A stretch of 64,000 nt of DNA from a phage: sequence record PZ049338.1. One strand, written 5' to 3'. The notes beneath the pieces were generated by a model. The model made no database searches. It saw only the letters and a program-made list of their open reading frames with translations, and was not told the DNA's origin. Positions within the stretch are counted from its first letter, which is position 1. Each line of letters starts with the position of its first letter. The position numbers and the translations under genes were made by a program. This document shows positions 1-64,000 of this stretch, piece by piece.

Positions 1-171
1 TTAGTAACGTGTACGAGTTACCGGATATTCGGCTTCACGCAGACGTCTCAGGTTTTCTTCAACCGGATTGGCTTGCTTGCGAGAAGCTAGGATGCGCTCA
101 CGGCGTTCAAGAGCATCTTCACGGTATCCGATAGTTGCTGGTAAGGACACAGCTACACGTTTCTTTTTCAT
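1..171 (-). CDS. small hypothetical protein (56 aa)
   Basis: Not in ORF track (<60 aa). ATG at 171-169 overlaps stop of upstream gene (ATGA), TAA at 3-1; translation MKKKRVAVSLPATIGYRE... Confidence 0.35.
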   Translation of the reverse strand: MKKKRVAVSLPATIGYREDALERRERILASRKQANPVEENLRRLREAEYPVTRTRY

Positions 172-539
172 TTTTTAGTACCTATGGTAGATAAGTCTAC
201 GTTTTTGTAAAATTGTGCAACCTGATAAGCGCGGTCGGCGATGGTTGCGTCAGGGATTGGTCCACGTTCCACACCAGCGTCACAGTAGTAACACTGGAGG
301 ATGCAAACTTGTAACGCATATTCACGTCGTTGAACCCAGATACGGAAGAAGGTGTCTAGCTCTTCGTCCGAGTAGCGCAAGTAAGGGTCTTGCTTGATGC
401 GCTCGATTGATTCAGGGTGCAATGGTAGTGGCTTGTTGCCACCCATCACGAAAGGATAAAGCTGTCGCAGCGAAGATAGGACACGCTTGTAGGTATCATG
501 CTCAATTTGGGTGAAGCGAATCGGCGTGTGAGCTTTCAT
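168..539 (-). CDS. hypothetical protein (123 aa)
   Basis: ORF track; co-oriented with neighbours in a packed minus-strand block. Confidence 0.55.
   Translation of the reverse strand: MKAHTPIRFTQIEHDTYKRVLSSLRQLYPFVMGGNKPLPLHPESIERIKQDPYLRYSDEELDTFFRIWVQRREYALQVCILQCYYCDAGVERGPIPDATIADRAYQVAQFYKNVDLSTIGTKK
279..290 (-). other. strand-specific 12-mer (TACTACTGTGAC on minus), exact copy 1
   Basis: exact 12-mer; shares 18-mer with copy at 2539. Confidence 0.6.
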
Positions 540-906
540 TTAATTTTTCCTTATTACGCTGACCGAACATGTAATACGAAGACCAGTTTGCAGTTTGTGC
601 ATTGCAAATTGGGGTGATAACATTAGTGCAACCATTCATCGAAGATGATAACTCGATTACACTTGCAATGGATTGGTTTACGTTGACACTGCCAGCGCCC
701 ATCTGGATTGCTTCAACATAGCCATCAAACATAATGTCTAAGCATTCTTGACGATCTGTTAAATCGTCAACCATATCACACACAGCAGCAGCATCAGAGT
801 TCATCATGTCAACGATGTTGGCTGGAATATCTACCGGAGGAAGTTCAGCGGTAGCAGGCACAGGGTGACAGGCAGAGATAAACAAGGCCAGCAGTAAACG
901 TTTCAT
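502..906 (-). CDS. hypothetical secreted protein with N-terminal signal-peptide-like segment (134 aa)
   Basis: N-terminus MKRLLLALFISACHPVPATA is hydrophobic; start overlaps upstream stop (ATGA). Confidence 0.5.
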   Translation of the reverse strand: MKRLLLALFISACHPVPATAELPPVDIPANIVDMMNSDAAAVCDMVDDLTDRQECLDIMFDGYVEAIQMGAGSVNVNQSIASVIELSSSMNGCTNVITPICNAQTANWSSYYMFGQRNKEKLNESSHADSLHPN

Positions 907-1214
907 ATAATGATTTCCAGAGATTTAAGGTGAACACGCTTGAGGTGTCCATCTTTGAATTTAACAATAACATACGGGGAGAAGTACGGAGCACTGTCAC
1001 TGTGGTATTCACAGAAGGCCGTATGTTCAGATGAATAGCGATACATCAGGTCACGGTTACGCAGAATGCGACGCTTAGTGAAGTCGAGCGCCAGACCTTT
1101 ATCTTTGAAGCCGAGCTTTTTCATCTCAGCTTGTACATGATTCCACACAGAATAACGCATTATCCACCCATCCCAACGAAAGTAATCAGACCGAAAAACA
1201 CACCGAAGGCGCAC
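903..1214 (-). CDS. hypothetical protein (103 aa)
   Basis: ORF track; tight coupling to downstream gene. Confidence 0.5.
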   Translation of the reverse strand: MRLRCVFRSDYFRWDGWIMRYSVWNHVQAEMKKLGFKDKGLALDFTKRRILRNRDLMYRYSSEHTAFCEYHSDSAPYFSPYVIVKFKDGHLKRVHLKSLEIII

Positions 1215-1247
1215 AATGAAATGACGCCAGCCACATGAGCACGCGCC

Positions 1248-1259
1248 GTCACAGTAGTA
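1248..1259 (-). other. strand-specific 12-mer, exact copy 2 (intergenic)
   Basis: exact 12-mer. Confidence 0.6.
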
Positions 1260-1649
1260 TTACGAGTTGCCATGAGTGATTACCTTAACCAGAGTGTTAA
1301 CGTGAATTGAAGTAACGTCGCCAGTTTCCAGAACTTTGCAGCGAATTTCGTCGAACGTGCTGTCAATTTCAAGAACTAAATAAGTTTCTTGATTATCACA
1401 ATGACGATGGTCACATGGACGGCAAACATCATTGACTGACAGCGCGCCAATGGCAATTGGTTTTACTTCATCGGATGGACGCAGACGGCACGCAGCATAG
1501 GCCGGGAACTTTGCAACAGTCTTGCTGATTTCATTGACAGCCAGAACATTGTCATGCTCGCCATACATACGGATGCAAACGTAGACAGTATCATCACTGC
1601 CTAGACTGAATCGGTCGCCTAAATTCAATTCGAACATTTCACGTTTCAT
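1260..1649 (-). CDS. hypothetical protein (129 aa)
   Basis: ORF track. Confidence 0.55.
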   Translation of the reverse strand: MKREMFELNLGDRFSLGSDDTVYVCIRMYGEHDNVLAVNEISKTVAKFPAYAACRLRPSDEVKPIAIGALSVNDVCRPCDHRHCDNQETYLVLEIDSTFDEIRCKVLETGDVTSIHVNTLVKVITHGNS

Positions 1650-1662
1650 AAATCCACCTGAA

Positions 1663-1827
1663 TTAAGATAATTTCAAATTAGTGCCAGCTACAGTCGCAC
1701 TGATTGCAGGCCATACAGCCAGAATAAAGAAAATACCAGCGATTAAATCACCGCCGAAAAGCCAGAAGAAGGCAGAAAGGAACAGAAAGAACACGCTCAG
1801 GATAATTTTCAATAACGTTTTCATCAT
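1663..1827 (-). CDS. small hydrophobic membrane protein (54 aa)
   Basis: Not in ORF track. ATGATG start at 1827 with GAGAGG Shine-Dalgarno upstream; translation MMKTLLKIILSVFFLFLSAFFWLFGGDLIAGIFFILAVWPAIS... gives two predicted TM segments. Confidence 0.4.
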   Translation of the reverse strand: MMKTLLKIILSVFFLFLSAFFWLFGGDLIAGIFFILAVWPAISATVAGTNLKLS

Positions 1828-1943
1828 GAACCTCTCATTCGTTGTTGGGAATAGTCACAGTAGTTGGCACTGGCGGTAATGATGCCAATACTTGAGCGGC
1901 ATAATCAGCCATGAATTTCATGTACTCAGCAGGTGTAAGCATA

Positions 1944-2153
1944 TTAAAACCCCCACACGTTATTGTAGTAAGCATCGCCAGACGGACGGGATGAATCAAG
2001 TCGTGACAAATCATCACGGCGCTTAATACGGGCTTTCATTGCAGCACGGGCGGCAGCACGCTTTTTATAGCTTGCCTTGTTCTTGCCACGGGGCACAGCT
2101 TGCCCTTTCATTTTCTGCAATGAAATCAAATCGTTATAGCGTTTACTTGCCAT
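1944..2153 (-). CDS. small basic (Arg/Lys-rich) protein (69 aa)
   Basis: ORF track; composition KRAAARAAMKARIKRRDD suggests nucleic-acid binding. Confidence 0.45.
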   Translation of the reverse strand: MASKRYNDLISLQKMKGQAVPRGKNKASYKKRAAARAAMKARIKRRDDLSRLDSSRPSGDAYYNNVWGF

Positions 2154-2508
2154 GACGTTTCCCCTTACTTGGTTTTACGTGACGTTTTTTGTGAGTATTG
2201 TACACGCGAGGCTCGGCCTTGCTTGCATTTTGGCGCGGTTTCTCAGCCTTAGCCGCTTTCATTTCTTCCGTGTATGTGCGCTCGTCGCCTAACTTGATGC
2301 GTACACCATTAACCACGGTTTTAAAACCAGTCTGACTAATCTGATAATGAAGACACTTGCGCTTCTGACCGTTCAACAATTTATGGACGGACTCGGACGC
2401 AGTTTTAGTACCGCCCACGGCTTGCAAAGATTGCTTGCGCTTTTTAATGCGTGGACGGTTGACTTTTACAGCGTAGATTGACGCGTTCATTATGAATTGA
2501 ACAGACAT
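2143..2508 (-). CDS. Lys-rich basic protein, possible DNA/RNA-binding (121 aa)
   Basis: ORF track; GAGG SD upstream of ATG; very basic C-terminus. Confidence 0.5.
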   Translation of the reverse strand: MSVQFIMNASIYAVKVNRPRIKKRKQSLQAVGGTKTASESVHKLLNGQKRKCLHYQISQTGFKTVVNGVRIKLGDERTYTEEMKAAKAEKPRQNASKAEPRVYNTHKKRHVKPSKGKRHGK

Positions 2509-2538
2509 AGTTGTGCCTCAAATCGGTTGGGTGGAGTC

Positions 2539-2550
2539 GTCACAGTAGTA
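2539..2550 (-). other. strand-specific 12-mer, exact copy 3 (intergenic)
   Basis: exact 12-mer. Confidence 0.6.
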
Positions 2551-2561
2551 ACACTGCGGCC

Positions 2562-2687
2562 TTACATGAACAGGGAAGCGAAGACACAAGCGGCAACGAT
2601 ACCACAAGCGAAGGTTAACCAGAATTTTGTAGTGCCTTCGTGAATGTCAACATCGCCATACTCGACGGTATACTTATTCTTGTTCAT
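2562..2687 (-). CDS. small protein with hydrophobic C-terminus (41 aa)
   Basis: Not in ORF track; ATG at 2687 preceded by AAGGTG SD; MNKNKYTVEYGDVDIHEGTTKFWLTFACGIVAACVFASLFM. Confidence 0.3.
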   Translation of the reverse strand: MNKNKYTVEYGDVDIHEGTTKFWLTFACGIVAACVFASLFM

Positions 2688-2757
2688 ATTAGTCACCTTG
2701 TCAGTTAAGTAATACTAATAAAGCCCATCATATAGATAGGCTTGATAGTGTCACTTG

Positions 2758-3378
2758 TTACGCAGCTTTCTTGCTTGCTGCCTTGCTGCGCAGTTCACGC
2801 ATATTTTCAGCGGTGAACAGATCGTTGATGGCTTTAATGGCCATGTTACGCAGTACATCGGTATTCGCGCCGTTCTCAATCGCTTGCTGCAATTGGGATT
2901 GGATAGACGAGCGGATTGATTTGGCGGACTTATCCAAATCATATGACTTAGCATCGCGCTCCTTAGTCTTATTGGTATGCAGCAGGGAAGAGTATTCCGC
3001 AGCTACGAAGGCTTTTACCGCGTTACGATATGCAACCTTCTGCTCCTTAGATACCGGAGCTTCACCTTTCGCCGCGTCATGTTTCCAGTTGGTTACGGTG
3101 TAGGCTTTTTCTTTCTTGTCTGCGGACGTGTTATCTTTATCCATTTTGATAACCAGTTTTGCCATAGTCGGCAGCAGGTCATTGATAACAGCACGTTGCA
3201 ATTGTGGGAAACGTTTAATTGCATTGATGAAAAATTCAATATTGGACGGATTGCAGGAGTCTTTACCCCAATAATCGGTCGCAACTACCTCAAAGGTTTT
3301 AACCAGACCGCGCGAACCTTCACGGAAGTTTTTAACGGATTCGATAATCAGCATTTGGGTAGCGTTCAATTTAGCCAT
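2758..3378 (-). CDS. hypothetical protein (206 aa), first sizeable gene of the leftward unit
   Basis: ORF track; GAGGAA SD 9 nt upstream of ATG at 3378. Confidence 0.6.
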   Translation of the reverse strand: MAKLNATQMLIIESVKNFREGSRGLVKTFEVVATDYWGKDSCNPSNIEFFINAIKRFPQLQRAVINDLLPTMAKLVIKMDKDNTSADKKEKAYTVTNWKHDAAKGEAPVSKEQKVAYRNAVKAFVAAEYSSLLHTNKTKERDAKSYDLDKSAKSIRSSIQSQLQQAIENGANTDVLRNMAIKAINDLFTAENMRELRSKAASKKAA

Positions 3379-3434
3379 GATAATATTCCTCGTTGTTTAC
3401 ATTGATTGAGTTATGAATCAGCACGATTCGATAA

Positions 3435-3466
3435 ATAGCCCACGCATCATGGGAATTATGGGCTAT
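3435..3466. other. inverted repeat (ATAGCCCA ... TGGGCTAT) just upstream of the first leftward gene
   Basis: 8-bp arms read directly; possible operator or RNA structure. Confidence 0.35.
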
Positions 3467-4238
3467 TCGAATCATCACTATTTGCGACTTGTCCAGTCGC
3501 CGGACTGATGCGCGCCTGATGGATACGGGGGCGAGTACCTTTTCACTTTACACATCAAATTTTACTCCCCGACTATCTGCGAATTAAAGATTAATCAGTG
3601 TTAATTGACGCAGTGACACGCCTCAAACGAGATAATCAACCATTGAAATCAATCAAGGCCGATTAAATAAAACTTGTCGTTGTTGTGCTACGTTGTCGCA
3701 TTCTTTATATAATCTTTCGGTAGTCTTAGTTGTGAGTAGGTAGAATTTTCATTCATTCGCTATCACTATTCGATTACGCGGCCTCTCGGCCTATCATCTT
3801 TTCAATCACTAGCCCACTTATTCTATTCAGTGAGATACCAAATTAACACTATACCGACGCTTAGATGTATAGATGATGTTCTAGTCTGGTTAAATCAGTC
3901 TTTACTTTGATGGCAACATGACACGTTGTGTAAACCGCTGGCACTTAAGCCGTCACGCATTGCGTTTTACGCCACCTTTTCAACCTTCCTTGCAAGCCTT
4001 GCGACTTTTAAGGTCGGGGCAAACTACTCCGGCTAAGTATTCAGTGTCTTATGTTTCCCACTGTTACCCGCTTTCGTCAATAAGCCGTAATTTAAAACCA
4101 TCCGTTAATCAGGTATGATTGCCACATTGTCGGGGGGAAGTATCCGACTGATGTTTACCGTTGGTTATACGGCGGGCTATTGCCCCTTAAGGTGCGGCCT
4201 ATGTGGTAGGCTGCCTTTGATGGGTAATGATTAACCTA

Positions 4239-4248
4239 TCCCATCTAT
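4239..4248 (+). promoter_or_regulatory. TCCCATCTAT motif copy 1
   Basis: exact 10-mer, repeated 4 times in the control region. Confidence 0.35.
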
Positions 4249-4269
4249 TTACTACTGGATAACTAATCT

Positions 4270-4292
4270 AGTTAATCCACATATATTAAGAG
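4270..4292 (-). promoter_or_regulatory. 23-bp repeated element, inverted copy (CTCTTAATATATGTGGATTAACT on minus strand)
   Basis: 1 mismatch to copies at 25156-25178 and 47913-47935. Confidence 0.4.
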
Positions 4293-4315
4293 ATAATCCC
4301 TTAATACGTCCTACT

Positions 4316-4351
4316 TAAAACATTCTAGGTTATCCCTTCCTACCTTGTCAA
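4316..4351 (-). promoter_or_regulatory. sigma70-type promoter P1 (leftward): -35 TTGACA 4351-4346, -10 TAGAAT 4327-4322, 18-nt spacer
   Basis: hexamers read directly; AT-rich upstream. Confidence 0.5.
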
Positions 4352-4426
4352 CCTTACTTAGAAAATTCTTTCTTCTGGTTGACTCACCTGATAGTTACTT
4401 GGCTATTCAGCTTCACTATCTGGTAT

Positions 4427-4463
4427 GTGGTAGATTATAGGTTTAACCTTTCTACCTTGTCAA
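4427..4463 (-). promoter_or_regulatory. sigma70-type promoter P2 (leftward): -35 TTGACA 4463-4458, -10 TATAAT 4439-4434, 18-nt spacer
   Basis: consensus hexamers; shares CTACCTTGTCAA context with P1; AT-rich UP-like region. Confidence 0.6.
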
Positions 4464-4683
4464 TAAGATATTTTAATTTATCTTGCTGACCTTTACTACC
4501 TATCAGGCTTTCGCGTTGTTGCTGCGTCGTCCTGATATGATTAACTATACGCAATCTTTTCAGATATGCAAACTAATATTTTAATTATTTTCTAACTTTC
4601 TTTCATCTCACTGATTTATAACGGATTATTTCTTGATATTCTTTCTTGATTCAGTGGATAAGATACGGGATACGGCTTATCTA

Positions 4684-4693
4684 TCCCATCTAT
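4684..4693 (+). promoter_or_regulatory. TCCCATCTAT motif copy 2
   Basis: exact 10-mer. Confidence 0.35.
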
Positions 4694-4894
4694 AGCGTCA
4701 CCTTTCCACCTGGACAAATTGGAACATCAATCACCTTATCTATTCCCTACCTTTCCAGCTCATAGATTCATGCCTGATTGATGATCTTTCTTGTGAGCTG
4801 GAAGCTAAGAGATAACACCGCATGAATTAAAACTAGATAAAGGGCACTAGATAGAAACATGCGGAACGTTATCCCATACGTCTTAATTGCTATT

Positions 4895-4932
4895 ACACGG
4901 AAGAAAGGAAAGGAAGAAAGGAAGAAAGGAAG
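4895..4932 (+). repeat. polypurine tract (GGAAGAAAGGAAAGGAAGAAAGGAAGAAAGGAAGA)
   Basis: read directly. Confidence 0.7.
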
Positions 4933-5040
4933 ATACACCATACGGATTAATGCTTATCAAACTATCGTCGGGTAACGGTGCAATGATTAAGATTGATGCG
5001 ACCAATGGTCGTGTTATGACCTGCGGTCATGCGTACCTAT

Positions 5041-5198
5041 TATCAAAGTCAACAATCAAACGATGATTATCAAAGACGATTATCAAACGATAACTATCAA
5101 AGACGATTATCAAACGATAACCATCAAAGGATAACTATCAAAGGATAACTATCAAAGGATAACTATCAAAGGATAACTATCAAAGGATAACTATCAAA
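5041..5198. repeat. tandem array, about 12 units of 13-14 bp with core TATCAAAG/C (5 perfect GGATAACTATCAAA units at 5129-5198)
   Basis: read directly; iteron-like. Confidence 0.85.
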
Positions 5199-5803
5199 GG
5201 CTGGCATTTTAAACACCGACGTTTTAGCCTCACAAAATAACGGGAAGAAATATAGCTCAGGATACTTACTATTAGTAAGAACATAACCATGCTGGTTATT
5301 ATTACCATGCTATCTATGCGATGGCTTATCATTAGGTAGCTAACTATAACATCGTGCATCATATTCCATTGGTATCATTAGATGACTAATCATGTGCGTG
5401 CATAGTATATCACTTGAGATAATAACGCATGAATACTATATCACTTCCCATTATCAGCGGAGGTATATTAATCCCGTGAACTAATAGCCAACTAATTACT
5501 TATGATATAGTTGCCAATGTTATTAATAGATGAGGTATGGTATCATTTGTATATTAATAATAAGCAAGCTATCTATTCACTGGATGCAATTACAGTATTG
5601 TGCTTCATCCAATAGGCTGTATAATCGTTGTTACATTGTTAACGGTATATGTGCCGACCCACTTCCCCCTTTTTAAAAGTTGTGTGCGCAGCTAGCCCCC
5701 TATACCACCGCGTGAGAGTATGAGAATGAGGATACCCTAACCAATTAATGGGTGAGAGTGATTGCCCGTGGGTATGACCTCCCATCAGACAGTACTCATG
5801 ACC

Positions 5804-5813
5804 TCCCATCTAT
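5804..5813 (+). promoter_or_regulatory. TCCCATCTAT motif copy 3 (GACCTCCCATC also at 5776-5786)
   Basis: exact 10-mer. Confidence 0.35.
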
Positions 5814-5872
5814 CAGTGTCAGTAGAGGCCGAAGGCCTTGGTCTTACCAAAGGTAAGTGACTTCCCATCTAT

Positions 5873-5882
5873 TTTCACTTTC
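5873..5882 (+). promoter_or_regulatory. TCCCATCTAT motif copy 4
   Basis: exact 10-mer. Confidence 0.35.
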
Positions 5883-5896
5883 TTTCAGTGTAAACA

Positions 5897-5920
5897 GTGT
5901 AAATCTGTAAGAAAATTGAA
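5897..5920 (+). promoter_or_regulatory. repeat TTCAGTGTAA-N-TCTGTAA copy 1 (candidate late promoter or packaging-related element)
   Basis: near-identical copy at 6168-6188; TAATCTGTAAG also at 12433-12443 upstream of capsid gene. Confidence 0.3.
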
Positions 5921-6167
5921 AATTTTGAACTAAAGTTCATGTACGAAGGAGATAGAGATTGATAAGAGATTCTTAAACAGTTTCTTATATATCTCCTTCT
6001 TATCCATTCTTATATATCCTCTCTTCTCTCCTCTATAAAAGCCCCTCTTATATTTAAAAATCCATAAACCAATTACGCTGAACAAGAAGAAAGTATAAAG
6101 GAGGTTATGACCTTCCATCTGATTGATAAGATGAGTACCCATCAACTATTTTAATCTTTTCAGTGTA

Positions 6168-6188
6168 AGTCTGTAATGTTTTCCATTT
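6168..6188 (+). promoter_or_regulatory. repeat TTCAGTGTAA-N-TCTGTAA copy 2
   Basis: see copy 1; about 135 bp upstream of first late gene. Confidence 0.3.
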
Positions 6189-6322
6189 ATCAGTGCTATA
6201 TGTAACTGTAGCATCTATAAGGTTTATGTAATTAATAAATAGATAGATGGGTGGATGGTGGGAACTACATTCGCTGGAAGCGAAACTATTGCTTCTGGCA
6301 ATTATTAATTGAAGGAGTGAAC

Positions 6323-6709
6323 ATGTCTGACAATAACGAATTACTTGATTCCATTGTTGAAGGTCGCTCCGTCAAGACTGGACAGTTTGTGAAGGGTAAT
6401 ACTCAAGGTAAGGGCCGTCCGAAAGGTAGCCGAAACAAAATGACTCAACGAATGTTGAATCGTGTTGCTGAACGAAGTGAAGATGGTTTGTCTATGGAAG
6501 AAATCATGATGGATATCGCCCAAGACCCTCAAATGCCAGCAGAGCTTCGCTTTAAAGCAGCAGCTAAAGTTTCTGACCTCGTTTATCCTAAAGCATCTTC
6601 TGTTGAAGTTAAGATGGACGATAAAGAAAGCATGACTAAAGAACAGATTGATGCTCGCCTTAAAGCTTTGCTTAGTGGTGGCCATACAACTGAAGACACT
6701 GAGGACTAA
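6323..6709 (+). CDS. putative DNA-binding protein / terminase small subunit candidate (128 aa) with AT-hook-like GRPKGSR motif
   Basis: start moved to internal ATG 6323 (GAAGGAG SD); sits 2 genes upstream of large terminase; function by position only. Confidence 0.4.
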   Translation: MSDNNELLDSIVEGRSVKTGQFVKGNTQGKGRPKGSRNKMTQRMLNRVAERSEDGLSMEEIMMDIAQDPQMPAELRFKAAAKVSDLVYPKASSVEVKMDDKESMTKEQIDARLKALLSGGHTTEDTED

Positions 6710-6711
6710 AT

Positions 6712-6948
6712 ATGATTGGACTGATATTTGATATTCTTATTCCACGCTTCCGTACTTCTGATTTTTGCCTTGAGGGTAATGATGCTGAAGGTTATGACGC
6801 TGTGTGTGAATATACGTCACGAGATGTAGGAGAACGCTTCGATAAGATAGCAAGTATCAGTTACTTTCAACTCTTCGGGTTTGTTCTGTTTCCTAAAGTA
6901 CATCTAGATTCGATTCGTACGTTTACAAGAGAAGACGTACTGAAATAA
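6712..6948 (+). CDS. hypothetical protein (78 aa)
   Basis: ORF track; SD GAGGA in end of preceding gene. Confidence 0.4.
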   Translation: MIGLIFDILIPRFRTSDFCLEGNDAEGYDAVCEYTSRDVGERFDKIASISYFQLFGFVLFPKVHLDSIRTFTREDVLK

Positions 6949-7276
6949 ATTCCTTGCCAGCCAGCGAGGTTGACTTTCGTCGGGTAAGTCGTGAAAGAAC
7001 CCGACCGCGAATTCAAAGTCTAGCTAGGGTGACAAGAGTATGACAGGCTGTCCTAGATAAGTGTCGGTACTCAACTAGATGTTGTATTGGATGTTAGGTA
7101 AGTCAAGAGAGACAAGCCACGGTCGGGGTCGTCCACGTTAAACATTAAAACCCCGCCCCTCGAATACACGACTGAAGATTTTCCAAATGACTAAAGGTTC
7201 AGAAAATTTTGCAGTTGCCGCTTTGCGGATTAGGGTGAGAGCCCTCGAAAGGTTTATAGTATACACGGAGGTAAGG

Positions 7277-8761
7277 ATGGATTTTAATGAAATCGACTTA
7301 GACTCCCTTCCGGAACATATCAAGTGGGAAATTATTGACTTACTAGAGGAAAGGGAAAGGGTCATTAAATATAATCGGATTAACGAATTCGAACCCTACG
7401 AGTTCCAAAAGAATTTTTATTCTGCAAGTGCTAAATTCAAAAGACGCTTCCTTTGTGCGGCTAACCGAGTTGGTAAGTCTTACTCTGAAGCGGTAGAAGT
7501 GTTTTATCATTTGTCAGGTCTGTACCCTGAATGGTGGGACGGACACAGATTTAAGAAACCAATCCTCTTATGGGCTGTTGGTATCACCGGTGACTCAACT
7601 CGAAAGGTGTTGCAGAAGGAGTTGTTTGGTACACCGATGGGCAAAGACCAAGATGCATTGGGAACAGGCGCTATCCCTCGTGACCTGATTGACATTGAGA
7701 ACATCGAGAAAGACGGTAACATCATCAAAATCGCAAAGGTTAAGCATCATGATAAAAATGGTGACTTTGATGGTTGGTCTACTATCGAATTCCGCTCAAC
7801 TCAACAGGGTGAGCACGTACTGATGGGTGCGACTGTAGATTATATATGGTTAGATGAAGAAGACCCGTTCAAGTCTATGGAAATCTATGCACAGTGCGTT
7901 ACTCGTACTGCTACTACTGGTGGTTTGATTACCATCACCGCTACTCCTGAGAACGGTTTGACGAAACTGGTAGACCTGTTCATGAAAGACACGTCAGGTT
8001 ACTTATATTTTCAGAATGCGACATGGGATGATGCTCCCCACTTAGATGAAGAAACTAAAAAAGAGTTGTTAGCATCTATTCCGACATGGCAGCACGAAAT
8101 GCGAAGCAGGGGGATTCCAATGATGGGCGAAGGTTTGATTTACGATATTGCAGAGTCTTCTATTATTACAGAGCCGATTGAGATTCCATCTCACTGGCGT
8201 AGACTTGCAGCAGTTGATATTGGTATCAGTCACGATACTGCGGTTGTATGGACAGCTTACGATGCTGCTACTGACTGTATCTATGTATATGACTGCTACT
8301 CAGCAGATGCGGGCGTTCCTGCTATGCACGCTACAGCTATTAATGCTCGTGGCAACTGGATTCCTGTTATTCTTCCACACGATGCTGATAACACTGAACG
8401 TGGTTCAGGTCGTAGTGTCGCGTCTTATTATGCAGAGGCTGGTGTCAACGTGATGCCTGAGACGTTCTATAATCCACTGGATTGGACGGGTAAGAAGAAT
8501 AACTTCGTAGAACCGGGCATTATGGAAATCCTTCAAAGGATGAAGACTGGTCGCTTTAAAGTGTTTAGCACTTGTGGCAAGTTCTTCGAAGAAATGCGTC
8601 GTTATCACCGTAAAGATGGCAAGATTGTCAAAGAATTCGATGATACAATGGACGCAGCACGATATTCAGCACTCTCAGTAATTGGACGTGGTGTAAGTGC
8701 AGGTGAAGCAAGTGCTGGCTACAATGCAGCATTCAATGATAACTGGAATTACAATTACTAA
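7277..8761 (+). CDS. terL: terminase large subunit (ATPase/nuclease)
   Basis: start moved to ATG 7277 (GGAGG SD); Walker A-like AANRVGKS; about 495 aa; position upstream of portal. Confidence 0.8.
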   Translation: MDFNEIDLDSLPEHIKWEIIDLLEERERVIKYNRINEFEPYEFQKNFYSASAKFKRRFLCAANRVGKSYSEAVEVFYHLSGLYPEWWDGHRFKKPILLWAVGITGDSTRKVLQKELFGTPMGKDQDALGTGAIPRDLIDIENIEKDGNIIKIAKVKHHDKNGDFDGWSTIEFRSTQQGEHVLMGATVDYIWLDEEDPFKSMEIYAQCVTRTATTGGLITITATPENGLTKLVDLFMKDTSGYLYFQNATWDDAPHLDEETKKELLASIPTWQHEMRSRGIPMMGEGLIYDIAESSIITEPIEIPSHWRRLAAVDIGISHDTAVVWTAYDAATDCIYVYDCYSADAGVPAMHATAINARGNWIPVILPHDADNTERGSGRSVASYYAEAGVNVMPETFYNPLDWTGKKNNFVEPGIMEILQRMKTGRFKVFSTCGKFFEEMRRYHRKDGKIVKEFDDTMDAARYSALSVIGRGVSAGEASAGYNAAFNDNWNYNY

Positions 8762-8779
8762 CAATTATAGGAGTTTAGA

Positions 8780-11143
8780 ATGTCAGATAATAAAATTACT
8801 GGCAACATCACAATTGATGAAGACACTCTGAGCACTCTCCAATACCAAGTTGGTACTTATTATAACCACGCTATTGGTTATCATGAAGGGGAACTGGGTG
8901 TTCGTGCTCGGATGGGTTGGGAATATTACTACGGTAACCTCCCAGAACCCGTCACAAAGGGCTCTTCTAAGTGGGTTGACCGAAGTGTATGGGAAAGTGT
9001 GAATGGTACGCTACAGGAGCTTGTAAGCGTTTTTACAAGTGGTGAGGATGCAGTTAAGTTCGCCCCGATGCACTCTAAAGATGCAGATGCTGCTATTGCA
9101 GCGACTAAGATGGTTAACAAGGTTCTTCTCCGTGATAATCCGGGATTCAACGTACTGCATGACGCTTTTAAAGAGTGTCTGATTGCGCGTAACTCGTTTA
9201 TCAAACGTTACTGGAAAGTTGAGAAGAAAGTATTCACTGAAGAATTCGATGGTTTAACCAAAGATGAATTAGATGTGTACCTCTCTGGTATTAAGGGAGA
9301 TATTATTGAGTTTTCCTCTGAGATTAAGGATATGTCAGAAGATGAAGACGGTGATAATATCATTGAGACCCATGCTGAAGAGCAAGAAGAAAATGAATTT
9401 GAACAAATCGAAGATGAACCACAGGCACAAGCTATTCCTGAAGACATGACCTCTGCTGGTGACTTGCAAGACGAGCCAGAACCAGAACCTGTCGAAGAAA
9501 CCGAAGCTGACAACGAAATTGCTGACATTGCTCCGGGTGCTTTAGCTAAGCCTGAAGAAGATTCCGAAGAAGAGGAAGAACAAAACGAAGAAGACCAACT
9601 CTTCTGCGGCATTGTTACCTATGAAGTTACAACCGAAGGTGTTTGCGTTGAATATGTTCCTTTCGAAGAAGTAATCATTGAACCTACGGCTCGTTCCTTG
9701 CATGATGCCAACTATATCGGCCATCGTGTTCGTAAATCCAAGGACGAACTGATTCTTATGGGCTTTGATGCTGATGTTATTGAAGAATTGAACCCAGCTT
9801 CGTCTGATATTGAAGCTGGAGTCATCGCTAACTCTCGTGTTAACAACCTGAACCCACTTAACGTGAGTGATGTGTTGTCTGTAGGTGACGAGAAGGCAGA
9901 TAAACTGTGGTTGCATGAAAACTACATTAAGACATCTCTCATCTCTGGTCGTTTGGAGATTTTGCAGGTGTTTACACTCAACGGTCAGATTCTGGAAGTG
10001 AACCGTGTCAACGAATTCCCATTCGAGACAATGACTCCGTTCCCAATTCCGGGTTCTGTGTGGGGTGAATCAGTATTTGACATTACTAAAGATGTACAGG
10101 ATTTATCTACGACGCTGATTCGTGGTATGATTGATAACATCATGAACGCTAACTTCCGTAGATATGAAGCCATCAAAGGTCAGTACGACCGAGAATCATT
10201 ACTGAACAACCGTCCGGGTGCAGTCGTTGAGGTTCTATCTCAAGGTGCTGTTACTCCTTTCCCATATCACCAATTACCACAAGGTATCGACAACCTGCTT
10301 ACTTACATTAATAGCAAGAAGGAAGAACGTACTGGTGTTAGTAAGGTAGGGCAAGGTCTTGACCCAAACGTGTTTAAGAACGATAACTCGACTGCCACTG
10401 TAAATATGGTCATGAGTGCTGCTCAAAACCGTTTGCGCATGGTTGCTCGTAACATCGCTCAACGCGGTATGATGAGTTTGATGCTGTCCATCTACAACTT
10501 GATTCGTGAGAATGGTAAGACACCTATCAACGTTGAAACAGCTAATGGTAATGTAACACTTGACCCACGTAAACTGCCACATCGTACTCAAATGATTGTA
10601 GCGGTAGCGGTAGGTGATGGTGAGCGTCGTGAACGTGCAGCAGGTTTGCAGAGTTTGATGATGTCTATGACTCAGATTCCTCAATTGCAACAGTTCCTGC
10701 AACCGAACAACGCATACTACTTAGCAACTCAACTGTTTGAGACTATGGGTATCTATGATGTGGAAAACTATCTGACTCCAATTGATAAGTTACCTCCTCC
10801 GAAACCAGACCCGATTCAAGAACTGACTATCCAGCAGTTGCAGGAGACAGTTAAGCAGATTGGTGTTACAACACAGAAGATTCTGTCCGACGTTAATAAT
10901 GAAGACCGTAAATCAGAGTTTGAGCAGCAGAAAGCTGCGGATGAAATGAGTCTGAAGATTAACGAGTCCCGCTCTAAGGTAGACAAGGAAGCTGAGGAGG
11001 TGGAGATTAAGCGACTGGAATTGCAACTTAAACGTGAGGAGTTGGCTATCCAACGTGAGTTGGTTGAGCTTAAGAAACAAGAGATGCTTGTTGAGGCTCA
11101 ATTGGAAGCACGACAGACTCGCCCGGTTTCACTTGGGAGGTAA
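8780..11143 (+). CDS. portal protein (787 aa) with long acidic insertion
   Basis: size and position between terminase and scaffold; Glu/Asp-rich stretch encoded about 9340-9600. Confidence 0.7.
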   Translation: MSDNKITGNITIDEDTLSTLQYQVGTYYNHAIGYHEGELGVRARMGWEYYYGNLPEPVTKGSSKWVDRSVWESVNGTLQELVSVFTSGEDAVKFAPMHSKDADAAIAATKMVNKVLLRDNPGFNVLHDAFKECLIARNSFIKRYWKVEKKVFTEEFDGLTKDELDVYLSGIKGDIIEFSSEIKDMSEDEDGDNIIETHAEEQEENEFEQIEDEPQAQAIPEDMTSAGDLQDEPEPEPVEETEADNEIADIAPGALAKPEEDSEEEEEQNEEDQLFCGIVTYEVTTEGVCVEYVPFEEVIIEPTARSLHDANYIGHRVRKSKDELILMGFDADVIEELNPASSDIEAGVIANSRVNNLNPLNVSDVLSVGDEKADKLWLHENYIKTSLISGRLEILQVFTLNGQILEVNRVNEFPFETMTPFPIPGSVWGESVFDITKDVQDLSTTLIRGMIDNIMNANFRRYEAIKGQYDRESLLNNRPGAVVEVLSQGAVTPFPYHQLPQGIDNLLTYINSKKEERTGVSKVGQGLDPNVFKNDNSTATVNMVMSAAQNRLRMVARNIAQRGMMSLMLSIYNLIRENGKTPINVETANGNVTLDPRKLPHRTQMIVAVAVGDGERRERAAGLQSLMMSMTQIPQLQQFLQPNNAYYLATQLFETMGIYDVENYLTPIDKLPPPKPDPIQELTIQQLQETVKQIGVTTQKILSDVNNEDRKSEFEQQKAADEMSLKINESRSKVDKEAEEVEIKRLELQLKREELAIQRELVELKKQEMLVEAQLEARQTRPVSLGR

Positions 11144-11146
11144 TGA

Positions 11147-11371
11147 GTGAACCTAACTGCATTAAGTAAATTAAAAGGATTAATGGAGGGGGATGACCTC
11201 TCCAACCTTTTACAAGAGTTAAAAAATGATATTGCCCTGAGTATAGTTCAGACTTCATTCGACCAAAAGGAAAAGAGGGAAGAGCTATACATGCTAACTA
11301 AAGCTATAGATGGTTTACAGGTTAAGCTTCAGGAGTATGTTAACGAATATGATAAGATTCAGGAGATTTAA
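11147..11371 (+). CDS. small hypothetical protein (74 aa, GTG start)
   Basis: ORF track; GGGAGG SD upstream. Confidence 0.4.
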   Translation: MNLTALSKLKGLMEGDDLSNLLQELKNDIALSIVQTSFDQKEKREELYMLTKAIDGLQVKLQEYVNEYDKIQEI

Positions 11372-11373
11372 TA

Positions 11374-12429
11374 ATGGCTAATGACGCAATCGAAGTACAA
11401 GAAGTAGTAACTAACCCAATGTTCATTGATACTGACAACTTTAACTTCTTTGACCTTGAAGATGTAGTTGCTGATGATGGTAACGAACTCGGCTATAATA
11501 CTAAGCAGACTGGCAAAGACCTGATGCCTAAAGAAGAAGTAGCTGAAGCCGATGAAGACGAAGGTGATGAGGATACTGATGCCCTCCCTCCGGAAGAAGG
11601 CGAAGAAGGTTACGAAGATGAAGACGAAGAAGGTAATGAAGGCGAAGCTGACGAATCCGAACAAGCTGAAGCAGGCGAAGACGGTGAAGAAGTTGACTTT
11701 GAGACTTACGAAGTAACTCTGCCTAATGGCGAAGTCATAGTTCTCAGTGATGCTATCGCTGGTTACAAAAACGCTCAGGCGCTGGCGGCAGAACGCGAAG
11801 AGTTCGAGAGCGTGCGTAATAAATTCACTGATGAATCTGAGAAAGTAGCTAAGTATCTTGATTTGGCTCGTCTGGAAGCTGACCGTGTAATCGAAGATTA
11901 TGAAGACTTCGACTGGGCAGCATACAAGAAAGATGACCCGGTTGGTTATGTAGAGAACCGTGAGTTCTTAGACCGCTATCGTGCGCGTCGTCAGGAGATT
12001 ATTGAAGCTCAGGAATCCTTAGAAGCAGAACGTGCTGCCAAAGAAGCTGAAGACTTTAAAGAGAAAGCCCGTGAAGCAGGTGTTATTCTGGCTCGTGATA
12101 TTCCGGGTTGGAACAACGATATGTACCAGAGCCTCATGCTGTACGCAGTAGAGAATGGTGCGAATGCTGAAGAAATTGCTAACTCTGTTGACCCAACTAT
12201 TTTTAAGATTCTGCACAAAGCAATGCAGTATGATAAGGGTAAGCAGGTCGTAAAAGCTAAAGTTAAGCGTGTTGGTGGTTCCCCGACTAAAGTAGCTAAG
12301 CCGTCTGCGAAAGTGACGACTACTACCTCTCCGGAGACCGGAAAACGTAAAGCAATCCTTAAGAAAATGGAGAATGGTGGCCTGAACGAGAGCGAACTGC
12401 GTAATTCTTTCAGTTTCTTGGAAGATTAA
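11374..12429 (+). CDS. scaffolding protein (acidic, coiled-coil-like)
   Basis: position before capsid gene; strongly acidic low-complexity N-terminal half; AGGAG SD. Confidence 0.6.
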   Translation: MANDAIEVQEVVTNPMFIDTDNFNFFDLEDVVADDGNELGYNTKQTGKDLMPKEEVAEADEDEGDEDTDALPPEEGEEGYEDEDEEGNEGEADESEQAEAGEDGEEVDFETYEVTLPNGEVIVLSDAIAGYKNAQALAAEREEFESVRNKFTDESEKVAKYLDLARLEADRVIEDYEDFDWAAYKKDDPVGYVENREFLDRYRARRQEIIEAQESLEAERAAKEAEDFKEKAREAGVILARDIPGWNNDMYQSLMLYAVENGANAEEIANSVDPTIFKILHKAMQYDKGKQVVKAKVKRVGGSPTKVAKPSAKVTTTTSPETGKRKAILKKMENGGLNESELRNSFSFLED

Positions 12430-12580
12430 TGGTTAATCTGTAAGGGTTTTATGATAAACGTACTAGAATAGTATGTTAACAACAAGGAAATGCCTTGTGT
12501 GTTCAACAAAGAGTAACGAACGTGTTCGTGCTCACTGAGCCGCAAGGCAAACAACAATATTATCAGAGGAGAATTCTCTA

Positions 12581-13546
12581 ATGGCAGATACTACTTTAGT
12601 TTCTTATGACCTGAATGGTAAGAAACTTTCCTTTGCAAACTGGATTTCTAACCTGTCTCCTACCGAGACCCCGTTCGTTTCCATGACTGGCAAAGAAGCA
12701 ATTAATCAGACTCTGTTCCAATGGCAGACTGATACGCTGGAAACCGCTAACCCGAACAACGCAGTTGTTGAAGGTTCTGCTGCTGAAGCTCCAGTTCGTA
12801 GCTCTACCACTGTACTGAACAACGTTACTCAGATTCTGCGTAAAGTGGTTCGTGTTTCTGATACCGCAAACGCTCTGGCGAACTACGGTCGTGGTCAGGA
12901 ACTCCAGTACCAGATGGAAAAAGCTGGTAAAGAAATCAAGCGTGACCTCGAAGTTGCTCTGCTGCGTAACGGCGCTAAAGTTGACGGTAACGGCACTACT
13001 GCTCGTAAGACCGCTGGCTTTACTGCTCTGGTTGCTGCTAAAGGTGTAGCTGACCCGGACACTGGTGCTGTTGTTCATAAAGAGACTGCTGTTAAGTCTA
13101 AGATTTCTGAAGCAGAACTGTTTGACCTGACGTACAACCTGTACCTGTCTGGTTCTAACGCGAACATCATCATGTTCCACCCGAAACACGCAAGCTTCTT
13201 CGCTTCCCTGATGGACACTCCGGCTGCTGGTACTAACCGCATGAAGATGTTCGACGGTAGCGATACTAAGTTTAACCAGTATGTTTCTAGCGTAGTTGAC
13301 CCGCTGGGTCAGTTGTACAAGCTGATTCCTAACCGTTGGATGGATGAGACTGAGATCTACTTCTTCACTCCTTCTGACTGGGATGCTGCTCGAATGGATT
13401 GGGGTAGTCGTGGTACTACCACTGTTGCTGGTGCTCACGAACACGCATTGCGTATTACTGGTGGTATCTTCTCTCAAGGTGATAACCAGAAGCACAACAA
13501 CATTCAACCATTCATTACTGTATATATGTGGCGTCGCATTTCTTAA
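12581..13546 (+). CDS. major capsid protein (321 aa)
   Basis: position after scaffold, GAGGAG SD, size typical; not motif-verified. Confidence 0.65.
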   Translation: MADTTLVSYDLNGKKLSFANWISNLSPTETPFVSMTGKEAINQTLFQWQTDTLETANPNNAVVEGSAAEAPVRSSTTVLNNVTQILRKVVRVSDTANALANYGRGQELQYQMEKAGKEIKRDLEVALLRNGAKVDGNGTTARKTAGFTALVAAKGVADPDTGAVVHKETAVKSKISEAELFDLTYNLYLSGSNANIIMFHPKHASFFASLMDTPAAGTNRMKMFDGSDTKFNQYVSSVVDPLGQLYKLIPNRWMDETEIYFFTPSDWDAARMDWGSRGTTTVAGAHEHALRITGGIFSQGDNQKHNNIQPFITVYMWRRIS

Positions 13547-13559
13547 TAGGAGTTAGTCC

Positions 13560-15266
13560 ATGCCTTTAATGAGATTACGAAATGTAGGGAAGACTGGTGT
13601 AACAACAGATATCCCTTCATATGATTTAAAACCCTCGGATTGGTCTTGGGCTAACAACGTTCGATTCCAAGCAGATAGGGTTCAGAAAGTGGGTGGCTCT
13701 AAGGCCGCCCTAACTCGTCTTATGCCACAAGAACATCCACTTGGTGTCGTACAGTGGCCTCTTACTGAATCACTGTTATATGGTACTTGGAAGCCTGGGA
13801 CATCTAAGGGTAGTTTATGGGTGGCTCGTGGTAACTCACATGAGAATATTTCAAAAAGAGCCTCCGGAAGTAGTACACCTTTTGAATATGAGTGTTCTCC
13901 AGAGTATTCATGGGACTATACAACACTCTCTAACACAGTTATTTTTAATACTCGTCTTTCAGACCCACAAGGTATTAAGAATGGTCAAGCTTACTTCTCA
14001 GACCTTCCGGGTTGGGGTAAGCCCACAGCATCTACTACTGCAAACTGGAAAGCTAACCGAATTCGTGCATTTAAGAACTACTTACTTTGCATGGGTATGT
14101 GGGAGAATGGTGTAGAGTTTCCTCAGCGTGTACGATGGTCTGATGTTGCAATGGTCGGTTCACTTCCTTCTAATTGGTATGAAAATGACCAGACTAAAGA
14201 TGGTGGATTTAACGACCTGACAGACTCATTATCACACATCATTGATGGTCGTCCTTTGCGTGACTCCTTTGTTGTTTATACAAACCGAGACACATTCATC
14301 ATGGACTACGTTGGTGGTACAATGGTGTTCAACTTCCGTAAAATCTTCTCAGATTCAGGGATGCTTGCACCAAACTGTTGTGTTGAGTTTGAAGGTCAGC
14401 ACTTTGTTATTTCAGAGGATGACATTTTCGTTCACAACGGTTCCACTCGTAGGTCTGTTGCTACAGGTCGTGTGAAAGATTACCTCATGGCTCAGATTGC
14501 CTCTAACAACCACGAAGCTACTCGTGTATATGCATATCCTGCTCGTAAAGAGATTTGGATTACATATGTTAGTGATGGTAACACTCCATCTAACGCTGAC
14601 GATAAGGTTTGGTCTTGTGATAAGGCTGCAATCTGGTCTTGGCAGTACGATACTTGGTCTTTTACAGACTTACCTAATATCTATGATATTGGTATCGGAT
14701 TATCACCTGAGACTGACTCTCGTTTCTGGTATGATAGTGAGTTCGTACCAACACCTGGAGACCCGACACAATATGGTGACTATCCGTGGGAAGATCCTAA
14801 GATTCCTGAAGATATTTGGAAGAACAAGGTTCAGGGGTTCACAAGACATGTAATGTTCGGTGCCTCATCTGATATGTGCTTCTACAACCTTGATAATGGT
14901 TACTATTGGGAGAAGTATGATGCGGTGTCTAAGACTATTTCCAAAGTTCCAGTTGTTTGTGAATTAGAGCGTTCTGCACTGGATTTCGATGAACAAGAAC
15001 CTGATATCTCTTACCATAAATGGTGGAGGGCAGTTTACCCACAGATGGGTGGTACTGGTACAGTTCGATTCTATGTTGGTGGCTCTAACTCCCCTAACGG
15101 TGAACCTGTTTGGGATTCTTGGCAGGACTTTGATATCGAACTTGATTCTAAAGTTGACTGCTTCTCAAACTACAGATACCCAGCAATTAAACTGCTTGAT
15201 TCTACGGAAGGTGAGTGGTCAATGGTTGGATATGATGTTGAATACTTCAAAGAAGGGAATAGATAA
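13560..15266 (+). CDS. virion structural protein (568 aa), possible tail/adaptor component
   Basis: late block position; AGGAG SD. Confidence 0.5.
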   Translation: MPLMRLRNVGKTGVTTDIPSYDLKPSDWSWANNVRFQADRVQKVGGSKAALTRLMPQEHPLGVVQWPLTESLLYGTWKPGTSKGSLWVARGNSHENISKRASGSSTPFEYECSPEYSWDYTTLSNTVIFNTRLSDPQGIKNGQAYFSDLPGWGKPTASTTANWKANRIRAFKNYLLCMGMWENGVEFPQRVRWSDVAMVGSLPSNWYENDQTKDGGFNDLTDSLSHIIDGRPLRDSFVVYTNRDTFIMDYVGGTMVFNFRKIFSDSGMLAPNCCVEFEGQHFVISEDDIFVHNGSTRRSVATGRVKDYLMAQIASNNHEATRVYAYPARKEIWITYVSDGNTPSNADDKVWSCDKAAIWSWQYDTWSFTDLPNIYDIGIGLSPETDSRFWYDSEFVPTPGDPTQYGDYPWEDPKIPEDIWKNKVQGFTRHVMFGASSDMCFYNLDNGYYWEKYDAVSKTISKVPVVCELERSALDFDEQEPDISYHKWWRAVYPQMGGTGTVRFYVGGSNSPNGEPVWDSWQDFDIELDSKVDCFSNYRYPAIKLLDSTEGEWSMVGYDVEYFKEGNR

Positions 15267-15490
15267 TGGCTGCAATCGACAGGACAAAACAACCCTATCG
15301 TATTTACAAACCACTCTTCCTAGATGAAGACCAGATTAAGATGGACTTAGACCGAGAGTTTGAGTCCATCTCTCAGGCACTCATTTGGGTAACGAACAAT
15401 ATGCTTATAATTGTTGATGCGGTCAATCCTCTTCTGATTGCTGCTGGTAAAGCACCTATTGTTCTTGAATATCCTAAGACGAATAGCTAA
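15266..15490 (+). CDS. hypothetical protein (74 aa), TAATG coupled
   Basis: ORF track. Confidence 0.45.
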   Translation: MAAIDRTKQPYRIYKPLFLDEDQIKMDLDREFESISQALIWVTNNMLIIVDAVNPLLIAAGKAPIVLEYPKTNS

Positions 15491-15502
15491 GGAGCTAATA
15501 AA

Positions 15503-16735
15503 ATGGGCAAGAAAAGTACACCGAAGCAGACCACTACTTCAAAAACTGAGAATAATCCGTGGGCTCCGGCCCAAGACCAACTCAAAGATATACTCTCTGA
15601 GGCTCAGAAACAATATGAAGCAACCGGTGGTCTCGATGGTAACTGGATTGATAAGAATTTCCCAGACTTAACACCAGAGATGAAAGCATCTCTTGGTAAT
15701 CTGGCATCTTCTGGTCAGTTAAATCAAGTAGCGGATAATATTAATAAGATTACCTCTAGTGCATCTACAAACGTAAATAATGCCTCTAGTGCATTATCTG
15801 GAATGACTTCTGGTGGCATTACTGGTCAGCAGATTAATGATTTGGCTAGCTCATTATATGATAATGAACTTGTTGACAGTCAAGTTACAAGTCTCACTGA
15901 TGATGCAATGTTAAACTACGACAAACAAGTTAATGCACTTAACCAAGCTGCTGGTGCAACTGGTAACATGGGCTCTTCTCGTGCTGGTGTTGCTCAAGGT
16001 GTTATGGCAGGTGAAACCAACAAAGCAATCGCTAAAGGTACAGCGGACATTACTAATGCCGCTCGTTCCTCAGCGTACAACCAAGCACTTGGTACACTGC
16101 AAGGTAATCAACAGACTAATCTGTCTGCTTCTGGCGCTCTTGGTAGTCTCGGTATGAACCAAGGTCAACTTCAAGCTAGTAACTCTGATATCTATCAGAA
16201 GGTTCTCCAGAACGAAGCTACTGCTGCTAACGTGTGGCAATCTCAAGCACAAGGTAAAGCTGATAACGATTGGTTCAACGCAACTGGTGCTGCTAATGGT
16301 GGCTGGGATAACCTGTCTAAATACTTGCAAATGGTTGGTGCCATTGGTGGTATGGGAGGTACTTCCAACTCTACCGTTACATCTAAGACCTCAGGAAGCA
16401 GTGGTGGTATGTTCAACTCCATCCTTGGTGGTGTTTCTACCGGTGCCGGTTTGATTGGTGCTGGTGCTCAAGCTGGTTGGTGGTCTGACGCTGCTATGAA
16501 GAAGAACGTCAAGAAGACTGGCAAGACTAAGAAAGGTACTAACAAATATGAGTGGGAGTGGAACAAGGCAGGTGAGGAGAAGGGTATGAAGGGTAAGGCG
16601 TCTGGTGTACTTGCACAAGATGTTGCCAAGAAGAACCCTGAAGCTGTTAAGAAAACTCCAAGTGGCAAGCTGATGGTCGATTATGATAAGACTGATGTTA
16701 AGCCTAAAAACTCTAAAGCTAAGAAGAAGAAATAA
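15503..16735 (+). CDS. Ser/Gly/Asn-rich structural protein, possibly fibre-like (C-terminal GVLAQDV...PEAV...VDY resembles fibre chaperone motifs)
   Basis: AAGGAG SD; composition; weak motif resemblance only. Confidence 0.45.
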   Translation: MGKKSTPKQTTTSKTENNPWAPAQDQLKDILSEAQKQYEATGGLDGNWIDKNFPDLTPEMKASLGNLASSGQLNQVADNINKITSSASTNVNNASSALSGMTSGGITGQQINDLASSLYDNELVDSQVTSLTDDAMLNYDKQVNALNQAAGATGNMGSSRAGVAQGVMAGETNKAIAKGTADITNAARSSAYNQALGTLQGNQQTNLSASGALGSLGMNQGQLQASNSDIYQKVLQNEATAANVWQSQAQGKADNDWFNATGAANGGWDNLSKYLQMVGAIGGMGGTSNSTVTSKTSGSSGGMFNSILGGVSTGAGLIGAGAQAGWWSDAAMKKNVKKTGKTKKGTNKYEWEWNKAGEEKGMKGKASGVLAQDVAKKNPEAVKKTPSGKLMVDYDKTDVKPKNSKAKKKK

Positions 16736-16754
16736 GAGCCTTCGGGCTCTTTTC
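16735..16754 (+). terminator. intrinsic terminator (AGAGCC ttcg GGCTCT + TTTTC)
   Basis: hairpin with UUCG loop and T-run directly after stop codon. Confidence 0.65.
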
Positions 16755-16770
16755 TTATAGGAGAATAGAA

Positions 16771-17631
16771 ATGGGTAATATCTTATCAGCAATCACAGAT
16801 GGTGCTTTGGATTCTATCAAAAGCCCCCTTAAGGTTGTAAAAGACATTGGTAAAGGTGATTTCAGCGGGGCATTTAAAAACCTCAAACACATTCCCGGTA
16901 ACCAAGAACGTGCTAACAAAGAGATTCTTCAATCTGCTGGTGTCCGAGGTTGGGTTGGTGACTATCCCGGTGAAAGTGCTGCTGCAATAGTTGGTTCTAT
17001 CTTTGGCGGTGCAGCCCTTATGGGTGGTGGAGCAGCCGCAGCCGGTGGTGCTGGGGCAGCAGGTGCTGGAGGTGCTGCGGGTGGTTCTGCTGCTCTTGGT
17101 GGTGCAGGTGCTGCCGGATATTTAGCACCTACTGCTGCTGGAGGTGTTGGTGCCACAGGTGCTGGCAGTAGCTTAGTATCTACAGGTGCTCTCTCAGCTA
17201 TCAGTTCCCAAGCCCCATCTACTGCTGCACTGTTACAGATGGGTAATGCTGGGGTTGGTGCATCTACAGCAACTGCTGGTGCTTCGTCCTTTACTCCTGC
17301 AATGTTAACAACTCAAGGTGCTGCTGCATCTGGCGGTACTTATGGTGCTGCTTCTGCTCCTGCAATTGCATTGCAAACACCTGCTGCCGGTGGTGCTTCT
17401 GCTGGAAGCTCTACAATGTCAAACCCTGAAACTTGGAATCAAATCTCTAAACTTGTGAACAGTGTTAAAAAACCAGAGCAAGAGAACCAAACACTTGCAC
17501 CTGTTCCAATGGGTTCGGGACATCGAGGTAACTTCAACTTCGACCGTAAGAATTTCCAAAATCAGGCACTAACTCAAACGTATGGTGAACTTTATAATAA
17601 ACCTACGAAAACACCGAATATTAAATTCTAA
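16771..17631 (+). CDS. Gly/Ala-rich low-complexity virion protein (286 aa)
   Basis: AGGAG SD; long GA-rich tract. Confidence 0.45.
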   Translation: MGNILSAITDGALDSIKSPLKVVKDIGKGDFSGAFKNLKHIPGNQERANKEILQSAGVRGWVGDYPGESAAAIVGSIFGGAALMGGGAAAAGGAGAAGAGGAAGGSAALGGAGAAGYLAPTAAGGVGATGAGSSLVSTGALSAISSQAPSTAALLQMGNAGVGASTATAGASSFTPAMLTTQGAAASGGTYGAASAPAIALQTPAAGGASAGSSTMSNPETWNQISKLVNSVKKPEQENQTLAPVPMGSGHRGNFNFDRKNFQNQALTQTYGELYNKPTKTPNIKF

Positions 17632-17642
17632 GGAGAGATTAG

Positions 17643-18197
17643 ATGGCTACTAACGCCTACTTAGAGCGCATGAATCAGCTCCGTTCAGAAAGACGTCAAG
17701 TTAAAACTAGACAGTTAGAAGAAATGGGTGTTCCGATTCGTCGCCCAGAACAACATAGTAATTATAATGGTGCTTCACCTTCAGGTGTTCCTACTGGAGA
17801 AGCTCCTATCCCTCAAGAAGATGAATCATACAAAGACTCCCACTTCTATAATGCGTTTGAAGGTTATAAACAGCGTGATGAGAAGTTTGGTAGTGTCATT
17901 GATGAACTCACTGAGTTAGCTACAGGTCTTCGTGAGCAGGTTAAACTAGGGTATATGCCTGAGCAAGTTGCTCGTCAACGATTGACACAATTCGTAGGTG
18001 ATACTCAACAGCAATTTGTACGTGCTAAGCCTCAACTGGAAAAAGAAAAGCAGAATAAGCAAATGGAAGCAATGTTAGGTGTATTAACTGGTGTTACACA
18101 GCAACAGCAGATGCAACAGCAGCAAGCCAAAGCTAACGAGCCTATCCCAGCAGAGGGTATTTCAGCAGAAGAAGCACAACAAAGGGGAGGTTGGTAA
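17643..18197 (+). CDS. hypothetical structural protein (184 aa)
   Basis: ORF track; AAGGAG SD. Confidence 0.45.
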   Translation: MATNAYLERMNQLRSERRQVKTRQLEEMGVPIRRPEQHSNYNGASPSGVPTGEAPIPQEDESYKDSHFYNAFEGYKQRDEKFGSVIDELTELATGLREQVKLGYMPEQVARQRLTQFVGDTQQQFVRAKPQLEKEKQNKQMEAMLGVLTGVTQQQQMQQQQAKANEPIPAEGISAEEAQQRGGW

Positions 18198-19840
18198 TGG
18201 CTGATTCTAACAGCCTGTCATTTGGTGCTCTCGCACTGAATACTGGCATTAATAATTTAAAGAAGGTTGTTAATCCTGTTATTAACACCTCTCTCGCTGA
18301 AAATGATTTCAAAGAGCAGAATGGTCGGTATCCAAACTCTAAGGATGAGTTGAATACTTTTATCAAGCAGGGTGGTCAATCTGAACGTGACCGTCGTAAT
18401 CCTGCTCCAACTCCTGCTCCTGCACAAGCGGCTCCAGAACAAGCTCCGGGTGAACCATTTAACCCATCTAGTCTGTTAGTTCCAGTGCAGAAACATCTTC
18501 CTACTCAACAGACACCTGATAGTGCTCAGGATAAGGCCGCACAGCAACGTGGGGCTCTTAATCAGCAAGCACAAGGCAAAGCCCAAGCTGTTGCGAAAGC
18601 ACGCTCACAGGGCTACCAGGACGTTCCTAATGCTGCTCAAGACCCAGCGGGTAACTTAGCTGCTCGTAACGCTAACAAAGCTGCTGGTGTGGGTGGTACT
18701 TCTGGTGAGATTAACTTTAATAAAGAAGGCGAAGTACCTTCTCCTCAACAAGCTCAGAACATGCAGCTTGACCAATTGGGTAAGAAGACAGCCTTCAATA
18801 TGGATGATATGCCTGAGTGGTATGAGTCTAATTCGTTTAACTATGGACTCATTTCTTTTGGTCTCAATCTGTTATCTGGTAACGATTTGGCTACCTCTTT
18901 TGGTGCCGCTGGTGAAGCTTTCTCTTCTATGTATGGGCAAGAGCGTCGTCAGATGTGGGCGCAAGATTTGATTAGTCAGGGATATTCCCCTACAGAGGTT
19001 GAAGAGTACATCCGTACTGGTAAGTCTGACGTATTGACCGACCCGATGGAGAAACAGGCTAAGCAGATTCAAATGGCTACTGGTTTGGCTAATCTGGAAG
19101 CTATTCAGTACGAGAACTCTGATGAAGAGCGTCAGTACAAGAAAGACCAAGATAAGTTTGAACGTGATATCAAGATTCAGCAACTCAATGATTCCCGTGC
19201 TGCTCGTGCTGAAAGTGCTGCCCTCCGTCGTGAACAGATGGCTATCAATCAGGAGGAAAGAGAGTTACGTCGTCAAGAGCGTGCTGAGAAAGCTGCTGCG
19301 AAGGGTCAGGAGTATAAAGAAAGCTTGGCTAAGGCTGAGAACTGGTATACCCGTGCTCGTCAAGGTTATAAGAACTACGAAGATACAGTTAAGAGTTATG
19401 GTGGTGTTAACAACATTTACTCCGATAGTGCTTTAGGTAAGATTACTCAGGCTGCACTGACTGATGCTGTGTTCTCTGGTACCTCTGTCAAAGAAGCTGT
19501 TTCGAAGGGTGTTGACGAGAAGTTCGTTACCACTGTTAACCGTGAACGTGAGTTCTTGGCTCCTCTGCTCCGTAAGGACTCTGGTGCTGCAATCTCTCAA
19601 TCTGAATGGAAAACTACGGGTGAGATTTACTTCCCACGTCCGGGTGATACCCAGCAAACGATTGACCAGAAAGCTCAATCTCGTGTTGTAGCAATGTTGG
19701 CAACCAACCCTCATGCATCTGGTGAACTCCGTGGTGCAGTTGATGCTTACACTCGTGGTGAGATTTCCTCTCTCCGTGAGAAAGGTGGTCGAGTTTATGC
19801 TCAATTACCAGACGGAAGGTGGTTGGAAATCCAACAATAA
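18197..19840 (+). CDS. virion protein (about 547 aa)
   Basis: start moved to ATG 18197 (GGGGAGG SD; TAATG overlap). Confidence 0.5.
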   Translation: MADSNSLSFGALALNTGINNLKKVVNPVINTSLAENDFKEQNGRYPNSKDELNTFIKQGGQSERDRRNPAPTPAPAQAAPEQAPGEPFNPSSLLVPVQKHLPTQQTPDSAQDKAAQQRGALNQQAQGKAQAVAKARSQGYQDVPNAAQDPAGNLAARNANKAAGVGGTSGEINFNKEGEVPSPQQAQNMQLDQLGKKTAFNMDDMPEWYESNSFNYGLISFGLNLLSGNDLATSFGAAGEAFSSMYGQERRQMWAQDLISQGYSPTEVEEYIRTGKSDVLTDPMEKQAKQIQMATGLANLEAIQYENSDEERQYKKDQDKFERDIKIQQLNDSRAARAESAALRREQMAINQEERELRRQERAEKAAAKGQEYKESLAKAENWYTRARQGYKNYEDTVKSYGGVNNIYSDSALGKITQAALTDAVFSGTSVKEAVSKGVDEKFVTTVNREREFLAPLLRKDSGAAISQSEWKTTGEIYFPRPGDTQQTIDQKAQSRVVAMLATNPHASGELRGAVDAYTRGEISSLREKGGRVYAQLPDGRWLEIQQ

Positions 19841-19855
19841 TATTGGAGATGATAA

Positions 19856-22800
19856 ATGAATTTTGTGACTGACCCTAAATTGCTTGAGGAGTTAAACGCA
19901 GGATTCAATCCACAGGGGGCTTCGGCCCCTTCGGTTGATTCCCAAACTCAAACCGCTCCACAGGAAGCAGAAACTAACTGGGGTATTTACGCTAAAGAAG
20001 ATGGTTCCATTATGGACACTATCGGTTCTGGTTTGACCAGGATGGGGCGTGCTACCGCAGCAGCTATGGTTCCTAGTGATGATGAGGACATGTCGGATTA
20101 CGCATTAGCTCGCGCTCGACGTGCTAACGCAGAGTACAAAGCTGATGCTGAAAAGCTTGGTGTTGCAGGTCAGGTAGTTGCAGGTGCTGCAACATATGCC
20201 CCTGTTATTGCCGCTGGTATTGCTAACCCTCTGGCAGGTGCTGCTATGATGGGTGGTGCTACTACTGCTGACTCTCTTGCTGCACAGATTGATAACAATC
20301 AAGATTTAGACCTTAACAGTGCAATTGCTGCCGGTGCTGCATCAGCAGGTGTCGACCTTGCTACAATGGGACTCGCCTCTCGTGGCATGAATGTTGCTAA
20401 GGAATTAACATCCCCTGTTAAGCGTGCAATTGCCGGTACTGGTATACAAGCAACTCAGGGTGCTACTTCTAACGCAGCAGCTCAAGCTGCTATTAACTTA
20501 GCATCTGGTCGTCCTTGGAATGAAGGTCTGATAGAAGCTGCTGCCATTGGTGGTGTTGCAGGTGGTGGTTTACATGCTACCCTCTCTGGATTGAACCACT
20601 CTGCAGGCACTCCACCTAATAAGGGTGGTCAGAAGGCTACAGAAGACCAAGTTAAGTTCGAAACCAAAGATGGGATTACTCCTACGGGTGATTATCGTAA
20701 TCAAGTGTACGAATACGCAAACCAACGTCACCAGTATGATGAAGACATTAACAACATCGACATTGATGATACTAATGGTTTGGATGCCGCTGTAAATGCT
20801 AAAGTAGGCATGGCACTTAACAACGGTACTGCCTCTGCTATTCAGGGCACTGCTAAGCTGTTAGATAAGTTTAAAGTACCTAAGACTATTAACTTCTGGG
20901 ATATGGATGTTGGTAATGGTATCAGTAGCCAACCTGTTGGTAACATAGCTCGCGATTGGTTCAATTTCAGTGACAAAGACCTGTTGAAAGCTGGTGAATC
21001 TATTGGCCGTGCCAAGCAGACATTGACTGGACGTACCAAAGCACTGGAACAGGGTGAGTTTGAGGAATCCTTCCTTCGTCAGATGAAAGACTCTTACGAT
21101 AAGGCCCAAAACGACATCTTAGGGCGTGCAGAATCCAACTGGCGTACCGTCGATAACATTCGTTCACAAATGACCGGTGCAGAGCGTCCTATGCGTGATT
21201 CTCTGAATATCCTGTCTCGTAACCTTGAAGACTACTCTAAGATGGTACGTGATGCCAACTTAGGTAAAGCCCCTAACACCGATACTCTCCGTGCTGTTGT
21301 AGAAAGCATTGAAGTTAATGCTAAGAAGACTGGACTTCGTGACAAGCTGAAATCTCTTGTAGATGACGCTGAGCAGTTTGATGGTATCACAAACTTAGAG
21401 TCTGCACTGTTGTTTGCAAAAGGTGCTCAGAAGGTTGCTCCTGGCATCCATCGTGCTAACCCTGACCCACTGAAAGCATCAAGCCAGAAGGCTGATATGC
21501 TGGATGCTGCTGCTGTTGCAACAGGTCAGTTCTGGTTACCTGTGGCTCGTCGTGGTCTTCGTGAGATTGGCGGTAAACGTTCTCAAGCTCGTTTGCGTGG
21601 TGAGAAGGCTCAAGGTGAAGTTGTTTCTCAATCCTTGGCTCGTGACCCACGTCCTGATTTTGTTAACCAAGCTGCTCAGCGTGGTGATTTCAAAGGTGCT
21701 GCTGATGAAGCTGCTGCTGATTTGGAATCAATGGGTATTTCTACTGGTCAGAAAGATGTATGGGGTCGTGAAGCCGAGGCTGCACCTGTACAAGAGACTG
21801 CACCAATCCAAGAAGCCCCGGTTACTCCGGAACCTAAAGTCGATGTTTGGGGTCGTCCTCGTGAGTTCACAGACCTGACTGGTCGTGGAGTACGTGAGGC
21901 AGAAGCAGCTAAGGCTGAAGCAGAGGCCGCTAACGCACCTGTGGTAGACCCAGAAGCAGAAGCCCAGATAAGGTTCAACCTTGGTGAAAGACTCGCTCAG
22001 GATGCTCGTGTGGACGCTCAGAGACGTGCTCCTGCACCAGAACCTGAACCTGCATTCACGGATAAAGACTCTCGTCGTGTAGATGACTTGCAAACCAAAC
22101 AGAACACCGATGGTTTAACATCCTCTGAAGCTCGTGAACTTGAGTCACTTATTCAGCGTAAGCCTACGCCTGAAGTTAAGGAAGCAGAACCTGAAGCCCC
22201 TAAGAAAGAAGGTGTTAAAGCTTCTGAACTGGCTCGTAAACCCATCTCTGATAAGATTAAAGAGTTCAAGGAGTTGTCTCCTGAAGCTAAGAAAGACCCT
22301 CAACTGATTAACGAGTTTACTCGTAACAGACGTCTTCTCTCTGATGCTGATAAAGCTGTATCCTCTAAGGCTACTGCTATGTCTGTTCCTCAGGAAGATA
22401 TTTGGAGAATCATTGAACGTCAAGGTGGCTTGGAGTCTGTATTTAAGGATGGTCACTCTGCTGAACGTGGTCTGAATATTCTTATGCAGAAAGATAAGAT
22501 TGACTTGCAACGTAAAGCTGATATCGAAGCTAAGAATGCCGAAGATGCCGCTGACAGTGTTAATACTAAATCAGGGAAAGGTGAGACAACCTCTACTGAT
22601 GAAGTTGATACTGGAAAGGTAATCGAAGACATGAAGAAAGACTTCATCTCTAAAGGTGTTTCTGGTGAGACATTTGAAGCTGCACAAGTCCGCGCTGAAC
22701 AGACCCTTGGCCCAGATTATACACCAACGCAGTTAGCTAACGTTGTTAAATTACTGGCAAAAGAGAAAGCGGCTAAGGCTCGTGAAGAAGCTAAGAAGAC

Positions 22801-23866
22801 TAGTAAAGCAGCTAAAACCTCTACTCCGGCAGCAACCCCTACCGTTGGTAGAACAATGCAAGACTCTTGGAATGATATTCATGGTTATGCACAGACACTC
22901 GGTGTTGATGCTGAACCTGAAATCCGTAAGGCACTTAAATCAGCCATGAACTCTGGTAACAAGGACAGGGCTAAATTTAAGGCACTTAGCGAGGCCAAGG
23001 AGCGTGAGTTGTACAACAAGGTAGACGACTTCATTGCAGAACAGCAGAAGGCCTACGAGCGTGCTTTAGCGGCTCCTAAGACCGAACAACCTGCTGAGTT
23101 GGGTGAATGGCGTAAGAAGGTTGCAGACCTCAAGAAACGTCGTGCTCGTGTTTCTAACTTCAATGACTGGCAGACTAAGAAAGCTAATGACCGCAAGGTA
23201 GTAGCAGAGAAAGCTATCAAAGAAGAAGAAGCTCGTACTAAGCGTTTAGAGGCTGAAGCTAAGAAGGCTGATGATGAAGCTAAGGCTGCTGAGAAGGCTA
23301 TCAAAGATGCTGAAGAAGCTAAGGCAGCAGAGCAGAAGAAAATGGAAGAAGCTGTAGAGAAGGCTTTCGAAGAGAAAGATATGGATGCTGATGTTATCGT
23401 AGAAGCTGGTTCCCAGTTGTTTGAGAAACTTGCTGCTCGTGTTAACAGTACAGATTCACCTGACTACAATAAGTTGAAAGCCATTATGACTGTTGTTGAG
23501 CGTAACCTGCCAGTTACCAAACTGAAAACAGGTGAACGTAATCAGGCTAAAGCTTTACTGCTGTCCCAGAAGGCACTGTTCGATGGTCTGGCTCGTAAAG
23601 CAGAGTTCCCGAACAATCCTGAATACTGGTTGTCTACAACAGAACGTGACTTAATTGGTGAAGCATACACTGGTAAGCAAGGGACTAAGGAGTACGGTTC
23701 CATGTATCAGCGTCTGCGTGCTGGTCTGTTCGAAGACGAATCAACTCGTGAGTATGTTCGATTCCCTATCGAGGCTCTGAATCGTAAGATTAAGAATCTT
23801 CGTAAGCGTGCTGAGAATACTACTGAACTTGGAGAGGGTGCTATTAACGTTCAGGACATCAAGTAA
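19856..23866 (+). CDS. large Ala-rich/coiled-coil internal virion or ejection protein (1336 aa)
   Basis: size, composition, position at end of structural block. Confidence 0.5.
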   Translation: MNFVTDPKLLEELNAGFNPQGASAPSVDSQTQTAPQEAETNWGIYAKEDGSIMDTIGSGLTRMGRATAAAMVPSDDEDMSDYALARARRANAEYKADAEKLGVAGQVVAGAATYAPVIAAGIANPLAGAAMMGGATTADSLAAQIDNNQDLDLNSAIAAGAASAGVDLATMGLASRGMNVAKELTSPVKRAIAGTGIQATQGATSNAAAQAAINLASGRPWNEGLIEAAAIGGVAGGGLHATLSGLNHSAGTPPNKGGQKATEDQVKFETKDGITPTGDYRNQVYEYANQRHQYDEDINNIDIDDTNGLDAAVNAKVGMALNNGTASAIQGTAKLLDKFKVPKTINFWDMDVGNGISSQPVGNIARDWFNFSDKDLLKAGESIGRAKQTLTGRTKALEQGEFEESFLRQMKDSYDKAQNDILGRAESNWRTVDNIRSQMTGAERPMRDSLNILSRNLEDYSKMVRDANLGKAPNTDTLRAVVESIEVNAKKTGLRDKLKSLVDDAEQFDGITNLESALLFAKGAQKVAPGIHRANPDPLKASSQKADMLDAAAVATGQFWLPVARRGLREIGGKRSQARLRGEKAQGEVVSQSLARDPRPDFVNQAAQRGDFKGAADEAAADLESMGISTGQKDVWGREAEAAPVQETAPIQEAPVTPEPKVDVWGRPREFTDLTGRGVREAEAAKAEAEAANAPVVDPEAEAQIRFNLGERLAQDARVDAQRRAPAPEPEPAFTDKDSRRVDDLQTKQNTDGLTSSEARELESLIQRKPTPEVKEAEPEAPKKEGVKASELARKPISDKIKEFKELSPEAKKDPQLINEFTRNRRLLSDADKAVSSKATAMSVPQEDIWRIIERQGGLESVFKDGHSAERGLNILMQKDKIDLQRKADIEAKNAEDAADSVNTKSGKGETTSTDEVDTGKVIEDMKKDFISKGVSGETFEAAQVRAEQTLGPDYTPTQLANVVKLLAKEKAAKAREEAKKTSKAAKTSTPAATPTVGRTMQDSWNDIHGYAQTLGVDAEPEIRKALKSAMNSGNKDRAKFKALSEAKERELYNKVDDFIAEQQKAYERALAAPKTEQPAELGEWRKKVADLKKRRARVSNFNDWQTKKANDRKVVAEKAIKEEEARTKRLEAEAKKADDEAKAAEKAIKDAEEAKAAEQKKMEEAVEKAFEEKDMDADVIVEAGSQLFEKLAARVNSTDSPDYNKLKAIMTVVERNLPVTKLKTGERNQAKALLLSQKALFDGLARKAEFPNNPEYWLSTTERDLIGEAYTGKQGTKEYGSMYQRLRAGLFEDESTREYVRFPIEALNRKIKNLRKRAENTTELGEGAINVQDIK

Positions 23867-24085
23867 TTGTAAGGTGTTGCAAATTATGGCACTAATATAG
23901 TTTGTGACACACTTGCAGATTCACCGTACCTGAATAGGACTTGATAATGAACGAATATAAACTTCCTTCGAACAAAGATAAAGATTTCTGGGAACGTAAT
24001 AACGAATCTCGGAAAGAAAGCAAAATCACCAAAAAGAAGGGAGATAAAAACCCTTGGACTCCATACCGGAGTTGGTAACCTTTAC

Positions 24086-24110
24086 AGGGCTCCTTCGGGA
24101 GCCTTTTTTC
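24086..24110 (+). terminator. intrinsic terminator (GGGCTCC ttcg GGAGCC + TTTTTT)
   Basis: read directly. Confidence 0.75.
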
Positions 24111-24128
24111 GTTTATGGGGTATAAGAT

Positions 24129-24554
24129 TTGAAAAAGAGATATTACAAGAAGAAAGAAGGGTCGTTGAAAGGGACTGGATACGACTCCTTTTTAGAGAAG
24201 CATGTTCATGAGAACATAATCCCGAATGCCAGATTCCATGATAAGGGAGATAAGGTGTCTTATACCGTTTCTCATACTTACGAACCTGATTTCGTATTAG
24301 AGAAAGATGGTAAGACTTACTTAGTGGAAACTAAGGGTAGGTTCAGGGATTCAAATGAGGCTAGGAAGTACATCTTTATTAGAGAATTCTTACCAGAGAA
24401 TACTGAATTGGTATTTGTATGGGAGAAGTCCAACACCATATTCCCGTTCGCCAAAAAGAGGAAGGATGGGACTAAAGCAACTCATGAGGAATGGGCCATT
24501 AAGAACGGCTTTCGGAACTGGGTTCAAACATCATTCACAGAGGAAGTGTTATGA
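24129..24554 (+). CDS. endonuclease I-like Holliday junction resolvase (PD-(D/E)xK)
   Basis: HTYEPDFVL...YLVETKG and IREFLPE align by eye with recalled T7 gene 3 endonuclease (HTYTPDFLL...FVETKG, IREQHPE). Confidence 0.7.
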   Translation: MKKRYYKKKEGSLKGTGYDSFLEKHVHENIIPNARFHDKGDKVSYTVSHTYEPDFVLEKDGKTYLVETKGRFRDSNEARKYIFIREFLPENTELVFVWEKSNTIFPFAKKRKDGTKATHEEWAIKNGFRNWVQTSFTEEVL

Positions 24555-24970
24555 TTAAGCATATAGCTACATGGGTTAAACAAGTTGTATTTGGGGCTGG
24601 TATTGTGGCAGTCCTTGGTCTATTCCCACTAGGTTACAAATATGGGGTAGATTCTGAACACATTGCTCAACGAGCAGAGTATACCAAAGAACTTGAAACC
24701 TTAGTCAAACGTTATGACCAGACTCAAGGTATCTTATCAGCATTGGCTCAGGGTCAGCAAGTTTCATTGACCCTTTTACGCACTAAACAGGATGGAGTGA
24801 AAAGTGACGTTAATAAGTACAATCAAAGCAGTAATGCTCGTATTTCTTGTCTTGATGATGAGTGGTTGCGGGTCTACAACAACTCCATTACCGGAGATAA
24901 GCATAAATCCGGAAGCAAGGTTGATGGAAAGACCACAGGAAAGGTTAACACTGGAGATGGGAGCAAATAA
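24551..24970 (+). CDS. i-spanin (Rz-like)
   Basis: N-terminal TM (VVFGAGIVAVLGLFPLG) then charged periplasmic domain; o-spanin ORF nested out of frame. Confidence 0.6.
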   Translation: MIKHIATWVKQVVFGAGIVAVLGLFPLGYKYGVDSEHIAQRAEYTKELETLVKRYDQTQGILSALAQGQQVSLTLLRTKQDGVKSDVNKYNQSSNARISCLDDEWLRVYNNSITGDKHKSGSKVDGKTTGKVNTGDGSK

Positions 24971-25082
24971 TGGTAATGCTCTTTCTGTTATCACTGAGAA
25001 TAACATGATATGTGAAAGAGAGATTAATAAACTCACTGATTTGCAAGATTGGGTGGGGTTATTGAAACATGTGCCTAAATAA
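24804..25082 (+). CDS. o-spanin (Rz1-like outer-membrane lipoprotein)
   Basis: signal peptide plus lipobox-like LMMSGC, Pro-rich; overlaps and extends past i-spanin. Confidence 0.6.
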   Translation: MTLISTIKAVMLVFLVLMMSGCGSTTTPLPEISINPEARLMERPQERLTLEMGANNGNALSVITENNMICEREINKLTDLQDWVGLLKHVPK

Positions 25083-25087
25083 GATAT

Positions 25088-25114
25088 AGGGGAATATTAA
25101 TTTCCCCTTTTTTC
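25088..25114 (+). terminator. intrinsic terminator (AGGGGAA tattaat TTCCCCT + TTTTTT)
   Basis: read directly; end of plus-strand late block. Confidence 0.7.
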
Positions 25115-25155
25115 TTAAAAGTTTGTAAGATAATTAGAAATGTTAAGTAGAATTA

Positions 25156-25178
25156 CTCTTTATATATGTGGATTAACT
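25156..25178 (+). promoter_or_regulatory. 23-bp repeated element CTCTTTATATATGTGGATTAACT (copy A)
   Basis: identical to 47913-47935; inverted near-copy at 4270-4292. Confidence 0.45.
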
Positions 25179-25310
25179 CCACCCTATATAATAATAAAGA
25201 CTGAGGTTAATTATCAGTGAAATAATAACTAGAACCAGTGGAATCATCCAATTGTCAAGAAAATTAAGTATTGACAGTGCTATCTTGTTCATACTTTGTA
25301 ATCCACTCCT

Positions 25311-26030
25311 CTATCGTTGGGGGGGTTTAACTTTCTCGATAGCTGCTCTAAAGATTGCAGCACGGTGGAGTTTATCAGATATTTCCGGAGAACGTAACTT
25401 AGTCTTTGGAACAATAATTGAGACATAAGCACTATCAGCAGAATCGAAAGGATATTGACTAATTGCCCTAACATCTAAAGCCCTCAAACCATGAATCTTC
25501 ACAGGATATTTCTTTGTGATGTAAATGTGCTTGAAAACCTCGTCCATTCGCTCTCTCCAAGCCGGGGAGCGTATAGAACGGTGTCTACCAACACAACCTA
25601 TGGCTACACGTTCAAACCTCTCACACAGCCTCTCAAGACGTTCTAGAGACCCTTCGGAGTGCCATACAGGTACTGCCTTGCTTAGTAGGTGTTCTGGTAA
25701 CTTCGCTAGGAGCGCGTCGTTTTCTTCATCAGTGCCGCCAATAACGTCAGGTACAATAAACCACCCGATACGAGCATAAAGAGACTCAACCCACTTATAA
25801 TACTTATTCCAATGTTTATCCCAGTCAACTATCTCACCTTTACGATTCGATTTCATCCAAACAGAGAAAGCACCATTATCAAGAATCAAGTCACAATCTA
25901 ATTGAACTATACGCTTAATCTGGTCAGGGCGATGGAAAGAAACAAGGGCTCCACCTCCACGGTAGAGTGCCTTGATTAGCTCATCACCTTCACCACCCCA
26001 AATAGGGCCACCATGAAAGTGTATTGTCAT
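25311..26030 (-). CDS. hypothetical protein (239 aa), coupled to NADAR gene
   Basis: ORF track; 4-nt overlap with upstream gene. Confidence 0.55.
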   Translation of the reverse strand: MTIHFHGGPIWGGEGDELIKALYRGGGALVSFHRPDQIKRIVQLDCDLILDNGAFSVWMKSNRKGEIVDWDKHWNKYYKWVESLYARIGWFIVPDVIGGTDEENDALLAKLPEHLLSKAVPVWHSEGSLERLERLCERFERVAIGCVGRHRSIRSPAWRERMDEVFKHIYITKKYPVKIHGLRALDVRAISQYPFDSADSAYVSIIVPKTKLRSPEISDKLHRAAIFRAAIEKVKPPQR

Positions 26031-26503
26031 TTTCGTTCCTGTAATAGTTTACGGAGCCTATCAAACTCAGCAAGCATCCAACCATATTGAGGTTGGTTAA
26101 TTACTGTAGCATTATTAGGTTGTCCATAATAATAGTAATGCTCAAATGGCAATGTAGATTCAGAAAGCAAGATGCGGATATCCCGATGCTGTCTCAGTTT
26201 ACAACGAATAGCTGCAAGGATAACTTCCTGATGCTCAAGCTCCATATTACCTCTGGTGTCAATACGGAACTCTTTAACAGTTTTACCAATACGTTTGGAG
26301 CCATGACCAGATGCCAGTCTGAATTCATCAAACTGACAACCAGTTAAGTAGTAATGCCAGAAGCCTTCCATTGAACGGAATGAACCATATCCATCAACAA
26401 TGAAGTCTCTGTCGTACAAGTTAGAAAGCATTCTACCAAGTTCAGTGTGACCTCTTGAGTAGATATTGATGTGCTCAACACCATCCAATGTGGGGTTTAT
26501 CAA
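26027..26503 (-). CDS. NADAR-domain (YbiA-like) protein
   Basis: INIYSRG...LSNLY...FIVDGYGSFRSMEGFWHYY fits recalled NADAR pattern. Confidence 0.6.
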   Translation of the reverse strand: MINPTLDGVEHINIYSRGHTELGRMLSNLYDRDFIVDGYGSFRSMEGFWHYYLTGCQFDEFRLASGHGSKRIGKTVKEFRIDTRGNMELEHQEVILAAIRCKLRQHRDIRILLSESTLPFEHYYYYGQPNNATVINQPQYGWMLAEFDRLRKLLQERK

Positions 26504-26748
26504 AACGGAATATCCTCTTCTAACTGTCTACGAACCTCAGCCTCTGACATTTCAACACAGACAGGGCAATACCACTGATTGTTGAGAACCGTTCCCCAGC
26601 CGCTTGCTACGGCCCCTGTTGTGGTTCGTATGCCACATGGACAAGGGACTAAGCCCTCGTCGTCAAGAATAAGTTTAGATTTAGTTTTAGCCACCAAATA
26701 ACTCCTTCGCCTGCTGTTTAAACTTCGCAACTTCTTCCGGGTTGTCAC
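26500..26748 (-). CDS. small Zn-ribbon protein (82 aa, GTG start)
   Basis: CPC...CPVC cysteine pairs; start codon lies inside a TACTACTGTGAC-like motif. Confidence 0.4.
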   Translation of the reverse strand: MTTRKKLRSLNSRRRSYLVAKTKSKLILDDEGLVPCPCGIRTTTGAVASGWGTVLNNQWYCPVCVEMSEAEVRRQLEEDIPF

Positions 26749-27256
26749 AGTAGTTTAAGTCAGCTTCAAGTAATGCGTAATGGATAACTTTCAAAAGATC
26801 TTGAAGACCATTCTTATCTTTGTGCCGGTATGCATACTTAATCATATTGCACTGTTGAAAATTTAACTGAGGATTTGCGTTGTAGAATTCAATTGGCTGA
26901 ATACGCCCACTACCTGCTTGATAGTGAGAACCACCAACCATAGTGCTTAATGAATTACCCTTAGATGCCATCGCTAATTGCTCCGTGTGGTCATGTGAAT
27001 AGTCTACTGGGGCAGTTTTATGTCCAGTAAGCATTGGTACGCAAATGTGGACTTCATTACGCTTACCCACATCAATTGCCTTTCTTTCATTACTTAATTC
27101 ATACCCTGTCATTTGGGCTAGGTTATGAAGTTGGTCAGACACTATCTCATACATCTTTCTAAAAGCTTTGGCAGATAAGGATGCTTCCTCGTATTTTCGG
27201 CTTAATACCTGAAGTTCCGCCTCAGTCTCGAAGTGATTAATCATCGTCTTCATCAT
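26687..27256 (-). CDS. hypothetical protein (189 aa), C-terminal conserved-looking SHYQAG...IQPIEFY region
   Basis: ORF track; resemblance to a phage DUF recalled only vaguely. Confidence 0.5.
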   Translation of the reverse strand: MMKTMINHFETEAELQVLSRKYEEASLSAKAFRKMYEIVSDQLHNLAQMTGYELSNERKAIDVGKRNEVHICVPMLTGHKTAPVDYSHDHTEQLAMASKGNSLSTMVGGSHYQAGSGRIQPIEFYNANPQLNFQQCNMIKYAYRHKDKNGLQDLLKVIHYALLEADLNYCDNPEEVAKFKQQAKELFGG

Positions 27257-27342
27257 CCTCAGATTTCTTAATCATAATCATCATGCCCATTAATAGTAAC
27301 ATGAAAGCCAATACAAACAAATCACTAACAAATAAAGACGGG

Positions 27343-27687
27343 TTAGTAAACATAACAAGGTTTTCCTAATCGTTTCATCTCTGAAATCATATGCTTAGTC
27401 CCTTTGGACTCACCATCCCACATAATAATCGCTTGGTCGGCGTAGAGAGCCATCTTTGCATTGCGCAAGTGACCAGCCTTTTTACCATGTATGTGCCATT
27501 CGGCTGGGAATCGTTTAACTGGAGCACGACAACGAGCAGCTATACGCTCGCCATGTTGGTCTGGCCCTCGGGCTGTACCTGATACTACTTCGGTAATAGT
27601 CCTGCGGATATCCTTAGGAATCTGATTCCATTGAACCACAAACTCCTCCCAAGTTATATCACGACTTCCGGCAATGATAGTCTTCAT
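27343..27687 (-). CDS. SLOG / DUF2493-like nucleotide-binding protein
   Basis: GSRD...SGTARGPD...FPAEW...GKKAGHLRN...WDGESKGT fits recalled family pattern. Confidence 0.5.
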   Translation of the reverse strand: MKTIIAGSRDITWEEFVVQWNQIPKDIRRTITEVVSGTARGPDQHGERIAARCRAPVKRFPAEWHIHGKKAGHLRNAKMALYADQAIIMWDGESKGTKHMISEMKRLGKPCYVY

Positions 27688-27688
27688 G

Positions 27689-27868
27689 TCAGAGTCCTTC
27701 TACGGTCTTACCTATTACGAAAACCTCTTCATCTGGGAAACGAGCTAAGTAACGCTGACCTGCTTCTTCAGCAGCCTCAGTTGTTGAGTGAACACTCTCA
27801 CAGAACCATTCCCACTGACAGTAAGGGCTATCACTATATGTAGTAGCCATCAAAATAAATACCATCAT
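27689..27868 (-). CDS. small hypothetical protein (59 aa)
   Basis: start trimmed to ATGATG at 27868, 1 nt after upstream stop. Confidence 0.35.
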   Translation of the reverse strand: MMVFILMATTYSDSPYCQWEWFCESVHSTTEAAEEAGQRYLARFPDEEVFVIGKTVEGL

Positions 27869-27869
27869 A

Positions 27870-28310
27870 TTAAAACCTGCTAGATAAGTCAGCACCATGT
27901 GCCGATATACGCTTATACTTCAGCGTCATTTCATAAGTAGAGGTTGCTTTTGTATATGCAATCCACTCTACACCCAATTCCATTGCAACTTCACGCATCC
28001 AACGATAACCACCCACGAGAGCACGCCTGTTAGCGTCTGTGGAGAACGCAACTAGTACAGACATACAATCACCTACATGCATATCAACTTCTCGGTAGAA
28101 GGCCATTGAGGCCACTATATTGCCATCATCACCGAACACTACATACTCATACCGGTTCATACTTTCAATGAGTATTTTTGTATTATAGTAGAACTCGAAT
28201 GACTCTCGATGCTGGAAAAGGGGCTGACCAGCCCACACAACACCAGCAAATCTTGGAGAGAATCCTGCTGTGGGGCTGTTTGGCCCCTTAATGTATTTAT
28301 GTACAGGCAT
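27870..28310 (-). CDS. hypothetical protein (146 aa)
   Basis: ORF track. Confidence 0.5.
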   Translation of the reverse strand: MPVHKYIKGPNSPTAGFSPRFAGVVWAGQPLFQHRESFEFYYNTKILIESMNRYEYVVFGDDGNIVASMAFYREVDMHVGDCMSVLVAFSTDANRRALVGGYRWMREVAMELGVEWIAYTKATSTYEMTLKYKRISAHGADLSSRF

Positions 28311-28324
28311 GGTCAGTTCCTTAA

Positions 28325-28579
28325 TTAATCACAACTAGAGCTAGAGCCAGAGTCACAGCTAGAACTACCACTGTCGTAATTATCACTAGATGTTGCGATT
28401 GTAGTGGAAGTGGAGATACCTGCATCATCAGAAGTTACAGTTGCACGCTTAGTTGTCTTCTTAGCTACAACCTTCTTATCTTCAGGGGTAGGGATGGTGC
28501 CATAACGAATCTTCTCGTTACAACGCATCAGTTCAAACATATTGCTATGAGTTTCTTTACCACATGCTACACAAGTCAT
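28325..28579 (-). CDS. small protein with N-terminal Cys pair and Ser-rich tail (84 aa)
   Basis: ORF track. Confidence 0.45.
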   Translation of the reverse strand: MTCVACGKETHSNMFELMRCNEKIRYGTIPTPEDKKVVAKKTTKRATVTSDDAGISTSTTIATSSDNYDSGSSSCDSGSSSSCD

Positions 28580-28848
28580 TAATGTGCTCCTATAAAAGAT
28601 TTATTTGAGATACTAGTTGGGCCGGTACAGTAATGAGAACCTGTAAAGTAACCACCACAAATTTGACAAGTGTAATCCATGCTGGAGAACGGTTGTCCTG
28701 TGTTATTTACTGGAATCACTTCGCCATTACGGCCACGATTTGCTCGTACAAACCGCTTTGCAGCGGCAAGTAGAACATCATAACCCATCTCTGGGCTTAA
28801 TCCTTCAGACACAGCGATTGCTCGCTCTAACTGGGATAGTGTGTACAT
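28579..28848 (-). CDS. hypothetical protein, start uncertain (track ORF extends to 29016 and overlaps ligase)
   Basis: in-frame ATG at 28848 just after ligase stop; no clear SD. Confidence 0.3.
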   Translation of the reverse strand: MYTLSQLERAIAVSEGLSPEMGYDVLLAAAKRFVRANRGRNGEVIPVNNTGQPFSSMDYTCQICGGYFTGSHYCTGPTSISNKSFIGAH

Positions 28849-28858
28849 TTCATATACT

Positions 28859-29956
28859 TTATTCAATTGGATTTCCTTCTGCATCACATTCGCGGACGTA
28901 GAGTCCGACAGGGAACTGTGGTAAGCCATCGTTAGTGAGGGCTTGGTATTTGTAGGTAATCCATTTACCAAGGAGTTTAACTTGGCTATCATATTTCCGA
29001 AAATCATGTCCACCACGCATTTTACACTTGAAGTAATTCTTAGTACCCTTCATCTGGCAGACGAGTACACCCTCTTCATTAAGGTCTTTCTCAACGTGTG
29101 TTACGAATGCCTCAGCATCCTGCATTAACTTCCACTTCTGTAAGTTATGAGAGCGATGATTGAACTCGTAAAGACCATTCACATTACGAAGCATCATACC
29201 TTCATATCCATCATTAATGAATCTGTTCAGTAGAATCTGAGCAGAGATTTCATTATTGACTAAGATGTTAGGTACAACCTTGATGAACTGAGTTCTTACT
29301 TTAGTAACATCAGCAAGCATGTCATGTCGTGTTTCCCAAGTCACATCTGACACTGGAATATCAAACACATGGAACTCAAGTCGTGATGTATCTTTGTTAG
29401 GCTTCTTAGCCGCACTGACGATGTTTTGAAGAGGTAGTCCGTGGATGTACAACTCACCATCCAGCTTAGTGAATCCTGTCCGTTCAGATACGTCAATGAT
29501 TTCTTTCTTTAAATGCTCATGGCAGTCATATGTCTTACCGCCTCGGCTATGGAGGATAACCCCTTCATGAGTGATCTCAGCAATGCATCGAAGCCCGTCA
29601 AGCTTAGGAGAAACGTAGCAAGGCCAACTAATACGATGTCCCACTTTTGTATAATCGTGGGCCAACATGGGGAGGATTTCTCCGACACCCATCGCTTCCT
29701 CAACAGTGGGTCGGTAGCATTTATCGATTTGTTTGTTGTATTTTGATTCAGCTTCCAACAGAGCTTGTTCTTGTGCTGTCGTTTCATTTGCACGTCCTAC
29801 ATTCTTAGGCTTAGCAACAGTCTCCTTGATTTGCATCTTACCACCAAGACGACCATGTGTGACAATAACAGTATCATCAGAGACTCCGACAGTCCAAATC
29901 TTAATGTTACCCTTCTTGTCCTTAGCAAACAACTCTTTACAATAAACCATTCTCAA
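28859..29956 (-). CDS. ATP-dependent DNA ligase
   Basis: adenylation motif KLDGLR; 365 aa. Confidence 0.8.
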   Translation of the reverse strand: MRMVYCKELFAKDKKGNIKIWTVGVSDDTVIVTHGRLGGKMQIKETVAKPKNVGRANETTAQEQALLEAESKYNKQIDKCYRPTVEEAMGVGEILPMLAHDYTKVGHRISWPCYVSPKLDGLRCIAEITHEGVILHSRGGKTYDCHEHLKKEIIDVSERTGFTKLDGELYIHGLPLQNIVSAAKKPNKDTSRLEFHVFDIPVSDVTWETRHDMLADVTKVRTQFIKVVPNILVNNEISAQILLNRFINDGYEGMMLRNVNGLYEFNHRSHNLQKWKLMQDAEAFVTHVEKDLNEEGVLVCQMKGTKNYFKCKMRGGHDFRKYDSQVKLLGKWITYKYQALTNDGLPQFPVGLYVRECDAEGNPIE

Positions 29957-29962
29957 TCCTTA

Positions 29963-29992
29963 GAGACGAAAAAGGCACCCGAAGGTGCCCTC
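29963..29992 (-). terminator. intrinsic terminator on minus strand (GGGCACC uucg GGUGCC + U-run)
   Basis: read directly. Confidence 0.65.
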
Positions 29993-29997
29993 TTAAA

Positions 29998-30468
29998 TTA
30001 CAGGTTTTTAGTTGCACGCATAACTGCTGCAATGTTGGCGATATCTGTAGCTGACACAGAATCAAGGCCAAGTTCCTGGATAACTTTCACAACATCCTTT
30101 GGGTCAATGTCGTCAGCCTCATCCACTGCAATCGAGCCTTCCACTTGAGCATTTTCACGAGGCTCTTCAAGATTGCCTTCACGAACCAGAGTACCATCAG
30201 AAAGGTCAGTAACGTCTTCAACATCCGTGGTATCAAGTGCATCATAGTCATTCACCGTAGCTTCTTTACCCTTGAACTCAAATACATCAGAACCTGAAGC
30301 TACAAGAGCACTCTCATAGGATGCTCGGGTCGTCTCCAATGTCTGGCCGCTCGTCATCGTAATATACACTGTCGAGTTCTGTGCAAAGCTCACCGCTTCC
30401 ACTTTCTCCATGTTCACAAATACTTCCCGATTCGCATTCGCTAACGTCACTTGATAAAACTTCGCCAT
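29998..30468 (-). CDS. acidic hypothetical protein (156 aa)
   Basis: AAGGA SD upstream of ATG at 30468; overlaps exonuclease 3' end. Confidence 0.5.
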   Translation of the reverse strand: MAKFYQVTLANANREVFVNMEKVEAVSFAQNSTVYITMTSGQTLETTRASYESALVASGSDVFEFKGKEATVNDYDALDTTDVEDVTDLSDGTLVREGNLEEPRENAQVEGSIAVDEADDIDPKDVVKVIQELGLDSVSATDIANIAAVMRATKNL

Positions 30469-31285
30469 TATTTGTATCCTTACTTAGTTCATAATCTAAC
30501 CAGTCCCAGCTAAACAGGTTGTCTGCTGTTTGACCGATGTATAGTAAACGTGCTTGTTCAAGCATAACTTCTTCGTAATTCTCACCAAATACCTTTTTGT
30601 ATTCAGCGGAAACCACATCAAACATTTCCCTCACAGTAGTAAGACCATCCAACAACTTGATAGCTGTTGCCTCACCAACGCCTTTACGACGCAGTTGAAG
30701 TTTACCACCCCACATGACTTCTTTTCGAATACCACATCCGGGAATGTTATCGGTATTGTCTCCAGTCAGCATTTGCTGAAAGAAGAATAATTTAGATTCG
30801 AACTCTGGAACCCAATGTTTCAGAACTTCTGGTTGTCTATCACCACAAGCCCATCTATAATGCCAACCAAAACAAGTCCACATGTCCTTGTCACGAGTAG
30901 CAATCAGTGTATTCTCAGGGTCATTACGCTGCTCTATTGCCATCCAGTCGTCAGCCTCAATACCATCCACAATGATGTGGTTATAATATTTGACTATATG
31001 CTTCTCAACTGTTTCGTAATGGAAAGGCCTCGCTGTGTTTGGGTCACGATTACCCTTGTACTCCTGCTGAACAGCAACCTCATTTCTGAAATTACCTTTA
31101 CCAGACAATGCACAAATGTAACTGTCTCCCTTGTTAATCTTAATGACATGACGTATTAAATCATCTACAAGCTTAACAATCTCTGTCTCGGGTGCCGGTA
31201 TATACTCACCCTTAATGTAAGGATGAGCAGCTTTAATAGCACCAATCTGATACCGAAGAATGTCAGCGTCAATCAGTATACGCAT
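30314..31285 (-). CDS. 5'-3' exonuclease (FEN / T7 gene 6-like)
   Basis: YKGNRD and DxD-rich segments resemble recalled T7 gp6 (YKANRK). Confidence 0.7.
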   Translation of the reverse strand: MRILIDADILRYQIGAIKAAHPYIKGEYIPAPETEIVKLVDDLIRHVIKINKGDSYICALSGKGNFRNEVAVQQEYKGNRDPNTARPFHYETVEKHIVKYYNHIIVDGIEADDWMAIEQRNDPENTLIATRDKDMWTCFGWHYRWACGDRQPEVLKHWVPEFESKLFFFQQMLTGDNTDNIPGCGIRKEVMWGGKLQLRRKGVGEATAIKLLDGLTTVREMFDVVSAEYKKVFGENYEEVMLEQARLLYIGQTADNLFSWDWLDYELSKDTNNGEVLSSDVSECESGSICEHGESGSGELCTELDSVYYDDERPDIGDDPSIL

Positions 31286-31473
31286 TAGTTCTTCTCGTCA
31301 AATTGCTTAAGGGCACCGACTAGAGCATCAGCTTTAAACTTAGCTGTTGGTAGAGAAGGTTCTTCAACCTCCCGAACATTGGTAGTCTTGTTTGTGATGT
31401 TGTACCAGCGCAATCCTTCATCCACTGTTACAACATACTTGTCATTCTCATAAACAACATTATCCATCGTCAC
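31285..31473 (-). CDS. small hypothetical protein (62 aa)
   Basis: ORF track; ATGA coupling. Confidence 0.4.
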   Translation of the reverse strand: MTMDNVVYENDKYVVTVDEGLRWYNITNKTTNVREVEEPSLPTAKFKADALVGALKQFDEKN

Positions 31474-31476
31474 TCC

Positions 31477-32046
31477 TTAACTCTGGAAGTTTACTGATTC
31501 TCTGTCAATGTTAGCGACTAATTGACTTCGAATACGATGGAGACTGACGTAAATGTTATTTGAAGACATGCCATACTTATTGGCAACATCTTTAGTCGTG
31601 AGGTTCTTCAGGTAAACATCGGTGAACAATTCACGTTCTGATTCCTTAAGAGTCTCAAAAGCTCTCTGAACAAACGAGGAAGCTTCATCGGCTAGTAACT
31701 CACGAACAGGGTCAGTTAACCCATTATCATGGCATTCAAATTCGAGGACATTATCGTACATCTCCGTATCAACTCTGTCGAACTCTCGGCGTACATAACC
31801 ATAACGAACATTGTTCGCAATAGTACCTATAACACCGCCTAACTTATCCCACTGGATTCTGTCCCAATACTGCCAAATCCTTAGCAGAGTTTCTTGAGCC
31901 AAATCTTCAGCCAGATGGTAATCTTTTTCCATGTAGTAGAATTGTTTCTGGAGAGGTTTCCAGAACTCTTCGTACAACTCTTCAAAAGTATATGTTTCTC
32001 GTTTTGGAGTAGGGGCACTAATTCTCTTAGCCATCATACATTCCAT
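31477..32046 (-). CDS. ECF-type sigma factor (regions 2 and 4)
   Basis: DLAQETLLRIWQYWDRI (region 2-like) and LTTKDVANKYGMSSNNIYVSLHRIRSQL (region 4 HTH). Confidence 0.7.
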   Translation of the reverse strand: MECMMAKRISAPTPKRETYTFEELYEEFWKPLQKQFYYMEKDYHLAEDLAQETLLRIWQYWDRIQWDKLGGVIGTIANNVRYGYVRREFDRVDTEMYDNVLEFECHDNGLTDPVRELLADEASSFVQRAFETLKESERELFTDVYLKNLTTKDVANKYGMSSNNIYVSLHRIRSQLVANIDRESVNFQS

Positions 32047-32050
32047 GTAC

Positions 32051-32080
32051 TGATGAAAGAAAACCCCTCCGAAGAGGGGC
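32051..32080 (-). terminator. terminator-like hairpin (CCCCUC uucg GAGGGG + U-rich) immediately upstream of sigma factor gene
   Basis: read directly. Confidence 0.55.
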
Positions 32081-32275
32081 TAAGTTTCAAGCCGCACTTA
32101 AGGTAGCGAATCACCTTTACAAACAGCCTCTATCTGTTGCACACCGTTAGCATTAAGGTTCCGGGTTCTATATTATCGAGGATAAAGTATATGCTGATGG
32201 ACATATAGGCCATAGGTTATCTCCCAATTAGCCATCACCTTGGGGTAACATGCCCTTGCCGCTGTTTGAATTTAA

Positions 32276-33049
32276 TTAGAACGGGCAATCGTCGTCAAAA
32301 TCCAGACCTTCATCTGGTTTATTGGTCGGCTTATTGTTACCGTACTTCTGTTCTTCACGAGTAGTGGTATTCTTTGGCTTTTCACCATCACCACTGTCGG
32401 CAATTGGTTCTTTGCCTGCATACGGAATGTGTTGTGCATCTTTAGCTTCTGCAATCACATCACGCTGGAATTTGTAAAGCTTGGAGTATGCTTGCAGCAT
32501 CTCAGGGGTATCAATGTAAGGGTTATATGCTACCAGTTCTGAACGTGCTTCACCAACTTTGGACTTGTTTCGAGAAGAAACAGCACCAATGGAAGTCACT
32601 TTGTTACGCTTCACACCTTTCTTCGTGGTATAAGAACCAACACCGATTGAAACAACTTCATTCAGGCGTTCCATGAACCACTCGAGATTACGAGGAACTT
32701 CGGTAATAGTTGGGTCAATTGCTTTACAGAGGTCGAATACACCACCACGTTTAGCACCGGGGAAGAGGTAGAAGTCTTTGAACTGACAGGAAGGGCGAGG
32801 GTCGATAGGCTTACCGACTTTATCTTCTTCACCTTCGTATGTGCGACCAGTTGCGTCAACGTCAATAAGTTCAAAAGCAATGGTACACTTGAATGCGGGA
32901 GCTTTCGCTTCACCTTGCCAATCTGGTTGAGGCTGAACACCTAAGCCAACAAAGCGAACGATACGTGCGTCGAATACATCATCTTCAATCGCGTCGTATA
33001 CAGTGAAAGATTTTTTAGAAGTGGAAGTAGATGGAATAGCAGTAGTCAT
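32276..33049 (-). CDS. ssb: single-stranded DNA-binding protein with host-SSB-like acidic tail (…DFDDDCPF)
   Basis: C-terminus matches recalled E. coli SSB tip DFDDDIPF. Confidence 0.65.
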   Translation of the reverse strand: MTTAIPSTSTSKKSFTVYDAIEDDVFDARIVRFVGLGVQPQPDWQGEAKAPAFKCTIAFELIDVDATGRTYEGEEDKVGKPIDPRPSCQFKDFYLFPGAKRGGVFDLCKAIDPTITEVPRNLEWFMERLNEVVSIGVGSYTTKKGVKRNKVTSIGAVSSRNKSKVGEARSELVAYNPYIDTPEMLQAYSKLYKFQRDVIAEAKDAQHIPYAGKEPIADSGDGEKPKNTTTREEQKYGNNKPTNKPDEGLDFDDDCPF

Positions 33050-33144
33050 TATTTAATATCCTTATTAATTAATCTCAATGTTGAGAGAACTGTTTATATC
33101 TCTCGCTCAGTTGTATATAGATTAGTGTAAGATAACTGAAAATC

Positions 33145-33576
33145 TTACATACTTTCTTGCATTATTTGAGAGCGACTAACACCATCAAAGTAACAAAAAT
33201 CGCCCACAATATTGCTATTAATATGGTATACTTCATTGAGGTTCTCACCTGTACGCTTGTGATAGTGATGGCAGATAGCTTTGTGAGCACAAATCAACCG
33301 ACTCATGAACGCATACACATGGCTCCTGCCGTATGTACGACCATCCACTGTAGATGATTTCGTATTCACAAACCTGTCAACAGCGTCATACTCTATCACT
33401 GGTAACATTCTTAGTGCAACAAATAGTGCATTGGTTGATGAAGGGCGGGAATGTCCCGAGTTCGCCGCCCCGTATAACACATCCTGCAACCAACCACTAA
33501 GTTCATGGAGTTCATCAAAGTTAGAAAACAGGGACTGAATACAATGATTATCTAAATGGACTGTAGGACGTGACAT
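33145..33576 (-). CDS. hypothetical His/Cys-rich protein (143 aa)
   Basis: ORF track. Confidence 0.5.
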   Translation of the reverse strand: MSRPTVHLDNHCIQSLFSNFDELHELSGWLQDVLYGAANSGHSRPSSTNALFVALRMLPVIEYDAVDRFVNTKSSTVDGRTYGRSHVYAFMSRLICAHKAICHHYHKRTGENLNEVYHINSNIVGDFCYFDGVSRSQIMQESM

Positions 33577-33584
33577 TCTAAACC

Positions 33585-33989
33585 TTAAATCTCGAAGTGA
33601 GGGCCATCAAAACGTTTGTTCTTGTTCCAACCGTCAGTGGTTGGTGCCCAAGTACCACCCCACACAACACGAACGCCAAGTTTATCAGCGGAAGCTAACA
33701 TATGAGCAGCCATAACAACAAAGCTTTCCAGATTATTCCAATCAACAGGGTAAGGTACAATATCAATTGCATGACTATACCCATCAGATTGACGAAGGTG
33801 TTTAGAGTTCATAGTCCAAGATGAACCCTTGGCTACATATTCACGCTGCTTCTCAATAGTACGCATACCTTCTGTGATTGTCACATCGAAAGGCATATTC
33901 TTGAAAGCTTCGACACAGACAGCACGTAAGTCTGGATGAACTTGGTCAAGACGTTCTTGAGAGCGAGCACTAAGTTTAACATTACTCAT
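33585..33989 (-). CDS. endolysin, L-alanyl-D-glutamate peptidase (M15-like)
   Basis: SKHLRQSDGYSHAIDIVPY fits H..D..H zinc peptidase pattern. Confidence 0.7.
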   Translation of the reverse strand: MSNVKLSARSQERLDQVHPDLRAVCVEAFKNMPFDVTITEGMRTIEKQREYVAKGSSWTMNSKHLRQSDGYSHAIDIVPYPVDWNNLESFVVMAAHMLASADKLGVRVVWGGTWAPTTDGWNKNKRFDGPHFEI

Positions 33990-34007
33990 TATTAACTCCT
34001 TAAAGCA

Positions 34008-34520
34008 TTAAACATTGTCTTCAATATACCCTTTTTTAGGTGCTTCGTTGTGCATAACCTTACGAAGTTCTTGAAGGGAGATTGGGGTGTAGTTTAATTG
34101 CTCACATGATGTGCAGAAGTATCGCTTATCAACAATCTTAGCACGATGCATGTGTCCATGAATGTTCATCTTACCACGTAACTCAGCGGGATGCACTGGA
34201 ATGTGGGTAAGCCAGAACTCTTTGTACTTAATAGGGCCAGAGACCCAATTGAATGCCTTGTGGAAATCCACATGGAAATCATCATGGTTGCCCAGAATAA
34301 GATGTTTATTAGGGCAATTAATCTGCCTGATTAAGTCCAAAGCTGTAACATCAAACACCCAATCACCCATAAAGAACATCTTATCACGAGATGTGACTAA
34401 GTTGTTAATGTTTGTGATGATTGTCTGGTCATGATGCTCGATTGATTCAAACTCAGGGCGATACTTTAGGATGTTACGATGGGCGAAGTGCCCATCTCCT
34501 AGGAAATATACTTCAGCCAC
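34008..34520 (-). CDS. calcineurin-like metallophosphoesterase (GTG start)
   Basis: GDGHF, GNHD, GHMH motifs. Confidence 0.7.
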   Translation of the reverse strand: MAEVYFLGDGHFAHRNILKYRPEFESIEHHDQTIITNINNLVTSRDKMFFMGDWVFDVTALDLIRQINCPNKHLILGNHDDFHVDFHKAFNWVSGPIKYKEFWLTHIPVHPAELRGKMNIHGHMHRAKIVDKRYFCTSCEQLNYTPISLQELRKVMHNEAPKKGYIEDNV

Positions 34521-34522
34521 GA

Positions 34523-34684
34523 TTAATCCTCTTCTAAGGCTACAAGTTGCATTAATGCACCACCAAGCAGTTTGTGGTTCATCTTAGCTTCAGCTTCATC
34601 TTCGTAGACTTTCTGAACAACCTTCTGGTCTTTGCCAGAGGAAATAAGGAATGCGTGGTAATAGTAAATGCGCTTCTCAACCAT
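34523..34684 (-). CDS. small hypothetical protein (55 aa)
   Basis: Not in ORF track; ATG at 34684, stop 2 nt before phosphoesterase start. Confidence 0.3.
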   Translation of the reverse strand: MVEKRIYYYHAFLISSGKDQKVVQKVYEDEAEAKMNHKLLGGALMQLVALEED

Positions 34685-34830
34685 TAATCTCAACCTCGTC
34701 TACATATGAATAGGAATTATCGTAATCATAAGACTCACATACACGGTATGCTTCATCCTTGTCATGAGTTGCTAGGATAAGTCTCCAACCTTCTCCATCT
34801 ACCCCATCAACCCATACGTGGTAATACTTG

Positions 34831-35034
34831 TTAGAGGTCACTATTCAGTAAGTCCACCGCATATTCATAACCTGACCAGTTATCAACACCTGCTGCACGA
34901 AGGGCTTCAAGAAACTCAAGTTCCTCGTCTGCTTCTTCTAAAGTATTAACGATGCCTTGTAACTCTTCAGTCATCTTAACATCATTACCTTCGATGTACT
35001 TCTTTAAAATAGATGATAACATTAGATTGTGCAT
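34831..35034 (-). CDS. small hypothetical protein (67 aa)
   Basis: ORF track; start of a coupled run of five small genes. Confidence 0.45.
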   Translation of the reverse strand: MHNLMLSSILKKYIEGNDVKMTEELQGIVNTLEEADEELEFLEALRAAGVDNWSGYEYAVDLLNSDL

Positions 35035-35237
35035 CCATCACAAGTTAAGTCACCCATAAGTGACAGGGAGAGTAGGCGAGATTGTTCGTCACTGTAAAGC
35101 TGGTCAATCTCTTCTTTGAGTTTAGCCAGTTCAGTGAAATTAATCAACTGACCGTGTTCGAGGCAGTCCGTCTTAAATACAAAGAGTGCTTCAACTTCTG
35201 TTGAATCTTCATCTGTATATTTATCAATATATTCCAT
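35022..35237 (-). CDS. small hypothetical protein (71 aa)
   Basis: ORF track. Confidence 0.45.
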   Translation of the reverse strand: MEYIDKYTDEDSTEVEALFVFKTDCLEHGQLINFTELAKLKEEIDQLYSDEQSRLLSLSLMGDLTCDGCTI

Positions 35238-35464
35238 TATCGTACCTTCTTGTAAACTAACATACCAACATCGTTGGTGAATGGTTCAAGTTCTTTTACC
35301 CGGAATAACTCAACACGGCAATCAACTGTCGAGTATTTCTCAATGTTCTTTTTGACAGCTCGAGCATTCTTACGAGTTTTACATGAGACTGTAGTGTATG
35401 ACTGTGTTCCACCACTGTAGTTATAGGTCGTCTTTACAACCCATTTATCTCCACTGTAAATCAT
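35237..35464 (-). CDS. small hypothetical protein (75 aa)
   Basis: ORF track. Confidence 0.45.
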   Translation of the reverse strand: MIYSGDKWVVKTTYNYSGGTQSYTTVSCKTRKNARAVKKNIEKYSTVDCRVELFRVKELEPFTNDVGMLVYKKVR

Positions 35465-35811
35465 ACTTTAACTCCAAATTTATTTTTAAGAGTATCTTTA
35501 ATCCACTCAAGACGGTGTAAATTCAAGTGATGCTTGCGATAATTCTGGTCATTGATATATTGTTTTGAGCCAAACGGGAAGTCTGGGTCAAGATTATCTT
35601 CTTTGAAGAGATTTATCAATTGACGCATGATTGCAGTATTACTCCTCAACCCGTAATAGCTTGAGTAAGAAATAGAGTTACTGCACAGGCCATTATGGAA
35701 ATCAACCCACTCTGGTGGCTTGAGTGAATCATGAATGTGATAATACTGATATAGGAAGTCTTGAAGATTTCGTTCCTTCTTACGGAACAGTTTTCGGAGG
35801 AAATTAATCAT
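35461..35811 (-). CDS. hypothetical protein (116 aa)
   Basis: ORF track. Confidence 0.5.
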   Translation of the reverse strand: MINFLRKLFRKKERNLQDFLYQYYHIHDSLKPPEWVDFHNGLCSNSISYSSYYGLRSNTAIMRQLINLFKEDNLDPDFPFGSKQYINDQNYRKHHLNLHRLEWIKDTLKNKFGVKV

Positions 35812-36002
35812 TGTTGTGGAATCTCAAATGTTAATGGTTTAACCCTGAAGGTTATGTGTGGGTAATCTTTAATAAGACTTGCAGCTTTGACTATAGCATC
35901 TTGCTCTGTCGTGAAGATTAACAATTGACCACCGAGGCTTGCTACAGAGCCTAACTCGGTAACAATGGCCCATGTGACGTGTACGTGAATCTCTCTTCCC
36001 AT
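35808..36002 (-). CDS. small hypothetical protein (64 aa)
   Basis: ORF track. Confidence 0.45.
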   Translation of the reverse strand: MGREIHVHVTWAIVTELGSVASLGGQLLIFTTEQDAIVKAASLIKDYPHITFRVKPLTFEIPQQ

Positions 36003-36062
36003 TATTCCACACCTGCAATTAATGTTACTGTATATTTACGACCACCTCTAACATCTTCAACC

Positions 36063-36524
36063 TTAGTTACAATACCTTCCATTATGATTCCTTAATCGGT
36101 AATAAATTGCGGATTCAGTTCTGCCCAATCGTGCAGCTATAGTTTTAACAGGAACACCTGCTCTCCACATCTCAAAGCAATCGTCATGACTTTCTCTGTA
36201 ACGATTTACGTTTGTTTCAGTAGCATGTTCAGAGCCTTCAAGAATTTCAAGGTGTTCTGGGTTACAGCAAGCCCTGTTCCTGCATTTGTGATTAATCTCA
36301 CAACCTTCAGGGATTGAGCCGTTAAGTTCTTCCCACACTAACCTGTGGTACATCACCCAAGTATTTTTACCAATATTCTTGCGGAAGTACCCATCACTGT
36401 TAAGTTTATGAGAAACGGGGATTTTACACCCCGTATTAGTAATATCAAATACAAGTTTCTTTGGCATATTCAATGGGTATGGAACCAGCTTGCACCAAGC
36501 ATTGAGTCTGAAGCTAATGGACAT
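36063..36524 (-). CDS. HNH homing-type endonuclease
   Basis: INHKCRNRACCNPEHLEILEGSEHATETN HNH-like core; overlaps 3' end of polymerase gene. Confidence 0.65.
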   Translation of the reverse strand: MSISFRLNAWCKLVPYPLNMPKKLVFDITNTGCKIPVSHKLNSDGYFRKNIGKNTWVMYHRLVWEELNGSIPEGCEINHKCRNRACCNPEHLEILEGSEHATETNVNRYRESHDDCFEMWRAGVPVKTIAARLGRTESAIYYRLRNHNGRYCN

Positions 36525-38314
36525 TCCATATTCAACGACTCTCCAGCTTTTTTAACACACTGGTCAATCAACTCTCTTAATTTAACTACATCTTTGGTGG
36601 CGCAAGTGAACTGCATCTCATCGTGCATCATAATGACCTGATTTGCAAACAGCTTATCACGTTTAACCCAAGAAATCAGGTAGCAGTCAGCAATCTTCAT
36701 AACAATAGAACCAGCAGACTGGAGCATTGTATTCAGTGCTTTATGGGTCATCACCTCACCGGAGTTAGGGTCACGACGCATAATCAACTTACGACCATCA
36801 ATAGCTGGAACCCAACCATGTTTCGCTGCGAATGTTTGTACCCACTCCATAAGAACTGGAATACAAGGACATTCTTTCAGGAACTTATCACGAGCTTCCT
36901 GACCTTCGGCAACACCACCACCTAACTGAGCACCTAAGTTCGCATTACCAGCGCCATAGAGGAAAGCATAGATAAACGTCTTAGCCTGCTTACGAGTTGC
37001 TAGACCTGCAAGCTTCTGGTTGTGCGAGTGGATATCACCATTCAGAAGAACTTCACGATACTCTAGAGCGGAGTCGAGTGCTTTCTGATAATACTCAGCC
37101 TCTCGTGTCTTACCAGCTTCGAGAGCTTCCTCAAGCAGCATACGAGATACAGCAATGAGGTAGTGAGTAAGCATACGAAGTTCAAGACCTGCACCATCCC
37201 CACCTACGAAAGCCTGTTGGCCCTCTGGGATAAGGTATGTACAGTGTCCTACATCTTCCCACTTCTTACCATTGAACTCCTGCATGATGTTAGTCAGTGG
37301 CTTACGACGAAACTTGCCAGACTCAATCATTTTCTTGGTGAGCTTAGGAACCAGAATGCCACGACGACCCATCTCAGAGTCACAGTAGTCACCCTTAAAT
37401 AAGTGACGACATTCTTCACCCAGCAACGCACCAGCAGCAGGAATGTTAACAATTGTCTTGTGACGCATACGAGCAGTTGGTGTAGCGCATGGGTTGGCTT
37501 CACCAGACAGCTTACCATCAGCACGTACTTGAGCAATCAAACCTTCTAAGAGGGAACGACGATGCGCAAGCTGCATACGATGCTTCAAGAGCGTCAATGC
37601 CTGACTCTCATCCTCACCAACTGAATCAAAAGAATCATCAGTGATTTGTGGAGAAGTCGGCCAGAACTGTTTCAGTAGAAGTTTCTTCTTAATGGCATCG
37701 AAGTTAGGAACCTTTCTGCTCAGGTCGAAACCTAAAGCAACCAGAATTGCCTTCATGTAACCCTTCGTCTGGTCACGGAAGTGTGTATCAATAAACCCGT
37801 TAACAGCGTTGGTGAATGCAAGTCTGTCCTCAGAATCACACTGTTCATTGATGAACTTAGCGTATGAGGTTTTCTCCAAACGTTTGCGATACTGCCAAAC
37901 TTGGAAAGGTGTCTTCTTCTCGTTCCACTCAGTAGGAACCCAACCCATATCCATCATGACTTTCTTCAGTCGAGATGTTTTACCAGGGTCGAATGGTGTA
38001 TACCATACAGCGGAGAATGGCCCACTAACATCTTCAGAAGAGAGTCCATGAATGTCCATGTACTTCTGAACGAATGCTTTAGGTTGACCGTTCAACTTAA
38101 ACGGAGCTTTATACTCTGAACCCTTGTGCATCATAGGAGGAAGCAAAGGGATTAATTCGAGGTCAATCTTGAGGATACGCTCATTCAATGAGTGAACCAA
38201 CCAAGAAGCACCACGCTTATCAAAGTTACAGCCATGTTTCCACTGATTCGAAATCAAATCAGCGACTTTCTGTTCTAACAGGAATGGTTTAGTCCAATCC
38301 GGCTTGATATCCAT
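36470..38314 (-). CDS. family A DNA polymerase, polymerase domain only (614 aa)
   Basis: motif A DGAGLELR, motif B RKQAKTFIYAFLYG, motif C HDE; no 3'-5' exo motifs in this ORF. Confidence 0.85.
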   Translation of the reverse strand: MDIKPDWTKPFLLEQKVADLISNQWKHGCNFDKRGASWLVHSLNERILKIDLELIPLLPPMMHKGSEYKAPFKLNGQPKAFVQKYMDIHGLSSEDVSGPFSAVWYTPFDPGKTSRLKKVMMDMGWVPTEWNEKKTPFQVWQYRKRLEKTSYAKFINEQCDSEDRLAFTNAVNGFIDTHFRDQTKGYMKAILVALGFDLSRKVPNFDAIKKKLLLKQFWPTSPQITDDSFDSVGEDESQALTLLKHRMQLAHRRSLLEGLIAQVRADGKLSGEANPCATPTARMRHKTIVNIPAAGALLGEECRHLFKGDYCDSEMGRRGILVPKLTKKMIESGKFRRKPLTNIMQEFNGKKWEDVGHCTYLIPEGQQAFVGGDGAGLELRMLTHYLIAVSRMLLEEALEAGKTREAEYYQKALDSALEYREVLLNGDIHSHNQKLAGLATRKQAKTFIYAFLYGAGNANLGAQLGGGVAEGQEARDKFLKECPCIPVLMEWVQTFAAKHGWVPAIDGRKLIMRRDPNSGEVMTHKALNTMLQSAGSIVMKIADCYLISWVKRDKLFANQVIMMHDEMQFTCATKDVVKLRELIDQCVKKAGESLNMECPLASDSMLGASWFHTH

Positions 38315-38417
38315 ATCTACCTCAACATTACTAGCCGTACACCTGACGAATCAGTTGGGAGTTAAGTCGGCATTCGTAGTTATCCTTGCCGCCTCCGAAG
38401 AGGCAGCGATGTAGGTC

Positions 38418-38684
38418 TTAGTTAGCCCACTTAGTAAATCGACCGGTATTCAAATCACGTACAACGACGTTGGTTCGGAACAACTCTTTGAGTTCTTCTT
38501 TAGCCTTCATCAGTTTTTGTTGTTTGTAAATCTTACCAACCTGAATACGTGTAGGTTCGTCATTCGTTTCAAACAGAATCTTAATGTCCTTGCTGACAAG
38601 CTCAGGAAGAGTCCTATAAACTGCTGAAGATATGAAACGACCTTTGGTAGTGTATTCACGGTACTCGATAACTAATTTACTCAT
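38418..38684 (-). CDS. hypothetical protein (88 aa)
   Basis: ORF track. Confidence 0.45.
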   Translation of the reverse strand: MSKLVIEYREYTTKGRFISSAVYRTLPELVSKDIKILFETNDEPTRIQVGKIYKQQKLMKAKEELKELFRTNVVVRDLNTGRFTKWAN

Positions 38685-38935
38685 TTTGCTGCTCCATTAG
38701 CATTAGGGAAATAACGTTCATAATTTCTTGCGTGGTTAGTTTCCAACTTAGCCACACATTGACGACAGAATGGATACAATCCACTGTCAGAGTTCGCAGA
38801 TTCATCGAAGTGATAAACCCCACGAAGTTGTTTACAGCACTTGCAAGTGATGCACTGGCCGTAAGTTGTTCTTGCGTAATTGTTAATTAAACGCTTAACC
38901 ATGTCCATTAGGACTCCAGAGACAAAAAAGGCCAC
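38681..38935 (-). CDS. Cys-rich hypothetical protein (84 aa)
   Basis: ORF track. Confidence 0.45.
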   Translation of the reverse strand: MAFFVSGVLMDMVKRLINNYARTTYGQCITCKCCKQLRGVYHFDESANSDSGLYPFCRQCVAKLETNHARNYERYFPNANGAAK

Positions 38936-39044
38936 CCGTAGGCAGCCTTGTGTTAACCTTCACCCCAGCCCGTATTAGAATCCATCGAATTCATCATACG
39001 TCCCAGTTCTCTTCACCAGCAGTGTAACCAATTGCATTCATTCG

Positions 39045-39401
39045 TTAATCCTTCTTCTTCTTGCTCTTAGGCTTGCTCACAGGTAAACGGGACTTAGCGC
39101 CCTTACGTCCACCTGCGGCCTTACCTTTTGAGCTACCAGACTTACCACCAGCAGACATATTCTCGCTGGCATCACGTAAACGCAAATTACTGCGGTCATT
39201 GGAGCCACCATCTTTAACTGTCTTCTTGTGGTCAACGTGTACAGATGTTGGCAATTTTCTACCGATGCTCTTTTCCATCTCTCGACGGGCACGGTGTCGC
39301 ATTGCATCCTTAGACTTCTTACCAACGCCGGTATCACCACGCTTTATAGCAGTGATACGTTCTTGTGCGTAGTTTCGTACATAACCCGGTGAACTAGGCA
39401 T
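39045..39401 (-). CDS. basic protein with HNH-like motif (HVDHKK...GGSNDRSNLRL)
   Basis: motif read by eye; candidate small HNH nuclease. Confidence 0.45.
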   Translation of the reverse strand: MPSSPGYVRNYAQERITAIKRGDTGVGKKSKDAMRHRARREMEKSIGRKLPTSVHVDHKKTVKDGGSNDRSNLRLRDASENMSAGGKSGSSKGKAAGGRKGAKSRLPVSKPKSKKKKD

Positions 39402-39413
39402 TCAACCTCCATG

Positions 39414-39629
39414 TTAATCAGAGCATGAACGGGTGACCCCTCGCTCTCCAACTGGTGCGCGTTCTTTTGCTTGCCAGTCTTGTGCGAGTTTTTGATAATT
39501 CTCAGCTTCTTCCACATTGCCATTTGCATATGCTTCATCACGCATTGAAAAACACCAGTCAACCGTTGATGCGTTACTCTTGTCCATTATAATCACCCCA
39601 TTCGTATTCATATTCGTCGAAACGTTCAC
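39414..39629 (-). CDS. small hypothetical protein (start uncertain)
   Basis: ORF track; alternative frame 39344-39562 overlaps neighbour. Confidence 0.3.
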   Translation of the reverse strand: MNVSTNMNTNGVIIMDKSNASTVDWCFSMRDEAYANGNVEEAENYQKLAQDWQAKERAPVGERGVTRSCSD

Positions 39630-39795
39630 CCGGCATTGTTTCTTTACAACACGGGCATATGTAATAGTGTGAATAGTCCTCAGTGCTTACGCGTTTCATG
39701 GGAACAAAACACCAATCACATTCAATACTTTTCACACCGTACATAATGAATACCTTATTTAAGACTCTTCTCAACTCTACGAGTAATATACTCAC
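39574..39795 (-). CDS. small Zn-ribbon protein (73 aa)
   Basis: CDWC...CPCC. Confidence 0.45.
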   Translation of the reverse strand: MSILLVELRRVLNKVFIMYGVKSIECDWCFVPMKRVSTEDYSHYYICPCCKETMPGERFDEYEYEWGDYNGQE

Positions 39796-40024
39796 GAGCT
39801 ACTTTAGGATTACATTCCATTAAGAGGTCTTCAACATCTTCGTTGATTTCACTCTTCGTTACAGTTAACTGATGAAGATACTTACCCTGAATAATCATTG
39901 CAATCTGCAGAGCTTCATCAAAACTTGATTGATTGACAGCCTCTTGTGAGGCCATAACTGATTGGATGATTTGGTTTACATCAAATTCAACCAAGGAGCC
40001 ATCATCTTTCTGATATTTTACCAT
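39755..40024 (-). CDS. hypothetical protein (89 aa)
   Basis: ORF track. Confidence 0.45.
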   Translation of the reverse strand: MVKYQKDDGSLVEFDVNQIIQSVMASQEAVNQSSFDEALQIAMIIQGKYLHQLTVTKSEINEDVEDLLMECNPKVAREYITRRVEKSLK

Positions 40025-40032
40025 TCACTACC

Positions 40033-40482
40033 TCAGCGACCAGAGCGTACAAAGTATGCCAGCTTGTCGATGGCAGCTACTAATTCTTGCAAGATGCTAA
40101 CAGTCACATCATCCTCTGTATCAAACAGACGAGCCACATGACCAGTTATTGTTTCCAGAGTTTCGACCATATCAGACAACATCTCTGAACTGTCGTAGCT
40201 GTCAACACCTTCACTGAACCAGCGAACTTCATGATAATACCCTGCCGTTGATTTGACAGGATGCTGTAGGCCACGTAGCCGCTCAGCAACAATATCAGAC
40301 CATTCATCAGCAACAGTATCAATATCTTCGAACAGTTTATGGAGACTTCCAAAGTTGGCTCCGGTTACGTTCCAATGATAATTCTCTGCCTTGATGGACA
40401 GTAATTTGAGGTTGGCAACCACTGGATTCAATGGGTGCAGATTATCTTCACCACTTTGACGTGACGGTCTTGGAGATAACAT
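40033..40482 (-). CDS. Dps-like ferritin-fold protein
   Basis: YHWNVTGANFGSLHKLFEDI and DIVAERLRGL align by eye with recalled E. coli Dps (HWNMRGANFIAVHEML, DTMAERAVQLGG). Confidence 0.6.
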   Translation of the reverse strand: MLSPRPSRQSGEDNLHPLNPVVANLKLLSIKAENYHWNVTGANFGSLHKLFEDIDTVADEWSDIVAERLRGLQHPVKSTAGYYHEVRWFSEGVDSYDSSEMLSDMVETLETITGHVARLFDTEDDVTVSILQELVAAIDKLAYFVRSGR

Positions 40483-41138
40483 TACTCAGTTTCCTTAATA
40501 GTTGCTTTCAAGGCCGACCAAGCGACCGGATAAAGGTCAGTCATGATTGCATCAAGTTGCTGTGCAAACAAACGAACCTCGTATTGAGCATGAGTGCTCG
40601 AACGTTGACGGTATACTTCAAACCAACCATACAGTGAACCAGTCCATACCCATTCTGTAACCATCCCTTGCGGGAGTACAAAGCGAGCCTGCTCTGGTGC
40701 AATGAACTTAATCAGCTTATCGTAGGCAAGTAATGCTGCTTCATATGCGTAATTATACAACACAAGAGCTTCATATTTCTTAACACCTTCAAGAAGTACA
40801 CCACCGCCATCATGCAAGTTATCAGGTCGTGCAAAGATTTCCTTAGGAATGAACACTTCGACATTACCATCTTTATATCGACGGCTCATTTCGTTCCAAG
40901 AAAATCCAACCTGATGCTTACCTAGCTGGCGAGCGATTGCGATTGGGGCTTTACAGCGAAGGGTCACTGTTGCGTGCCGGAATGGGGTTACATGACGTTC
41001 ACGAGCTAAGAACTTGACCAAGCGAACATCTCGCTCATTCAACTCACCTTCTCGTGTTACACCATAAGATACTCGTGCTGCGTTAACAACTGAAGTATCA
41101 TCACCCATTAAATCTACTAATTGCGCTTCAATAGTCAT
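40482..41138 (-). CDS. thyX: ThyX-like flavin-dependent thymidylate synthase homologue (signature appears divergent)
   Basis: ARQLGKHQVGFSWNEMSRRY resembles ThyX motif region, but canonical RHR seems replaced by KHQ. Confidence 0.6.
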   Translation of the reverse strand: MTIEAQLVDLMGDDTSVVNAARVSYGVTREGELNERDVRLVKFLARERHVTPFRHATVTLRCKAPIAIARQLGKHQVGFSWNEMSRRYKDGNVEVFIPKEIFARPDNLHDGGGVLLEGVKKYEALVLYNYAYEAALLAYDKLIKFIAPEQARFVLPQGMVTEWVWTGSLYGWFEVYRQRSSTHAQYEVRLFAQQLDAIMTDLYPVAWSALKATIKETE

Positions 41139-41152
41139 CCTTGACCCTTATA

Positions 41153-41362
41153 TTAATATTCGATTTTACTTAAAATGAAAATAGCACCATCAGGTGTTAT
41201 ATTAGCCTTATGCATTGACACTTTAATGTTATGCTTACGGGCAGGTATGAGGTTTTTCAACCCTGCACGGGCTTCTTTTCTTGTTTTATAAGTCATTAAC
41301 AATGGTAAGTCGTCTGACTTATCTTTATTAAGAAGCTTGAGTACCCAAATCCATTGAGACAT
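41153..41362 (-). CDS. small hypothetical protein (69 aa)
   Basis: ORF track. Confidence 0.4.
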   Translation of the reverse strand: MSQWIWVLKLLNKDKSDDLPLLMTYKTRKEARAGLKNLIPARKHNIKVSMHKANITPDGAIFILSKIEY

Positions 41363-41371
41363 GATTGTACC

Positions 41372-41557
41372 TTAAATATGTTCGAAATCTTTACGAGTGG
41401 CTTCACGAATATAGAAGCCTTTATAGCCATGACTTGTTGCTAAATCATGTGCTATCTTCTTTGTAGCACAGATAGCCATAAGGCAACCCTGCACGACAAT
41501 AACATGGGCACGTAGTTCACGTTCCATTAACTGTATTCCATTTCTGTTGATTGACAT
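41372..41557 (-). CDS. small hypothetical protein (61 aa)
   Basis: ORF track. Confidence 0.4.
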   Translation of the reverse strand: MSINRNGIQLMERELRAHVIVVQGCLMAICATKKIAHDLATSHGYKGFYIREATRKDFEHI

Positions 41558-41702
41558 TCATTACATCGGGTTTTCTTTACAGTAATCTCGACATATTGTT
41601 TGTTCTTCCCACGAGAAGGAGAGCCTTTCTTAAGCTCTCGAATCTTCGTATAGGAAATGTTAAGCTCTATTCCAGAGCAGGTTGGACATCTCACTATTCA
41701 CC

Positions 41703-41945
41703 TCAGTAATTGTAAGGGTCGTAGTCCAAAGAATCAAACCCGTAATCTGAACTATCAAGATAGCGACCCGGAAAACCCATTCGCTGATAAGTTGGTTCGC
41801 TAGGGATGGTGTTACCACGAGTGATTTTCTTAACTTGGTCAGAGGAGAACAAAGCTAATCCTTCAGAGGTTCGGGCCGAAGCCCGTTCCCCTTTCTTGAC
41901 AACCTTACCCTTCTTTAACCAATCTTCGAAGGAGCGGTATTGCAT
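41703..41945 (-). CDS. hypothetical protein (80 aa)
   Basis: ORF track. Confidence 0.45.
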   Translation of the reverse strand: MQYRSFEDWLKKGKVVKKGERASARTSEGLALFSSDQVKKITRGNTIPSEPTYQRMGFPGRYLDSSDYGFDSLDYDPYNY

Positions 41946-41947
41946 GG

Positions 41948-42163
41948 TTATTTACCCCAATGTTCAACAAACTGTTGAAACACTTTACGGTCGAATGTGA
42001 AATTACGAGCAATATTACATTCAACAAAAGTAGAGCCCATATAGTCTATAGACAATTCATCAGTGTGACCGTGAACTTGGATAAGGCGTTTAATCTTATC
42101 CTTCTCCTTCCGAGGTAACATACGGAATGCTTCCTGTATGTCTGTAATATGCTTAATTTTCAT
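41948..42163 (-). CDS. hypothetical protein (71 aa)
   Basis: ORF track. Confidence 0.45.
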   Translation of the reverse strand: MKIKHITDIQEAFRMLPRKEKDKIKRLIQVHGHTDELSIDYMGSTFVECNIARNFTFDRKVFQQFVEHWGK

Positions 42164-42429
42164 CAGCGAGTCTCTTCTAAGTCTCGGTTAACACCCACAT
42201 TACCATCAAGGTTAGCCTGCACTTGAGCAGAAATAACAATCAGGTTCTTAGGGTAGGAGAGGGTTGTTTTACCAGAGCTAAGCACATGGATTCGAACTTT
42301 CAGAGGAGTAACATCCACAACTCGGGCTATTTCTAGCCCTTGGTTGTATTTACCATTACCCCAGACAACAATATCGTCCAGTCGAATCACCCGGTGCAGC
42401 TTATCACGGTGATTGTGTGACAGTAACAT
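42163..42429 (-). CDS. hypothetical protein (88 aa)
   Basis: ORF track. Confidence 0.45.
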   Translation of the reverse strand: MLLSHNHRDKLHRVIRLDDIVVWGNGKYNQGLEIARVVDVTPLKVRIHVLSSGKTTLSYPKNLIVISAQVQANLDGNVGVNRDLEETR

Positions 42430-42719
42430 TAATCAAGACCTCGCACTGTAGAGAGGATGAAATTACGCAGCATGTCTTCAGTCTGCATCCCTGTTTTGAA
42501 ACCTACTGGCTTCTTGTTTTCATCAAACACGATGATGGTTGGGACACCACGGATGCCAAAGGTACGAGCTTCTTCGCGTACTCCGTCGTCTTCGATGCTA
42601 CGGGATTCAAAAGTAAATCCCTCTTCTTCCAGTTCATCTTGAACTTTCTTGAAGATAGGCTCGATTGCTTTGCAAGGAGCACAGGAAGTACCAAAGTATT
42701 TAATTACAGAGTAAGCCAT
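42429..42719 (-). CDS. thioredoxin
   Basis: CxxC active site SCAPC in thioredoxin-sized (96 aa) protein. Confidence 0.75.
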   Translation of the reverse strand: MAYSVIKYFGTSCAPCKAIEPIFKKVQDELEEEGFTFESRSIEDDGVREEARTFGIRGVPTIIVFDENKKPVGFKTGMQTEDMLRNFILSTVRGLD

Positions 42720-43477
42720 TATTCACCACCTTCGTTGTCTAATTCCATTGCTTTAACCACTGCCTTACAGAAGCCGCTTCGAACGATATCGTCAGAAGTA
42801 CCTTCAACAACAGCAGCATAGTCGCCCAGAGCGTGACGGTTGATAAAATCAATCGCCCAATCCAGACCATTTTCACCACCCATATCATTCTGCTCGGAAT
42901 CCCCGATACAGAACAGCTTAGAGTTCTCACCCAAGCGAGTCATGATTGAGTACATTTCATCAGGTTTGGTATTCTGAGATTCATCCACAATGACCACAGC
43001 GTTCTCGAAAGAACGACCACGAACATATTCCAGTGGTACGAATTCAATGTTACCAAGACCCATCTGGCACTCATAGAAGCCATGACCGTAACGACCTTTG
43101 ATTACATCTACCATAGGCATCAGATACGGTTCAAACTTCTCTTTCAGAGTGCCGGGCAGGAGACCAAGAGATTTACCCATACCAACCGAAGGTCGGCTCA
43201 GTACAATCTTCTGAATCTTGTTCTGCTTAAGCCAATCTGCGGCTTGACTCATGAGTACAAAAGTCTTACCGCAACCAGCAGGAGCGTCAACAAACACAAC
43301 CTGAGCTTCCATCATGCTAGTATGAAGTTCACGTTGGAACTCATTCTTAGGGATGATAGGCTTGATAATGTTTGCTGTCTCAAACTCACGACGAGCGTGT
43401 TGGCTATTACGACGAACAGTTTCTTCGCGCAGTGCTTCACGACGTAATTCACGACGACTAGGCTTAAGTTTCTTCAT
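42719..43477 (-). CDS. phoH: PhoH-like ATPase
   Basis: Walker A DAPAGCGKTF; overall PhoH-like pattern. Confidence 0.75.
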   Translation of the reverse strand: MKKLKPSRRELRREALREETVRRNSQHARREFETANIIKPIIPKNEFQRELHTSMMEAQVVFVDAPAGCGKTFVLMSQAADWLKQNKIQKIVLSRPSVGMGKSLGLLPGTLKEKFEPYLMPMVDVIKGRYGHGFYECQMGLGNIEFVPLEYVRGRSFENAVVIVDESQNTKPDEMYSIMTRLGENSKLFCIGDSEQNDMGGENGLDWAIDFINRHALGDYAAVVEGTSDDIVRSGFCKAVVKAMELDNEGGE

Positions 43478-44081
43478 TATTCAACTCCTCAGTGTGACCA
43501 GAGCCAGCATATGCTTGAGTAGCACCCTGCTGACCGTTGTAGTTACCTTTAACAGCGTAAGAGTCGTTACCAACGTCTTCGTGTTCAAAGAATACCATCT
43601 GACCAATGCGCATACCGGGTTTGATAAGGAGTCGGTGATACTTGTTCATATTCTTGAACTCCATAGTAAGCTGTGCGCCATGCCAACCGGCATCTGCCCA
43701 ACCTGCCATCATGTGTTCAAGGAAGCAACGAGCCACTGTAGAACGTAATACAAACTGACTGGAGATAGTATTTGGTAAGTTAAATGTCTCAACAGAGTGA
43801 GCCAAGAAACACTGACCCGGTTCGATAATCAAACCAGTCTCAGGGATAATCTGTTTGATGAACTTAGGAGATTGCTTTGCAGCAATATCAATCGGTTCAG
43901 AATGAACACCCGGAACAGCTTCAGCCATACCAGAAAGGTCTTGGTATTGCCATGCAGGGGCTTCGACCAGAATCTCGTTACCAATACGGATATCAATACT
44001 CGCTGAGTTTACGTTCTCATGCAGAGCGTCAATAACATTTTCATCAATCAGTTGGTGCAATCGTGTAGAAGAGAGTAACAT
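43464..44081 (-). CDS. dcd: dCTP deaminase
   Basis: SIDIRIGNE, RSTVARCFL, KPGMRIGQMVFFE, YNGQQGA align with recalled E. coli Dcd. Confidence 0.75.
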   Translation of the reverse strand: MLLSSTRLHQLIDENVIDALHENVNSASIDIRIGNEILVEAPAWQYQDLSGMAEAVPGVHSEPIDIAAKQSPKFIKQIIPETGLIIEPGQCFLAHSVETFNLPNTISSQFVLRSTVARCFLEHMMAGWADAGWHGAQLTMEFKNMNKYHRLLIKPGMRIGQMVFFEHEDVGNDSYAVKGNYNGQQGATQAYAGSGHTEELNNEET

Positions 44082-44264
44082 TAACTATCCTTAGTCTTCG
44101 TCGTTGTCGTTAAAGCGGAATGGGTCGGAGCATTCAATTACCCCAGCGTCTTCGTCTAAGCGAAAGGTCATTCCTGCAATTTCAAAATCGGAGTCCATCA
44201 TGTGTTATTCCTTAACAAGAGGCCACACTTATTATAGTGACCTCTAGAGAGTATCCTTACACCG

Positions 44265-44762
44265 TTATTTGTAAAAGATTCTGCTATGTGGAGGATTCAA
44301 CCAATCAAATCCAGCCAGATTGCAAAGATGCTCATACAAAGCAACGGTAACATTTACGTCCTGCTCACAGTAAGTGAACATGTCTTCAGTGAACACATCC
44401 CAAGCATTCTCTGTCTTGCCATAATCGCCTTTATAGATACCAAGCTCACGACCCCATGAATCCAGTGAATGACCACCGGGGCGGTCAGGCTGGAGCATAC
44501 GGCTGAGAACTAAGGTATCAAAGGTGTTCATGTGGAATTCAAGACCACTGAGTTTAGCCAGAGTCGGGAGGTCATAATCAATGATGTTATGGCCAACCGT
44601 TAAATCGAAGGACATTAAATCCTTCATATACTTGTCTAAATCTTGTGGTCTATAACCCTGTCGCTCTTTCGGTTGACTAGGGTCAATAATCCAGGCACAG
44701 TGAAATTTGGAGACATCAATATAGAGATTGTTAGTCTCTATATCTGTACAAGCAATCTTCAT
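44265..44762 (-). CDS. DnaQ-like 3'-5' exonuclease (stand-alone polymerase proofreading domain)
   Basis: Exo I DIET, Exo II HNIIDYD, Exo III YCEQD. Confidence 0.7.
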   Translation of the reverse strand: MKIACTDIETNNLYIDVSKFHCAWIIDPSQPKERQGYRPQDLDKYMKDLMSFDLTVGHNIIDYDLPTLAKLSGLEFHMNTFDTLVLSRMLQPDRPGGHSLDSWGRELGIYKGDYGKTENAWDVFTEDMFTYCEQDVNVTVALYEHLCNLAGFDWLNPPHSRIFYK

Positions 44763-44771
44763 TAATACACC

Positions 44772-46568
44772 TTAGAATGGTCGACTATCATCACGACTGA
44801 CTTCATCAGAGTCAGGCTCCTCTCCCGGGATAGAGAAAGGATTCTTAGGGTCATACTCATCAGCAGTACGCTGTCTCAATCGACCTGTAACTGGGTTATA
44901 GGAAGTTGGGACAATACCTGTCTGACCGAAGTTACGGTCTTTCAGGAGACGAATCTGAGACAAGTTACGAGCATCACCATCTGCCTGCTTGTTACGCTCA
45001 AAGCCCAGAATTAACTGGGAGAATCGCATAAGAGCACGCGAACCTGTGAACTGCACTTCCTGAACCTGACCACCTTCCTCGTGCGGAGCACCAGTTTTAG
45101 GTGGGTTCAAGTGACTGAATACGAAACATGTGAACTCCAGTTCGTTACACAGTCCAGCCAGTTCTACAGCAATACGAGCAACTTCGGTGTTAATCTCAGT
45201 CGCTGATAAGTGTGATACCAGTGCGGTGATGTTATCTAAGAAGATGAACTTCACACCATGCTCCACAACCCAGAAACGCATACAGCGTTTGATATCTTCC
45301 CAATCATTCTGACCAAAGTTCCGGTAAAGGAACAGATGGCCATCATACTTCAGAGCTTCACTCTTAAGCAGTTCAGGGTCGAACTCAACATCTGGGCGAT
45401 GGAAAGGTATATTAGCAGATTTACCTGCGATGTTTTTGATTGTGTTACCTACAGTCTCTTCCAACATGAAAGCGCCCACTTTCTCTTTGTGGACGTTAAT
45501 GAGGTGAGCACTAAGTTCGTGAGCAAGCAGTGTTTTACCACCACCCACACCACCACCAATTGCAATCACTTCACCATATCGGAGACCGAAGGTTAACTCT
45601 GTAAGACCTTCCCAAGGGAATGATAAACCCCACTCAGGCTTCTTCAGCGCATCTTCCAGACACTCAGCTACAGTCGTTGAGCCAGCCGGAGATTCTTTTG
45701 CAGCATTGAAGCGTAAGCAGTTATTAAGTTCGAGGTCACGACCGTCCATGAGGAGGTCATTAGCGTCCTTAATTGGAGCACCATCTTTACGGAACCCTTT
45801 AGGGATTCGGGCAATCTTAATGTTCGGATACATCGCTCGAATCTTGTTCACAGCATCATCACCAGCTTCATCGTTATCCATGCAGACAACAACTTCAGCG
45901 AATGATTCTACGAATGCACGGTCACGAGAGAACGCAGCCGCTGCTGATTTCGAGCCATCCGGTAAAGAAACACATGCTGGTTTGTATGTACTCTTAGAGT
46001 TCTCTGTCAATACCTGAAAACCAGACATTGCACTGAGTTCGTCTTCAAATACAAACAACTTACCTGTGTACACATCACCAAGACGTGCTTGGGACATACC
46101 GAAGAAACTACAACCTGATGCTGCACCTACAGCATAAAAACCTTTAGGTTCTAAGGTGCGAACTTTGTAAGCACGGATTGCTCCGTCCTTTTCCTTCGGG
46201 TAAAACTGAGAGATAGGTTCCCGGTTAGTGGATGAAAGACCAATACGAACACCAAAACGTTCGGCAACTTCTTTCTTCACACCACGAATGGTGCAGTTCT
46301 GAATAGGAAGCTCTTGGACTTCCGCTAAACGTTCTTGTACTTCTTCCTCGGTCAGTTCACGGAATTCATGACGAACTCCTTCCCACTTCTCGCGGTTACC
46401 TTCTTCAACCTGTTCGTAAAAACCATCACGACTACAGTAAACCCACTGCTCGCCGGTCTCAACATTTTCCCAATGCTGAAGATGGTTGCCAGTTCGGTCA
46501 TGGCCTGCTGCCGTACAGGTTGGACATGCAGAATCACCAAGGATTCTTTTGTTTCCATAAACTTTCAT
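44772..46568 (-). CDS. primase-helicase (Zn-finger + TOPRIM + DnaB-like helicase)
   Basis: N-terminal CPTC Zn finger, TOPRIM-like CMDNDEAGDD, Walker A GGGVGGGKT. Confidence 0.8.
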   Translation of the reverse strand: MKVYGNKRILGDSACPTCTAAGHDRTGNHLQHWENVETGEQWVYCSRDGFYEQVEEGNREKWEGVRHEFRELTEEEVQERLAEVQELPIQNCTIRGVKKEVAERFGVRIGLSSTNREPISQFYPKEKDGAIRAYKVRTLEPKGFYAVGAASGCSFFGMSQARLGDVYTGKLFVFEDELSAMSGFQVLTENSKSTYKPACVSLPDGSKSAAAAFSRDRAFVESFAEVVVCMDNDEAGDDAVNKIRAMYPNIKIARIPKGFRKDGAPIKDANDLLMDGRDLELNNCLRFNAAKESPAGSTTVAECLEDALKKPEWGLSFPWEGLTELTFGLRYGEVIAIGGGVGGGKTLLAHELSAHLINVHKEKVGAFMLEETVGNTIKNIAGKSANIPFHRPDVEFDPELLKSEALKYDGHLFLYRNFGQNDWEDIKRCMRFWVVEHGVKFIFLDNITALVSHLSATEINTEVARIAVELAGLCNELEFTCFVFSHLNPPKTGAPHEEGGQVQEVQFTGSRALMRFSQLILGFERNKQADGDARNLSQIRLLKDRNFGQTGIVPTSYNPVTGRLRQRTADEYDPKNPFSIPGEEPDSDEVSRDDSRPF

Positions 46569-46635
46569 GACTTAATCCTTTTCCATGTCATTAAGCTTGC
46601 TGCGGGTATTACTTAGTGCCTTAGGTTAGATAACA

Positions 46636-47310
46636 TTACAGAGTGTCATAGTAGTCTGCGCGATTATGCAGACACCAGTCACCCGACTCAACACGGTTAC
46701 TGTCGCCTTGGTCTTCATCAATGTGATAAATCCAAGCCTTTGCGAAGGAACCATCATCCAGTTGGATTTCAACCTGCGTACGGTTATAGAAACCATTCTC
46801 AGGGTCACAGGCACTGTACCCTTCCAGCATGTCGTATGCACCAGTCAGACCTTCCAGAGGTGCTTCAAATACATCAACAACAACCTGCTTGCCAGACTTG
46901 TTAGCCTTAAGGTTCACGGAAGGGAAGTAGGAGCCACCGTAGCGATATAAATCGAACTGGTCTACAGTCACACCCTTACTTACAAATTCACCGCCGCCAC
47001 GAGCGTTTACGTGGAAATTCTGCATGTTGCGACGCAGAGAGCCATAAGTTGCGATGAATACTTTACCGTCTGAAGGAATTACTAAGTTCTTTGACATTAC
47101 TTGTCCTGTTTTAGGTTGTAGATAATATTTAACTTCGACAAATCGCCATGTGTTCTGGAGGTTCTCTGCCATTTCTTTTGCTTCTGGGTAAGTTAAGCCA
47201 CAGCCAAGCTGATAACCTTCCTCACCCTTACTCATGCGACCAATCAGTAAATAACGAACTTCATGGTCACCTGTTAGTGGTTCTTTAATTGAGAGCTTCA
47301 TCTTATACAC
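46636..47310 (-). CDS. gamma-glutamyl cyclotransferase-like (AIG2/GGCT fold) domain protein
   Basis: FIATYGSLRR ... DMLEGY ... YNRTQV fits GGCT pattern. Confidence 0.55.
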   Translation of the reverse strand: MYKMKLSIKEPLTGDHEVRYLLIGRMSKGEEGYQLGCGLTYPEAKEMAENLQNTWRFVEVKYYLQPKTGQVMSKNLVIPSDGKVFIATYGSLRRNMQNFHVNARGGGEFVSKGVTVDQFDLYRYGGSYFPSVNLKANKSGKQVVVDVFEAPLEGLTGAYDMLEGYSACDPENGFYNRTQVEIQLDDGSFAKAWIYHIDEDQGDSNRVESGDWCLHNRADYYDTL

Positions 47311-47366
47311 TTCTCACCCCTTGTTATGTTCGACAAAGGCCACTCCGAAGAATGACCTTTAGCAAA

Positions 47367-47903
47367 TTACCAGAGCTTATTAAGAGCCAGATTATTAGTA
47401 ATCACTGGTGTGCTTTCGTAATCATCCAGAGATGTTGGGCCCATACTAATAGCACCATATCCAGTTACGTGAACACTTACACGGGTCATCTGGTCGAAGA
47501 ATTCCTTCATCTGAGACGGTTCTGTGATGTTCTTTCCAGCAACACCAAGAACCTGTACACGCTGACCAGAGGAGCGCAGACCCTTCTTAGTGACCACTGC
47601 CGTAACTGTCTGACCAACAACAGTGGGCTTAGTTAATACCTCAAAGAACACACCGGATATGTCAGTTACACCCTGTTCCATATGCATTGTTGCATAGTTA
47701 ACTTTGTAGGTGTTTGGAACTTCATATACACGGGTAGATTTGAAAGTAGTACCAATGTAGTTATCTGCATTGAAGTCACGGGAACGGCTACGACGTTCAG
47801 CCTCAATGAGAAGTGATTGGTAATAACCTTCCAGTATTTCACCAACACCTTTACGAGTTGTACTTAACCCGATTACTCGGGAATATCCAATAATTAAGAA
47901 CAT
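47367..47903 (-). CDS. hypothetical protein (178 aa)
   Basis: ORF track; 23-bp repeated element immediately upstream. Confidence 0.5.
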   Translation of the reverse strand: MFLIIGYSRVIGLSTTRKGVGEILEGYYQSLLIEAERRSRSRDFNADNYIGTTFKSTRVYEVPNTYKVNYATMHMEQGVTDISGVFFEVLTKPTVVGQTVTAVVTKKGLRSSGQRVQVLGVAGKNITEPSQMKEFFDQMTRVSVHVTGYGAISMGPTSLDDYESTPVITNNLALNKLW

Positions 47904-47912
47904 TAAGAATCT

Positions 47913-47935
47913 CTCTTTATATATGTGGATTAACT
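47913..47935 (+). promoter_or_regulatory. 23-bp repeated element CTCTTTATATATGTGGATTAACT (copy B)
   Basis: identical to 25156-25178; 10 nt from start codon of 47367-47903. Confidence 0.45.
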
Positions 47936-47936
47936 A

Positions 47937-48476
47937 TTACAATTTCTGAGTCACTGTTTCGTAGGTGGTTACTACCTTTTTCTTCTTCTCAGTGATACCG
48001 GAAAGAAGTGCCCAATAGAAACGACCGCCATGACGTTCAGCCATCTCAGCAGCAATCTGCTCTGCCTTCTCAGCAGTTTCCACCACTACGCGAGGTGGAC
48101 GAGATGATTCAGGACACCACAAGATATACTTACCGAGGTTCTTATCTTTAGGAGAAGCCTTGGCTTCCGCTTTAGCTGTCTCTTGGGTAGCAGTAGAACT
48201 TTCACCCAAATCGTTGAGACGCCATGTATACAAGGCAGTACCTGATAGTAGGGTCAGTCGGCTACGAATGATGAAGCTGGTTGGTCGCTGATTCAACTGT
48301 ATAGAATACAATTGACGACCATGCTTGTCAATTAAGCACACTTCCCAACGACCCGGATATAACAAGTAGATTCCAATAGTGTACATGAACCTATTACCAA
48401 TACGAGCCTCTGCACGGTCATGGTCATGGAAGTTGAAGTTAACAGAAGAGGGGATGTGGATTAACTTCTTAGACAT
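47937..48476 (-). CDS. hypothetical protein (179 aa)
   Basis: ORF track. Confidence 0.5.
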   Translation of the reverse strand: MSKKLIHIPSSVNFNFHDHDRAEARIGNRFMYTIGIYLLYPGRWEVCLIDKHGRQLYSIQLNQRPTSFIIRSRLTLLSGTALYTWRLNDLGESSTATQETAKAEAKASPKDKNLGKYILWCPESSRPPRVVVETAEKAEQIAAEMAERHGGRFYWALLSGITEKKKKVVTTYETVTQKL

Positions 48477-48682
48477 TATTTACCAACCTTAGTTACGCTT
48501 TCAACAAGAGCATAAGGGAATGCGGCTTGCAATTCCATGTGACCTGCCTTACCACCAATAGTCTTGTTCTCAATGAAGATGTAGAACTTGTAGTGGTGAG
48601 GGTCAATCTGAACCATTGTTGCAGGAATGATTTTATCCGCAGAGTCAAGAAGTTTTACACGATATTTAATAATCTCAGCCAT
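48476..48682 (-). CDS. small hypothetical protein (68 aa)
   Basis: ORF track. Confidence 0.45.
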   Translation of the reverse strand: MAEIIKYRVKLLDSADKIIPATMVQIDPHHYKFYIFIENKTIGGKAGHMELQAAFPYALVESVTKVGK

Positions 48683-48686
48683 TTCT

Positions 48687-48956
48687 TTAATCCCAGTTAG
48701 GTTGGAGGTCTTTCATTGCGAAGTCACGTACTTCACCACGTTCACGGCAAACAGCTTTTACGAACCACTGTTCACCTTCATGGTACTCAGAGATACCATA
48801 CCAAATATTGATTGGTACAATAGTGCGCTCTGCTGTTTCACCGCGCCAGTTAGTGTAGGTCACACGGTGTGGTACTTGTAGAACTAATAACTTTGGTCGT
48901 GCTGTTTCAGAAGGGACTTTCGTCGTCATAATCTTCACCGTAGACAATAGAATCAA
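48687..48956 (-). CDS. hypothetical protein (89 aa)
   Basis: ORF track. Confidence 0.45.
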   Translation of the reverse strand: MILLSTVKIMTTKVPSETARPKLLVLQVPHRVTYTNWRGETAERTIVPINIWYGISEYHEGEQWFVKAVCRERGEVRDFAMKDLQPNWD

Positions 48957-49182
48957 TGAACGCTTGATGTTTTGCCAACTTCTTTTTCATGAGTTTGTTG
49001 TGGACTTGAAGAATATTAGAGACCTCTTTGGTGACAGTCACATGAGGTACAGCAACACCTTCAGCGAATTTTAGTCGCTTAAAGGGAGCGACAAGGTAAA
49101 TGAACTTAGCAACTTCAGTGTTGTTTCGTAAATTTACCTCTTCCCCATTAGTTAACTTATAATACACCCAGAGATTCCACAA
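48907..49182 (-). CDS. hypothetical protein (91 aa)
   Basis: ORF track; overlaps both neighbours. Confidence 0.4.
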   Translation of the reverse strand: MWNLWVYYKLTNGEEVNLRNNTEVAKFIYLVAPFKRLKFAEGVAVPHVTVTKEVSNILQVHNKLMKKKLAKHQAFIDSIVYGEDYDDESPF

Positions 49183-50344
49183 TAATTACATCGTTAGTTG
49201 TAACCATGATTTCCCAGCCAGCCAGTTCGAACATACCACCGGTGAATACACCTACGTTACGAACATCATCGTTACGCATCTGAACGATGTAGATGCCGTT
49301 TTCAACCAAGCGAATTGGTTCCTGACGCGTCACAGTAGCTGTTACCTCTGCTTCGATAGCGAAGTTTTCATCTTCAGCAGCTTCTACTGCATTGTCTGTG
49401 GCAGTCTGGTTCTGAGTTACAATGTCAACCAGTTCCTGAGCGGCAGCGTTACCACGAACGATTGCTGCTTGCAATTCACTGTTGGTGTTCACTTCATTTT
49501 GCAATTCAGCCAGAGCTTCATTAATATCTTCGACAGCATAAACTTCCTGACCATTGAAGATTGCCATTACGTTGGCTGCAAAACGTTCTGCGTTAGAACC
49601 GGTCATACCCGGAGCAGTGTTAACTTCCAGTACCCACGCTTCATCACGACGAGTAATGAGGTCAACTGCACCGTAGTCCAGACCCAGAGCAGCGATTGCT
49701 TTCAGGGCTTCACGCTTAGCTTCTTCATTAGGCTCAGCCTGCTGAGTTGCATAAATCCAACCAGTGTGGTGATTTCGGATAATATCACTGTATTCTGGCA
49801 GGTCAGCGTAACCGTTCACACGCTTCTTCTGCTGAATGTTAGTGATAACACCATTCATCACATGGATGCGGTATTCACGACGCTGAGCATTAACACCCTT
49901 GGTGTAAAGCTGTGCATTAGCCAGAGTACCTTGAACACCATCACCGAAAAGCTCTTCGTTGTTGGTTGCAATCACAATGCCTTCACCAGAGTGTCCAGAA
50001 AGGCGTGTACGGCAATAAACCAGATGACCTGCATCAAGCCATGACTGAGCTTCTTCACGGTCTGTAGTGTACTCTACAGTCTTCACATCATTGCGACGGA
50101 ATACTTCGAAAGAGATACGTTTGTTGGTCGCATTACCAACGTTGTACGGGTTGTTCAGGATGCGGGCATTGCCGATGATTTCGGCAGATAGGGAGGATGA
50201 ACCGTAGTTGACAATTAAGTCACCACTGCGACCACGGAAGCGAGAGCCATCAGTCAGGAGACGAAGTGCTCCCGGCATTAAAGGCATGAGTTCGTTCAGG
50301 GTGTCAGAAGGGCCATTTGAATATACACGTAAGCGAGGTGCCAT
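49157..50344 (-). CDS. ATP-grasp ligase
   Basis: C-terminal ATP-grasp signature WVLEVNTAPGMTGS. Confidence 0.7.
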   Translation of the reverse strand: MAPRLRVYSNGPSDTLNELMPLMPGALRLLTDGSRFRGRSGDLIVNYGSSSLSAEIIGNARILNNPYNVGNATNKRISFEVFRRNDVKTVEYTTDREEAQSWLDAGHLVYCRTRLSGHSGEGIVIATNNEELFGDGVQGTLANAQLYTKGVNAQRREYRIHVMNGVITNIQQKKRVNGYADLPEYSDIIRNHHTGWIYATQQAEPNEEAKREALKAIAALGLDYGAVDLITRRDEAWVLEVNTAPGMTGSNAERFAANVMAIFNGQEVYAVEDINEALAELQNEVNTNSELQAAIVRGNAAAQELVDIVTQNQTATDNAVEAAEDENFAIEAEVTATVTRQEPIRLVENGIYIVQMRNDDVRNVGVFTGGMFELAGWEIMVTTNDVIIVESLGVL

Positions 50345-50389
50345 TGTTGTTACCTTTTCAGTGGGTTGTTGGAAATCAATATTATAAGA

Positions 50390-50409
50390 GGCTCCGAAGA
50401 ACCTCTGAA
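50390..50409 (-). other. conserved intergenic hairpin (RNA AGAGGUUC uucg GAGCCUCU)
   Basis: UNCG tetraloop hairpin; family member. Confidence 0.5.
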
Positions 50410-50417
50410 ATATGGAC

Positions 50418-50657
50418 TTAAGCGGCCATCAATGCGATGAGTTTGCGGTTTTCATTCCTGAGAGCACCAATCTCATCATCAATAAGACTGTAGTGGTACG
50501 ATAACATTTGGAGGGACATTTCACCTACATCTGAGGCAGTCATCTGCTCGACGTAAGTTGCCTTCTCCTCAATCAGCCGTCCAATGTCTTTGTTGTTTTG
50601 TGCTATTAAATCCATCGCCTCTTTACGAGCAGCTCTTGCGACTTCATTATCAGCCAT
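50418..50657 (-). CDS. hypothetical protein (79 aa)
   Basis: ORF track. Confidence 0.45.
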   Translation of the reverse strand: MADNEVARAARKEAMDLIAQNNKDIGRLIEEKATYVEQMTASDVGEMSLQMLSYHYSLIDDEIGALRNENRKLIALMAA

Positions 50658-50881
50658 TAGACTTCAATCCCCTTCAGACGGCAGTAGTCAGCCAGCATCA
50701 TGTGGATTGATACCGGATAAGGGATAGCCACTTTAACACCTTTTTGCTCTTCGTAAAGACCAATCTGGTAGGCACGAACTGCACGGAGCATATCAGAACC
50801 TAAATCAGTCATTGGAACTTTACGAATCACAACCGGGTTCTCCAGACGAAGAACCTTAACTTCTTTCATTGAATCATCCAT
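50657..50881 (-). CDS. hypothetical protein (74 aa)
   Basis: ORF track. Confidence 0.45.
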   Translation of the reverse strand: MDDSMKEVKVLRLENPVVIRKVPMTDLGSDMLRAVRAYQIGLYEEQKGVKVAIPYPVSIHMMLADYCRLKGIEV

Positions 50882-50896
50882 ATTCTCATTTACCTA

Positions 50897-52888
50897 TCAT
50901 TTCTTGTTTGAAACTTTACCCGGAACCTTTCCAGTTTCCAGAACTTTTGAACAGCGTTCACAGCAAGGTGTACTGCCGATAAACTCTGTAACCGCTGCTT
51001 TGTTGAAAGGAATCTTGTAGTTGCAGAAAGAGCAAGTGTTCATCTCTTCCCACTGAACCAGAGTCACTTTCATACCGTTTTGCAGAGACTTGCGATAAGT
51101 CAGGATTGGTCGGACATTACTGCCGCTATTCTTCCGCGCTTCCACAATCTCATTCTGGAGAGCTTTCAGTTCACTCTTCAGATGCTTGTTACTGTGGCAC
51201 TGTAAGCAGAGGCTCTCAACCTCTGATTCAGCATCAACAGGTAACTCTTCTTGACAGTTGATACATTCAAAACGAAGCGAGTCGTCAGAGGACGTCTTTA
51301 CACCATCAACTAACCCCGCATCTACACAACCACCACAATAGGCGTAATCATGATAGATTGTTGAGTCTGCCACGAAATCGAACGGTATTGGAGAGCCACA
51401 GTTTCCGCAGCAATTGTAAGACCCGTTTCCCTCCCATTCCTTTTTTGTGACTACAGTTCCGTCACGAGTTGTGTCCATTGTGTAACCATCATCTTCCTCT
51501 TCTTCGAGTTCAGAGAAGTCACCAATTGAAACACCGGGAGTGGTAAGAGTTAGAGCCGGCGGGGTACGATTGTTCTTGACAGTGTTGAACTCTGTCAGAA
51601 TATCATTGATATCTTCATCTAACGAACCTTCATCATCCAAATCCAATGTTGAAGGAATTAGGGTCTCACCTTGTGGTGAAACATCAGATACGATGATAGT
51701 CAGGATGTAGTTTGATTCGTAACAAGAGATAATCTTGCCTTCGAACATACCACCATCGGTGTACATTTCCAGAGGAACGCCATGACCCTGAACCTCAATG
51801 TAAGCGCCTTCACCTATCCAACCGGTAAGTTGACCTTTCTGAGGATTCTTAGGATACGGTTCGTACTGATACGCTTCGAACACCATACGTTCATGCATCT
51901 TGTATGGAACCTGATGCACTTCCAGAAGTTCGTTAAGCTGCTTGTACTTGTTGCTCACTGAATCAGGGACACCAATGTGAGAAGGCTCAACGTTGCTTCG
52001 ATTAACGCTGCTGCGAGAAGGATTGTTATAAACACGCGACGAGCCGTAGGTGTCATAACGGTCTGAAAAGTAGTCATCATACGACTGGTAGGAATTGCCC
52101 CAGTAGCGCGATTGGTATACCGTTTGAAACACAGGCAGCTCGTGCTTGATTTCCTCCTTAAATACCAGACCATCAGTTGCATCAAATACATACTGAGTTC
52201 CGACTTCGAGTTCAAACTCTTTGTCGAAAGTTGGGTTCCACTTCTTACGGGACATAATCCACTTGAGCATGTCCTTCTCAGAAGCACCATACCAGTCACC
52301 ACCAGTGGTCTTCATCATGTAGAATGGACGCTCGTCGTTACGCAGGAAGTTCAGCGTATTCAGCTTAGCGTCATGCCACACCAGAACGAATGCACCATGC
52401 AATTTCTTGATGGTTTCTTCGATACCGATAGTTGCGATTGAATGGCAAACGTTCTCACTGTCCACTTCAAACTGCTCATGGTCAGGGAGTAGGCTTTGGT
52501 TTACTAATGAGCCGTTGTGAACCAGAGTGATATGTCCACATTGGAATGGGTGGGCGTTCTTGTCAACCACAGCTCCAGCAGTTGCATAGCGGTTGTGACC
52601 AACAATGAATCGAGGGTACGACACTGATGTTGTTTTAACACCGAGGTTGTTAACATTCTCAGAACGATGCTGAGCAATATCTTTCCACAGAGTTGAACGA
52701 AGGAAAATGTCACTTGGTACAGCTTTCTTAGCCGTCTTCAAGAAGGCATCCTGCTGATACGGCTTGTAATAAGCCATCACCCCAGTTGAATGGTCGCCTC
52801 GGAACACATCGGCATACAACATCTGCTCGAAACGCTCGAGGTTAGTTGAAGATAAGGCGGTTCCACCTACAAATACAATTCCACACAT
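50897..52888 (-). CDS. class II glutamine amidotransferase (Ntn, Cys2 nucleophile) with long Cys-rich Zn-ribbon C-terminal extension
   Basis: N-terminus MCGIVF as in PurF/GlmS-type amidotransferases; C-terminal clusters CCGNCGS, CINCQ...CLQCH, CSFCN...CCERC. Confidence 0.7.
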   Translation of the reverse strand: MCGIVFVGGTALSSTNLERFEQMLYADVFRGDHSTGVMAYYKPYQQDAFLKTAKKAVPSDIFLRSTLWKDIAQHRSENVNNLGVKTTSVSYPRFIVGHNRYATAGAVVDKNAHPFQCGHITLVHNGSLVNQSLLPDHEQFEVDSENVCHSIATIGIEETIKKLHGAFVLVWHDAKLNTLNFLRNDERPFYMMKTTGGDWYGASEKDMLKWIMSRKKWNPTFDKEFELEVGTQYVFDATDGLVFKEEIKHELPVFQTVYQSRYWGNSYQSYDDYFSDRYDTYGSSRVYNNPSRSSVNRSNVEPSHIGVPDSVSNKYKQLNELLEVHQVPYKMHERMVFEAYQYEPYPKNPQKGQLTGWIGEGAYIEVQGHGVPLEMYTDGGMFEGKIISCYESNYILTIIVSDVSPQGETLIPSTLDLDDEGSLDEDINDILTEFNTVKNNRTPPALTLTTPGVSIGDFSELEEEEDDGYTMDTTRDGTVVTKKEWEGNGSYNCCGNCGSPIPFDFVADSTIYHDYAYCGGCVDAGLVDGVKTSSDDSLRFECINCQEELPVDAESEVESLCLQCHSNKHLKSELKALQNEIVEARKNSGSNVRPILTYRKSLQNGMKVTLVQWEEMNTCSFCNYKIPFNKAAVTEFIGSTPCCERCSKVLETGKVPGKVSNKK

Positions 52889-52944
52889 GGATAATAATCC
52901 TCTAAGTTCATTTAAATGGGGCCGAAGCCCCTGTTTGTTAATAC

Positions 52945-54612
52945 TTAAGCGATATGGTCGTTATCTGGCTCATAATCATCGTCTTCTTCAATATCGTCAT
53001 CTTCAGATGATTCATACATATCGTAATCACCACCACGACGAGGTACAGGGACTTCATTACGAGCTTCACGGTTCTCTTCATTACGCATGTCTACGAACTG
53101 ACGGTAGAAGTTTCCGAACAGACGAGAACGTTGAGCCTGATTGGTTTCGTAGATGAACCAATCAATGTCAAAAGTGATGCCAAGCATATCGCACTTCCAA
53201 CGCAACTCAGCTAACCAACGGAATGTCAGCATTGGAGGGCGGGTGTTCTCCAACAACCAAGTGCCATTACTGCGGGTTTCCAGATTGATTCGCAGGTGTT
53301 CCCAATAGCGAGGTTCCAGATAGAAATTTGTACGATGACTTGAATCATCCTCGGCAGATTTCACAGTGTGAACGTAAGCACTGAGTTTGCGTAGGGTTGA
53401 CATTGAAATCACTTCATATGCCAGTTTGTAGCCAATGTCCAAATCTTCTTCGAAGTTCTGAACAACCTTCGGCAGACCCTTACGAATTGCGCTGTGAATC
53501 GGCAATGTTGATAGGTACTCAATGAAGTCACTATCAGTACCTTCGAAGTTCACCGCCAGTTCCTTCAGTGATAAGAAGCGGTTAGTCAGGCGAATAATGC
53601 TGCCCTTACGCCACTTGGCCTCACTAATACGGAATTCAACTGAACCAAAACTACTCATCGGTAACAAGTTCAGTGAAGTGTACTTATCCCATTCACGGGT
53701 TACACGATTAGTGAAATCGTGGTTGTCCAGATGCCAGTTGTTAGCCAGAGTAGCTAACTGCTCCTGTGCAAAACCAAGAGCAACACAGAAGTTGTTCTTG
53801 TAACGATGCCAACCAGAGCAGCGGAACAGTACACGCTCATAAACAATATACGCAAGAATCATGCGCTTCAGTTGAGCGACACTCAAATCACGTACATCAA
53901 TGTGAACGTGGGTGGAGCAACGCCAAGATGTATCTGGCGTATGACGGAACAGGAAGGAGTCGATTTCCAGGGATGCTGCATAGAGGTCACGACCACCCCA
54001 AGGGGATGAACATACAAACTCCATACCTGAGTTACGAAGTGAACCATCTAGCTTTGCTTCCCAATACTGGAAAGTTGGCTCATCACTGAGGTGAATCTCT
54101 TCGAGTTCAATCTCAATACCTGCCAGATGTGTTCCAACAATTAAAGGATGACCCTGAATAGTTGGGTAGGTTGCACGTTGCCCGTAAATCTGTGCAATAT
54201 TCATGTTATTCGATACCTCTACGTTTCCGGAGATGAAGCCGTTGCGGCTTGGATTATTAACGCTTCCGTGTCTCTGGTTACCAATCTCTTCCCGTAGATT
54301 GTCTCGTGTGTATGCGTGTTGACCTCTTTGAAGTCCAGTGAAGAGGCTAGGTCTCTGGCTTTCGCGCTCCATTCTCCGCTGTCTTGCTTGTTCATCAGCA
54401 CGGTTATTCAACCACGTCATGAAGGCACTATCTTCTGACTGAGCTACCCCCTGATTCACTATTGGCACAGGTGGCTCTTCGAAAGCTTGAGATACAACAC
54501 TTTCTGTTACATTCGGAGGTTGATAATTAGCCCATCTGTCCATGTGTACAGTGGCTTCAACGTCGAAGAAACCCCCAGTTAATCCTGGGGAGTTGTTACT
54601 GTTATTTGGCAC
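52945..54612 (-). CDS. glutamine-synthetase-fold carboxylate-amine ligase (GCS2/YbdK-like amidoligase), 555 aa
   Basis: GIEIELEE, THVHIDV, FGSVEFRIS match recalled YbdK motifs GIELEM, HVHVG, FGTVEVRVMD. Confidence 0.55.
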   Translation of the reverse strand: MPNNSNNSPGLTGGFFDVEATVHMDRWANYQPPNVTESVVSQAFEEPPVPIVNQGVAQSEDSAFMTWLNNRADEQARQRRMERESQRPSLFTGLQRGQHAYTRDNLREEIGNQRHGSVNNPSRNGFISGNVEVSNNMNIAQIYGQRATYPTIQGHPLIVGTHLAGIEIELEEIHLSDEPTFQYWEAKLDGSLRNSGMEFVCSSPWGGRDLYAASLEIDSFLFRHTPDTSWRCSTHVHIDVRDLSVAQLKRMILAYIVYERVLFRCSGWHRYKNNFCVALGFAQEQLATLANNWHLDNHDFTNRVTREWDKYTSLNLLPMSSFGSVEFRISEAKWRKGSIIRLTNRFLSLKELAVNFEGTDSDFIEYLSTLPIHSAIRKGLPKVVQNFEEDLDIGYKLAYEVISMSTLRKLSAYVHTVKSAEDDSSHRTNFYLEPRYWEHLRINLETRSNGTWLLENTRPPMLTFRWLAELRWKCDMLGITFDIDWFIYETNQAQRSRLFGNFYRQFVDMRNEENREARNEVPVPRRGGDYDMYESSEDDDIEEDDDYEPDNDHIA

Positions 54613-55196
54613 TGTGGTAATTCCTTGGCTAAAAAGCGAACCAAGTGACGTGCTTCAGCAGCCACTTCGATAGCATCGTCAGAGAGGAACTTACCGATGC
54701 TCACATCCTTGTAGCGTAAGTCTGAATTGACACGCAGGAATACCCCTCCAATAACTTCAGGATACTCATTTTTGTTGAAGAACGCTTTGATGTTCTCCCA
54801 ACTAAAGCGGAAGTTGTTACAGATACGGCTGTGGGTTAACCCCTTCTTAGTTGAGCGATTTGCACGATAACTGACCCATACGAAGTTGTTTCCAATCTTC
54901 ACGAATGCAGGCTCAGGTAATTCTAGAACCAGATTCGGGTCAGTATGAGAGATGGATACGTTACGGTAATTACCATCGTCACCCATCGTCGTTCCGTGGA
55001 ATACCAGAGCATCTTCAGCTTCCTGAGAATACGCTGCACGGTCACGCTGTGCTCGCGTCATTTCACTGAAATCCAGAACAGTATTGTCATGGGTCACTGC
55101 GTCAATCTGGAAGGGCTGGACTTTACCAGCCTCATCCTTCAGACCAACGTAAGTCCCAGAGTAATACATTGAGAAATCGTCGGTAAGCATTAGCAA
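54579..55196 (-). CDS. hypothetical protein (205 aa) within amidoligase cluster
   Basis: ORF track; overlaps both neighbours. Confidence 0.5.
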   Translation of the reverse strand: MLMLTDDFSMYYSGTYVGLKDEAGKVQPFQIDAVTHDNTVLDFSEMTRAQRDRAAYSQEAEDALVFHGTTMGDDGNYRNVSISHTDPNLVLELPEPAFVKIGNNFVWVSYRANRSTKKGLTHSRICNNFRFSWENIKAFFNKNEYPEVIGGVFLRVNSDLRYKDVSIGKFLSDDAIEVAAEARHLVRFLAKELPQCQITVTTPQD

Positions 55197-55993
55197 ATCT
55201 CCATCACACGTACATATTCTTTAGCCAGAGCTTTGTCATTGTTGTTAATGACACGCTGTACTTCTTCCGGGTTGATGATTGATGCGATGCCACGGAAATC
55301 ACCACGCATCATAGCGAATGCTTTCTGAGCTTGTTCCCAAGCCCATTTGCGATTCTCTTTGTTCATAATCCAGAAGTTGGACATTACACGATATTCGATA
55401 CCGTATGGCTTGAAGCGGCAAGCACCAGCTTTACCATACAGTTCTTTTCGACGGTCATCACCGTCCAGCAGGAGGGCGGGCAGTCCCAGGAAGTAGTCAC
55501 ACATCACGCCGAGAACTTTCTGACTTTCGGACGTCACAGTAGTAACTGTATCGTAGCCAACGTGGATGTGACCACCTGCTGTACGAAGACCGGGGTCAGC
55601 AGCTTGAGGTTTAGGATTACGCATACCAGTCAGTGCGTTGTAATCAGGCTCACAGCCGAATACGAATGCATCTTTGTGGAAGCGTTCCAGTTCAGCAGCG
55701 GTGTAGATATGAGAACTGACATTCATTGCCAGTTCATGACCTACATAACCAACTGCTTCTTCACAGTATTTGATACCATCAACAATGTTCTTGTCGAAGG
55801 ATTCAAAATCACTATGCGGGTTGGTGTCGAACTCAACCAGCACGTTATCTTCCTGAATACGAACGTCTTCCGTGACTGCTTTCTTGTTGTACTTGTCCGC
55901 TCCAAGCAGACCTGAAACAGAACTGATAGCCCCTGTGCTCGAATCACGAGTGAACAACTCAGGGTCGGTAGCCAACAAAATAACATTAGACAT
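55190..55993 (-). CDS. glutamine-synthetase-fold carboxylate-amine ligase (GCS2/YbdK-like amidoligase), 267 aa
   Basis: GGHIHVGYD and YGIEYRVMS match recalled YbdK HVHVG and VEVRVMD. Confidence 0.6.
   Translation of the reverse strand: MSNVILLATDPELFTRDSSTGAISSVSGLLGADKYNKKAVTEDVRIQEDNVLVEFDTNPHSDFESFDKNIVDGIKYCEEAVGYVGHELAMNVSSHIYTAAELERFHKDAFVFGCEPDYNALTGMRNPKPQAADPGLRTAGGHIHVGYDTVTTVTSESQKVLGVMCDYFLGLPALLLDGDDRRKELYGKAGACRFKPYGIEYRVMSNFWIMNKENRKWAWEQAQKAFAMMRGDFRGIASIINPEEVQRVINNNDKALAKEYVRVMEIC
55533..55544 (-). other. strand-specific 12-mer, exact copy 4 (intragenic)
   Basis: exact 12-mer. Confidence 0.6.
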
Positions 55994-56013
55994 TTCGTTT
56001 TCCTTAAAGAGGG

Positions 56014-57150
56014 TTAATATTTAGGGTTGTAACCGTTTGCTTCTGCGAAAGCAGCCAAAGCAGCAATTGCAGCTTCAGCATCTCTCTTGTTCATGTCACT
56101 ATGAACCGGACTGTATGGGTGGTCTTGCGAACCAGATGTTGGGCCTGCAATGTAGAAACCAACAACACTGTTCCATTCTTGCACGCCTGGGATTACTTCA
56201 TCACCAGCGATACTGAAAGCATCAACCATCTTACGGTAGCGAATTGCGTTAGAATGGTCAGTATCAATATCACCAAATGTATCACGCTCACGCGCTACAT
56301 CACGGGAATTGGTTCTCCAGTTCCAGTAAATACCCTTGTAGCGGTCATCAAACACCACTTCAAGACTTTTAAAGTGCGAGTCACGATAGTAACCACGCTG
56401 ATTCTTCCACGTATCCTGCACGTAGTCGAACTTGTCAACACGCTGATGGAGGAGGTTAATCAGGCCTTGAGAACCAATGGTGTCCGGAGAGAACCAGTTA
56501 TACTCACCAGTACGAATTGGTTGATAATACTTATCGACCTTGCCCGAGAATGCACTCTTGTTAACAGTGATGTTAAAGAAGTGCGCGATGATGGCAGAAA
56601 AACGTCGCGTGTATCCACAATGCAACGCCTCTTTATAAGCGGTGACGAATCCACCATAGTTACAGAGGTTGCGGAACAATGACATTGCCAACATAACTTC
56701 GTCAGCTTTGCGCTTGCCAATGTGGAAACGAATTACGCCAAGCTTTGGATGAACCTTCACCCAAGACTTATACATTGGCAACTCTTCCAGCAATAACTTC
56801 ATTTCACTGAAATAGTTTGGGCCACAAGTTTTAAGCATGTACTTGACGCGTGATTGTTGATTTTCGATTTGGTAGAATTCCTCAGGATATTCACCATCGC
56901 CATGAGTATCCATTGGGGCAGACCACATGTGACTAATGCCATACTCAACTTCAAAATCGATGTGCTTCTGTTGGTGACCATCACGCTCACGGATATTACT
57001 GGCTTCTACCGGAGTGAAATGTTGTGTCGGGCTGTCAGGGTTAATTAGGCGCTGCTCATGCCAACGATTAACACCCATTTTACCGAAACAAATACCTTGG
57101 GCACGGAAGGATTTTCCGTCCTTAAACATTACGCGATATTGAACTGACAT
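56014..57150 (-). CDS. hypothetical protein (378 aa) within amidoligase cluster
   Basis: ORF track. Confidence 0.5.
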   Translation of the reverse strand: MSVQYRVMFKDGKSFRAQGICFGKMGVNRWHEQRLINPDSPTQHFTPVEASNIRERDGHQQKHIDFEVEYGISHMWSAPMDTHGDGEYPEEFYQIENQQSRVKYMLKTCGPNYFSEMKLLLEELPMYKSWVKVHPKLGVIRFHIGKRKADEVMLAMSLFRNLCNYGGFVTAYKEALHCGYTRRFSAIIAHFFNITVNKSAFSGKVDKYYQPIRTGEYNWFSPDTIGSQGLINLLHQRVDKFDYVQDTWKNQRGYYRDSHFKSLEVVFDDRYKGIYWNWRTNSRDVARERDTFGDIDTDHSNAIRYRKMVDAFSIAGDEVIPGVQEWNSVVGFYIAGPTSGSQDHPYSPVHSDMNKRDAEAAIAALAAFAEANGYNPKY

Positions 57151-58107
57151 TTAGTTACCTTTTACATGTTCGTTAATGAGAGCAATGCAATTGAGGAGTT
57201 CTTCTTCATCAAGCTGATGGTAGCTTGAGGAATTATTACGAATCAGGCTCTCCAGTGTCTGACTGGTTGGTGAATCTGATGGAGCACCTTGTACATCCAT
57301 GAGAATATCCTTTAGGTCTGCTTCATGACCTATACGCTCGAAGATAGGTGCTGGTTCACCTTCCCCATCGTAGGTGGTCTCCATCGTACCATCACGGCCA
57401 TAGCCGCTTGCAGTGGAACCCCACTCACCTTGCCATGCGTGTCCCAGACGACCTTCCATAATCATAATAATGTCATGGATTTCAGTATCATCTTGGAACA
57501 GTTCAGAGTCATCACTGCATTGATACCAGTAACGAACCTCACCTTTCCAATTCGCATTGCCATTAAACATCATGGAGTAGATGAAGGCTTCTTTAGGTGA
57601 GTAACCTTTGTTACGAAGGAGTTCGTACAGTCGGTTACATGCTGTGTATTCAATCAAGTTACGGAGCATCATTGCACCGACGATTGTTACCTGCATTTGC
57701 TGACCGCATAGAGGCCATGTAATACGAACGTTGGCATTACCCCAATTGCCACTATATTCAGATACCTTATCAAGGTTCTCTACAGTCACATTGCTGTAGA
57801 ATTGTGGGAATGCTTCCATGATTGCAACTAAATCAGCTTCAATCATCCCCTTAACCGCGTCAGAATTACAACGAGGCACTGGTAACCAAATTAAGAAGTG
57901 AATGTTATCTGATTCGAAGTCGGGGTTTGCGCAGTAAACACTTTCTGCATCCTCCCAATCAAAATCTTCATCATCTTCATTTACAACATGCCCTAATCCA
58001 TTAACGTAATGCTCGTTCCATTGATTGATGTAGGCCATGAAGCCAAAGCATGGGCGAGAGTGACGGAGTTCCTTCCCTTGTCCGTTAACAGTGATAGCTT
58101 GTACCAT
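57151..58107 (-). CDS. hypothetical protein (318 aa), first gene of the cluster
   Basis: ORF track; hairpin and RBS upstream. Confidence 0.5.
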   Translation of the reverse strand: MVQAITVNGQGKELRHSRPCFGFMAYINQWNEHYVNGLGHVVNEDDEDFDWEDAESVYCANPDFESDNIHFLIWLPVPRCNSDAVKGMIEADLVAIMEAFPQFYSNVTVENLDKVSEYSGNWGNANVRITWPLCGQQMQVTIVGAMMLRNLIEYTACNRLYELLRNKGYSPKEAFIYSMMFNGNANWKGEVRYWYQCSDDSELFQDDTEIHDIIMIMEGRLGHAWQGEWGSTASGYGRDGTMETTYDGEGEPAPIFERIGHEADLKDILMDVQGAPSDSPTSQTLESLIRNNSSSYHQLDEEELLNCIALINEHVKGN

Positions 58108-58169
58108 TTGTTTGTTACCTTAGAGAGTTAAAGCTTAGAGCCCTCAATTAAGAGGGCGACCTTGAATTA

Positions 58170-58541
58170 TTATTCAGTTACTTGCAGCTTGGAAGATTCC
58201 CAAAGCTGGTCTACCAGATGAACGCGCTTAACTGCGTCGTCAATGAATTGGTTGAGTTGAATACGCTGGAACTTCTCAGCCTGACGAGAAAGCAGGAGCT
58301 CTTGGTACTGAGCTTTCAGGAAGTTGCGAGTTACCACCAGAGTTTTCTGACGATGCCCAGCTTTGCCCAGACGGATTTCAGCATTAATAACACTGAGTTG
58401 GTCGCTGATTGATTTGCGTAGGACTTTCGCCGCAGACACTTCCAGATTAAAACGCTTAAGGTCTTTACGAGCGTTAGTCAGTGCTGAGCCTTCAGATTTC
58501 AGGATTGCTTCGATAGTTGCGATATTACCAATCTTATTCAT
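58170..58541 (-). CDS. hypothetical protein (123 aa)
   Basis: ORF track. Confidence 0.45.
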   Translation of the reverse strand: MNKIGNIATIEAILKSEGSALTNARKDLKRFNLEVSAAKVLRKSISDQLSVINAEIRLGKAGHRQKTLVVTRNFLKAQYQELLLSRQAEKFQRIQLNQFIDDAVKRVHLVDQLWESSKLQVTE

Positions 58542-58986
58542 TGCTTTTACCCTTAGGTTTGTGGAGTTTTAGGAAATAATGGTTACGATATTTAAACGCT
58601 TTCTTACCTTTAGCCCAATAAGGTCTATCAGTACCACTGTAGAAGTGGGTGTAGCGATACTTGGGTTTATAACCGGGCTTCATCACCTTGCTGGCTAAGA
58701 ACATTGCCTGTGCATAAGCTGCCTTCTCTTGACTCGTTTGTGGGTGAGTCTTGAAGACCTTCTTTTGCATAGTCAGCAAACCGTTGAAGTCTTTGTGTTT
58801 AAGGCGTTTTGTCCAATCGAACTGACTCTTTTGCAGAACAACTTTACAAGCAGTATCTGGGTAACGTTCATCAGTGACACGAGTCGCTATAACATCAGCA
58901 ACTAATTCCATGCCCTTGTCACCCTCGCCTCCGGCCTCCGTATATATTGTTAATGTAAGTGCTAATAAGCACGCTGCAAAGCTCAT
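58534..58986 (-). CDS. SleB-like cell-wall hydrolase with signal peptide
   Basis: N-terminal hydrophobic leader; TEAGGEG...VIATRV...YPDT...VVLQKSQF fits recalled SleB/CwlJ hydrolase pattern. Confidence 0.55.
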   Translation of the reverse strand: MSFAACLLALTLTIYTEAGGEGDKGMELVADVIATRVTDERYPDTACKVVLQKSQFDWTKRLKHKDFNGLLTMQKKVFKTHPQTSQEKAAYAQAMFLASKVMKPGYKPKYRYTHFYSGTDRPYWAKGKKAFKYRNHYFLKLHKPKGKSNE

Positions 58987-59018
58987 TGGGGATTGCTCTC
59001 CTAGTGAGGTTAGTTAAT

Positions 59019-59037
59019 GGCTCTCGTAAGAACCCTT
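59019..59037 (-). other. conserved intergenic hairpin (GGCTCTCGTAAGAACCCTT family)
   Basis: family member. Confidence 0.45.
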
Positions 59038-59047
59038 AGTAACTTCG

Positions 59048-59311
59048 CTACGAAGCAGTTATTTCAACTGATTTAAATACCTTCTCAACAGGTAGGTTGT
59101 GGGCCATATTTCGGGCTTCACCTGTTTCGAGATTAACAACTTTCATGTACTCTTTACCACGGCAAACACCACCGAGTAGCATATATACACGGTGCAATGG
59201 GCACCCTTCGAGGGCAAATACAGAGCCCATATGTAACTCACCAACAGTGATAGTTGTTGGATTAAGGTTAGTGGTAATTTTAACCTTTGTCATTTTCGAC
59301 AATCTCCACAC
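59048..59311 (-). CDS. hypothetical protein (87 aa)
   Basis: ORF track. Confidence 0.45.
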   Translation of the reverse strand: MWRLSKMTKVKITTNLNPTTITVGELHMGSVFALEGCPLHRVYMLLGGVCRGKEYMKVVNLETGEARNMAHNLPVEKVFKSVEITAS

Positions 59312-59759
59312 GAGGACAGTATTTATCTTTATTGCTGCGATACATCACAACAATCCAGTTTGAATCACGACGCTCTTTCTTACGTCGTTTCTTTTCAGCA
59401 CGAGTTTCATATGTGCCAGTTCGGTAGTCACGGTATATTCCACGAAGGTAGTAGAATAACCAACCAACACCAAATGATACACCAGCCAAAGCAGCAAAAG
59501 ATAAGGCACCAAGAGCAGGGGCAGCGAACCATGTCCACCAATTGAATGACAAAATATTCTCATGTCCAAGGAGAGAGCCACCAACCATTGACAGTGCAGC
59601 GTACAATACTGCAATGAGACCTGATAGCATCACAAAATGAAATACTGTCCGCCAGAAGTATTCGCAGAAGTTGCTCATGTTATCCCAATGATAACTGGAA
59701 AGGCTTGACATTTTTTTGTTAAACTTGTGCAGCCAACCGTTCTTATTAACCTTAATCAT
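59280..59759 (-). CDS. membrane protein (2-3 predicted TM segments)
   Basis: hydrophobic stretches VFHFVMLSGLIAVLYAALSMVGG and WFAAPALGALSFAALAGVSFGVGWLFYY. Confidence 0.5.
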   Translation of the reverse strand: MIKVNKNGWLHKFNKKMSSLSSYHWDNMSNFCEYFWRTVFHFVMLSGLIAVLYAALSMVGGSLLGHENILSFNWWTWFAAPALGALSFAALAGVSFGVGWLFYYLRGIYRDYRTGTYETRAEKKRRKKERRDSNWIVVMYRSNKDKYCPRVEIVENDKG

Positions 59760-60025
59760 TACGCATCCCCGATATGTTTACATTCAACTTTAACACGGAC
59801 AACCTGAGTATCAGCCAGTGGTGCGCTGACATTACCAGTCTCGATGTTAGTCAGGTGTACGCGGTGGTATCCCGGAAGAGCATTAATACTAACATTTGAG
59901 GAGTTGGCTACATCACCAACTAGGTAAAGAGTGTCGCCATTAACAAAACGAACAACTTCACCGGGTTTTGCTTGACAAAGACCAATAACTTTTGGCATTG
60001 GTACTTTTGATTTTGTCACTTTCAT
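59759..60025 (-). CDS. hypothetical protein (88 aa)
   Basis: ORF track. Confidence 0.45.
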   Translation of the reverse strand: MKVTKSKVPMPKVIGLCQAKPGEVVRFVNGDTLYLVGDVANSSNVSINALPGYHRVHLTNIETGNVSAPLADTQVVRVKVECKHIGDA

Positions 60026-60327
60026 TTATGTAACCTCAGGAATACATGTAACACAGTGGATGCACGGTTAGTAACTGAATTAACCGAACGGTTTAGCTTC
60101 TTTGCAATCCAATCGCGAGGACGAATACCAGCCCACTTGCGAATGAAGTCATCATCCTTGTCAGTGTAAGGTTGACGCTGTTTTGCACGGGAGATTTTGA
60201 ATCGTGAGCAGGCACCAATGATAACCGTCACAGTAGTACCCATCTTTTCAGCCACTTCTTCAACTGAATACTTCTTAATCAAACGTTCTAAACGCTTGAT
60301 GTTCTTATTTGTCCAAGTAAATTGCAT
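60022..60327 (-). CDS. small basic protein, possible HTH regulator (101 aa)
   Basis: AGGAGG SD; motif and hairpin upstream. Confidence 0.5.
   Translation of the reverse strand: MQFTWTNKNIKRLERLIKKYSVEEVAEKMGTTVTVIIGACSRFKISRAKQRQPYTDKDDDFIRKWAGIRPRDWIAKKLNRSVNSVTNRASTVLHVFLRLHK
60227..60238 (-). other. strand-specific 12-mer, exact copy 5 (intragenic)
   Basis: exact 12-mer. Confidence 0.6.
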
Positions 60328-60350
60328 ATGAACCTCCTAAGTATTTAATA

Positions 60351-60370
60351 AAGGGCTCCGTAGAACCCTT
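60351..60370 (-). other. conserved intergenic hairpin (RNA AAGGGUUC uacg GAGCCCUU)
   Basis: 8-bp stem with UACG tetraloop, then RBS. Confidence 0.5.
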
Positions 60371-60375
60371 GATAA

Positions 60376-60453
60376 TTACTCAGCATCAACAGTGAGTGAA
60401 ATGCCGAATGCGATTAGGGCAAGAACTACAGCCGCTATTGCATACCAATCCAT
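60376..60453 (-). CDS. micro-ORF, 25-aa hydrophobic peptide (MDWYAIAAVVLALIAFGISLTVDAE)
   Basis: Not in ORF track; strong AAGGAG SD 5 nt upstream of ATG. Confidence 0.3.
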   Translation of the reverse strand: MDWYAIAAVVLALIAFGISLTVDAE

Positions 60454-60597
60454 AATCACTCCTTATTCCATTTAACATTAAATGAGATAAGGCACGCCGC
60501 TGCCAGTGCAGTTTCAACAACAGCGATCACATGATTACCAACAGTCACATCGTATATCGCAAATCCCAACCAGAATGCTGTAAGGTACAGATATAGT

Positions 60598-61350
60598 TTA
60601 CGACTGGATAATGCTTTCTTGAGCCAGTTCATCTTTCACCTGTTTAAGTGTAAATGTATTGTCGTCACAATCAATACCAATAGGGCCGATAATACGGTAT
60701 TTAGTATTGCGAGTTTCAACAAAGAAAGTACCAACCTTCTCAGAGATATTTACTACACGGGAGGTACTGATTGACAACCCATCACGGAAAGGGTGATTTC
60801 CGTGAGTGTGGGTATCGCTCCAGATTCGACCAGTCATGTACCAGTTGCTATCATTGGACTTGTAAATGATAGCAGATGACAGTTTGGCGTCGAATTGTGG
60901 AATTGGTAATGGGACATAACCTTCACGCAGTATCGGATTTTGTTCATCCGGCATTTGAGTGAAAGGCTTCATCTCAAACATTATTTCAAAGTCACGAGCC
61001 CATTGGCGAATCCGTTTTGGATTTAAACCATTGACACGTTTGAAGTAACCCTGCTGATGTTCAGCACTGATTAATTCATATGACAAATCCAAATCCGTAC
61101 GATGAACAGTGGAACACATCATCATAAGGTATTCATGACGACCACACCACACGTAAAGAAGATGTCCAATCTCCTCTTTAGTGAAATCTGTCGCTTCCGC
61201 CAGACGGTCAGTGATACCAAGCGCCAGTGGTTCAGGGAAACGCTTGTAGAAAAGGATTGGGAACTTCTCAATAAGTTCCGGCATACGACGCTTATAGAAA
61301 TCGTACTGAACAGGGGTAACAGGGCGAAGTTTTACGCGTTGAGTTGTCAT
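60598..61350 (-). CDS. ProQ/FinO-domain-like RNA-binding protein with C-terminal extension
   Basis: LIEKFPILFYKRFPEPLALGI...LLYVWCGRHEYL...DLD resembles recalled ProQ/FinO N-terminal pattern. Confidence 0.5.
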   Translation of the reverse strand: MTTQRVKLRPVTPVQYDFYKRRMPELIEKFPILFYKRFPEPLALGITDRLAEATDFTKEEIGHLLYVWCGRHEYLMMMCSTVHRTDLDLSYELISAEHQQGYFKRVNGLNPKRIRQWARDFEIMFEMKPFTQMPDEQNPILREGYVPLPIPQFDAKLSSAIIYKSNDSNWYMTGRIWSDTHTHGNHPFRDGLSISTSRVVNISEKVGTFFVETRNTKYRIIGPIGIDCDDNTFTLKQVKDELAQESIIQS

Positions 61351-61613
61351 CTATTTGCCTCACATTTAATTACTTCGTTTATTTCTTCAGCCACACTCTT
61401 TGCCTCTTTATACGAGGTTAGTAAAGAGTTCCAGTAATCGTCACGGTATTCGTGAACAGTTAATGAACTAAGGCGCTCTTTGTAATACTTAGCGCGCTTT
61501 ATTGCATCACGTCCAGTTTCTATCATGTGACGTGTGTTTTTAAGTCTTTTATTTCTGACGAGATTCTTCGTCATCCATAAATTTACGCTTCTTGTGTTCA
61601 TAATGAACCTCAA
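61347..61613 (-). CDS. hypothetical protein (88 aa)
   Basis: ORF track. Confidence 0.45.
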   Translation of the reverse strand: MRFIMNTRSVNLWMTKNLVRNKRLKNTRHMIETGRDAIKRAKYYKERLSSLTVHEYRDDYWNSLLTSYKEAKSVAEEINEVIKCEANR

Positions 61614-61757
61614 TTGCGATGATTGTCACAACTGCAACAGCAGCGAGAGCGTATTCAATCCACCAGATATCAGCTAGGCTTGACATAGATGAAACCCTCA
61701 TAGGCGGTGTAGATGAACTTACGACCGAGCAGTGTGCCTACAAGCACGTACTTTTGT

Positions 61758-61946
61758 TTAGTGGAGTTGGACACTACGGCCCCCCTGATATGGTGAGGAG
61801 TTAGGATACCAGAACATGTTCTTACTGTTTGCAATCATACCGAATCCGGTAAGACCCATCAGTTGGTCACACAATGCTTGAGCGATTGATTGAGGCTTGG
61901 TGGTAGATTCACTAACCTTGAAACTGACTTTAGGCTCTTTGTACAT
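61758..61946 (-). CDS. small hypothetical protein (62 aa)
   Basis: ORF track. Confidence 0.4.
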   Translation of the reverse strand: MYKEPKVSFKVSESTTKPQSIAQALCDQLMGLTGFGMIANSKNMFWYPNSSPYQGGRSVQLH

Positions 61947-62164
61947 TACAAACCCCCATGTCTACATTTAACAAGAATGCCGTCAATGATGATGTAGTGT
62001 GAATGGTAAACCATTTCACGAGGTATATCACCATGTTCGCTGTTCCACTGGATAAAGTTCATCCGTTCCCAATCAATATATTGGGACTTCGCTTGAGCAA
62101 TTACTTCTTCCAGAGTGACTTCACCATAAGGACTCATTGACTTCATCATTTCACAAACTGACAT
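61946..62164 (-). CDS. hypothetical protein (about 73 aa)
   Basis: start trimmed to ATG 62164, 1 nt after upstream stop. Confidence 0.4.
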   Translation of the reverse strand: MSVCEMMKSMSPYGEVTLEEVIAQAKSQYIDWERMNFIQWNSEHGDIPREMVYHSHYIIIDGILVKCRHGGL

Positions 62165-62165
62165 A

Positions 62166-62477
62166 TCAACTCCTGTCAAAGTCGAGAACAACACTACCGT
62201 TCTTCTCAATCTCAGCCATAACTTTATTGTACTCATTCACTGTTCGAACGAGTGCAGCCTTCGGGTTGGCTTGCATGGCAATACCCATGACAACGCCTTG
62301 AACTTGAGGGTCAGTCACCCAAGTATTAACGATTGCTGATGCACAACCAACAATCTTAGGAATCACGCGTGGTTTACGCTTTTCAGTGCGAGCACTATCA
62401 CACTCGATAAGGTAAGTCATTATCAGTGCTTCAAGGGCTTCCTCATACTGAAAGAGTTTTTCATCTTGAACAATCAT
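62166..62477 (-). CDS. hypothetical protein (103 aa)
   Basis: ORF track. Confidence 0.45.
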   Translation of the reverse strand: MIVQDEKLFQYEEALEALIMTYLIECDSARTEKRKPRVIPKIVGCASAIVNTWVTDPQVQGVVMGIAMQANPKAALVRTVNEYNKVMAEIEKNGSVVLDFDRS

Positions 62478-62696
62478 TAGAAGTCCTTAAAATAGGAGGC
62501 GGGGACGAGCCGCCTTTACCCTATGAGTTAAGTTTGCATGTAAGACCTAACAATCGGATGCCTTCAGCGGAATAAGCGTTATGCGTATCCTGCACTAAAC
62601 TCCCGCCCCCTTAGTGGGCTGGGTGTATAAAGGGTAACGCCCTTATGGGCTAGTTACATGAATGTTAGTTTGATAGGAGATCTGACGTCCTATCTC

Positions 62697-62720
62697 AAAG
62701 GGCTCTCAGAAGAACCCTTT
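62697..62720 (-). other. conserved hairpin (AAAGGGCTCTCAGAAGAACCCTTT) in 250-bp intergenic region
   Basis: 10-bp stem; family member. Confidence 0.45.
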
Positions 62721-62728
62721 ACGATAGT

Positions 62729-62977
62729 TTACAGATGCAGCATGTACGTGTGCAGTGCATCGTGAGCCATCTCACGAGTTGGATAAGGCATAGACCAAAG
62801 TCCAGCTTCATCACTGTACACATAAGCACACTCATTACTTACCGGGTCACGCAGTTTGGTAATCAGTGGGTCAACATGCTCAACCACTATTGCACCGTGT
62901 GATGCTGCTTCTTGGAGGAGGTTTGCAGTATTACTTGTAACCCTCACACCTCCGAAGTATTGAAGATGTCTTGCCAT
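62729..62977 (-). CDS. hypothetical protein (82 aa)
   Basis: ORF track. Confidence 0.45.
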   Translation of the reverse strand: MARHLQYFGGVRVTSNTANLLQEAASHGAIVVEHVDPLITKLRDPVSNECAYVYSDEAGLWSMPYPTREMAHDALHTYMLHL

Positions 62978-63315
62978 TATGAGAATAAACCTCCTCGACT
63001 GAATTTAGGTTTTGGTGGTTCAACCGACTTCTTCATTGTTACGAGTGAGTTCAACCCCTTCTTAATAGCTTCAGATATTTCAGCGTATATCTTTGCATCA
63101 AGTAGGATGAAATCCCCAACAGGCTTGCCACCAGATAGTACACTCTGGATGGTTTCCTCACCAAAGGTAAACTTTGGCCCGAACCCTCCGAAGAAGTGGA
63201 CTGTACCAGCCAATTCGTCACGAGAAACAATGCTCATTTCGATGTGAGTAACACCCGGCACTGAATCAAACTGACAGCGAATCTTAACAGATGGAAAACT
63301 CAGTACACTAATCAT
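62977..63315 (-). CDS. hypothetical protein (112 aa)
   Basis: ORF track. Confidence 0.45.
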   Translation of the reverse strand: MISVLSFPSVKIRCQFDSVPGVTHIEMSIVSRDELAGTVHFFGGFGPKFTFGEETIQSVLSGGKPVGDFILLDAKIYAEISEAIKKGLNSLVTMKKSVEPPKPKFSRGGLFS

Positions 63316-63587
63316 TGTTTCTTACCCGGAAGAAGTTTGTAGAGGAAATCCACCCAAAGTTTACCGAAGCAAATTCCAGTGAACACACCCAAAACAGCGA
63401 CAAGGCCTAGGGGCCATAAGAAAATCATCACAGTAGTAAACGTTACATCTGGATGACCTTTCTTCTCACGACTTCTGAACATATCAGAGCCTAGTTGGTC
63501 AGCCAGACGTACCGCACCGATTGTGGCTACAATTCCTATTAGGTAAATGGCAACTATAAGGATGAGGTAATCAGAAAAGCTGTTCAT
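63312..63587 (-). CDS. small two-TM membrane protein (holin-like candidate)
   Basis: two hydrophobic segments in 91 aa; function speculative. Confidence 0.45.
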   Translation of the reverse strand: MNSFSDYLILIVAIYLIGIVATIGAVRLADQLGSDMFRSREKKGHPDVTFTTVMIFLWPLGLVAVLGVFTGICFGKLWVDFLYKLLPGKKQ

Positions 63588-63750
63588 TACAACATCTTCA
63601 GAGTTATTGATGAATCTTCACCTTCTGTAAACACGTTTGCATCCTTAACAGGATACTCATTACCTGAGGCATCTTCTATATAGACAATAGCTTCCGGCCC
63701 AGATTTAACAGAGAGGTTTTCAAGAACTCTGATTAATTCATCAACTGTCA
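63587..63750 (-). CDS. small hypothetical protein (54 aa)
   Basis: Not in ORF track; ATG 63750, TAATG overlap with next gene. Confidence 0.3.
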
Positions 63751-63769
63751 TAACAACCTCAATAATTAA

Positions 63770-63964
63770 TCAGCAGGATTGGTCACAAGGCTGGTCGCCA
63801 CAGGTTGTGCAGATTACCGGAGAGTAACTACACGCTGGGTATACTGACACACCATCCCACGTTTCACACCCACAAGCAGGGCATGTACCGTTAGATTCCA
63901 TGTCATCGCCATCTTCAACTTCACCACCACCGTAACAAGTCATCGGTAATACCCCAAGTAACAT
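63770..63964 (-). CDS. Cys-rich small protein (64 aa)
   Basis: ORF track; CPACGC...CTTCGDQPC. Confidence 0.4.
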   Translation of the reverse strand: MLLGVLPMTCYGGGEVEDGDDMESNGTCPACGCETWDGVSVYPACSYSPVICTTCGDQPCDQSC

Positions 63965-64000
63965 AATAAGGTTTCAAGACAGTTAAGATGGAATTCTTCT

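Follow-up and report, generated by a model that had tools for sequence, protein, structure and literature searches.

A strand-restricted dispersed word in a Grimontviridae phage as a candidate set of tf-type nick sites

Dispersed along one strand of a Salmonella-type phage of the Grimontviridae is a short word that probably marks the sites recognised by a strand-specific nicking system encoded by the phage. The analysed stretch, referred to here as the window (64,000 nucleotides of record PZ049338.1), is 97% identical to the plasmid-dependent phage Lu221. The core of the word, TACT/GTGAC, is an experimentally mapped nick site in the Pseudomonas phages tf and Rembedalsseter (PMC3517423, PMC11780129). 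An earlier note on this DNA had proposed nicking on one strand from a Pseudomonas phage consensus, TACT/RTGMC, which is correctly that of tf (PMC3517423). On the strength of sequence identity with a site of proven nicking, and of comparative genomics, this is the reading best supported computationally, by the shared core and gene modules, the family-wide strand-exclusive motif and the avoidance of the opposite strand. If it is true, Grimontviridae nick their own DNA in the manner of the unrelated-looking tf and Rembedalsseter.

Distribution and conservation of the word

Ten predicted sites and two doubtful ones are listed here, with coordinates given on the plus strand.

279..290, minus strand: predicted nick site TACTACTGTGAC, break between plus coordinates 284 and 283; inside ORF 168-539 (minus), frame YYCD; kept in Lu221 despite differing flanks, positional counterpart at 85062 in 7-11
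1248..1259, minus strand: predicted nick site TACTACTGTGAC; abuts the stop codon of ORF 1260-1649 (minus), with the start at 1214 lying 34 nt downstream; same flanks in Lu221 (1357) and 7-11 (86020)
1854..1865, minus strand: predicted nick site AACTACTGTGAC, ending GTT on plus; also kept in Lu221
2539..2550, minus strand: predicted nick site TACTACTGTGAC; intergenic, start codon at 2508 lying 31 nt downstream; kept in Lu221
26744..26755, minus strand: predicted nick site AACTACTGTGAC, ending GTT on plus; ORF 26687-27256 (minus), frame NYCD; positional counterpart at 31791 in 7-11
37379..37390, minus strand: predicted nick site GACTACTGTGAC, ending GTC on plus; within the DNA polymerase gene 36470-38314 (minus), in a variable segment (DYCD in the window, KRK in 7-11)
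46645..46656, minus strand: predicted nick site GACTACTATGAC, R=A variant (GTCATAGTAGTC on plus, TACTATGAC on minus); 3' end of the gamma-glutamyl cyclotransferase-like gene 46636-47310 (minus); kept in Lu221
49329..49340, minus strand: predicted nick site AGCTACTGTGAC, ending GCT on plus; ATP-grasp gene 49157-50344 (minus), frame TATVT
55533..55544, minus strand: predicted nick site TACTACTGTGAC; COOH-NH2 ligase gene 55190-55993 (minus), frame TTVT
60227..60238, minus strand: predicted nick site TACTACTGTGAC; ORF 60022-60327 (minus)
30630..30641, minus strand: doubtful or decayed site TACTACTGTGAG (CTCACAGTAGTA on plus); last core base G, outside TACTRTGMC; not predicted to be nicked efficiently
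63427..63438, minus strand: doubtful or decayed site TACTACTGTGAT (ATCACAGTAGTA on plus); last core base T, outside TACTRTGMC

Recounting over the whole window recovered, at the same plus-strand positions, the five exact copies of the 12-mer GTCACAGTAGTA that the earlier note had reported (279, 1248, 2539, 55533 and 60227). The mean expectation from dinucleotide shuffles is 0.01 copies, and none of 100 shuffles reaches five. With up to two mismatches there are 15 matches (5.6 expected), 14 of them on the plus strand. Read on the minus strand, the core of the word is AC-TACTGTGAC-G; CTACTGTGAC occurs nine times on that strand and TACTRTGMC ten times, both with zero occurrences on the plus strand, so the claimed restriction to one strand holds. 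The motif is also the top-ranked 9-, 10- and 11-mer of the window. All variants that the note had listed (1854, 26744, 37379, 49329 and 63427) are present; those at 30630 and 46645 had been overlooked.

As had been noticed, an 18-mer is common to the copies at 279 and 2539; the flanks of the sites are otherwise unrelated. The sites fall in variable protein segments in two reading frames (YYCD-type and TTVT-type) and are intergenic or nearly so at 1248 and 2539, which argues, in agreement with the earlier note, that conservation acts at the DNA level. They are concentrated in the first-transcribed early genes, as in tf, with few or none in the structural block: between 2551 and 26743, an interval that covers the plus-strand structural block and includes the late block already described as devoid of the word, there are no copies. 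The only hits in this interval, both at chance level, are AACTATGAC at 11734 and, on the other strand, a match with two mismatches at 8927.

The strand opposite the core, which is the plus strand of the window, is depleted even of near-variants. Core variants within one mismatch number 1 there in the window, against a Markov-3 expectation of 6.8 +/- 2.3, and the corresponding figures are 4 against 8.7 in Lu221, 3 against 7.4 in 7-11 and 0 against 3.3 in tf. This is the pattern predicted by selection against a nick opposite a nick.

A strong strand bias extends to the relatives when both strands are counted. Among 9- to 11-mers, the same word is the most over-represented not only in the window but also in Lu221, 7-11 and tf, and in GAP52 as the variant TACGGTGAC; it is the top 12-mer of Privateer. 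Lu221 has 12 bottom-strand copies and 1 top-strand copy and keeps all ten window sites although flanks differ; 7-11 likewise has 12 and 1, but only three of the ten window sites are positionally common to it. GAP52 carries ACTACGGTGACG (8 bottom, 1 top), and in Privateer (9 bottom, 0 top) T and G are mixed at core position 4. Each of three kuravirus genomes examined has exactly three extended copies, and 40 IMG/VR loci with the HNH gene described below have 71 motifs on the HNH sense strand and 8 antisense. The word is thus kept across genomes of 34% to 54% GC; between genera the sites turn over, while number, strand and early-gene clustering persist.

Relative to local genes, the sites are in sense orientation at 10 of 10 positions in the window, 13 of 13 in Lu221 and 12 of 13 in 7-11. 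Nearly all sites in the family, including the single top-strand ones of 7-11 and Lu221, are sense to local genes, as an RNA-level signal would also predict.

Proposed reaction and candidate enzyme

By analogy with tf, we infer that the sequence recognised on the minus strand would be 5'-AC TAC(T) GTGAC G-3' and that the motif-bearing strand would be cut after TACT, leaving a ligatable 3'-OH/5'-P nick. The window would then contain about ten nicks, all on the minus strand, after plus coordinates 284, 1253, 1859, 2544, 26749, 37384, 46650, 49334, 55538 and 60232, counting down the minus strand. For the early and replication genes, the strand that is nicked would be the coding, non-template one, so that the template of RNA polymerase would stay intact. 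Once the DNA is injected, resealing could plausibly fall to the phage ATP-dependent ligase or to the host ligase. A literature search found no physical evidence of nicks in Grimontviridae or kuravirus phages.

The genes and the promoter that bear on this scheme, or on the promoter reading discussed below, are as follows.

39045..39401, minus strand: candidate nickase, a divergent protein of the HNH (His-Me finger) type, 118 aa long and carrying a K/R-rich tail
39665..39690, minus strand: 7-11-type late promoter-like GTAAGC-N16-ACTA, the P69 equivalent, followed by a small ORF and the HNH gene
28859..29956, minus strand: ATP-dependent DNA ligase (Pfam DNA_ligase_A_M, E=2.8e-18)
31477-32046: phage-encoded sigma factor

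Among the proteins considered, the enzyme would most likely be the HNH-like protein of 39045-39401, expressed from the late promoter and acting on ACTACTGTGACG-containing DNA; our confidence that it is the nickase falls slightly short of even. The nickase is named in neither PMC3517423 nor PMC11780129. Residues H58, N68, N72 and N81 are invariant, and fold-search matches, although weak, include many HNH nuclease domains (GVE2 HNH endonuclease, I-HmuI and ZRANB3). Its gene is present in every motif-bearing lineage examined, which makes it a credible candidate; it travels with the whole replication module, however, so the fact that it accompanies the motif does not point to it in particular. Between the window and tf, where the homologue is unannotated, the protein is 57-59% identical, the highest value of all common proteins. 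In 7-11 the homologue is gene 68, and the first late promoter is placed upstream of gene 69 in the 7-11 paper. If the HNH protein is the enzyme, expression from a late promoter would mean that capsid-bound DNA is nicked late in infection.

The earlier note had named two HNH genes as possible sources of the nickase, and only this one stands. The other, an HNH_3 gene (36063-36524), has no counterpart in Lu221, 7-11, phiEco32 and tf, all of which keep the motif, and is a lineage-specific homing endonuclease. The endonuclease I-like gene, unlike the HNH gene, is absent from phiEco32.

One point counts against the nicking reading: substitution at core position 4 (TACC) abolishes nicking in tf (PMC3517423), and GAP52 has G at that position. 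The reading therefore requires that the specificity of the enzyme has changed, which we assume.

Other readings of the word

A polar DNA signal that is read uncut, such as a Chi-like RecBCD site, an orienter of a translocase or of packaging, or a site of replication pausing or priming, is an unlikely reading that nevertheless carries some weight. Identity with the tf site would then reflect a common DNA-binding protein, not common nicking. Such signals also show strand polarity, clustering at the first-transcribed genome end and avoidance of the other strand, and the demonstrated breaks come from other phages, the Grimontviridae side of the case being sequence-based. Yet every physically examined copy of the exact 9-mer in tf and Rembedalsseter coincided with a strand break, and the replication module of the window is common to nicked phages. 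As for priming, 10-12 specified bases are more than a primase site would require, the predicted start of the primer falls elsewhere than the nick in tf, and the nicks of tf, being ligatable, leave no gap.

The earlier note had also raised an RNA processing signal, by which early and middle transcripts would be cleaved, processed or bound by a protein at UACUACUGUGAC. We regard this as quite improbable. Still in its favour are the sense orientation of the sites and the position of two window sites 31-34 nt upstream of start codons. It is weakened by the depletion of the opposite strand, which it does not explain: that strand is sense only in 6.3-25 kb and is otherwise presumably untranscribed. 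Moreover, the antisense sites (2 of 14 in tf, 1 of 13 in 7-11) keep the full extended consensus, most sites lie deep in essential ORFs such as that of DNA polymerase, where cleavage would destroy the message, and the signal in tf is a DNA break that is repaired by T4 DNA ligase (PMC3517423).

Very improbable is the third reading, a promoter, or part of one, for the phage sigma factor, or another transcription signal. A sigma factor is indeed encoded in the window, two sites are intergenic, and the word opens with ACTA, similar to the downstream element in the late promoter of 7-11 (GTAAtg-N16-aCTA). The experimentally mapped 7-11 promoters, however, are bipartite elements that precede late genes, and the early transcription of 7-11 begins at two sigma-70 promoters located at the end of the genome. 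A search with the 7-11 consensus recovers sites consistent with all eight published 7-11 promoters and, in the window, picks out separate equivalents at +5907, +12440, +17546, +23869, -33148 and -39690, whereas GTAA stands at the required distance in none of the ten motif sites. The late block has no copy of the motif, most copies are within ORFs, and tf has the same motif, with a phage sigma factor unreported in its paper and record. Owing to the different consensus of the 7-11 promoters, the promoter role suggested in the earlier note is rejected.

Chance, a codon-usage artefact or a repeated mobile-element remnant is a negligible prospect, being refuted by the shuffles, the unrelated flanks, the two reading frames, the top k-mer rank and the conservation in Privateer and over the range of GC content.

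Comparison with phages of known nick sites

The closest known system is that of tf (Pseudomonas putida, Krylovvirus), in which nicks at TACT/RTGMC were mapped by sequencing run-off, ligase-reversible alkaline gels and primer extension (Glukhov et al. 2012, PMC3517423) and are annotated as sci1 to sci14 in HE611333. Eleven of the 14 are at TACTGTGAC (PMC3517423), and the window has this identical 9-base core together with the minor variant TACTATGAC, which is nicked in tf at sci1. G follows the core at 11 of 14 sites in tf, 6 of 10 in the window and 10 of 13 in Lu221. In both phages there are about 10-14 copies per genome, all or nearly all on one strand, mostly in early and replication genes and on the coding strand, and near-variants on the other strand are avoided. 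Common to the two are TerL, portal, scaffold and major capsid protein, DNA polymerase (42% identity), primase-helicase (45%), both exonucleases, the endonuclease I-like protein and the amidoligase cluster. They differ in that the window phage belongs to the Grimontviridae, infects Enterobacteria and has a genome of about 68-90 kb, against 46 kb in tf; AC is kept 5' of its core, giving a 12-mer; related genera (GAP52, Privateer) accept or require G at core position 4; and it encodes its own ligase and sigma factor. The nicks of tf are physically mapped, and those of the window phage are predicted.

Rembedalsseter and 60 Bruynoghevirus-like phages share with the window the motif, its strand exclusivity, its mostly coding-strand placement inside and outside ORFs and its retention while genomes diverge. 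Drops in nanopore strand coverage occur in Rembedalsseter at WACTRTGAC (Dougherty et al. 2025, PMC11780129). The window genome lies outside this cluster of 61 Pseudomonas phages, beyond which that study saw no motif enrichment in a survey of 250 genomes that may not include these enterobacterial phages (PMC11780129).

Like the GVE2 HNH endonuclease and the nicking homing endonuclease I-HmuI, the predicted nuclease of 39045-39401 has a beta-beta-alpha core and a DH...N...N signature, and its model is weakly closest to such domains. It differs from them in being without zinc-binding cysteines, in lying away from the terminase genes with no association with introns or homing, and in having a basic tail and, at the N-terminus, an additional conserved helix (RHRARR).

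Site-specific, ligatable interruptions in one strand of virion DNA are also found in T5/BF23 (R/GCGCRGG) and phiKMV-like phages (CGACxxxxxCCTA/CTCCGG), whose low site numbers resemble the three of the kuraviruses, but whose consensus sequences are unrelated and belong to other phage lineages.

Distribution of the motif and its scarcity on the opposite strand

Scattered over the window are five exact copies of the 12-mer GTCACAGTAGTA, starting at 279, 1248, 2539, 55533 and 60227 and found exclusively on the plus strand, against a chance mean of 0.01 copies in dinucleotide-preserving shuffles of the window; our recount agrees with the number, strand and coordinates recorded in the earlier note. 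At a tolerance of two mismatches the word has 15 matches where 5.6 would be expected, and 14 of them are on the plus strand. Each close variant named in that note is present, but its list was incomplete, lacking those at 30630 and 46645. Read on the minus strand, the sites align as the conserved unit (T/A/G)AC-TACTGTGAC-(G), with the nine-base core TACTGTGAC in nine sites and TACTATGAC in one; outside this word the alignment reveals no likeness except six extra bases common to 279 and 2539, the longer repeat already noticed between these two copies. The word is the commonest 9-, 10- and 11-mer of the entire window. CTACTGTGAC occurs nine times on the minus strand and never on the plus strand, and TACTRTGMC ten times and never, respectively, with about one copy per strand expected by chance in the 64 kb.

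Two plasmid-dependent phages of the family Grimontviridae, PKM.Lu.22.1 (Lu221) and PKM.Hi.22.6 (Hi226), match the window at 97% identity; more remotely related to it are Salmonella phages 7-11 and SE131, Cronobacter phage GAP52, and Proteus and Aeromonas phages. Minus-strand genes (early, replication and nucleotide-metabolism) occupy 1 to ~3.4 kb and 25–64 kb, and plus-strand genes (head, tail and lysis) 6.3–25 kb. Missing from the window at ~13546–13560 is an insert of ~8.7–8.9 kb in Lu221 (OQ829281.1 13466–22376) containing tail genes, among them one for a ‘tail formation protein’, so that the tail/receptor-binding module differs from, and is shorter than, that of these 97%-identical plasmid-dependent relatives. 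Within the ORF-poor region at ~3.4–6.2 kb is a head-to-tail array of the 14-bp unit GATAACTATCAAAG (5091–5200, plus strand; at least six exact copies), preceded just upstream by degenerate copies, also all on the plus strand; this iteron-like array may serve as an origin of replication, in packaging or in regulation.

Motif sites are distributed over 0.3–2.5 kb and 26.7–60.2 kb, with none at 2551–26743, a span including the plus-strand structural block. From one site to the next along the window the distances are 969, 606, 685, 24205, 10635, 9266, 2684, 6204 and 4694 nt. As the early and replication genes lie on the minus strand, the motif is carried by their coding (non-template) strand. The sites span two reading frames of these genes, encoding Y-C-D-type tetrapeptides in one and T-T-V-T-type in the other, and two are intergenic or nearly so; conservation is therefore at the level of DNA and not of protein, as the earlier note had argued.

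Near-variants, defined as nine-mers within one mismatch of TACTGTGAC, were counted and compared with third-order Markov simulations. The plus strand of the window has a single near-variant where 6.8 ± 2.3 are expected, fewer than in any of 60 simulations, and the minus strand has 18 against 8.0. Avoidance is also seen in Lu221 (4 against 8.7 expected) and 7-11 (3 against 7.4), and on the un-nicked strand of the Pseudomonas putida phage tf (0 against 3.3), where comparable scarcity was observed by the authors who mapped its nicks (PMC3517423). Such avoidance is expected of a nuclease that scans both strands, if opposed cuts are harmful.

Turnover and variants of the motif in relatives

The strand bias extends to relatives, with bottom/top counts of 12/1 in Lu221, 12/1 in 7-11 and 9/0 in Privateer. 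All ten window sites are kept in Lu221, even where the flanks differ. In 7-11 the sites have the same AC...G extension as in the window, and six are within the last 6 kb, adjoining early promoters. Of the ten window sites, only three have a positional counterpart in 7-11, the others being located in variable protein segments; the DNA polymerase, for example, reads GDYCDSE at the window site and GDKRK in its 7-11 counterpart. In this comparison, single sites come and go, with their number, strand and clustering maintained; both the statistics within the window and this comparative pattern are direct observations.

The sole top-strand sites of 7-11 (13089, plus strand) and Lu221 (17616, plus strand) occupy homologous positions within one and the same tail gene, part of a tail module missing from the window. 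These are probably real ‘wrong’-strand sites and not chance matches, because the full AC...G context is kept in both.

The word itself varies. In GAP52, the genome of which lacks TACTGTGAC, the top-ranked word is ACTACGGTGACG (8 bottom, 1 top), with a change at the position directly 5′ to the cut in tf; GAP52 is the sole clear T-to-G switch lineage available. Privateer (34.5% GC) has six ACTACTGTGACG and three ACTACGGTGACG, bottom strand throughout, and its top 12-mer is CGTCACAGTAGT. Across 40 IMG/VR loci encoding the small HNH protein discussed below (683 kb), TACKRTGAC occurs 71 times on the HNH sense strand and 8 times on the opposite strand, with ~10 per strand expected under a uniform model. 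Three IMG/VR loci carry other words: in L015 and L048 the motif is antisense to the HNH gene, in the forms ACTACTATGA(T/G/C) and GCTACTGTGACG, respectively, and L043 has two copies of ACTACTCCGACG. They may represent additional variants in specificity or orientation.

The kuravirus phiEco32 has just three copies of the core, all in the extended form TTNTAGTACTRTGACG, two of the three being intergenic.

Extended motif sites in phiEco32
27941, plus strand, TTNTAGTACTRTGACG
63062, minus strand, TTNTAGTACTRTGACG
70584, minus strand, TTNTAGTACTRTGACG

Each of three IMG/VR kuravirus genomes likewise has exactly three copies of TTNTAGTACTRTGACG, in the strand pattern of phiEco32, and we consider the phiEco32 copies to be candidate nick sites in a well-studied Escherichia coli phage.

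The candidate nickase

Genes of the window considered as part of a nicking system
39045–39401, minus strand, small HNH protein (118 aa)
36063–36524, minus strand, HNH_3 + HTH protein, adjoining the DNA polymerase gene
24129–24554, endonuclease I-like protein
28859–29956, phage ATP-dependent ligase

Comparison with tf by blastp and tblastn reveals a shared large terminase (41% identity), portal, scaffold, major capsid protein and one tail protein, together with the DNA polymerase (42%), primase-helicase (45%), 3′–5′ and 5′–3′ exonucleases and a T7 endonuclease I-like protein. Also common to both is a cluster of amidoligase, glutamine amidotransferase, ATP-grasp, COOH-NH2 ligase and gamma-glutamyl cyclotransferase. 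By these matches the window phage and tf are distantly related. The LUZ24/tf-type replication module is present in the window, as in the tf-type nick phages, and the motif therefore travels with the shared replication module. The highest identity among the shared genes, 57–59%, is that of the small HNH protein.

One or other of the two HNH proteins had been suggested as a possible nickase in the earlier note. Only the small one is conserved in tf, 7-11, GAP52 and phiEco32; the HNH_3 gene has no homologue in Lu221, 7-11, phiEco32 or tf, for which it is rejected as the nickase, and only a weak match in GAP52 (25.9% identity, E=0.001). A clear HNH endonuclease of the homing type, it looks like a recently acquired, free-standing one. 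The endonuclease I-like gene, common to tf, 7-11 and GAP52, is a less likely nickase, being missing from phiEco32 with its three extended sites; members of this family are structure-specific rather than sequence-specific.

The small HNH protein, listed as ‘hypothetical’ almost everywhere and placed in a PHROG of unknown function, scores below threshold with Pfam HNH (19 bits against a cut-off of 21.4). Among 25 diverse homologues, nine match HNH and seven HNH_3, all weakly, and a PDB sequence search with the family profile gave no match. H58, N68, N72 and N81 are invariant in these 25 sequences, forming a D-H...N...N-L...N signature, and an RHRARR helix and a basic tail are also shared. The AlphaFold model (mean pLDDT of 70, core ~80–88) has a hairpin-plus-helix core comprising strands 54–58 and 73–77 and helix 78–83, a predicted arrangement with the hairpin histidine, conserved asparagines and helix of a ββα-metal core.

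Homologues were detected by tblastn in 250 phage records, mainly Pseudomonas phages (~44–46 kb among the matches listed, like LUZ24 and tf), phiEco32-type Escherichia phages and Grimontviridae. The tf homologue is unannotated (HE611333 16129–16416, plus strand); its start codon is the TTG at 16129, which follows a GGAG by 8 nt. Overlapping it in another frame is the annotated tf_29 (16115–16429; phrog_11010), with which the window protein gives no alignment; phrog_11010 may be a family of mis-called frames.

In phiEco32 the gene of the small HNH protein is phi32_58. In 7-11 it is gene 68, which follows directly on gene 69. The first late promoter was described as preceding gene 69 (PMC8948821), and a promoter-like sequence equivalent to it is located at 39690–39665 in the window. 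Late expression would suit an enzyme that marks DNA due for packaging. This circumstantial evidence points to the small HNH protein as a better nickase candidate than the HNH_3 gene.

Alternative readings, proposed mechanism and known nick systems

The motif could be a polar DNA signal that is read without being cut, which we regard as unlikely. Less probable still is a role in transcripts, as an RNA processing signal. Its almost exclusively sense orientation across the phage family of the window would fit such a role, but an RNA-only signal does not predict the depletion of near-variants on the opposite strand, the antisense sites in tf and 7-11 keep the full consensus, sites are located deep within essential genes, and the tf break is proven in DNA.

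A promoter, the other alternative raised in the earlier note, is very improbable and was rejected. The eight mapped late promoters of 7-11 are bipartite (GTAAtg-N16-aCTA) and its two sigma-70 early promoters are at the right end (PMC8948821). All ten window sites depart from the 7-11 consensus (gp47 sigma factor), none having the upstream element GTAA at −22; the phiEco32 gp36 consensus, tAATGTAtA, is likewise unlike the motif. The intergenic motif search in the 7-11 paper found nothing besides its promoters, and nicks are not mentioned there (PMC8948821). Our search of 7-11 with GTAAnn-N16-ACTA gave matches consistent with all eight published promoters, and the true consensus matches of the window are located away from the motif sites, six of them at positions equivalent to 7-11 P1, P8, P22, P28, P48 and P69.

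Matches to GTAAnn-N16-ACTA in the window
5907, plus strand, 7-11-type promoter equivalent
12440, plus strand, 7-11-type promoter equivalent
17546, plus strand, 7-11-type promoter equivalent
23869, plus strand, 7-11-type promoter equivalent
33148, minus strand, 7-11-type promoter equivalent
39690, minus strand, 7-11-type promoter equivalent
44260, minus strand, further match
46639, minus strand, further match

This arrangement suggests that the window phage runs a sigma-dependent late programme like that of 7-11. A primase site or unsealed Okazaki junction was rejected on theoretical grounds, the motif being too long, a GTC-type primer start being expected off the tf cut position and the tf nicks being ligatable.

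For nicking, the preferred reading, we infer the break, its position and timing, the enzyme and the resealing as follows. Late in infection, the small HNH protein would recognise ACTAC(T/G)GTGACG and, by cutting the strand with the motif after TAC(T/G), would introduce ligatable nicks into the non-template strand of the early and replication genes. Genomes would be packaged in this nicked state and, after injection, sealed by the phage ATP-dependent ligase or a host ligase.

Knowledge of programmed nicks in phage virion DNA goes back to work on T5 in the 1960s, and the kind of system proposed here is already known. Within the searchable literature the motif has been reported for the Pseudomonas cluster only; searches for the motif string and for nicks in Grimontviridae or Kuravirus found just two papers, both on Pseudomonas phages, and neither names the enzyme. 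New here would be the phage family of the window as a carrier, the candidate nickase and the natural specificity variants. Tentatively, tf-type nicking may be ancestral to a supergroup of Krylovvirus/Bruynoghevirus, Grimontviridae and Kuravirus, with a cysteine-less module HNH of ~100–120 aa as the nickase and with drifting specificity; the drift would comprise, in GAP52-like phages, the change from T to G on the 5′ side of the cut and, in kuraviruses, the reduction to three extended sites.

If the phage family of the window carries tf-type nicks, nicking would extend beyond the Pseudomonas cluster to enterobacterial, Proteus and Cronobacter phages, and probably also to the abundant kuraviruses, and the ~50-year-old question of what phage genome nicks are for would become testable in tractable E. 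coli and Salmonella phages with easy knock-outs, phiEco32 with its three sites being an especially clean model. There would also be a concrete candidate enzyme, with natural specificity variants TACT, TACG and TACK; a nickase that recognises 10–12 bp would cut unusually rarely for a natural nicking enzyme. Nicks in the genome have a bearing on nanopore sequencing, on assembly and on the quality control of phage DNA for therapy.

Among known nick systems, the motif is unrelated to the T5 consensus (R/GCGCRGG) and to that of the phiKMV group (CGACxxxxxCCTA/CTCCGG), both quoted in PMC3517423, and sites of either type were rejected. The counterpart is tf, in which Glukhov et al. described 14 single-strand interruptions in the top strand, each within 5′-TACT/RTGMC-3′, the consensus correctly given in the earlier note, and 11 of them at TACTGTGAC. 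These ligatable 3′-OH/5′-P breaks were mapped by primer extension, by run-off sequencing of native DNA and by alkaline gels whose pattern T4 DNA ligase reversed, and are present in at least 90–95% of molecules (PMC3517423) and annotated in HE611333. For Rembedalsseter, Dougherty et al. described nanopore coverage that falls on one strand at 13 occurrences of WACTRTGAC, a word enriched in 61 related Pseudomonas phages (PMC11780129). The window resembles tf in having multiple copies of TACTRTGMC on a single strand, few near-variants opposite and a concentration in early genes. A G follows the core at 11 of 14 tf sites, at six of ten window sites and at ten of 13 Lu221 sites, and both words of the window, TACTGTGAC and TACTATGAC, are nicked in tf.

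Follow-up and report, generated by a model that had tools for sequence, protein, structure and literature searches.

A predicted structured leader RNA and a repeat-end-like element in the control region of a 7-11-like phage

Our main finding is that positions 3379-6322 of the 64-kb window (the whole stretch of DNA analyzed) probably form a region of both gene control and genome ending, combining an untranslated structured leader, an end predicted near 5693, and late promoters read by a phage sigma factor; we give this explanation as a whole a probability of roughly 70%. It is built on motifs, homology with phage 7-11, the non-coding status of the region, covariation in the RNA and conservation of the elements, from which we infer a function for the RNA, an exact position for the end and a binding partner for the repeated boxes.

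Early in infection, two strong host sigma70 promoters (4322-4463) would fire leftward, giving a transcript whose first ~0.94 kb (4315 down to 3379) would stay untranslated and adopt a conserved fold of many helices, opening with a degenerate BoxA-like block and closing with a long hairpin just before the first early gene. Most likely, this leader is cis-acting, its target being either RNA polymerase during transcription or the transcript itself: the function that we favor is processive antitermination, which could carry polymerase past terminator-like hairpins along the lengthy early operon; the 3' hairpin may be a processing or stability site. Rightward, a fast-evolving spacer of ~1.2 kb (purine tract, private 14-bp array, AT-rich repeats) would end at a conserved element, the left half of which matches the right end of the phiEco32-type repeat; from this match we predict that one physical end of the packaged DNA falls near 5693 and that the repeat runs leftward from it. 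To the right of this element, genus-specific ATGAC boxes and two phage-sigma promoters would start the late packaging and structural operon.

Layout and promoters of the control region

The source phage is a 7-11-like podophage of the Grimontviridae, with ~92% identity in sequence comparison to Hi226 and Lu221, its nearest relatives, which are plasmid-dependent phages. The window phage is lytic, and close relatives attack bacteria with conjugative resistance plasmids. Judged by sequence, this is a Salmonella phage of the 7-11-like type, and positions 3379-6322 are its central control region. The homologous region of 7-11 has been studied before and is known as a long intergenic stretch between divergent genes, carrying both early and late promoters (PMC4331800, PMC8948821). 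In both phages the region lies between a leftward early cluster and a rightward packaging and structural cluster, a ~1-kb leader precedes the first early gene, and the conserved blocks are colinear; identity between the two, however, is ~60-80% and confined to blocks. Moreover, 7-11 has five tRNA genes between gene 2 and the large terminase gene, whereas a tRNA search of the 64-kb window found none; the idea that the region is a decayed tRNA array was rejected on this ground. The earlier note had described a divergent control region, joining early leftward promoters to the start of a rightward packaging and structural operon; homology to 7-11 bears this out, and every item in its list of motifs for the region is present, with small corrections (Table 1). 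An IMG/VR protein-guided search (query, the first early gene) and DNA pattern scans (query, element 5655-5745) returned only 7-11 and LAh8, and a metagenome scan gave a single 7-11-like contig.

Table 1. Features of the control region and of associated genes, in window coordinates
Feature	Position	Strand	Remarks
First early gene (206 aa)	2758..3378	-	7-11 gp151 homolog; left flank of region
Early leader RNA, non-coding, conserved secondary structure (predicted)	3379..4315	-	Covariation; ~0.94 kb
Long interrupted hairpin, ~17 bp with 3-nt bulge	3425..3473	-	~45 nt upstream of first early gene
Leader hairpin H5, conserved C-rich loop	4129..4148	-	Followed by conserved AAUGUGGYAAUC
Most conserved leader block, UCUCUUAAUAUAUGUGGAUUAACU	4270..4293	-	~+22 to +45 of proximal early transcript
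Proximal early sigma70 promoter	4351-4322	-	TTGACA-18-TAGAAT, 11/12
Distal early sigma70 promoter	4463-4434	-	TTGACA-18-TATAAT, 12/12; kept in Hi226 and Lu221
Purine tract	4899..4933	+	35 nt uninterrupted; flanked by conserved CATACG..ATTAAT motifs
14-bp tandem array	5051..5200	.	10.9 copies; private minisatellite expansion
Conserved non-coding element, GACCCACTTCCCCCTTTTT-N19-GCT/AGCCCCCTATACCACCGCGTG..AATGAGGATACCCT	5655..5745	+	90 bp; conserved across three phage taxa
Three ATGACYYCCCATC boxes (5774, 5798, 5857)	5774..5872	+	Candidate protein-binding iterons
CAGTGTAA(A/G)TCTGTAA duplicates	5895, 6161		-35 elements of the two late promoters, a and b
Late promoter-like site a	5907..5932	+	GTAAGA-N16-ACTA; 2 mismatches in -35; overlapped by palindrome TGAACTAAAGTTCA
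Pyrimidine-rich tract, TCTTATATA repeats	~5980..6050	+	Within transcript from site a
Two further ATGAC boxes (6107, 6131)	6107..6146	+	Directly upstream of late promoter b
Late promoter b	6173..6198	+	GTAATG-N16-GCTA, exact match to 7-11 gp47 consensus
G-rich 5'UTR motif, GATGGGTGGATGGTGGGAACTACA	6246..6269	+	Conserved in 7-11, pSal, BUCT695; partly in LAh6
First late gene, DUF5681-like, 128 aa	6323..6709	+	Right flank; directly upstream of large terminase
Large terminase	7187-8761		Downstream of first late gene
Phage sigma factor gene, 189-aa product	31477-32046	-	Sigma70_r2 and Sigma70_r4_2 above cut-offs

Two leftward sigma70-like promoters had been claimed, and both were found: they carry TTGACA/TATAAT-type hexamers with spacers of 18 nt, within the 16-18 nt of sigma70 promoters. 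Their position corresponds to that of the early promoters mapped in 7-11, the proximal one being placed like those that lie ahead of 7-11 gene 151, which are homologous to this pair and were validated by primer extension (PMC8948821). Phage 7-11 likewise has two strong sigma70 early promoters, but three candidates where the window phage has two, 112 nt apart. In DNA sequence the first early gene is ~75% identical to the beginning of 7-11 gp151, and its product matches phrog_34693, of unknown function; neither for this protein nor for the DUF5681-like one did Pfam or PHROGs provide a function.

As for the late promoters, the consensus of the 7-11 gp47 type, GTAAtg-N16-aCTA, was derived experimentally (PMC8948821) and supersedes the 7-11 phage-sigma motif tgTGATGTtata predicted by Guzina & Djordjevic 2015 (PMC4331800), which we set aside. 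Promoter b, one of three exact consensus matches in the 64-kb window, aligns with 7-11 position 1637 and is probably the homolog of the mapped 7-11 promoter P1; site a aligns with 7-11 position 1369. Both sites are conserved in 7-11, pSal, Hi226 and Lu221, and in 7-11, as in the window phage, one or more gp47-type promoters stand upstream of the DUF5681 gene. The duplicated CAGTGTAA-N-TCTGTAA elements noted earlier are indeed present; they are the -35 elements of these two phage-sigma promoters and not terminus or origin motifs.

The motif CCCATCTAT occurs six times in the 64-kb window (0.38 expected), five of the six copies falling within 3379-6322, and the longer box ATGACYYCCCATC has five copies (5774, 5798, 5857, 6107 and 6131). 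No ATGAC boxes were found at other late promoters. The type of box at this place varies by genus (BUCT695, APT65, LAh6, 7-11), 7-11 having four such boxes upstream of P1 with a period of 26-27 nt. The pyrimidine-rich repeats reported downstream correspond to the TCTTATATA stretch, for which comparison with 7-11 and BUCT695 reveals a conserved CT-rich composition but not a conserved sequence.

The conserved element and the genome ends

The Kuravirus phages phiEco32 and SU10 have experimentally defined direct terminal repeats of 193 bp (PMC4281155), located in a homologous region upstream of the DUF5681 and large terminase genes; the right end of these repeats carries C-run and T-run motifs ~21 nt from a blunt end, phiEco32 being cut in GCT/AG (the slash marks the cut). 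Element 5655-5745, which lies 465-670 nt ahead of the DUF5681 gene in Grimontviridae as well as in Lahexavirus and Aquaneticvirus, has the same arrangement, a C-run/T-run near the presumptive end and upstream of the same two genes. Its left half and its spacing match the right end of the phiEco32 repeat, and it also matches the description of the SU10 repeat end, CCCTTTTTTA (PMC4281155): CTTCCCCCTTTTT at 5663-5675 is followed after 19 nt by GCT/AG, the corresponding distance being 22 nt in phiEco32, 21 in Csa009 and 20 in BUCT695. The similarity covers little sequence, a 10-nt C/T run and a GCTAG 19-22 nt away; GCTAG is missing from 7-11 and pSal, and the last ~35 nt of the Kuravirus repeat alone resemble the window, the repeat interior and left boundary being unrecognizable there. 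We predict from this likeness that the right boundary of a direct terminal repeat lies at ~5693-5696, with one genome end near there. The earlier suggestion of a physical terminus in this region thus receives indirect backing for a right boundary, but a left boundary was not found: a weight-matrix scan of the window and its relatives turned up no further copy of the end motif, inverted or otherwise.

A possible but doubtful alternative is that 5655-5745 is a recognition or regulatory DNA site (a pac-like site for terminase or its small subunit, or a promoter), and that the ends lie elsewhere or the repeat is ~1.4 kb long, running from the conserved leader block to the element with the early promoters inside. 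Conservation does extend ~50 nt past the predicted cut, where a palindrome, GGATATCC, and in some genera a -10-like TATAAT are found. Moreover, the 7-11 and GAP52 records open within ~12 nt of the leader block and the SE131 record 46 nt left of the element, and PhageTerm assigned no standard class to two relatives, SeKF_80 (several preferred termini, reported as 'redundant ends') and Privateer ('novel end types'). Against this, the element agrees with the defined phiEco32/SU10 repeat end in position, orientation, C5T5 motif and distance to GCT/AG (19-22 nt), and the point at which a record opens may be arbitrary: that of 7-11 is crossed without a break in metagenome contig L019 and in SE131. 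Records and contigs of relatives are collapsed or arbitrarily opened, metagenome contigs starting at ~4961, 5465 and 5569 (window coordinates); being inconsistent between records, such boundaries were rejected as a proxy for physical ends. A literature search on Lahexavirus termini returned nothing.

The preferred reading, a repeat end near 5693, predicts specifically where Grimontviridae genomes should end, a point on which two published PhageTerm runs gave no classification; known ends matter for correct genome records and for phage engineering.

The early leader and the remaining sequence

The ~0.94-kb gap at 3379-4315 (minus strand), about a third of the region, had been thought to hold either small proteins or a non-coding RNA, and covariation strongly supports the latter, in the form of a large, conserved, folded molecule. 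The leader has an MFE z-score of -3.5. In an alignment of 12 leaders (A4), with slid pairings and 500 shuffles as controls, 46 of the 111 predicted pairs have compensatory changes and 96.4% of cells are paired, against 33-42% when pairings are slid; the covariation score is 0.415 against 0.055-0.10 in controls, and none of the 500 shuffles reached the observed values. Two further covariation results were compensatory changes in 12 of 28 pairs and, separately, 94% paired against 30-36% slid. The H5 stem, for example, takes five different sequences, every one complementary. In the hairpin nearest the first early gene (3425..3473), pairs are kept in all sequences and four have compensatory changes (helices 20-21); this hairpin is a candidate site for RNase III processing or for stabilization.

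Searches with the Rfam 15 covariance models gave nothing at gathering score in the 64-kb window, nothing relevant at E<=5 within 3300-6400, and nothing at E<=1 in the leaders of 7-11 and SE131. The leader RNA was found only in the Moazamivirus-like clade: covariance model R1, which covers the H5-H6 part of the leader only, had no match outside this clade and drew a blank in sister genera. If this is true of the RNA in its entirety, some members of the family can do without it.

A need for antitermination has been recognized in 7-11: Lavysh et al. 2022 (PMC8948821) noted that two early promoters must transcribe almost half of the genome, and concluded that the phage very likely uses an antitermination strategy, which they did not define and the mechanism of which they left open. 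In the early operon of the window phage, terminator-like hairpins on the minus strand (2743-2721, 1757-1736 and 1214-1198), with no further strong sigma70 promoter near them, imply that read-through would be needed here as well.

The block at 4270-4293, identical or nearly so in 12 of 12 leaders, can be read as a degenerate BoxA-like element. Like BoxA, it stands in the RNA soon after the promoter of a long operon; its sequence, TCTCTTAATAT, differs from the BoxA consensus (the NusB/NusE site), GYTCTTTAANA (PMC5725501), in having U rather than G at position 1 and one U fewer. The exact consensus has zero matches anywhere in the 64-kb window, which counts against the explanation given above in that it makes the loading of Nus factors doubtful in this phage. 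The CUCUUAA of the block is also present in lambda nutL. Exact BoxA sequences do exist in other phages: in Csa009, P59 and BUCT695 they follow a strong early promoter at ~+16 to +25, and LAh8 and phiEco32 also have them in their early regions, where the distance to a promoter varies more; our literature search found no paper linking phiEco32 with boxA. Pattern scanning with the leader block gave mostly chance matches.

A simple role in cis leaves one observation unexplained, namely that the leader block occurs twice more in the genome, on the opposite strand. The 24-nt block at 4270-4293 (minus strand) is complementary at 23 of 24 positions to the ribosome-binding region of the leftward gene 47367-47903, and is also complementary to a site at 25155-25178 in a convergent junction; 7-11 too has three copies, one at the same convergent junction and one upstream of gp139. 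The chance expectation of such a 20-mer match, calculated from window size, is ~1e-5. The leader might then be an antisense regulator comparable to P1/P7 c4 or P4 CI RNA, working in trans or over long distances, with its 5' block pairing with sites in the same leftward transcripts to block translation or cause cleavage. We consider this improbable. Genes adjoining the complementary copies have no homology between the two phages, so that the putative targets differ, and they contain no Pfam domains. In sister genera the equivalent of the block is a canonical BoxA beside the promoter, so the repeats may reflect shared ancestry of a promoter-proximal module or a site acting at the DNA level. Finally, one 24-nt block leaves ~900 nt of other conserved structure unaccounted for.

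Turning to the spacer, the purine tract reported earlier is present, but its uninterrupted run is 35 nt, not 38; it is identical in Hi226 and Lu221, and the 7-11 equivalent is purine-rich but interrupted. The 14-bp array is absent from Hi226, Lu221 and 10 metagenomic relatives (0 units in these ten), all 12 of which have >85-95% identity on both sides of the missing array, and 7-11 has no equivalent. A 32-nt hairpin at 6269-6300 is also private to this genome. Being private, the array is not a conserved origin, and the earlier origin idea is largely refuted as far as it rests on the array. That the region is a replication origin with the array as iterons is thus very improbable, despite the 10.9 regular copies, a TTATCC (partial DnaA-box core) in the reverse complement of the array and the AT-rich DNA adjoining it, as no initiator gene is adjacent and nothing elsewhere in the region points to an origin.

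The absence of a credible ORF from 3379-6322 had also been noted, and indeed the longest ORFs are broken in the 92%-identical Hi226 and Lu221. The complete list of ORFs of at least 57 aa comprises 3918-4118 (+, 66 aa), with stops in Hi226 and in Lu221; 5180-5362 (-) and 4768-4941 (-), disrupted in both alike; 5930-6145 (-), broken in Lu221 only; and 4887-5066 (+), which has no TTG start there and is partly removed by the array deletion, the compared part having no internal stop. Although GenBank records of relatives annotate small ORFs within the equivalent regions, small proteins instead of RNA in the ~0.95-kb gap are very improbable, since the strand that is transcribed (minus) is free of ORFs of at least 30 aa between 3479 and 4312, the lone 66-aa ORF on the plus strand is broken in both close relatives, and leader substitutions track base-pairing, not codon structure.

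Significance and comparison with known systems

Two features are new beyond the published studies of 7-11 (PMC4331800, PMC8948821), which contain no mention of leader RNA structure, a terminal-repeat-like element or ATGAC boxes: the structured leader RNA, as predicted here, and the repeat-end-like element at 5655-5745. The promoter-proximal leader is a concrete, testable candidate for the antitermination mechanism of 7-11-type phages, as is the exact BoxA in sister genera. Non-coding RNAs that are both large and structured are rare, and every newly found one has tended to uncover new biology. It is a speculative suggestion that the Moazamivirus-like leader (~0.9-1.15 kb) represents a new class of large structured phage RNA, which would replace the BoxA/Nus module of sister genera and make host RNA polymerase terminator-resistant over tens of kb, or have some other role in host takeover (for example, sequestration of a host factor), its 5' block also pairing with distant sites in the same transcripts.

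Several known systems resemble parts of this arrangement. BoxA/Nus antitermination, as in rrn operons and lambda nut, shares a conserved U/C-rich block after the promoters of a very long operon, but the window phage is without an exact BoxA, and neither an N-like protein nor boxB was identified. The RNase III hairpins of T7 early mRNA consist of ~20 bp of near-continuous double-stranded RNA between leader and gene, compared with ~17 bp and a bulge in the window hairpin. The c4 RNA of P1/P7 and the CI RNA of P4 are small, processed, leader-derived antisense RNAs acting in the immunity of temperate elements; there too a leader segment is complementary to sites downstream in the same transcription unit, including a ribosome-binding region, but the present case differs in involving a lytic phage, a large RNA and non-conserved target genes. 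The put RNA of HK022, ~70 nt with two stem-loops, is a cis-acting antiterminator that works on RNA polymerase. By description it stands apart from the window leader, with its ~900 nt and >15 helices; both, however, are structured RNAs immediately downstream of early promoters, and the window leader, too, could act on RNA polymerase in cis with no phage protein devoted to the task.

Layout of the control region

The reading of 3379-6322 as a divergent control region is correct, and its outline was already known for phage 7-11. Guzina and Djordjevic noted a long intergenic region between the divergent gene clusters of that phage (PMC4331800), while Lavysh et al. used primer extension to locate two early sigma70 promoters ahead of gene 151 and defined the late promoters, including P1 upstream of gene 1, recognized by the phage sigma factor gp47 (consensus GTAAtg-N16-aCTA; PMC8948821). 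Close matches, at about 92% identity, were found by similarity search in two phage records only, those of Salmonella phages PKM.Hi.22.6 (Hi226) and PKM.Lu.22.1 (Lu221), both classed in Grimontviridae; these phages were isolated as plasmid-dependent (PMC10782986). With a more sensitive search, the right-hand part of the region, and that part alone, also matched the 7-11 group (7-11, SE131, SeKF_80, pSal-SNUABM-01) and Aeromonas phage BUCT695. The spacer 4471-5654 evolves fastest, with 7-9% substitutions and many indels, compared to 1.6-2.9% in the flanking genes and 3.3% in the conserved element described below. The leftward cluster also encodes ThyX, PhoH-like ATPase, dCTP deaminase-like and GGACT (gamma-glutamyl cyclotransferase-like) proteins.

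All features listed in the earlier note were found in the region. Its proposal that early leftward promoters and the start of a rightward operon lie here holds: the two sigma70-like promoters occupy positions equivalent, in the alignment, to the 7-11 early promoters, and late sites b and a align with 7-11 positions 1637 and 1369, respectively. The duplicated CAGTGTAA(A/G)TCTGTAA at 5895 and 6161, first recorded as CAGTGTAA-N-TCTGTAA, is explained by these two late-promoter sites. The sigma factor gene lies downstream of an ORF that is itself preceded by a late-promoter-like GTAAGA-N16-ACTA, which reproduces the positive-feedback layout of P48/gene 48/gene 47 in 7-11.

Features of the control region and related loci (L-numbers are handles for loci of related phages or metagenome contigs, followed by within-locus coordinates)
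Feature	Position	Strand	Remark
Terminator-like hairpins	2743-2721, 1757-1736, 1214-1198	-	Within promoter-proximal early genes; one with a CUUCGG loop
First gene of leftward cluster	2758-3378	-	Left flank
Leader block	4270-4293	-	
Block copies, window	25155-25178, 47912-47935	+	
Block copies, 7-11	L085 2407-2422; L043 8449-8464		
Early promoters	4463-4434, 4351-4322	-	12/12 and 11/12
Polypurine tract	4899-4933		35 nt
14-bp tandem array	5051-5200		10.9 copies
Conserved element	5655-5745	+	90 bp
Late promoter-like site a	5907-5932	+	GTAAGA-N16-ACTA; second site for phage sigma factor
Late promoter b	6173-6198	+	GTAATG-N16-GCTA; exact late-consensus match (only three such in the 64 kb)
DUF5681-like gene	6323-6709		Right flank; large terminase gene then follows
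Phage sigma factor gene	31477-32046	-	Sigma70 regions 2 and 4 (4_2)
ORF upstream of sigma gene	32276-33049	-	
GTAAGA-N16-ACTA before that ORF	33148-33123	-	
ThyX, PhoH-like, dCTP deaminase-like, GGACT	40482-41138, 42719-43477, 43464-44081, 46636-47310	-	
Exact BoxA, Csa009	L010 3511, 3332	-	
Exact BoxA, P59	L009 3479, 3302	-	
Exact BoxA, BUCT695	L139 747, 458	+	
Exact BoxA, LAh8	L011 3520, 3030	-	
Exact BoxA, phiEco32	L008 274, 165	-	
Annotated small CDSs (Hi226, Lu221, pSal-SNUABM-01, SeKF_80)	L001 5094-5246; L004 4543-4662, 5071-5211; L020 2224-2448; L140 1427-2198		

Five ATGACYYCCCATC boxes stand between the conserved element and the late promoters and nowhere else in the window. Relatives keep the arrangement with a genus-specific box sequence, and 7-11 has four boxes upstream of P1 with a period of 26-27 nt. 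The boxes look like binding sites for a co-evolving protein, which might be the DUF5681-like product if this is the small terminase subunit.

Several smaller features surround the late promoters. The palindrome TGAACTAAAGTTCA (5925-5938) overlaps -10/+1 of site a, and Proteus phage P59 carries TGTACTAACGTACA at the equivalent place (L009, about 4650-4665), with the symmetry kept and the sequence changed. A 32-nt insertion (6269-6300), present only in the window genome and missing in Hi226, Lu221, 7-11 and pSal-SNUABM-01, lies downstream of late promoter b, ahead of the DUF5681-like start codon, and produces a terminator-like hairpin (6273-6299). The 5'UTR of that gene also contains a G-rich motif, GATGGGTGGATGGTGGGAACTACA (6246-6269), whose conservation extends to Aeromonas phages and which could be a G-quadruplex or a protein site.

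The polypurine tract is present, at 35 nt instead of the 38 first counted, and the CCCATCTAT repeats are enriched (six in the window versus 0.38 expected, five of them in the region). The tandem array, confirmed as a 14-bp repeat, is entirely missing from Hi226 and Lu221 in a three-way alignment, and ten metagenomic contigs encoding an identical DUF5681-like protein contain none of its units. The array is a private minisatellite and is ruled out as a conserved iteron origin; the suggestion of an origin is not supported. As for coding potential, four of the five ORFs of at least 57 aa are broken by stops or frameshifts in Hi226 and/or Lu221, and the fifth (4887-5066) lacks a start codon there and is partly removed together with the array. 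The small CDSs annotated within this region in relatives lack conservation and are probably spurious. In SE131, the start annotated for the first CDS is 96 nt ahead of the conserved one (L021 2245).

A conserved element and the genome ends

The conserved element stands far above its surroundings in conservation. It is 79% identical in BUCT695 and recognizable in Privateervirus, Lahexavirus and Aquaneticvirus; in every case the DUF5681 gene follows 465-670 nt downstream. Its left half is CTTCCCCCTTTTT, with GCT|AG 19 nt further on; the 193-bp terminal repeat of phiEco32 has a matching right end (...CTCCCCCTTTTTAGGAAACGCGCGGCGAGCGGCT|AGG), and we therefore place the predicted right boundary of a terminal repeat near 5693-5696. 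The earlier suggestion that the region holds the physical termini thus gains support from homology as far as the right end is concerned; a left boundary was searched for and not found. The repeat may be short, like that of phiEco32, or long (about 1.4 kb, early promoters included).

Record and contig boundaries of relatives are mutually inconsistent, and all fall inside the homologous region. In the 7-11 (L002/L003 junction) and GAP52 (L138, record end) records, the opening point is no more than about 12 nt from the leader block; the SE131 record (L022/L021 junction) begins 46 nt to the left of the repeat-end-like element, and a near-full-length metagenome contig of 77,266 bp (L146) starts 197 nt left of it. 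PhageTerm left the ends of SeKF_80 and Privateer unclassified.

A structured leader RNA

In their work on 7-11, Lavysh et al. (PMC8948821) describe no leader RNA and no terminal repeats. The 0.95 kb between the early promoters and the first early gene, previously called unexplained with a non-coding RNA as one option, is a large structured leader RNA supported by covariation and without a match in Rfam. The transcribed strand of 3479-4312 has no ORF as long as 30 aa, and the promoter-to-gp151 distance in 7-11 is likewise long, about 1.15 kb. When leaders of the 7-11 group are compared with those of the window group, they align in blocks, between which hairpin stems diverge wholly yet remain complementary. 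Hairpin H1, for instance, occurs as GAUGGG/CCCAUC, AGCGG/CCGCU, UCUGACA/UGUCAGA and AUCAG/CUGAU, and H5 as GUCGG/CCGAC, GAAGC/GCUUC, GAGCA/UGCUC and GGCUA/UAGCC. A GNRA-loop hairpin covaries as well, from GGCC-GAGA-GGCC to GGUU-GGAA-AACC or GCC-GAAA-GGU.

In the 5' domain, RNAalifold on seven sequences gave compensatory changes in 12 of 28 pairs. Its four local helices had 94% of cells paired, versus 30-36% with slid partners, and both-side changes in 12 pairs versus 0-4; none of 500 shuffles reached the observed values. We then aligned the whole leader in 12 sequences, including five additional variants from metagenomes, of which one is diverged in the 5' domain. The predicted structure has 22 helices. 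Of 111 predicted pairs, 46 were compensatory (covariation term -16.4), paired cells amounted to 96.4% versus 33-42% in slid controls, and the covariation score was 0.415 versus 0.055-0.10 (0/500 shuffles). These pair counts are generous, since the structure was taken from the alignment on which it was tested and the lineages are few, but the distance from the slid controls is still large. The minimum free energy z-score of the leader is -3.5. A covariance model built on the H5 region hit Moazamivirus-like phages only; GAP52, BUCT695, Privateervirus, Lahexavirus, APT65 and phiEco32 gave no hit. A conserved 17-bp hairpin (3425-3473) may serve as an RNase III or stability site.

Possible roles of the leader

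The most conserved part of the leader, soon after the transcription start, is the block UCUCUUA(A/U)UAUAUGUGGAUU(A/U)ACU. In Privateervirus (Csa009, P59) and Libingvirus (BUCT695), the equivalent position, about 16-25 nt past strong sigma70 early promoters, is occupied by sequences that fit the BoxA consensus GYTCTTTAANA (PMC5725501) exactly; the early regions of Lahexavirus (LAh8) and phiEco32 contain such exact matches too, with promoter distances that vary more. A literature search found no paper mentioning boxA together with phiEco32. The 64-kb window has no exact BoxA anywhere, and the Csa009 sequence GCTCTTTAACAATATGGATAACCTAG can be visibly aligned with the window block. Terminator-like hairpins occur on the transcribed strand of the early operon, right after the first early gene and further on, and no further strong sigma70 promoter was found near the operon start, which points to a need for read-through. 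The role that we favor for the leader is cis-acting processive antitermination.

This model leaves unexplained two further window copies of the 24-nt block (CTCTTTATATATGTGGATTAACT), both on the opposite strand. One is at a convergent junction past the late-operon terminator, where 7-11 also has a copy; the other coincides with the ribosome-binding region of the leftward gene 47367-47903, so that the leader is complementary to that mRNA at 23 of 24 positions. Such complementarity suggests, by analogy with P1 c4 or P4 CI, that the leader may act as an antisense RNA, but the genes beside the copies are unrelated between the window phage and 7-11. The reverse complement of the block includes a DnaA-box-like TTAATCCACA.

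Antitermination by the leader would be either Nus-assisted, through a degenerate BoxA, or achieved by RNA only in the manner of HK022 put. According to Lavysh et al., 7-11 "very likely" relies on an undefined antitermination strategy (PMC8948821), and the leader RNA bears directly on this unsolved question for 7-11-like phages.

Follow-up and report, generated by a model that had tools for sequence, protein, structure and literature searches.

The window, the whole 64,000-nt stretch of DNA that was analysed (sequence record PZ049338.1), belongs to a Grimontviridae phage that is 92% identical to Hi226 and Lu221, two plasmid-dependent phages of Salmonella. A gene-free divergent region of 2.8 kb (3479-6322) lies between leftward early genes on one side and rightward packaging and structural genes on the other, and the initial annotation had correctly labelled it a control region. 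The genes and control elements considered here are the following.

4322-4463, minus strand: two strong leftward sigma-70 early promoters, predicted (11/12 and 12/12 matches), TTGACA-N18-TAGAAT at 4351-4322 and TTGACA-N18-TATAAT at 4463-4434
5655-5749, plus strand: conserved block GACCCACTTCCCCCTTTTT-N19-GCT/AGCCCCCTATACCACCGCGTG..AATGAGGATACCC, from cross-genus sequence comparison
5907-5932, plus strand: predicted late promoter P1a, GTAAGA-N16-ACTA, at a conserved position (consensus from PMC8948821)
6173-6198, plus strand: late promoter P1b, GTAATG-N16-GCTA, homologue of the validated P1 of phage 7-11
6240-6262, plus strand: conserved G-rich element TAGATAGATGGGTGGATGGTGGGAAC in the terS 5' leader
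6323-6709, plus strand: terS-like gene (128 aa), first gene of the late operon, from a profile of 9 homologues
7187-8761: terL
31477-32046, minus strand: phage ECF-type sigma factor gene (Sigma70_r2 and r4_2 above Pfam cut-offs; phrog_1740, RNA polymerase sigma factor)
60022-60327: early helix-turn-helix protein gene (phrog_323, 'transcriptional regulator, D5-like')

In phiEco32, the homologue of the block at 5655-5749 is the right edge of the 193-bp direct terminal repeat (the SU10 paper was used for comparison). The block keeps 71-79% identity across genera and is the sole part of 5480-5800 that BLAST detects across genera. In a search for real genome ends, the GenBank records of APT65, LAh_6 and SE131 held no terminal repeat and broke at arbitrary points, and BLAST with the junction region found no record having two copies. 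No similarity was found in plasmids or E. coli genomes, and a tRNA search returned none.

The 10-mer TCCCATCTAT occurs at 4239-4248, 4684-4693, 5804-5813 and 5863-5872, always on the plus strand and always in the non-coding control region, with no further copy in 64 kb. Four copies were observed against 0.14 expected, and none of 100 dinucleotide-preserving shuffles reached four. Because the motif far exceeds the shuffled expectation, the proviso of the initial annotation that its frequency might not rise above a composition-matched background does not apply. Three of the four positions first given for the 10-mer (4239, 4684 and 5804) were recovered, while the fourth is at 5863 and not 5873; the end of the stretch, placed at 5882, was off by 10 and is correctly 5872. 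The two sites described as related to the 10-mer are real and were located as TGACCTCCCATC at 5775 and TGACCTTCCATC at 6108.

The copies fall into two classes. Those at 5804 and 5863 are part of a longer box, tATGAC-N4-CATC(T/A)A, whereas those at 4239 and 4684 are half-boxes (class A). Five boxes lie on the plus strand in 5774-6143: the two 10-mers, the related sites at 5775 and 6108, and a fifth site, ATGAGTACCCATC, at 6131; TGACTTCCCATC at 5858 was also added to the sites. The extended box TGACYTYCCATC has four exact copies in the window, all within 5775-6119; with up to one mismatch there are five matches against 0.97 expected, a number reached in 0 of 100 shuffles. The degenerate pattern RTGA-N5-CATS has 18 matches, of which 5 fall on the plus strand inside 370 nt. 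The boxes form two arrays, boxes 1-3 and boxes 4-5, each of which ends in a long form consisting of a box, a T-rich tract of about 16 nt and CAGTGTAA.

5774-5786, plus strand: box 1 of array 1, ATGACCTCCCATC, first reported as 'GACCTCCCATC at 5776'; invariant in three close relatives
5798-5819, plus strand: box 2, short form, the 22-mer ATGACCTCCCATCTATCAGTGT with the 10-mer at 5804-5813; conserved across genera
5826-5857, no strand assigned: twin mini-hairpins AGGCC-GAA-GGCCT and CTTACC-AAA-GGTAAG between boxes 2 and 3, from folding
5857-5903, plus strand: box 3, long form, GTGACTTCCCATCTAT (10-mer at 5863-5872), a 13-nt T-rich tract and two copies of CAGTGTAAA (5886-5903)
6107-6119, plus strand: box 4 of array 2, ATGACCTTCCATC, first reported as 'GACCTTCCATCT near 6105'
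6131-6168, plus strand: box 5, long form, ATGAGTACCCATC, a 17-nt T-rich tract and CAGTGTAA; from the six-genome alignment

The twin mini-hairpins fold with -7.9 kcal/mol (z -3.6), and the unit is variable among relatives: Hi226 has a second pair of different sequence and Lu221 has none. A nut-like boxA/boxB unit made of a box and the GAA-loop hairpin was rejected, the hairpins being missing in Lu221, 7-11 and other genera. The boxes begin with an ATG, and those of 7-11 and of the window share one reading frame (M-T-S-H-Q/L) at a spacing of 24 or 27 nt. Small open reading frames were discarded: ribosome-binding sites are inconsistent, the stops shift between genomes, CAT is the 'His' codon in every case without a single CAC, and other genera do not keep the boxes at multiples of 3 nt.

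The class A copies bracket both early sigma-70 promoters, which we infer from position to be the counterparts of the two early promoters that Lavysh et al. (2022, PMC8948821) validated upstream of gene 151 in 7-11.

4239-4248, plus strand: class A copy 1 of TCCCATCTAT, within CTATCCCATCTAT (4236-4248), a half-box without the ATGAC half
4684-4693, plus strand: class A copy 2, in CTATCCCATCTAT (4681-4693), within a local CTTATCTATYCC repeat

Relative to the predicted start of the early promoter at 4351-4322, copy 1 is about 70 nt downstream, and it can form a weak hairpin (-4.1 kcal/mol, z -2.0) with GATGGG at 4219-4224; relative to the early promoter at 4463-4434, copy 2 is about 220 bp upstream. 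Pooling them with the boxes, as had been done at first, was an error, since both are without the ATGAC half or a CAGTG partner and are clade-specific, being absent from 7-11 and other genera. It is conceivable, although we consider it distinctly less than an even chance, that this class shares the 10-mer by chance or low complexity, from an ATCTAT/CTAT-rich region. The missing ATGAC and CAGTG, the absence beyond the closest relatives and the position of copy 2 inside the CTTATCTATYCC repeat are all consistent with this, as is its state in the relatives, conserved in Hi226 but degenerate in Lu221. On the other hand, two more same-strand 10-mers in about 2.3 kb are expected only about 0.005 times (extrapolated from the shuffles), and copy 1 is invariant in all three relatives, being identical in Hi226 and Lu221. 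The class A copies may be weak sites for a box-binding protein or derivatives of local repeats.

Eight lineages of related phages in the elongated-head family have kept the box itself, on the same strand. Between the terminal-repeat-edge block and terS, 28 non-redundant boxes were found in 7-11, GAP52, BUCT695, P59, LAh8 and VpR1, and a like architecture was seen in Privateer, CsaP_009, APT65, ECO319P1 and the IMG/VR contig L025. With the exception of one palindromic case, the boxes of these relatives are on the plus strand only. The order of box, about 16 nt and CAGTG recurs in 7-11, GAP52, BUCT695, P59, LAh8, VpR1 and APT65, and the 22-mer of box 2 is identical in the window, GAP52 and ECO319P1 and has one or two mismatches in P59/Privateer and 7-11. 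The boxes are thus conserved family-wide although their flanks are not; 7-11 and GAP52 are reported to share only about 10% nucleotide similarity (PMC8948821). Among three close relatives the N4 spacer varies and ATGA and CCATC stay constant, and the six-genome alignment left TATGA, CAT, CAG, TGTAAT and CTA as invariant islands. A scan of IMG/VR with the degenerate 22-mer yielded just three phages, all already known, and no ATGAC-N4-CATC boxes were found in phiEco32.

The arrays were compared with the late promoters of 7-11, which were defined experimentally as GTAAtg-N16-aCTA and are read by the ECF sigma factor SaPh711_gp47 (PMC8948821). The product of 31477-32046 presumably reads promoters of the same type, by analogy with gp47 (PMC8948821). 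According to the supplement of that paper, the validated P1 is GTAATG-(16)-gCTA in 7-11 and GTAATa-(16)-ACTA in GAP52. P1a is kept at the equivalent place in 7-11 (1369), GAP52 (1350), P59 (2632) and Privateer (7171). In the window, the promoter pattern has 10 matches, every one of them on the sense strand, and within the array region the full form GTAAtg-N16-aCTA is found at P1a and P1b only, and not in the boxes or the trailing CAGTGTAA. Immediately upstream of each of these two tandem promoters stands one array. Arrays adjoin a GTAA-N19-CTA promoter in the window, Hi226, Lu221, 7-11, GAP52 and ECO319P1, and likewise in BUCT695, P59, Privateer, CsaP_009, LAh8 and L025.

The boxes had been proposed as promoter elements for rightward transcription. 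In that literal sense the proposal is not supported, as the late promoters lie 42-50 bp downstream of each array's last box and the boxes match neither the sigma-70 nor the phiEco32 tAATGTAtA type. That the boxes are themselves core promoter elements is already largely refuted and can be given very little credence, even though they lie on the sense strand upstream of the first rightward gene and the last box stands at a fixed distance of about 16 nt from CAGTGTAA, which holds a -35-like GTAA. Neither part of the validated GTAAtg-N16-aCTA type is inside a box; no GTAA lies within any TCCCATCTAT copy or box, and the -35 is found 33-73 nt downstream of the last box. No nCTA occurs at N16 after CAGTGTAA or the short forms, nor does a correctly spaced sigma-70 -10, and a sigma-70 scan of 3300-6500 gave no -35 or -10 overlapping any motif copy. 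The AATGTA element of phiEco32-type promoters is missing on the plus strand at or beside the boxes, and Lavysh et al. also did not find the tAATGTAtA type in 7-11 or GAP52 (PMC8948821). A model with CCCATC as -35 and AGTGTA as -10 of a phiEco32 gp36-like sigma promoter was dropped in favour of GTAA as -35 and aCTA, 16 nt on, as -10; the composite of box and CAGTG that it calls for occurs nowhere else in the window.

Host-factor sites were compared by eye against consensus sequences. The sigma-54 site (TGGCAC-N5-TTGC) was matched only partially, in P59 variants; for IHF, ATCAA was present and TTR absent; the NarL heptamer was seen in box 5 only; and the CpxR-like GTAAA-N4-GTAAA in P1a had the wrong spacing. 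Neither these nor DnaA showed a family-wide fit. The nick consensus TACT/RTGMC of LUZ24/tf-like phages was rejected, being matched in its RTGMC part only, by boxes confined to a single locus.

The suggestion of regulatory protein sites fared better and is the best-supported reading for the copies in 5775-6143, because the boxes are tightly tied to both rightward promoters in every related genus examined; it erred in pooling two distinct classes. We therefore put forward, tentatively and at somewhat less than even confidence, that the boxes are recognition sites for a putative sequence-specific DNA-binding protein that acts only at the first late promoters, each box probably being a previously undescribed protein docking site. 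What was observed directly comprises the repeats, with their conservation, their strand bias and their restriction to a single locus, as well as where they stand with respect to promoters that experiments had defined in a relative; protein binding and its effect are inferred. In the proposed scheme, host RNA polymerase with the phage ECF sigma factor would read P1a and P1b and so start the terS-terL-structural operon, and a box-bound protein could set the strength or timing of these promoters or, alternatively, could couple late transcription to the start of packaging. Judged by position only, the binder could be the TerS-like protein (6323-6709) or the early helix-turn-helix protein.

Several observations count against this proposal. 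Between the last box and the -35 there are 33, 41-42, 50-54 or 73 nt, and because this distance varies, no strict activator geometry applies. The distances are roughly 10-nt periodic, which is suggestive of helical phasing but is undermined by 51 versus 54 nt within Privateervirus and by the 9-nt CAGTGTAAA unit, which itself produces such increments. Boxes accompany only the promoters before terS; the other late promoters of the window and of 7-11 are box-free, and so is P1a of GAP52. The short forms upstream of the last box, the most conserved 22-mer included, have no obvious role in a simple activator model. In 7-11, eight of eight late promoters, P1 included, were transcribed in vitro by core polymerase and sigma alone, and the boxes are therefore not needed for basal activity; the late transcripts detected in vivo showed uniform late kinetics, P12 giving none, and no differential regulation of P1 is known (PMC8948821). 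The parts of PMC8948821 and PMC4331800 at hand do not mention the boxes, which are not in the published bipartite consensus. Lavysh et al. (2022) described the core promoter and wrote that an antitermination mechanism 'remains to be defined' (PMC8948821).

The boxes end 180 bp upstream of the terS-like gene, whose profile matched only solved small terminases (7joq_I, E 8e-4; 6w7t_I, E 4e-3). The main rival explanation, which we regard as unlikely, is that they are small-terminase binding sites, comparable to the lambda cosB R sites and SPP1 pacL boxes, that would tag the DNA so that packaging begins at the left end, and through which the terminase operon might also regulate itself. The usual place of terminase recognition sites is beside or inside terS (lambda, P22, SPP1). 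The boxes likewise adjoin a gene for a small-terminase homologue, sit at a single locus as direct repeats of shared orientation, and start 80 bp away from the 5655-5749 block, the homologue of the terminal-repeat edge in phiEco32. VpR1 carries eight ATGATAG half-boxes with 11-bp phasing, as expected for DNA wrapped round a ring-shaped oligomer, and inverted box-like sites are found left of the block in the window (5320-5332 and 5381-5393, minus strand). In the relatives L030-L032, however, the edge block lies about 1.2 kb, or one to two genes, upstream of terS, and related boxes (GCCATTCATAG, three to four copies) with a pyrimidine tract and CAGAGG stand directly upstream of terS between coding genes. 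The boxes of L030-L032 stay near terS and far from the edge block and therefore follow terS and the promoter rather than the genome end, which is difficult for a phage cutting exact terminal repeats. Furthermore, GAP52 and BUCT695 are without the array nearest the block, Kuravirus TerS proteins are 44-50% identical and share the N-terminal GRPKGSR motif yet have no boxes, and packaging leaves unexplained the rigid pairing of last box, T-tract and CAGTG(TAA) by each promoter.

Action at the RNA level was also considered. Rightward transcripts that start from a promoter at 5599-5626 or from P1a would carry boxes in their leaders; there the boxes could, for instance, bind a regulator of translation or stability, or base-pair with the G-rich element that precedes the terS ribosome-binding site. 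The first of these promoters is a predicted rightward sigma-70-like sequence, TTGTGC-N16-TGTATAAT, better conserved in Hi226 and GAP52. Every box is on the transcribed strand, array 1 is downstream of 5599-5626 and array 2 lies within the predicted P1a transcript, and CCTCCCATCTATC (5802-5814) is complementary at 12 of 13 positions to GATAGATGGGTGG (6242-6254); the first part of the G-rich element is a one-mismatch inverted motif copy, ACCCATCTAT (6243-6252, minus strand). Nevertheless, we judge an RNA element improbable. P1/P1b start downstream of all boxes, and because this validated promoter does so, the main terS mRNA is without them. The pairing with the G-rich element was rejected as not conserved among relatives, the complementarity being lost in GAP52 and BUCT695 and the element itself missing in P59. 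No Rfam family matched in 3300-6500 apart from a spurious miRNA match (E 0.85), and the rightward sigma-70 promoter is only predicted, 7-11 having confirmed just two leftward early promoters.

The initial annotation had also offered initiator sites. Direct repeats with nearby T-rich tracts that could serve as unwinding elements, in a large non-coding region where an origin is expected, would suit replication-origin iterons, but we hold this to be very improbable and do not favour it. The boxes are unevenly spaced (by 24, 59 and 24 bp in the window, by 20-62 bp in relatives) and no initiator gene is adjacent. Denser origin-like repeats occur elsewhere, as a 14-bp x11 array at 5051-5200, as repeats at 5290-5450 and, in 7-11, as DnaA-box-like repeats at 900-970, and the boxes of L030-L032 follow terS between coding genes.

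Returning to the protein-docking reading, a more specific form of it is speculative and quite unlikely as a whole. Box and -35-like CAGTG(TAA) may form an unrecognised bipartite module at which a phage protein, possibly the small terminase, docks by the sigma region-4 contact site of the ECF-sigma holoenzyme. The promoter-less short forms, with the cross-genus 22-mer, would then be landing pads or decoys that concentrate polymerase or physically link the terminase operon's late transcription with the onset of packaging.

To our knowledge, the Grimontviridae and their relatives contain the only tailed podophages known to need conjugative plasmids (Hi226 and Lu221), and these are under consideration as a means to limit how antibiotic resistance spreads. 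A box found in eight lineages at the front of the terminase operon only is a concrete handle on a regulator or packaging signal, and it is usable as DNA-affinity bait, in reporter constructs, or as a landmark by which the left-end control region of newly sequenced genomes can be annotated. Should the small terminase prove to be the binder, the packaging signal of the Grimontviridae would be defined by the boxes. It was not until 2022 that late transcription in this group was elucidated (PMC8948821).

Among known systems, phiEco32's middle and late promoters (tAATGTAtA, gp36 sigma and gp79) resemble the present case in belonging to a related group with a like genome layout and equivalent promoter positions, but they are of a different type from those of 7-11 and were independently acquired (PMC8948821). 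The p4 sites of phi29 are similar in that one protein binds multiple sites in a divergent early/late region upstream of a late promoter, and class A half-sites near early promoters would fit such a switch. They differ in being inverted repeats at a fixed -82, whereas the boxes are direct repeats, not palindromes, and their distance varies; moreover, the window promoters use a phage sigma factor and 7-11 is without early shut-off. Lambda cosB (R1-R3) and SPP1 pacL/pacR are also short repeated sites by terS, as here beside a TerS homologue, and the SPP1 pac region overlaps the terminase promoter region; unlike them, the boxes lie about 1.2 kb from the terminal-repeat edge in L030-L032 and are missing in Kuraviruses with a homologous TerS. 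T7 reportedly has short repeat arrays, SRL and SRR, flanking its terminal repeat. These are likewise same-strand arrays just inside a short direct terminal repeat, in a podovirus with T7-like packaging, but they are 7-bp units on both sides of it, whereas the boxes are 13-22 bp, on the right side only and tied to promoters. With the late promoters of 7-11, the boxes differ in lying outside the published consensus and only at promoters before terS, whereas family, genome position and promoter sequences agree, with the window boxes directly upstream.

The 10-mer TCCCATCTAT occurred exactly four times in the 64-kb window, at 4239, 4684, 5804 and 5863, on the plus strand each time and with no other copy, while dinucleotide-preserving shuffles yielded a mean of 0.14 copies and at most one. 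The four same-strand copies listed in the initial annotation were thus confirmed, three of them at the positions it gave; its fourth position, 5873, was corrected to 5863. Both sites that it called related were real (TGACCTCCCATC at 5775 and TGACCTTCCATC at 6108), and the single extra nearby copy at one mismatch or fewer was inverted (ACCCATCTAT, 6243-6252). The four copies were not equivalent, since 5804 and 5863 carried a longer box, (A/G)TGA-N5-CATC, common also to both related sites and to a fifth site at 6131, whereas 4239 and 4684 shared only CTATCCCATCTAT. The boxes are termed class B (boxes 1-5, 5774-6143; array 1, boxes 1-3; array 2, boxes 4-5) and the latter two copies class A.

The phage is a member of the family Grimontviridae. 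Its control region was 92-93% identical to those of PKM.Hi.22.6 (Hi226) and PKM.Lu.22.1 (Lu221), which are plasmid-dependent Salmonella phages (PMC10782986); Salmonella phage 7-11 was a more distant relative. No credible genes were found within 3479-6322. Early genes ran leftward on its left side, and on its right a terS-like gene, starting from the ATG at 6323, was followed by terL and structural genes. The features used below were as follows.

4351-4322 and 4463-4434, leftward: two near-consensus sigma-70 promoters (promoter scan)
5907-5932, plus strand: P1a, predicted late promoter, GTAAGA-N16-ACTA, 266 bp upstream of the P1 homologue
6173-6198, plus strand: P1b, predicted late promoter of the GTAAtg-N16-aCTA type, homologue of 7-11 P1
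6323-6709, rightward: terS-like gene, small-terminase homologue by profile
7187-8761, rightward: terL, on the late side
31477-32046, minus strand: ECF-type sigma factor gene (Pfam Sigma70_r2 and r4_2 above cut-offs)

With a profile built from nine homologues of the 6323-6709 product, the only solved structures reached at E < 0.01 were two small terminases (7joq_I, E 8e-4; 6w7t_I, E 4e-3). The window lacked 8.96 kb present in Hi226 (13407-22366, tail genes included), and the junction at 13375-13381 lay inside the major-capsid ORF (12581-13546), joining the N-terminal portion of that ORF to another gene's C-terminal end; the gap reflects either a genuine deletion (a defective genome) or a collapsed assembly. 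The close relatives also differed by mobile-element-like presence or absence (window 36004-36474 and 36973; Hi226 45764-46374, 54175-54559 and 40256-40667). An HNH endonuclease gene (36063-36524) beside the DNA polymerase gene was found in the window only, and a 610-bp insert splitting the polymerase gene, an endonuclease VII gene and a 411-bp gene were found in Hi226 and not in the window.

The class A copies lacked the ATGAC half and the CAGTG partner. The 4239 copy was present in all three close relatives and the 4684 copy was degenerate in Lu221; 7-11 and the other genera had neither. The leftward sigma-70 pair is the positional counterpart of the two validated early promoters of 7-11 (PMC8948821). 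Class A flanked both: in the direction of leftward transcription, 4239 came about 70 nt after the first start site and 4684 about 220 bp before the second promoter. Weak pairing of the 4239 copy with GATGGG at 4219-4224 was possible, and the 4684 copy was part of a local CTTATCTATYCC repeat. Chance alone is very unlikely to account for two additional exact 10-mers; judged from sequence, they may be either weak half-sites for a box-binding protein or local repeat derivatives. Between the early promoters and the first early gene, the minus strand held a non-coding leader of about 830 nt (3480-4320), GC-richer and hairpin-rich, part-conserved in 7-11 and without an Rfam match. Antitermination of early transcripts, its mechanism undefined, was postulated by Lavysh et al. 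(PMC8948821).

The sequences upstream of terS were compared in 7-11, GAP52, ECO319P1, BUCT695, P59, Privateer, CsaP_009, LAh_8, Vp_R1, APT65 and the IMG/VR contig L025. Same-strand box arrays preceded a terS-like gene in all 11, with the consensus tATGAC.tSSCATCwA (28 non-redundant copies), and in every genome compared they lay between a conserved block (5655-5749 in the window) and terS; in that interval no opposite-strand box was found except one palindromic case. The box occurred in two forms: a short form, followed after 3 nt by CAGTGT, and a long form, followed after about 16 T-rich nt by CAGTG(TAA), which was always the last box of its array. The short-form 22-mer ATGACCTCCCATCTATCAGTGT was identical in the window (5798-5819), GAP52 and ECO319P1, and P59/Privateer and 7-11 had one or two changes in it. 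This is striking given a genome-wide nucleotide similarity of only about 10% between 7-11 and GAP52 (PMC8948821). In the three close relatives the N4 spacer took substitutions while ATGA and CCATC were constant, and a six-genome alignment left TATGA, CAT, CAG, TGTAAT and CTA invariant. Outside 5774-6168 the window held no box or box-CAGTG composite, and neither plasmids nor E. coli genomes showed similarity to the boxes.

In Vibrio phage Vp_R1, eight tandem 11-bp units TAATGATAGNN, each a left half-box, preceded the first full box (2660-2745) and were helically phased, unlike the arrays of other genera. Left of the terminal-repeat-edge block the window had ATGATAAGCCATC (5320-5332, minus strand) and the palindrome ATGACTAATCAT (5381-5394, both strands); LAh_8 and P59 had similar minus-strand ATGAYAAGCCATS sites at comparable positions. 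Between boxes lay paired mini-hairpins (window 5826-5857; L001 5771-5800), each with a stem of 5-6 bp and a loop of 3 nt (GAA/AAA; GAA/GTA in Hi226's second copy). The pair was present once in the window, twice in Hi226 and not at all in Lu221, and its two versions preserved both stems through different sequences.

Using primer extension, in vitro transcription or the two together, Lavysh et al. mapped eight late promoters in 7-11; these are bipartite, GTAAtg-N16-aCTA, and read by host core polymerase with the phage sigma factor gp47 (PMC8948821). The published P1 is GTAATG-(16)-gCTA in 7-11 and GTAATa-(16)-ACTA in GAP52 (PMC8948821 supplement). P1a, missing from the published promoter list, was kept in 7-11 (1369), GAP52 (1350), P59 and Privateer. 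All 10 GTAA-N19-CTA matches in the window were on the sense strand of local genes. Given P1a and P1b, each array ended 33-73 nt upstream of a -35 element belonging to one member of a tandem pair of late promoters, the intervening sequence being a T-rich tract plus one to three CAGTGTAA units, each with a GTAA. The initial annotation's suggestion of promoter elements for rightward transcription did not hold for core elements, since the boxes contained neither GTAAtg nor aCTA; no nCTA was read 16 nt after the -35-like CAGTGTAA or short-form elements, and no fitting sigma-70 or phiEco32-type element was found at the boxes. That the boxes are core-promoter elements is extremely improbable. CCCATC and AGTGTA as the -35 and -10 of a phiEco32-like sigma promoter were ruled out by the mapped 7-11 consensus. 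A different repeat, tgtgatgttata, was predicted as a promoter by Guzina & Djordjevic (PMC4331800) and is unrelated to the consensus found experimentally later. A rightward sigma-70-like promoter, TTGTGC-N16-TGTATAAT (5599-5626), preceded the conserved block by about 35 bp. Its Hi226 counterpart was nearer consensus (TTGACT..TAGAAT), and those of GAP52 and ECO319P1 matched consensus fully (TTGACA-N17-TATAAT); the validated promoters of 7-11 do not include it.

P1a would yield a non-coding leader of about 270 nt, and action of the boxes at the RNA level is improbable; they had no Rfam match. A long predicted hairpin (5945-5999; -9.6 kcal/mol, z -3.1) would open this leader. Between P1a and array 2, some 70 nt (~5990-6060) were poor in G and rich in C and U, a composition, but not a sequence, conserved in 7-11, GAP52, BUCT695 and P59; the tract may serve for Rho loading or S1 binding, or may be a polypyrimidine DNA element. 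The G-rich element GATGGGTGGATGGTGGGAAC (6240-6262), immediately 5' of the ribosome-binding site of terS, was conserved in 7-11, GAP52, ECO319P1, BUCT695, LAh_8 and L025, with a related GGAGGTGGAAC in the IMG/VR lineage L030-L032. A 32-nt insertion (6265-6300) in the 5' leader of terS, not in Hi226/Lu221, carried a terminator-like hairpin (6273-6299).

Block 5655-5749 (GACCCACTTCCCCCTTTTT-N19-GCT|AGCCCCC...) was the sole part of 5480-5800 detected across genera by BLAST, and CCCCCTTTTT lay about 20 nt before its GCT|AG. It aligned to the direct terminal repeat of phiEco32 (193 bp, ending ...CCCCCTTTTTAGGAAACGCGCGGCGAGCGGCT; SU10 paper, PMC4281155) at the right edge of that repeat, which places a predicted genome end near 5694/5695. 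For Privateer, 'novel ends' were called by PhageTerm (PMC7881722), and no terminal repeat was present in the GenBank records checked. Box 1 started 80 bp right of the presumed edge, making a packaging role attractive. The main rival explanation, that the adjacent small terminase recognizes the boxes, perhaps with autoregulation, fits boxes that adjoin the terS-like gene at a single locus and the 11-bp phasing of the Vp_R1 half-boxes. It is nonetheless unlikely: in L030-L032 (TerS 52-55% identity) the block preceded terS by about 1.2 kb, one or two genes intervening, while three to four related boxes GCCATTCATAG, a pyrimidine tract and CAGAGG were still directly upstream of terS, so that it is terS with its upstream region, rather than the repeat edge, that the boxes follow. 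Boxes were absent from kuraviruses proper (phiEco32, L035), although their TerS was 44-50% identical. A role as origin iterons is highly improbable. A tandem array at 5051-5200, of about 11 copies of the 14-bp unit GATAACTATCAAAG with a weakly DnaA-box-like GGATAAC, was represented by a single unit in Hi226 and Lu221; the repeat may have expanded here, within a putative origin region.

The data show a conserved, strand-specific, single-locus cis-element tied to two late promoters before terS. The best-supported mechanism, held tentatively, is that the boxes are putative recognition sites for a sequence-specific DNA-binding protein that would act at P1a and P1b only. A simple activator fits poorly: 7-11 P1 was active in vitro without extra factors, with the same kinetics as other late promoters (PMC8948821), the box to -35 distance varied, by 3 nt even within one genus, and the most conserved copy was the promoter-distal short form. 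The available portions of two accounts of 7-11 transcription (PMC8948821, PMC4331800) do not mention the boxes, and the box, its two forms and its family-wide conservation appear to be undescribed. The 22-mer offers a ready experimental handle in this phage group. In kind, the element is familiar, as protein-binding repeat arrays are known upstream of a phage late promoter or beside terS.
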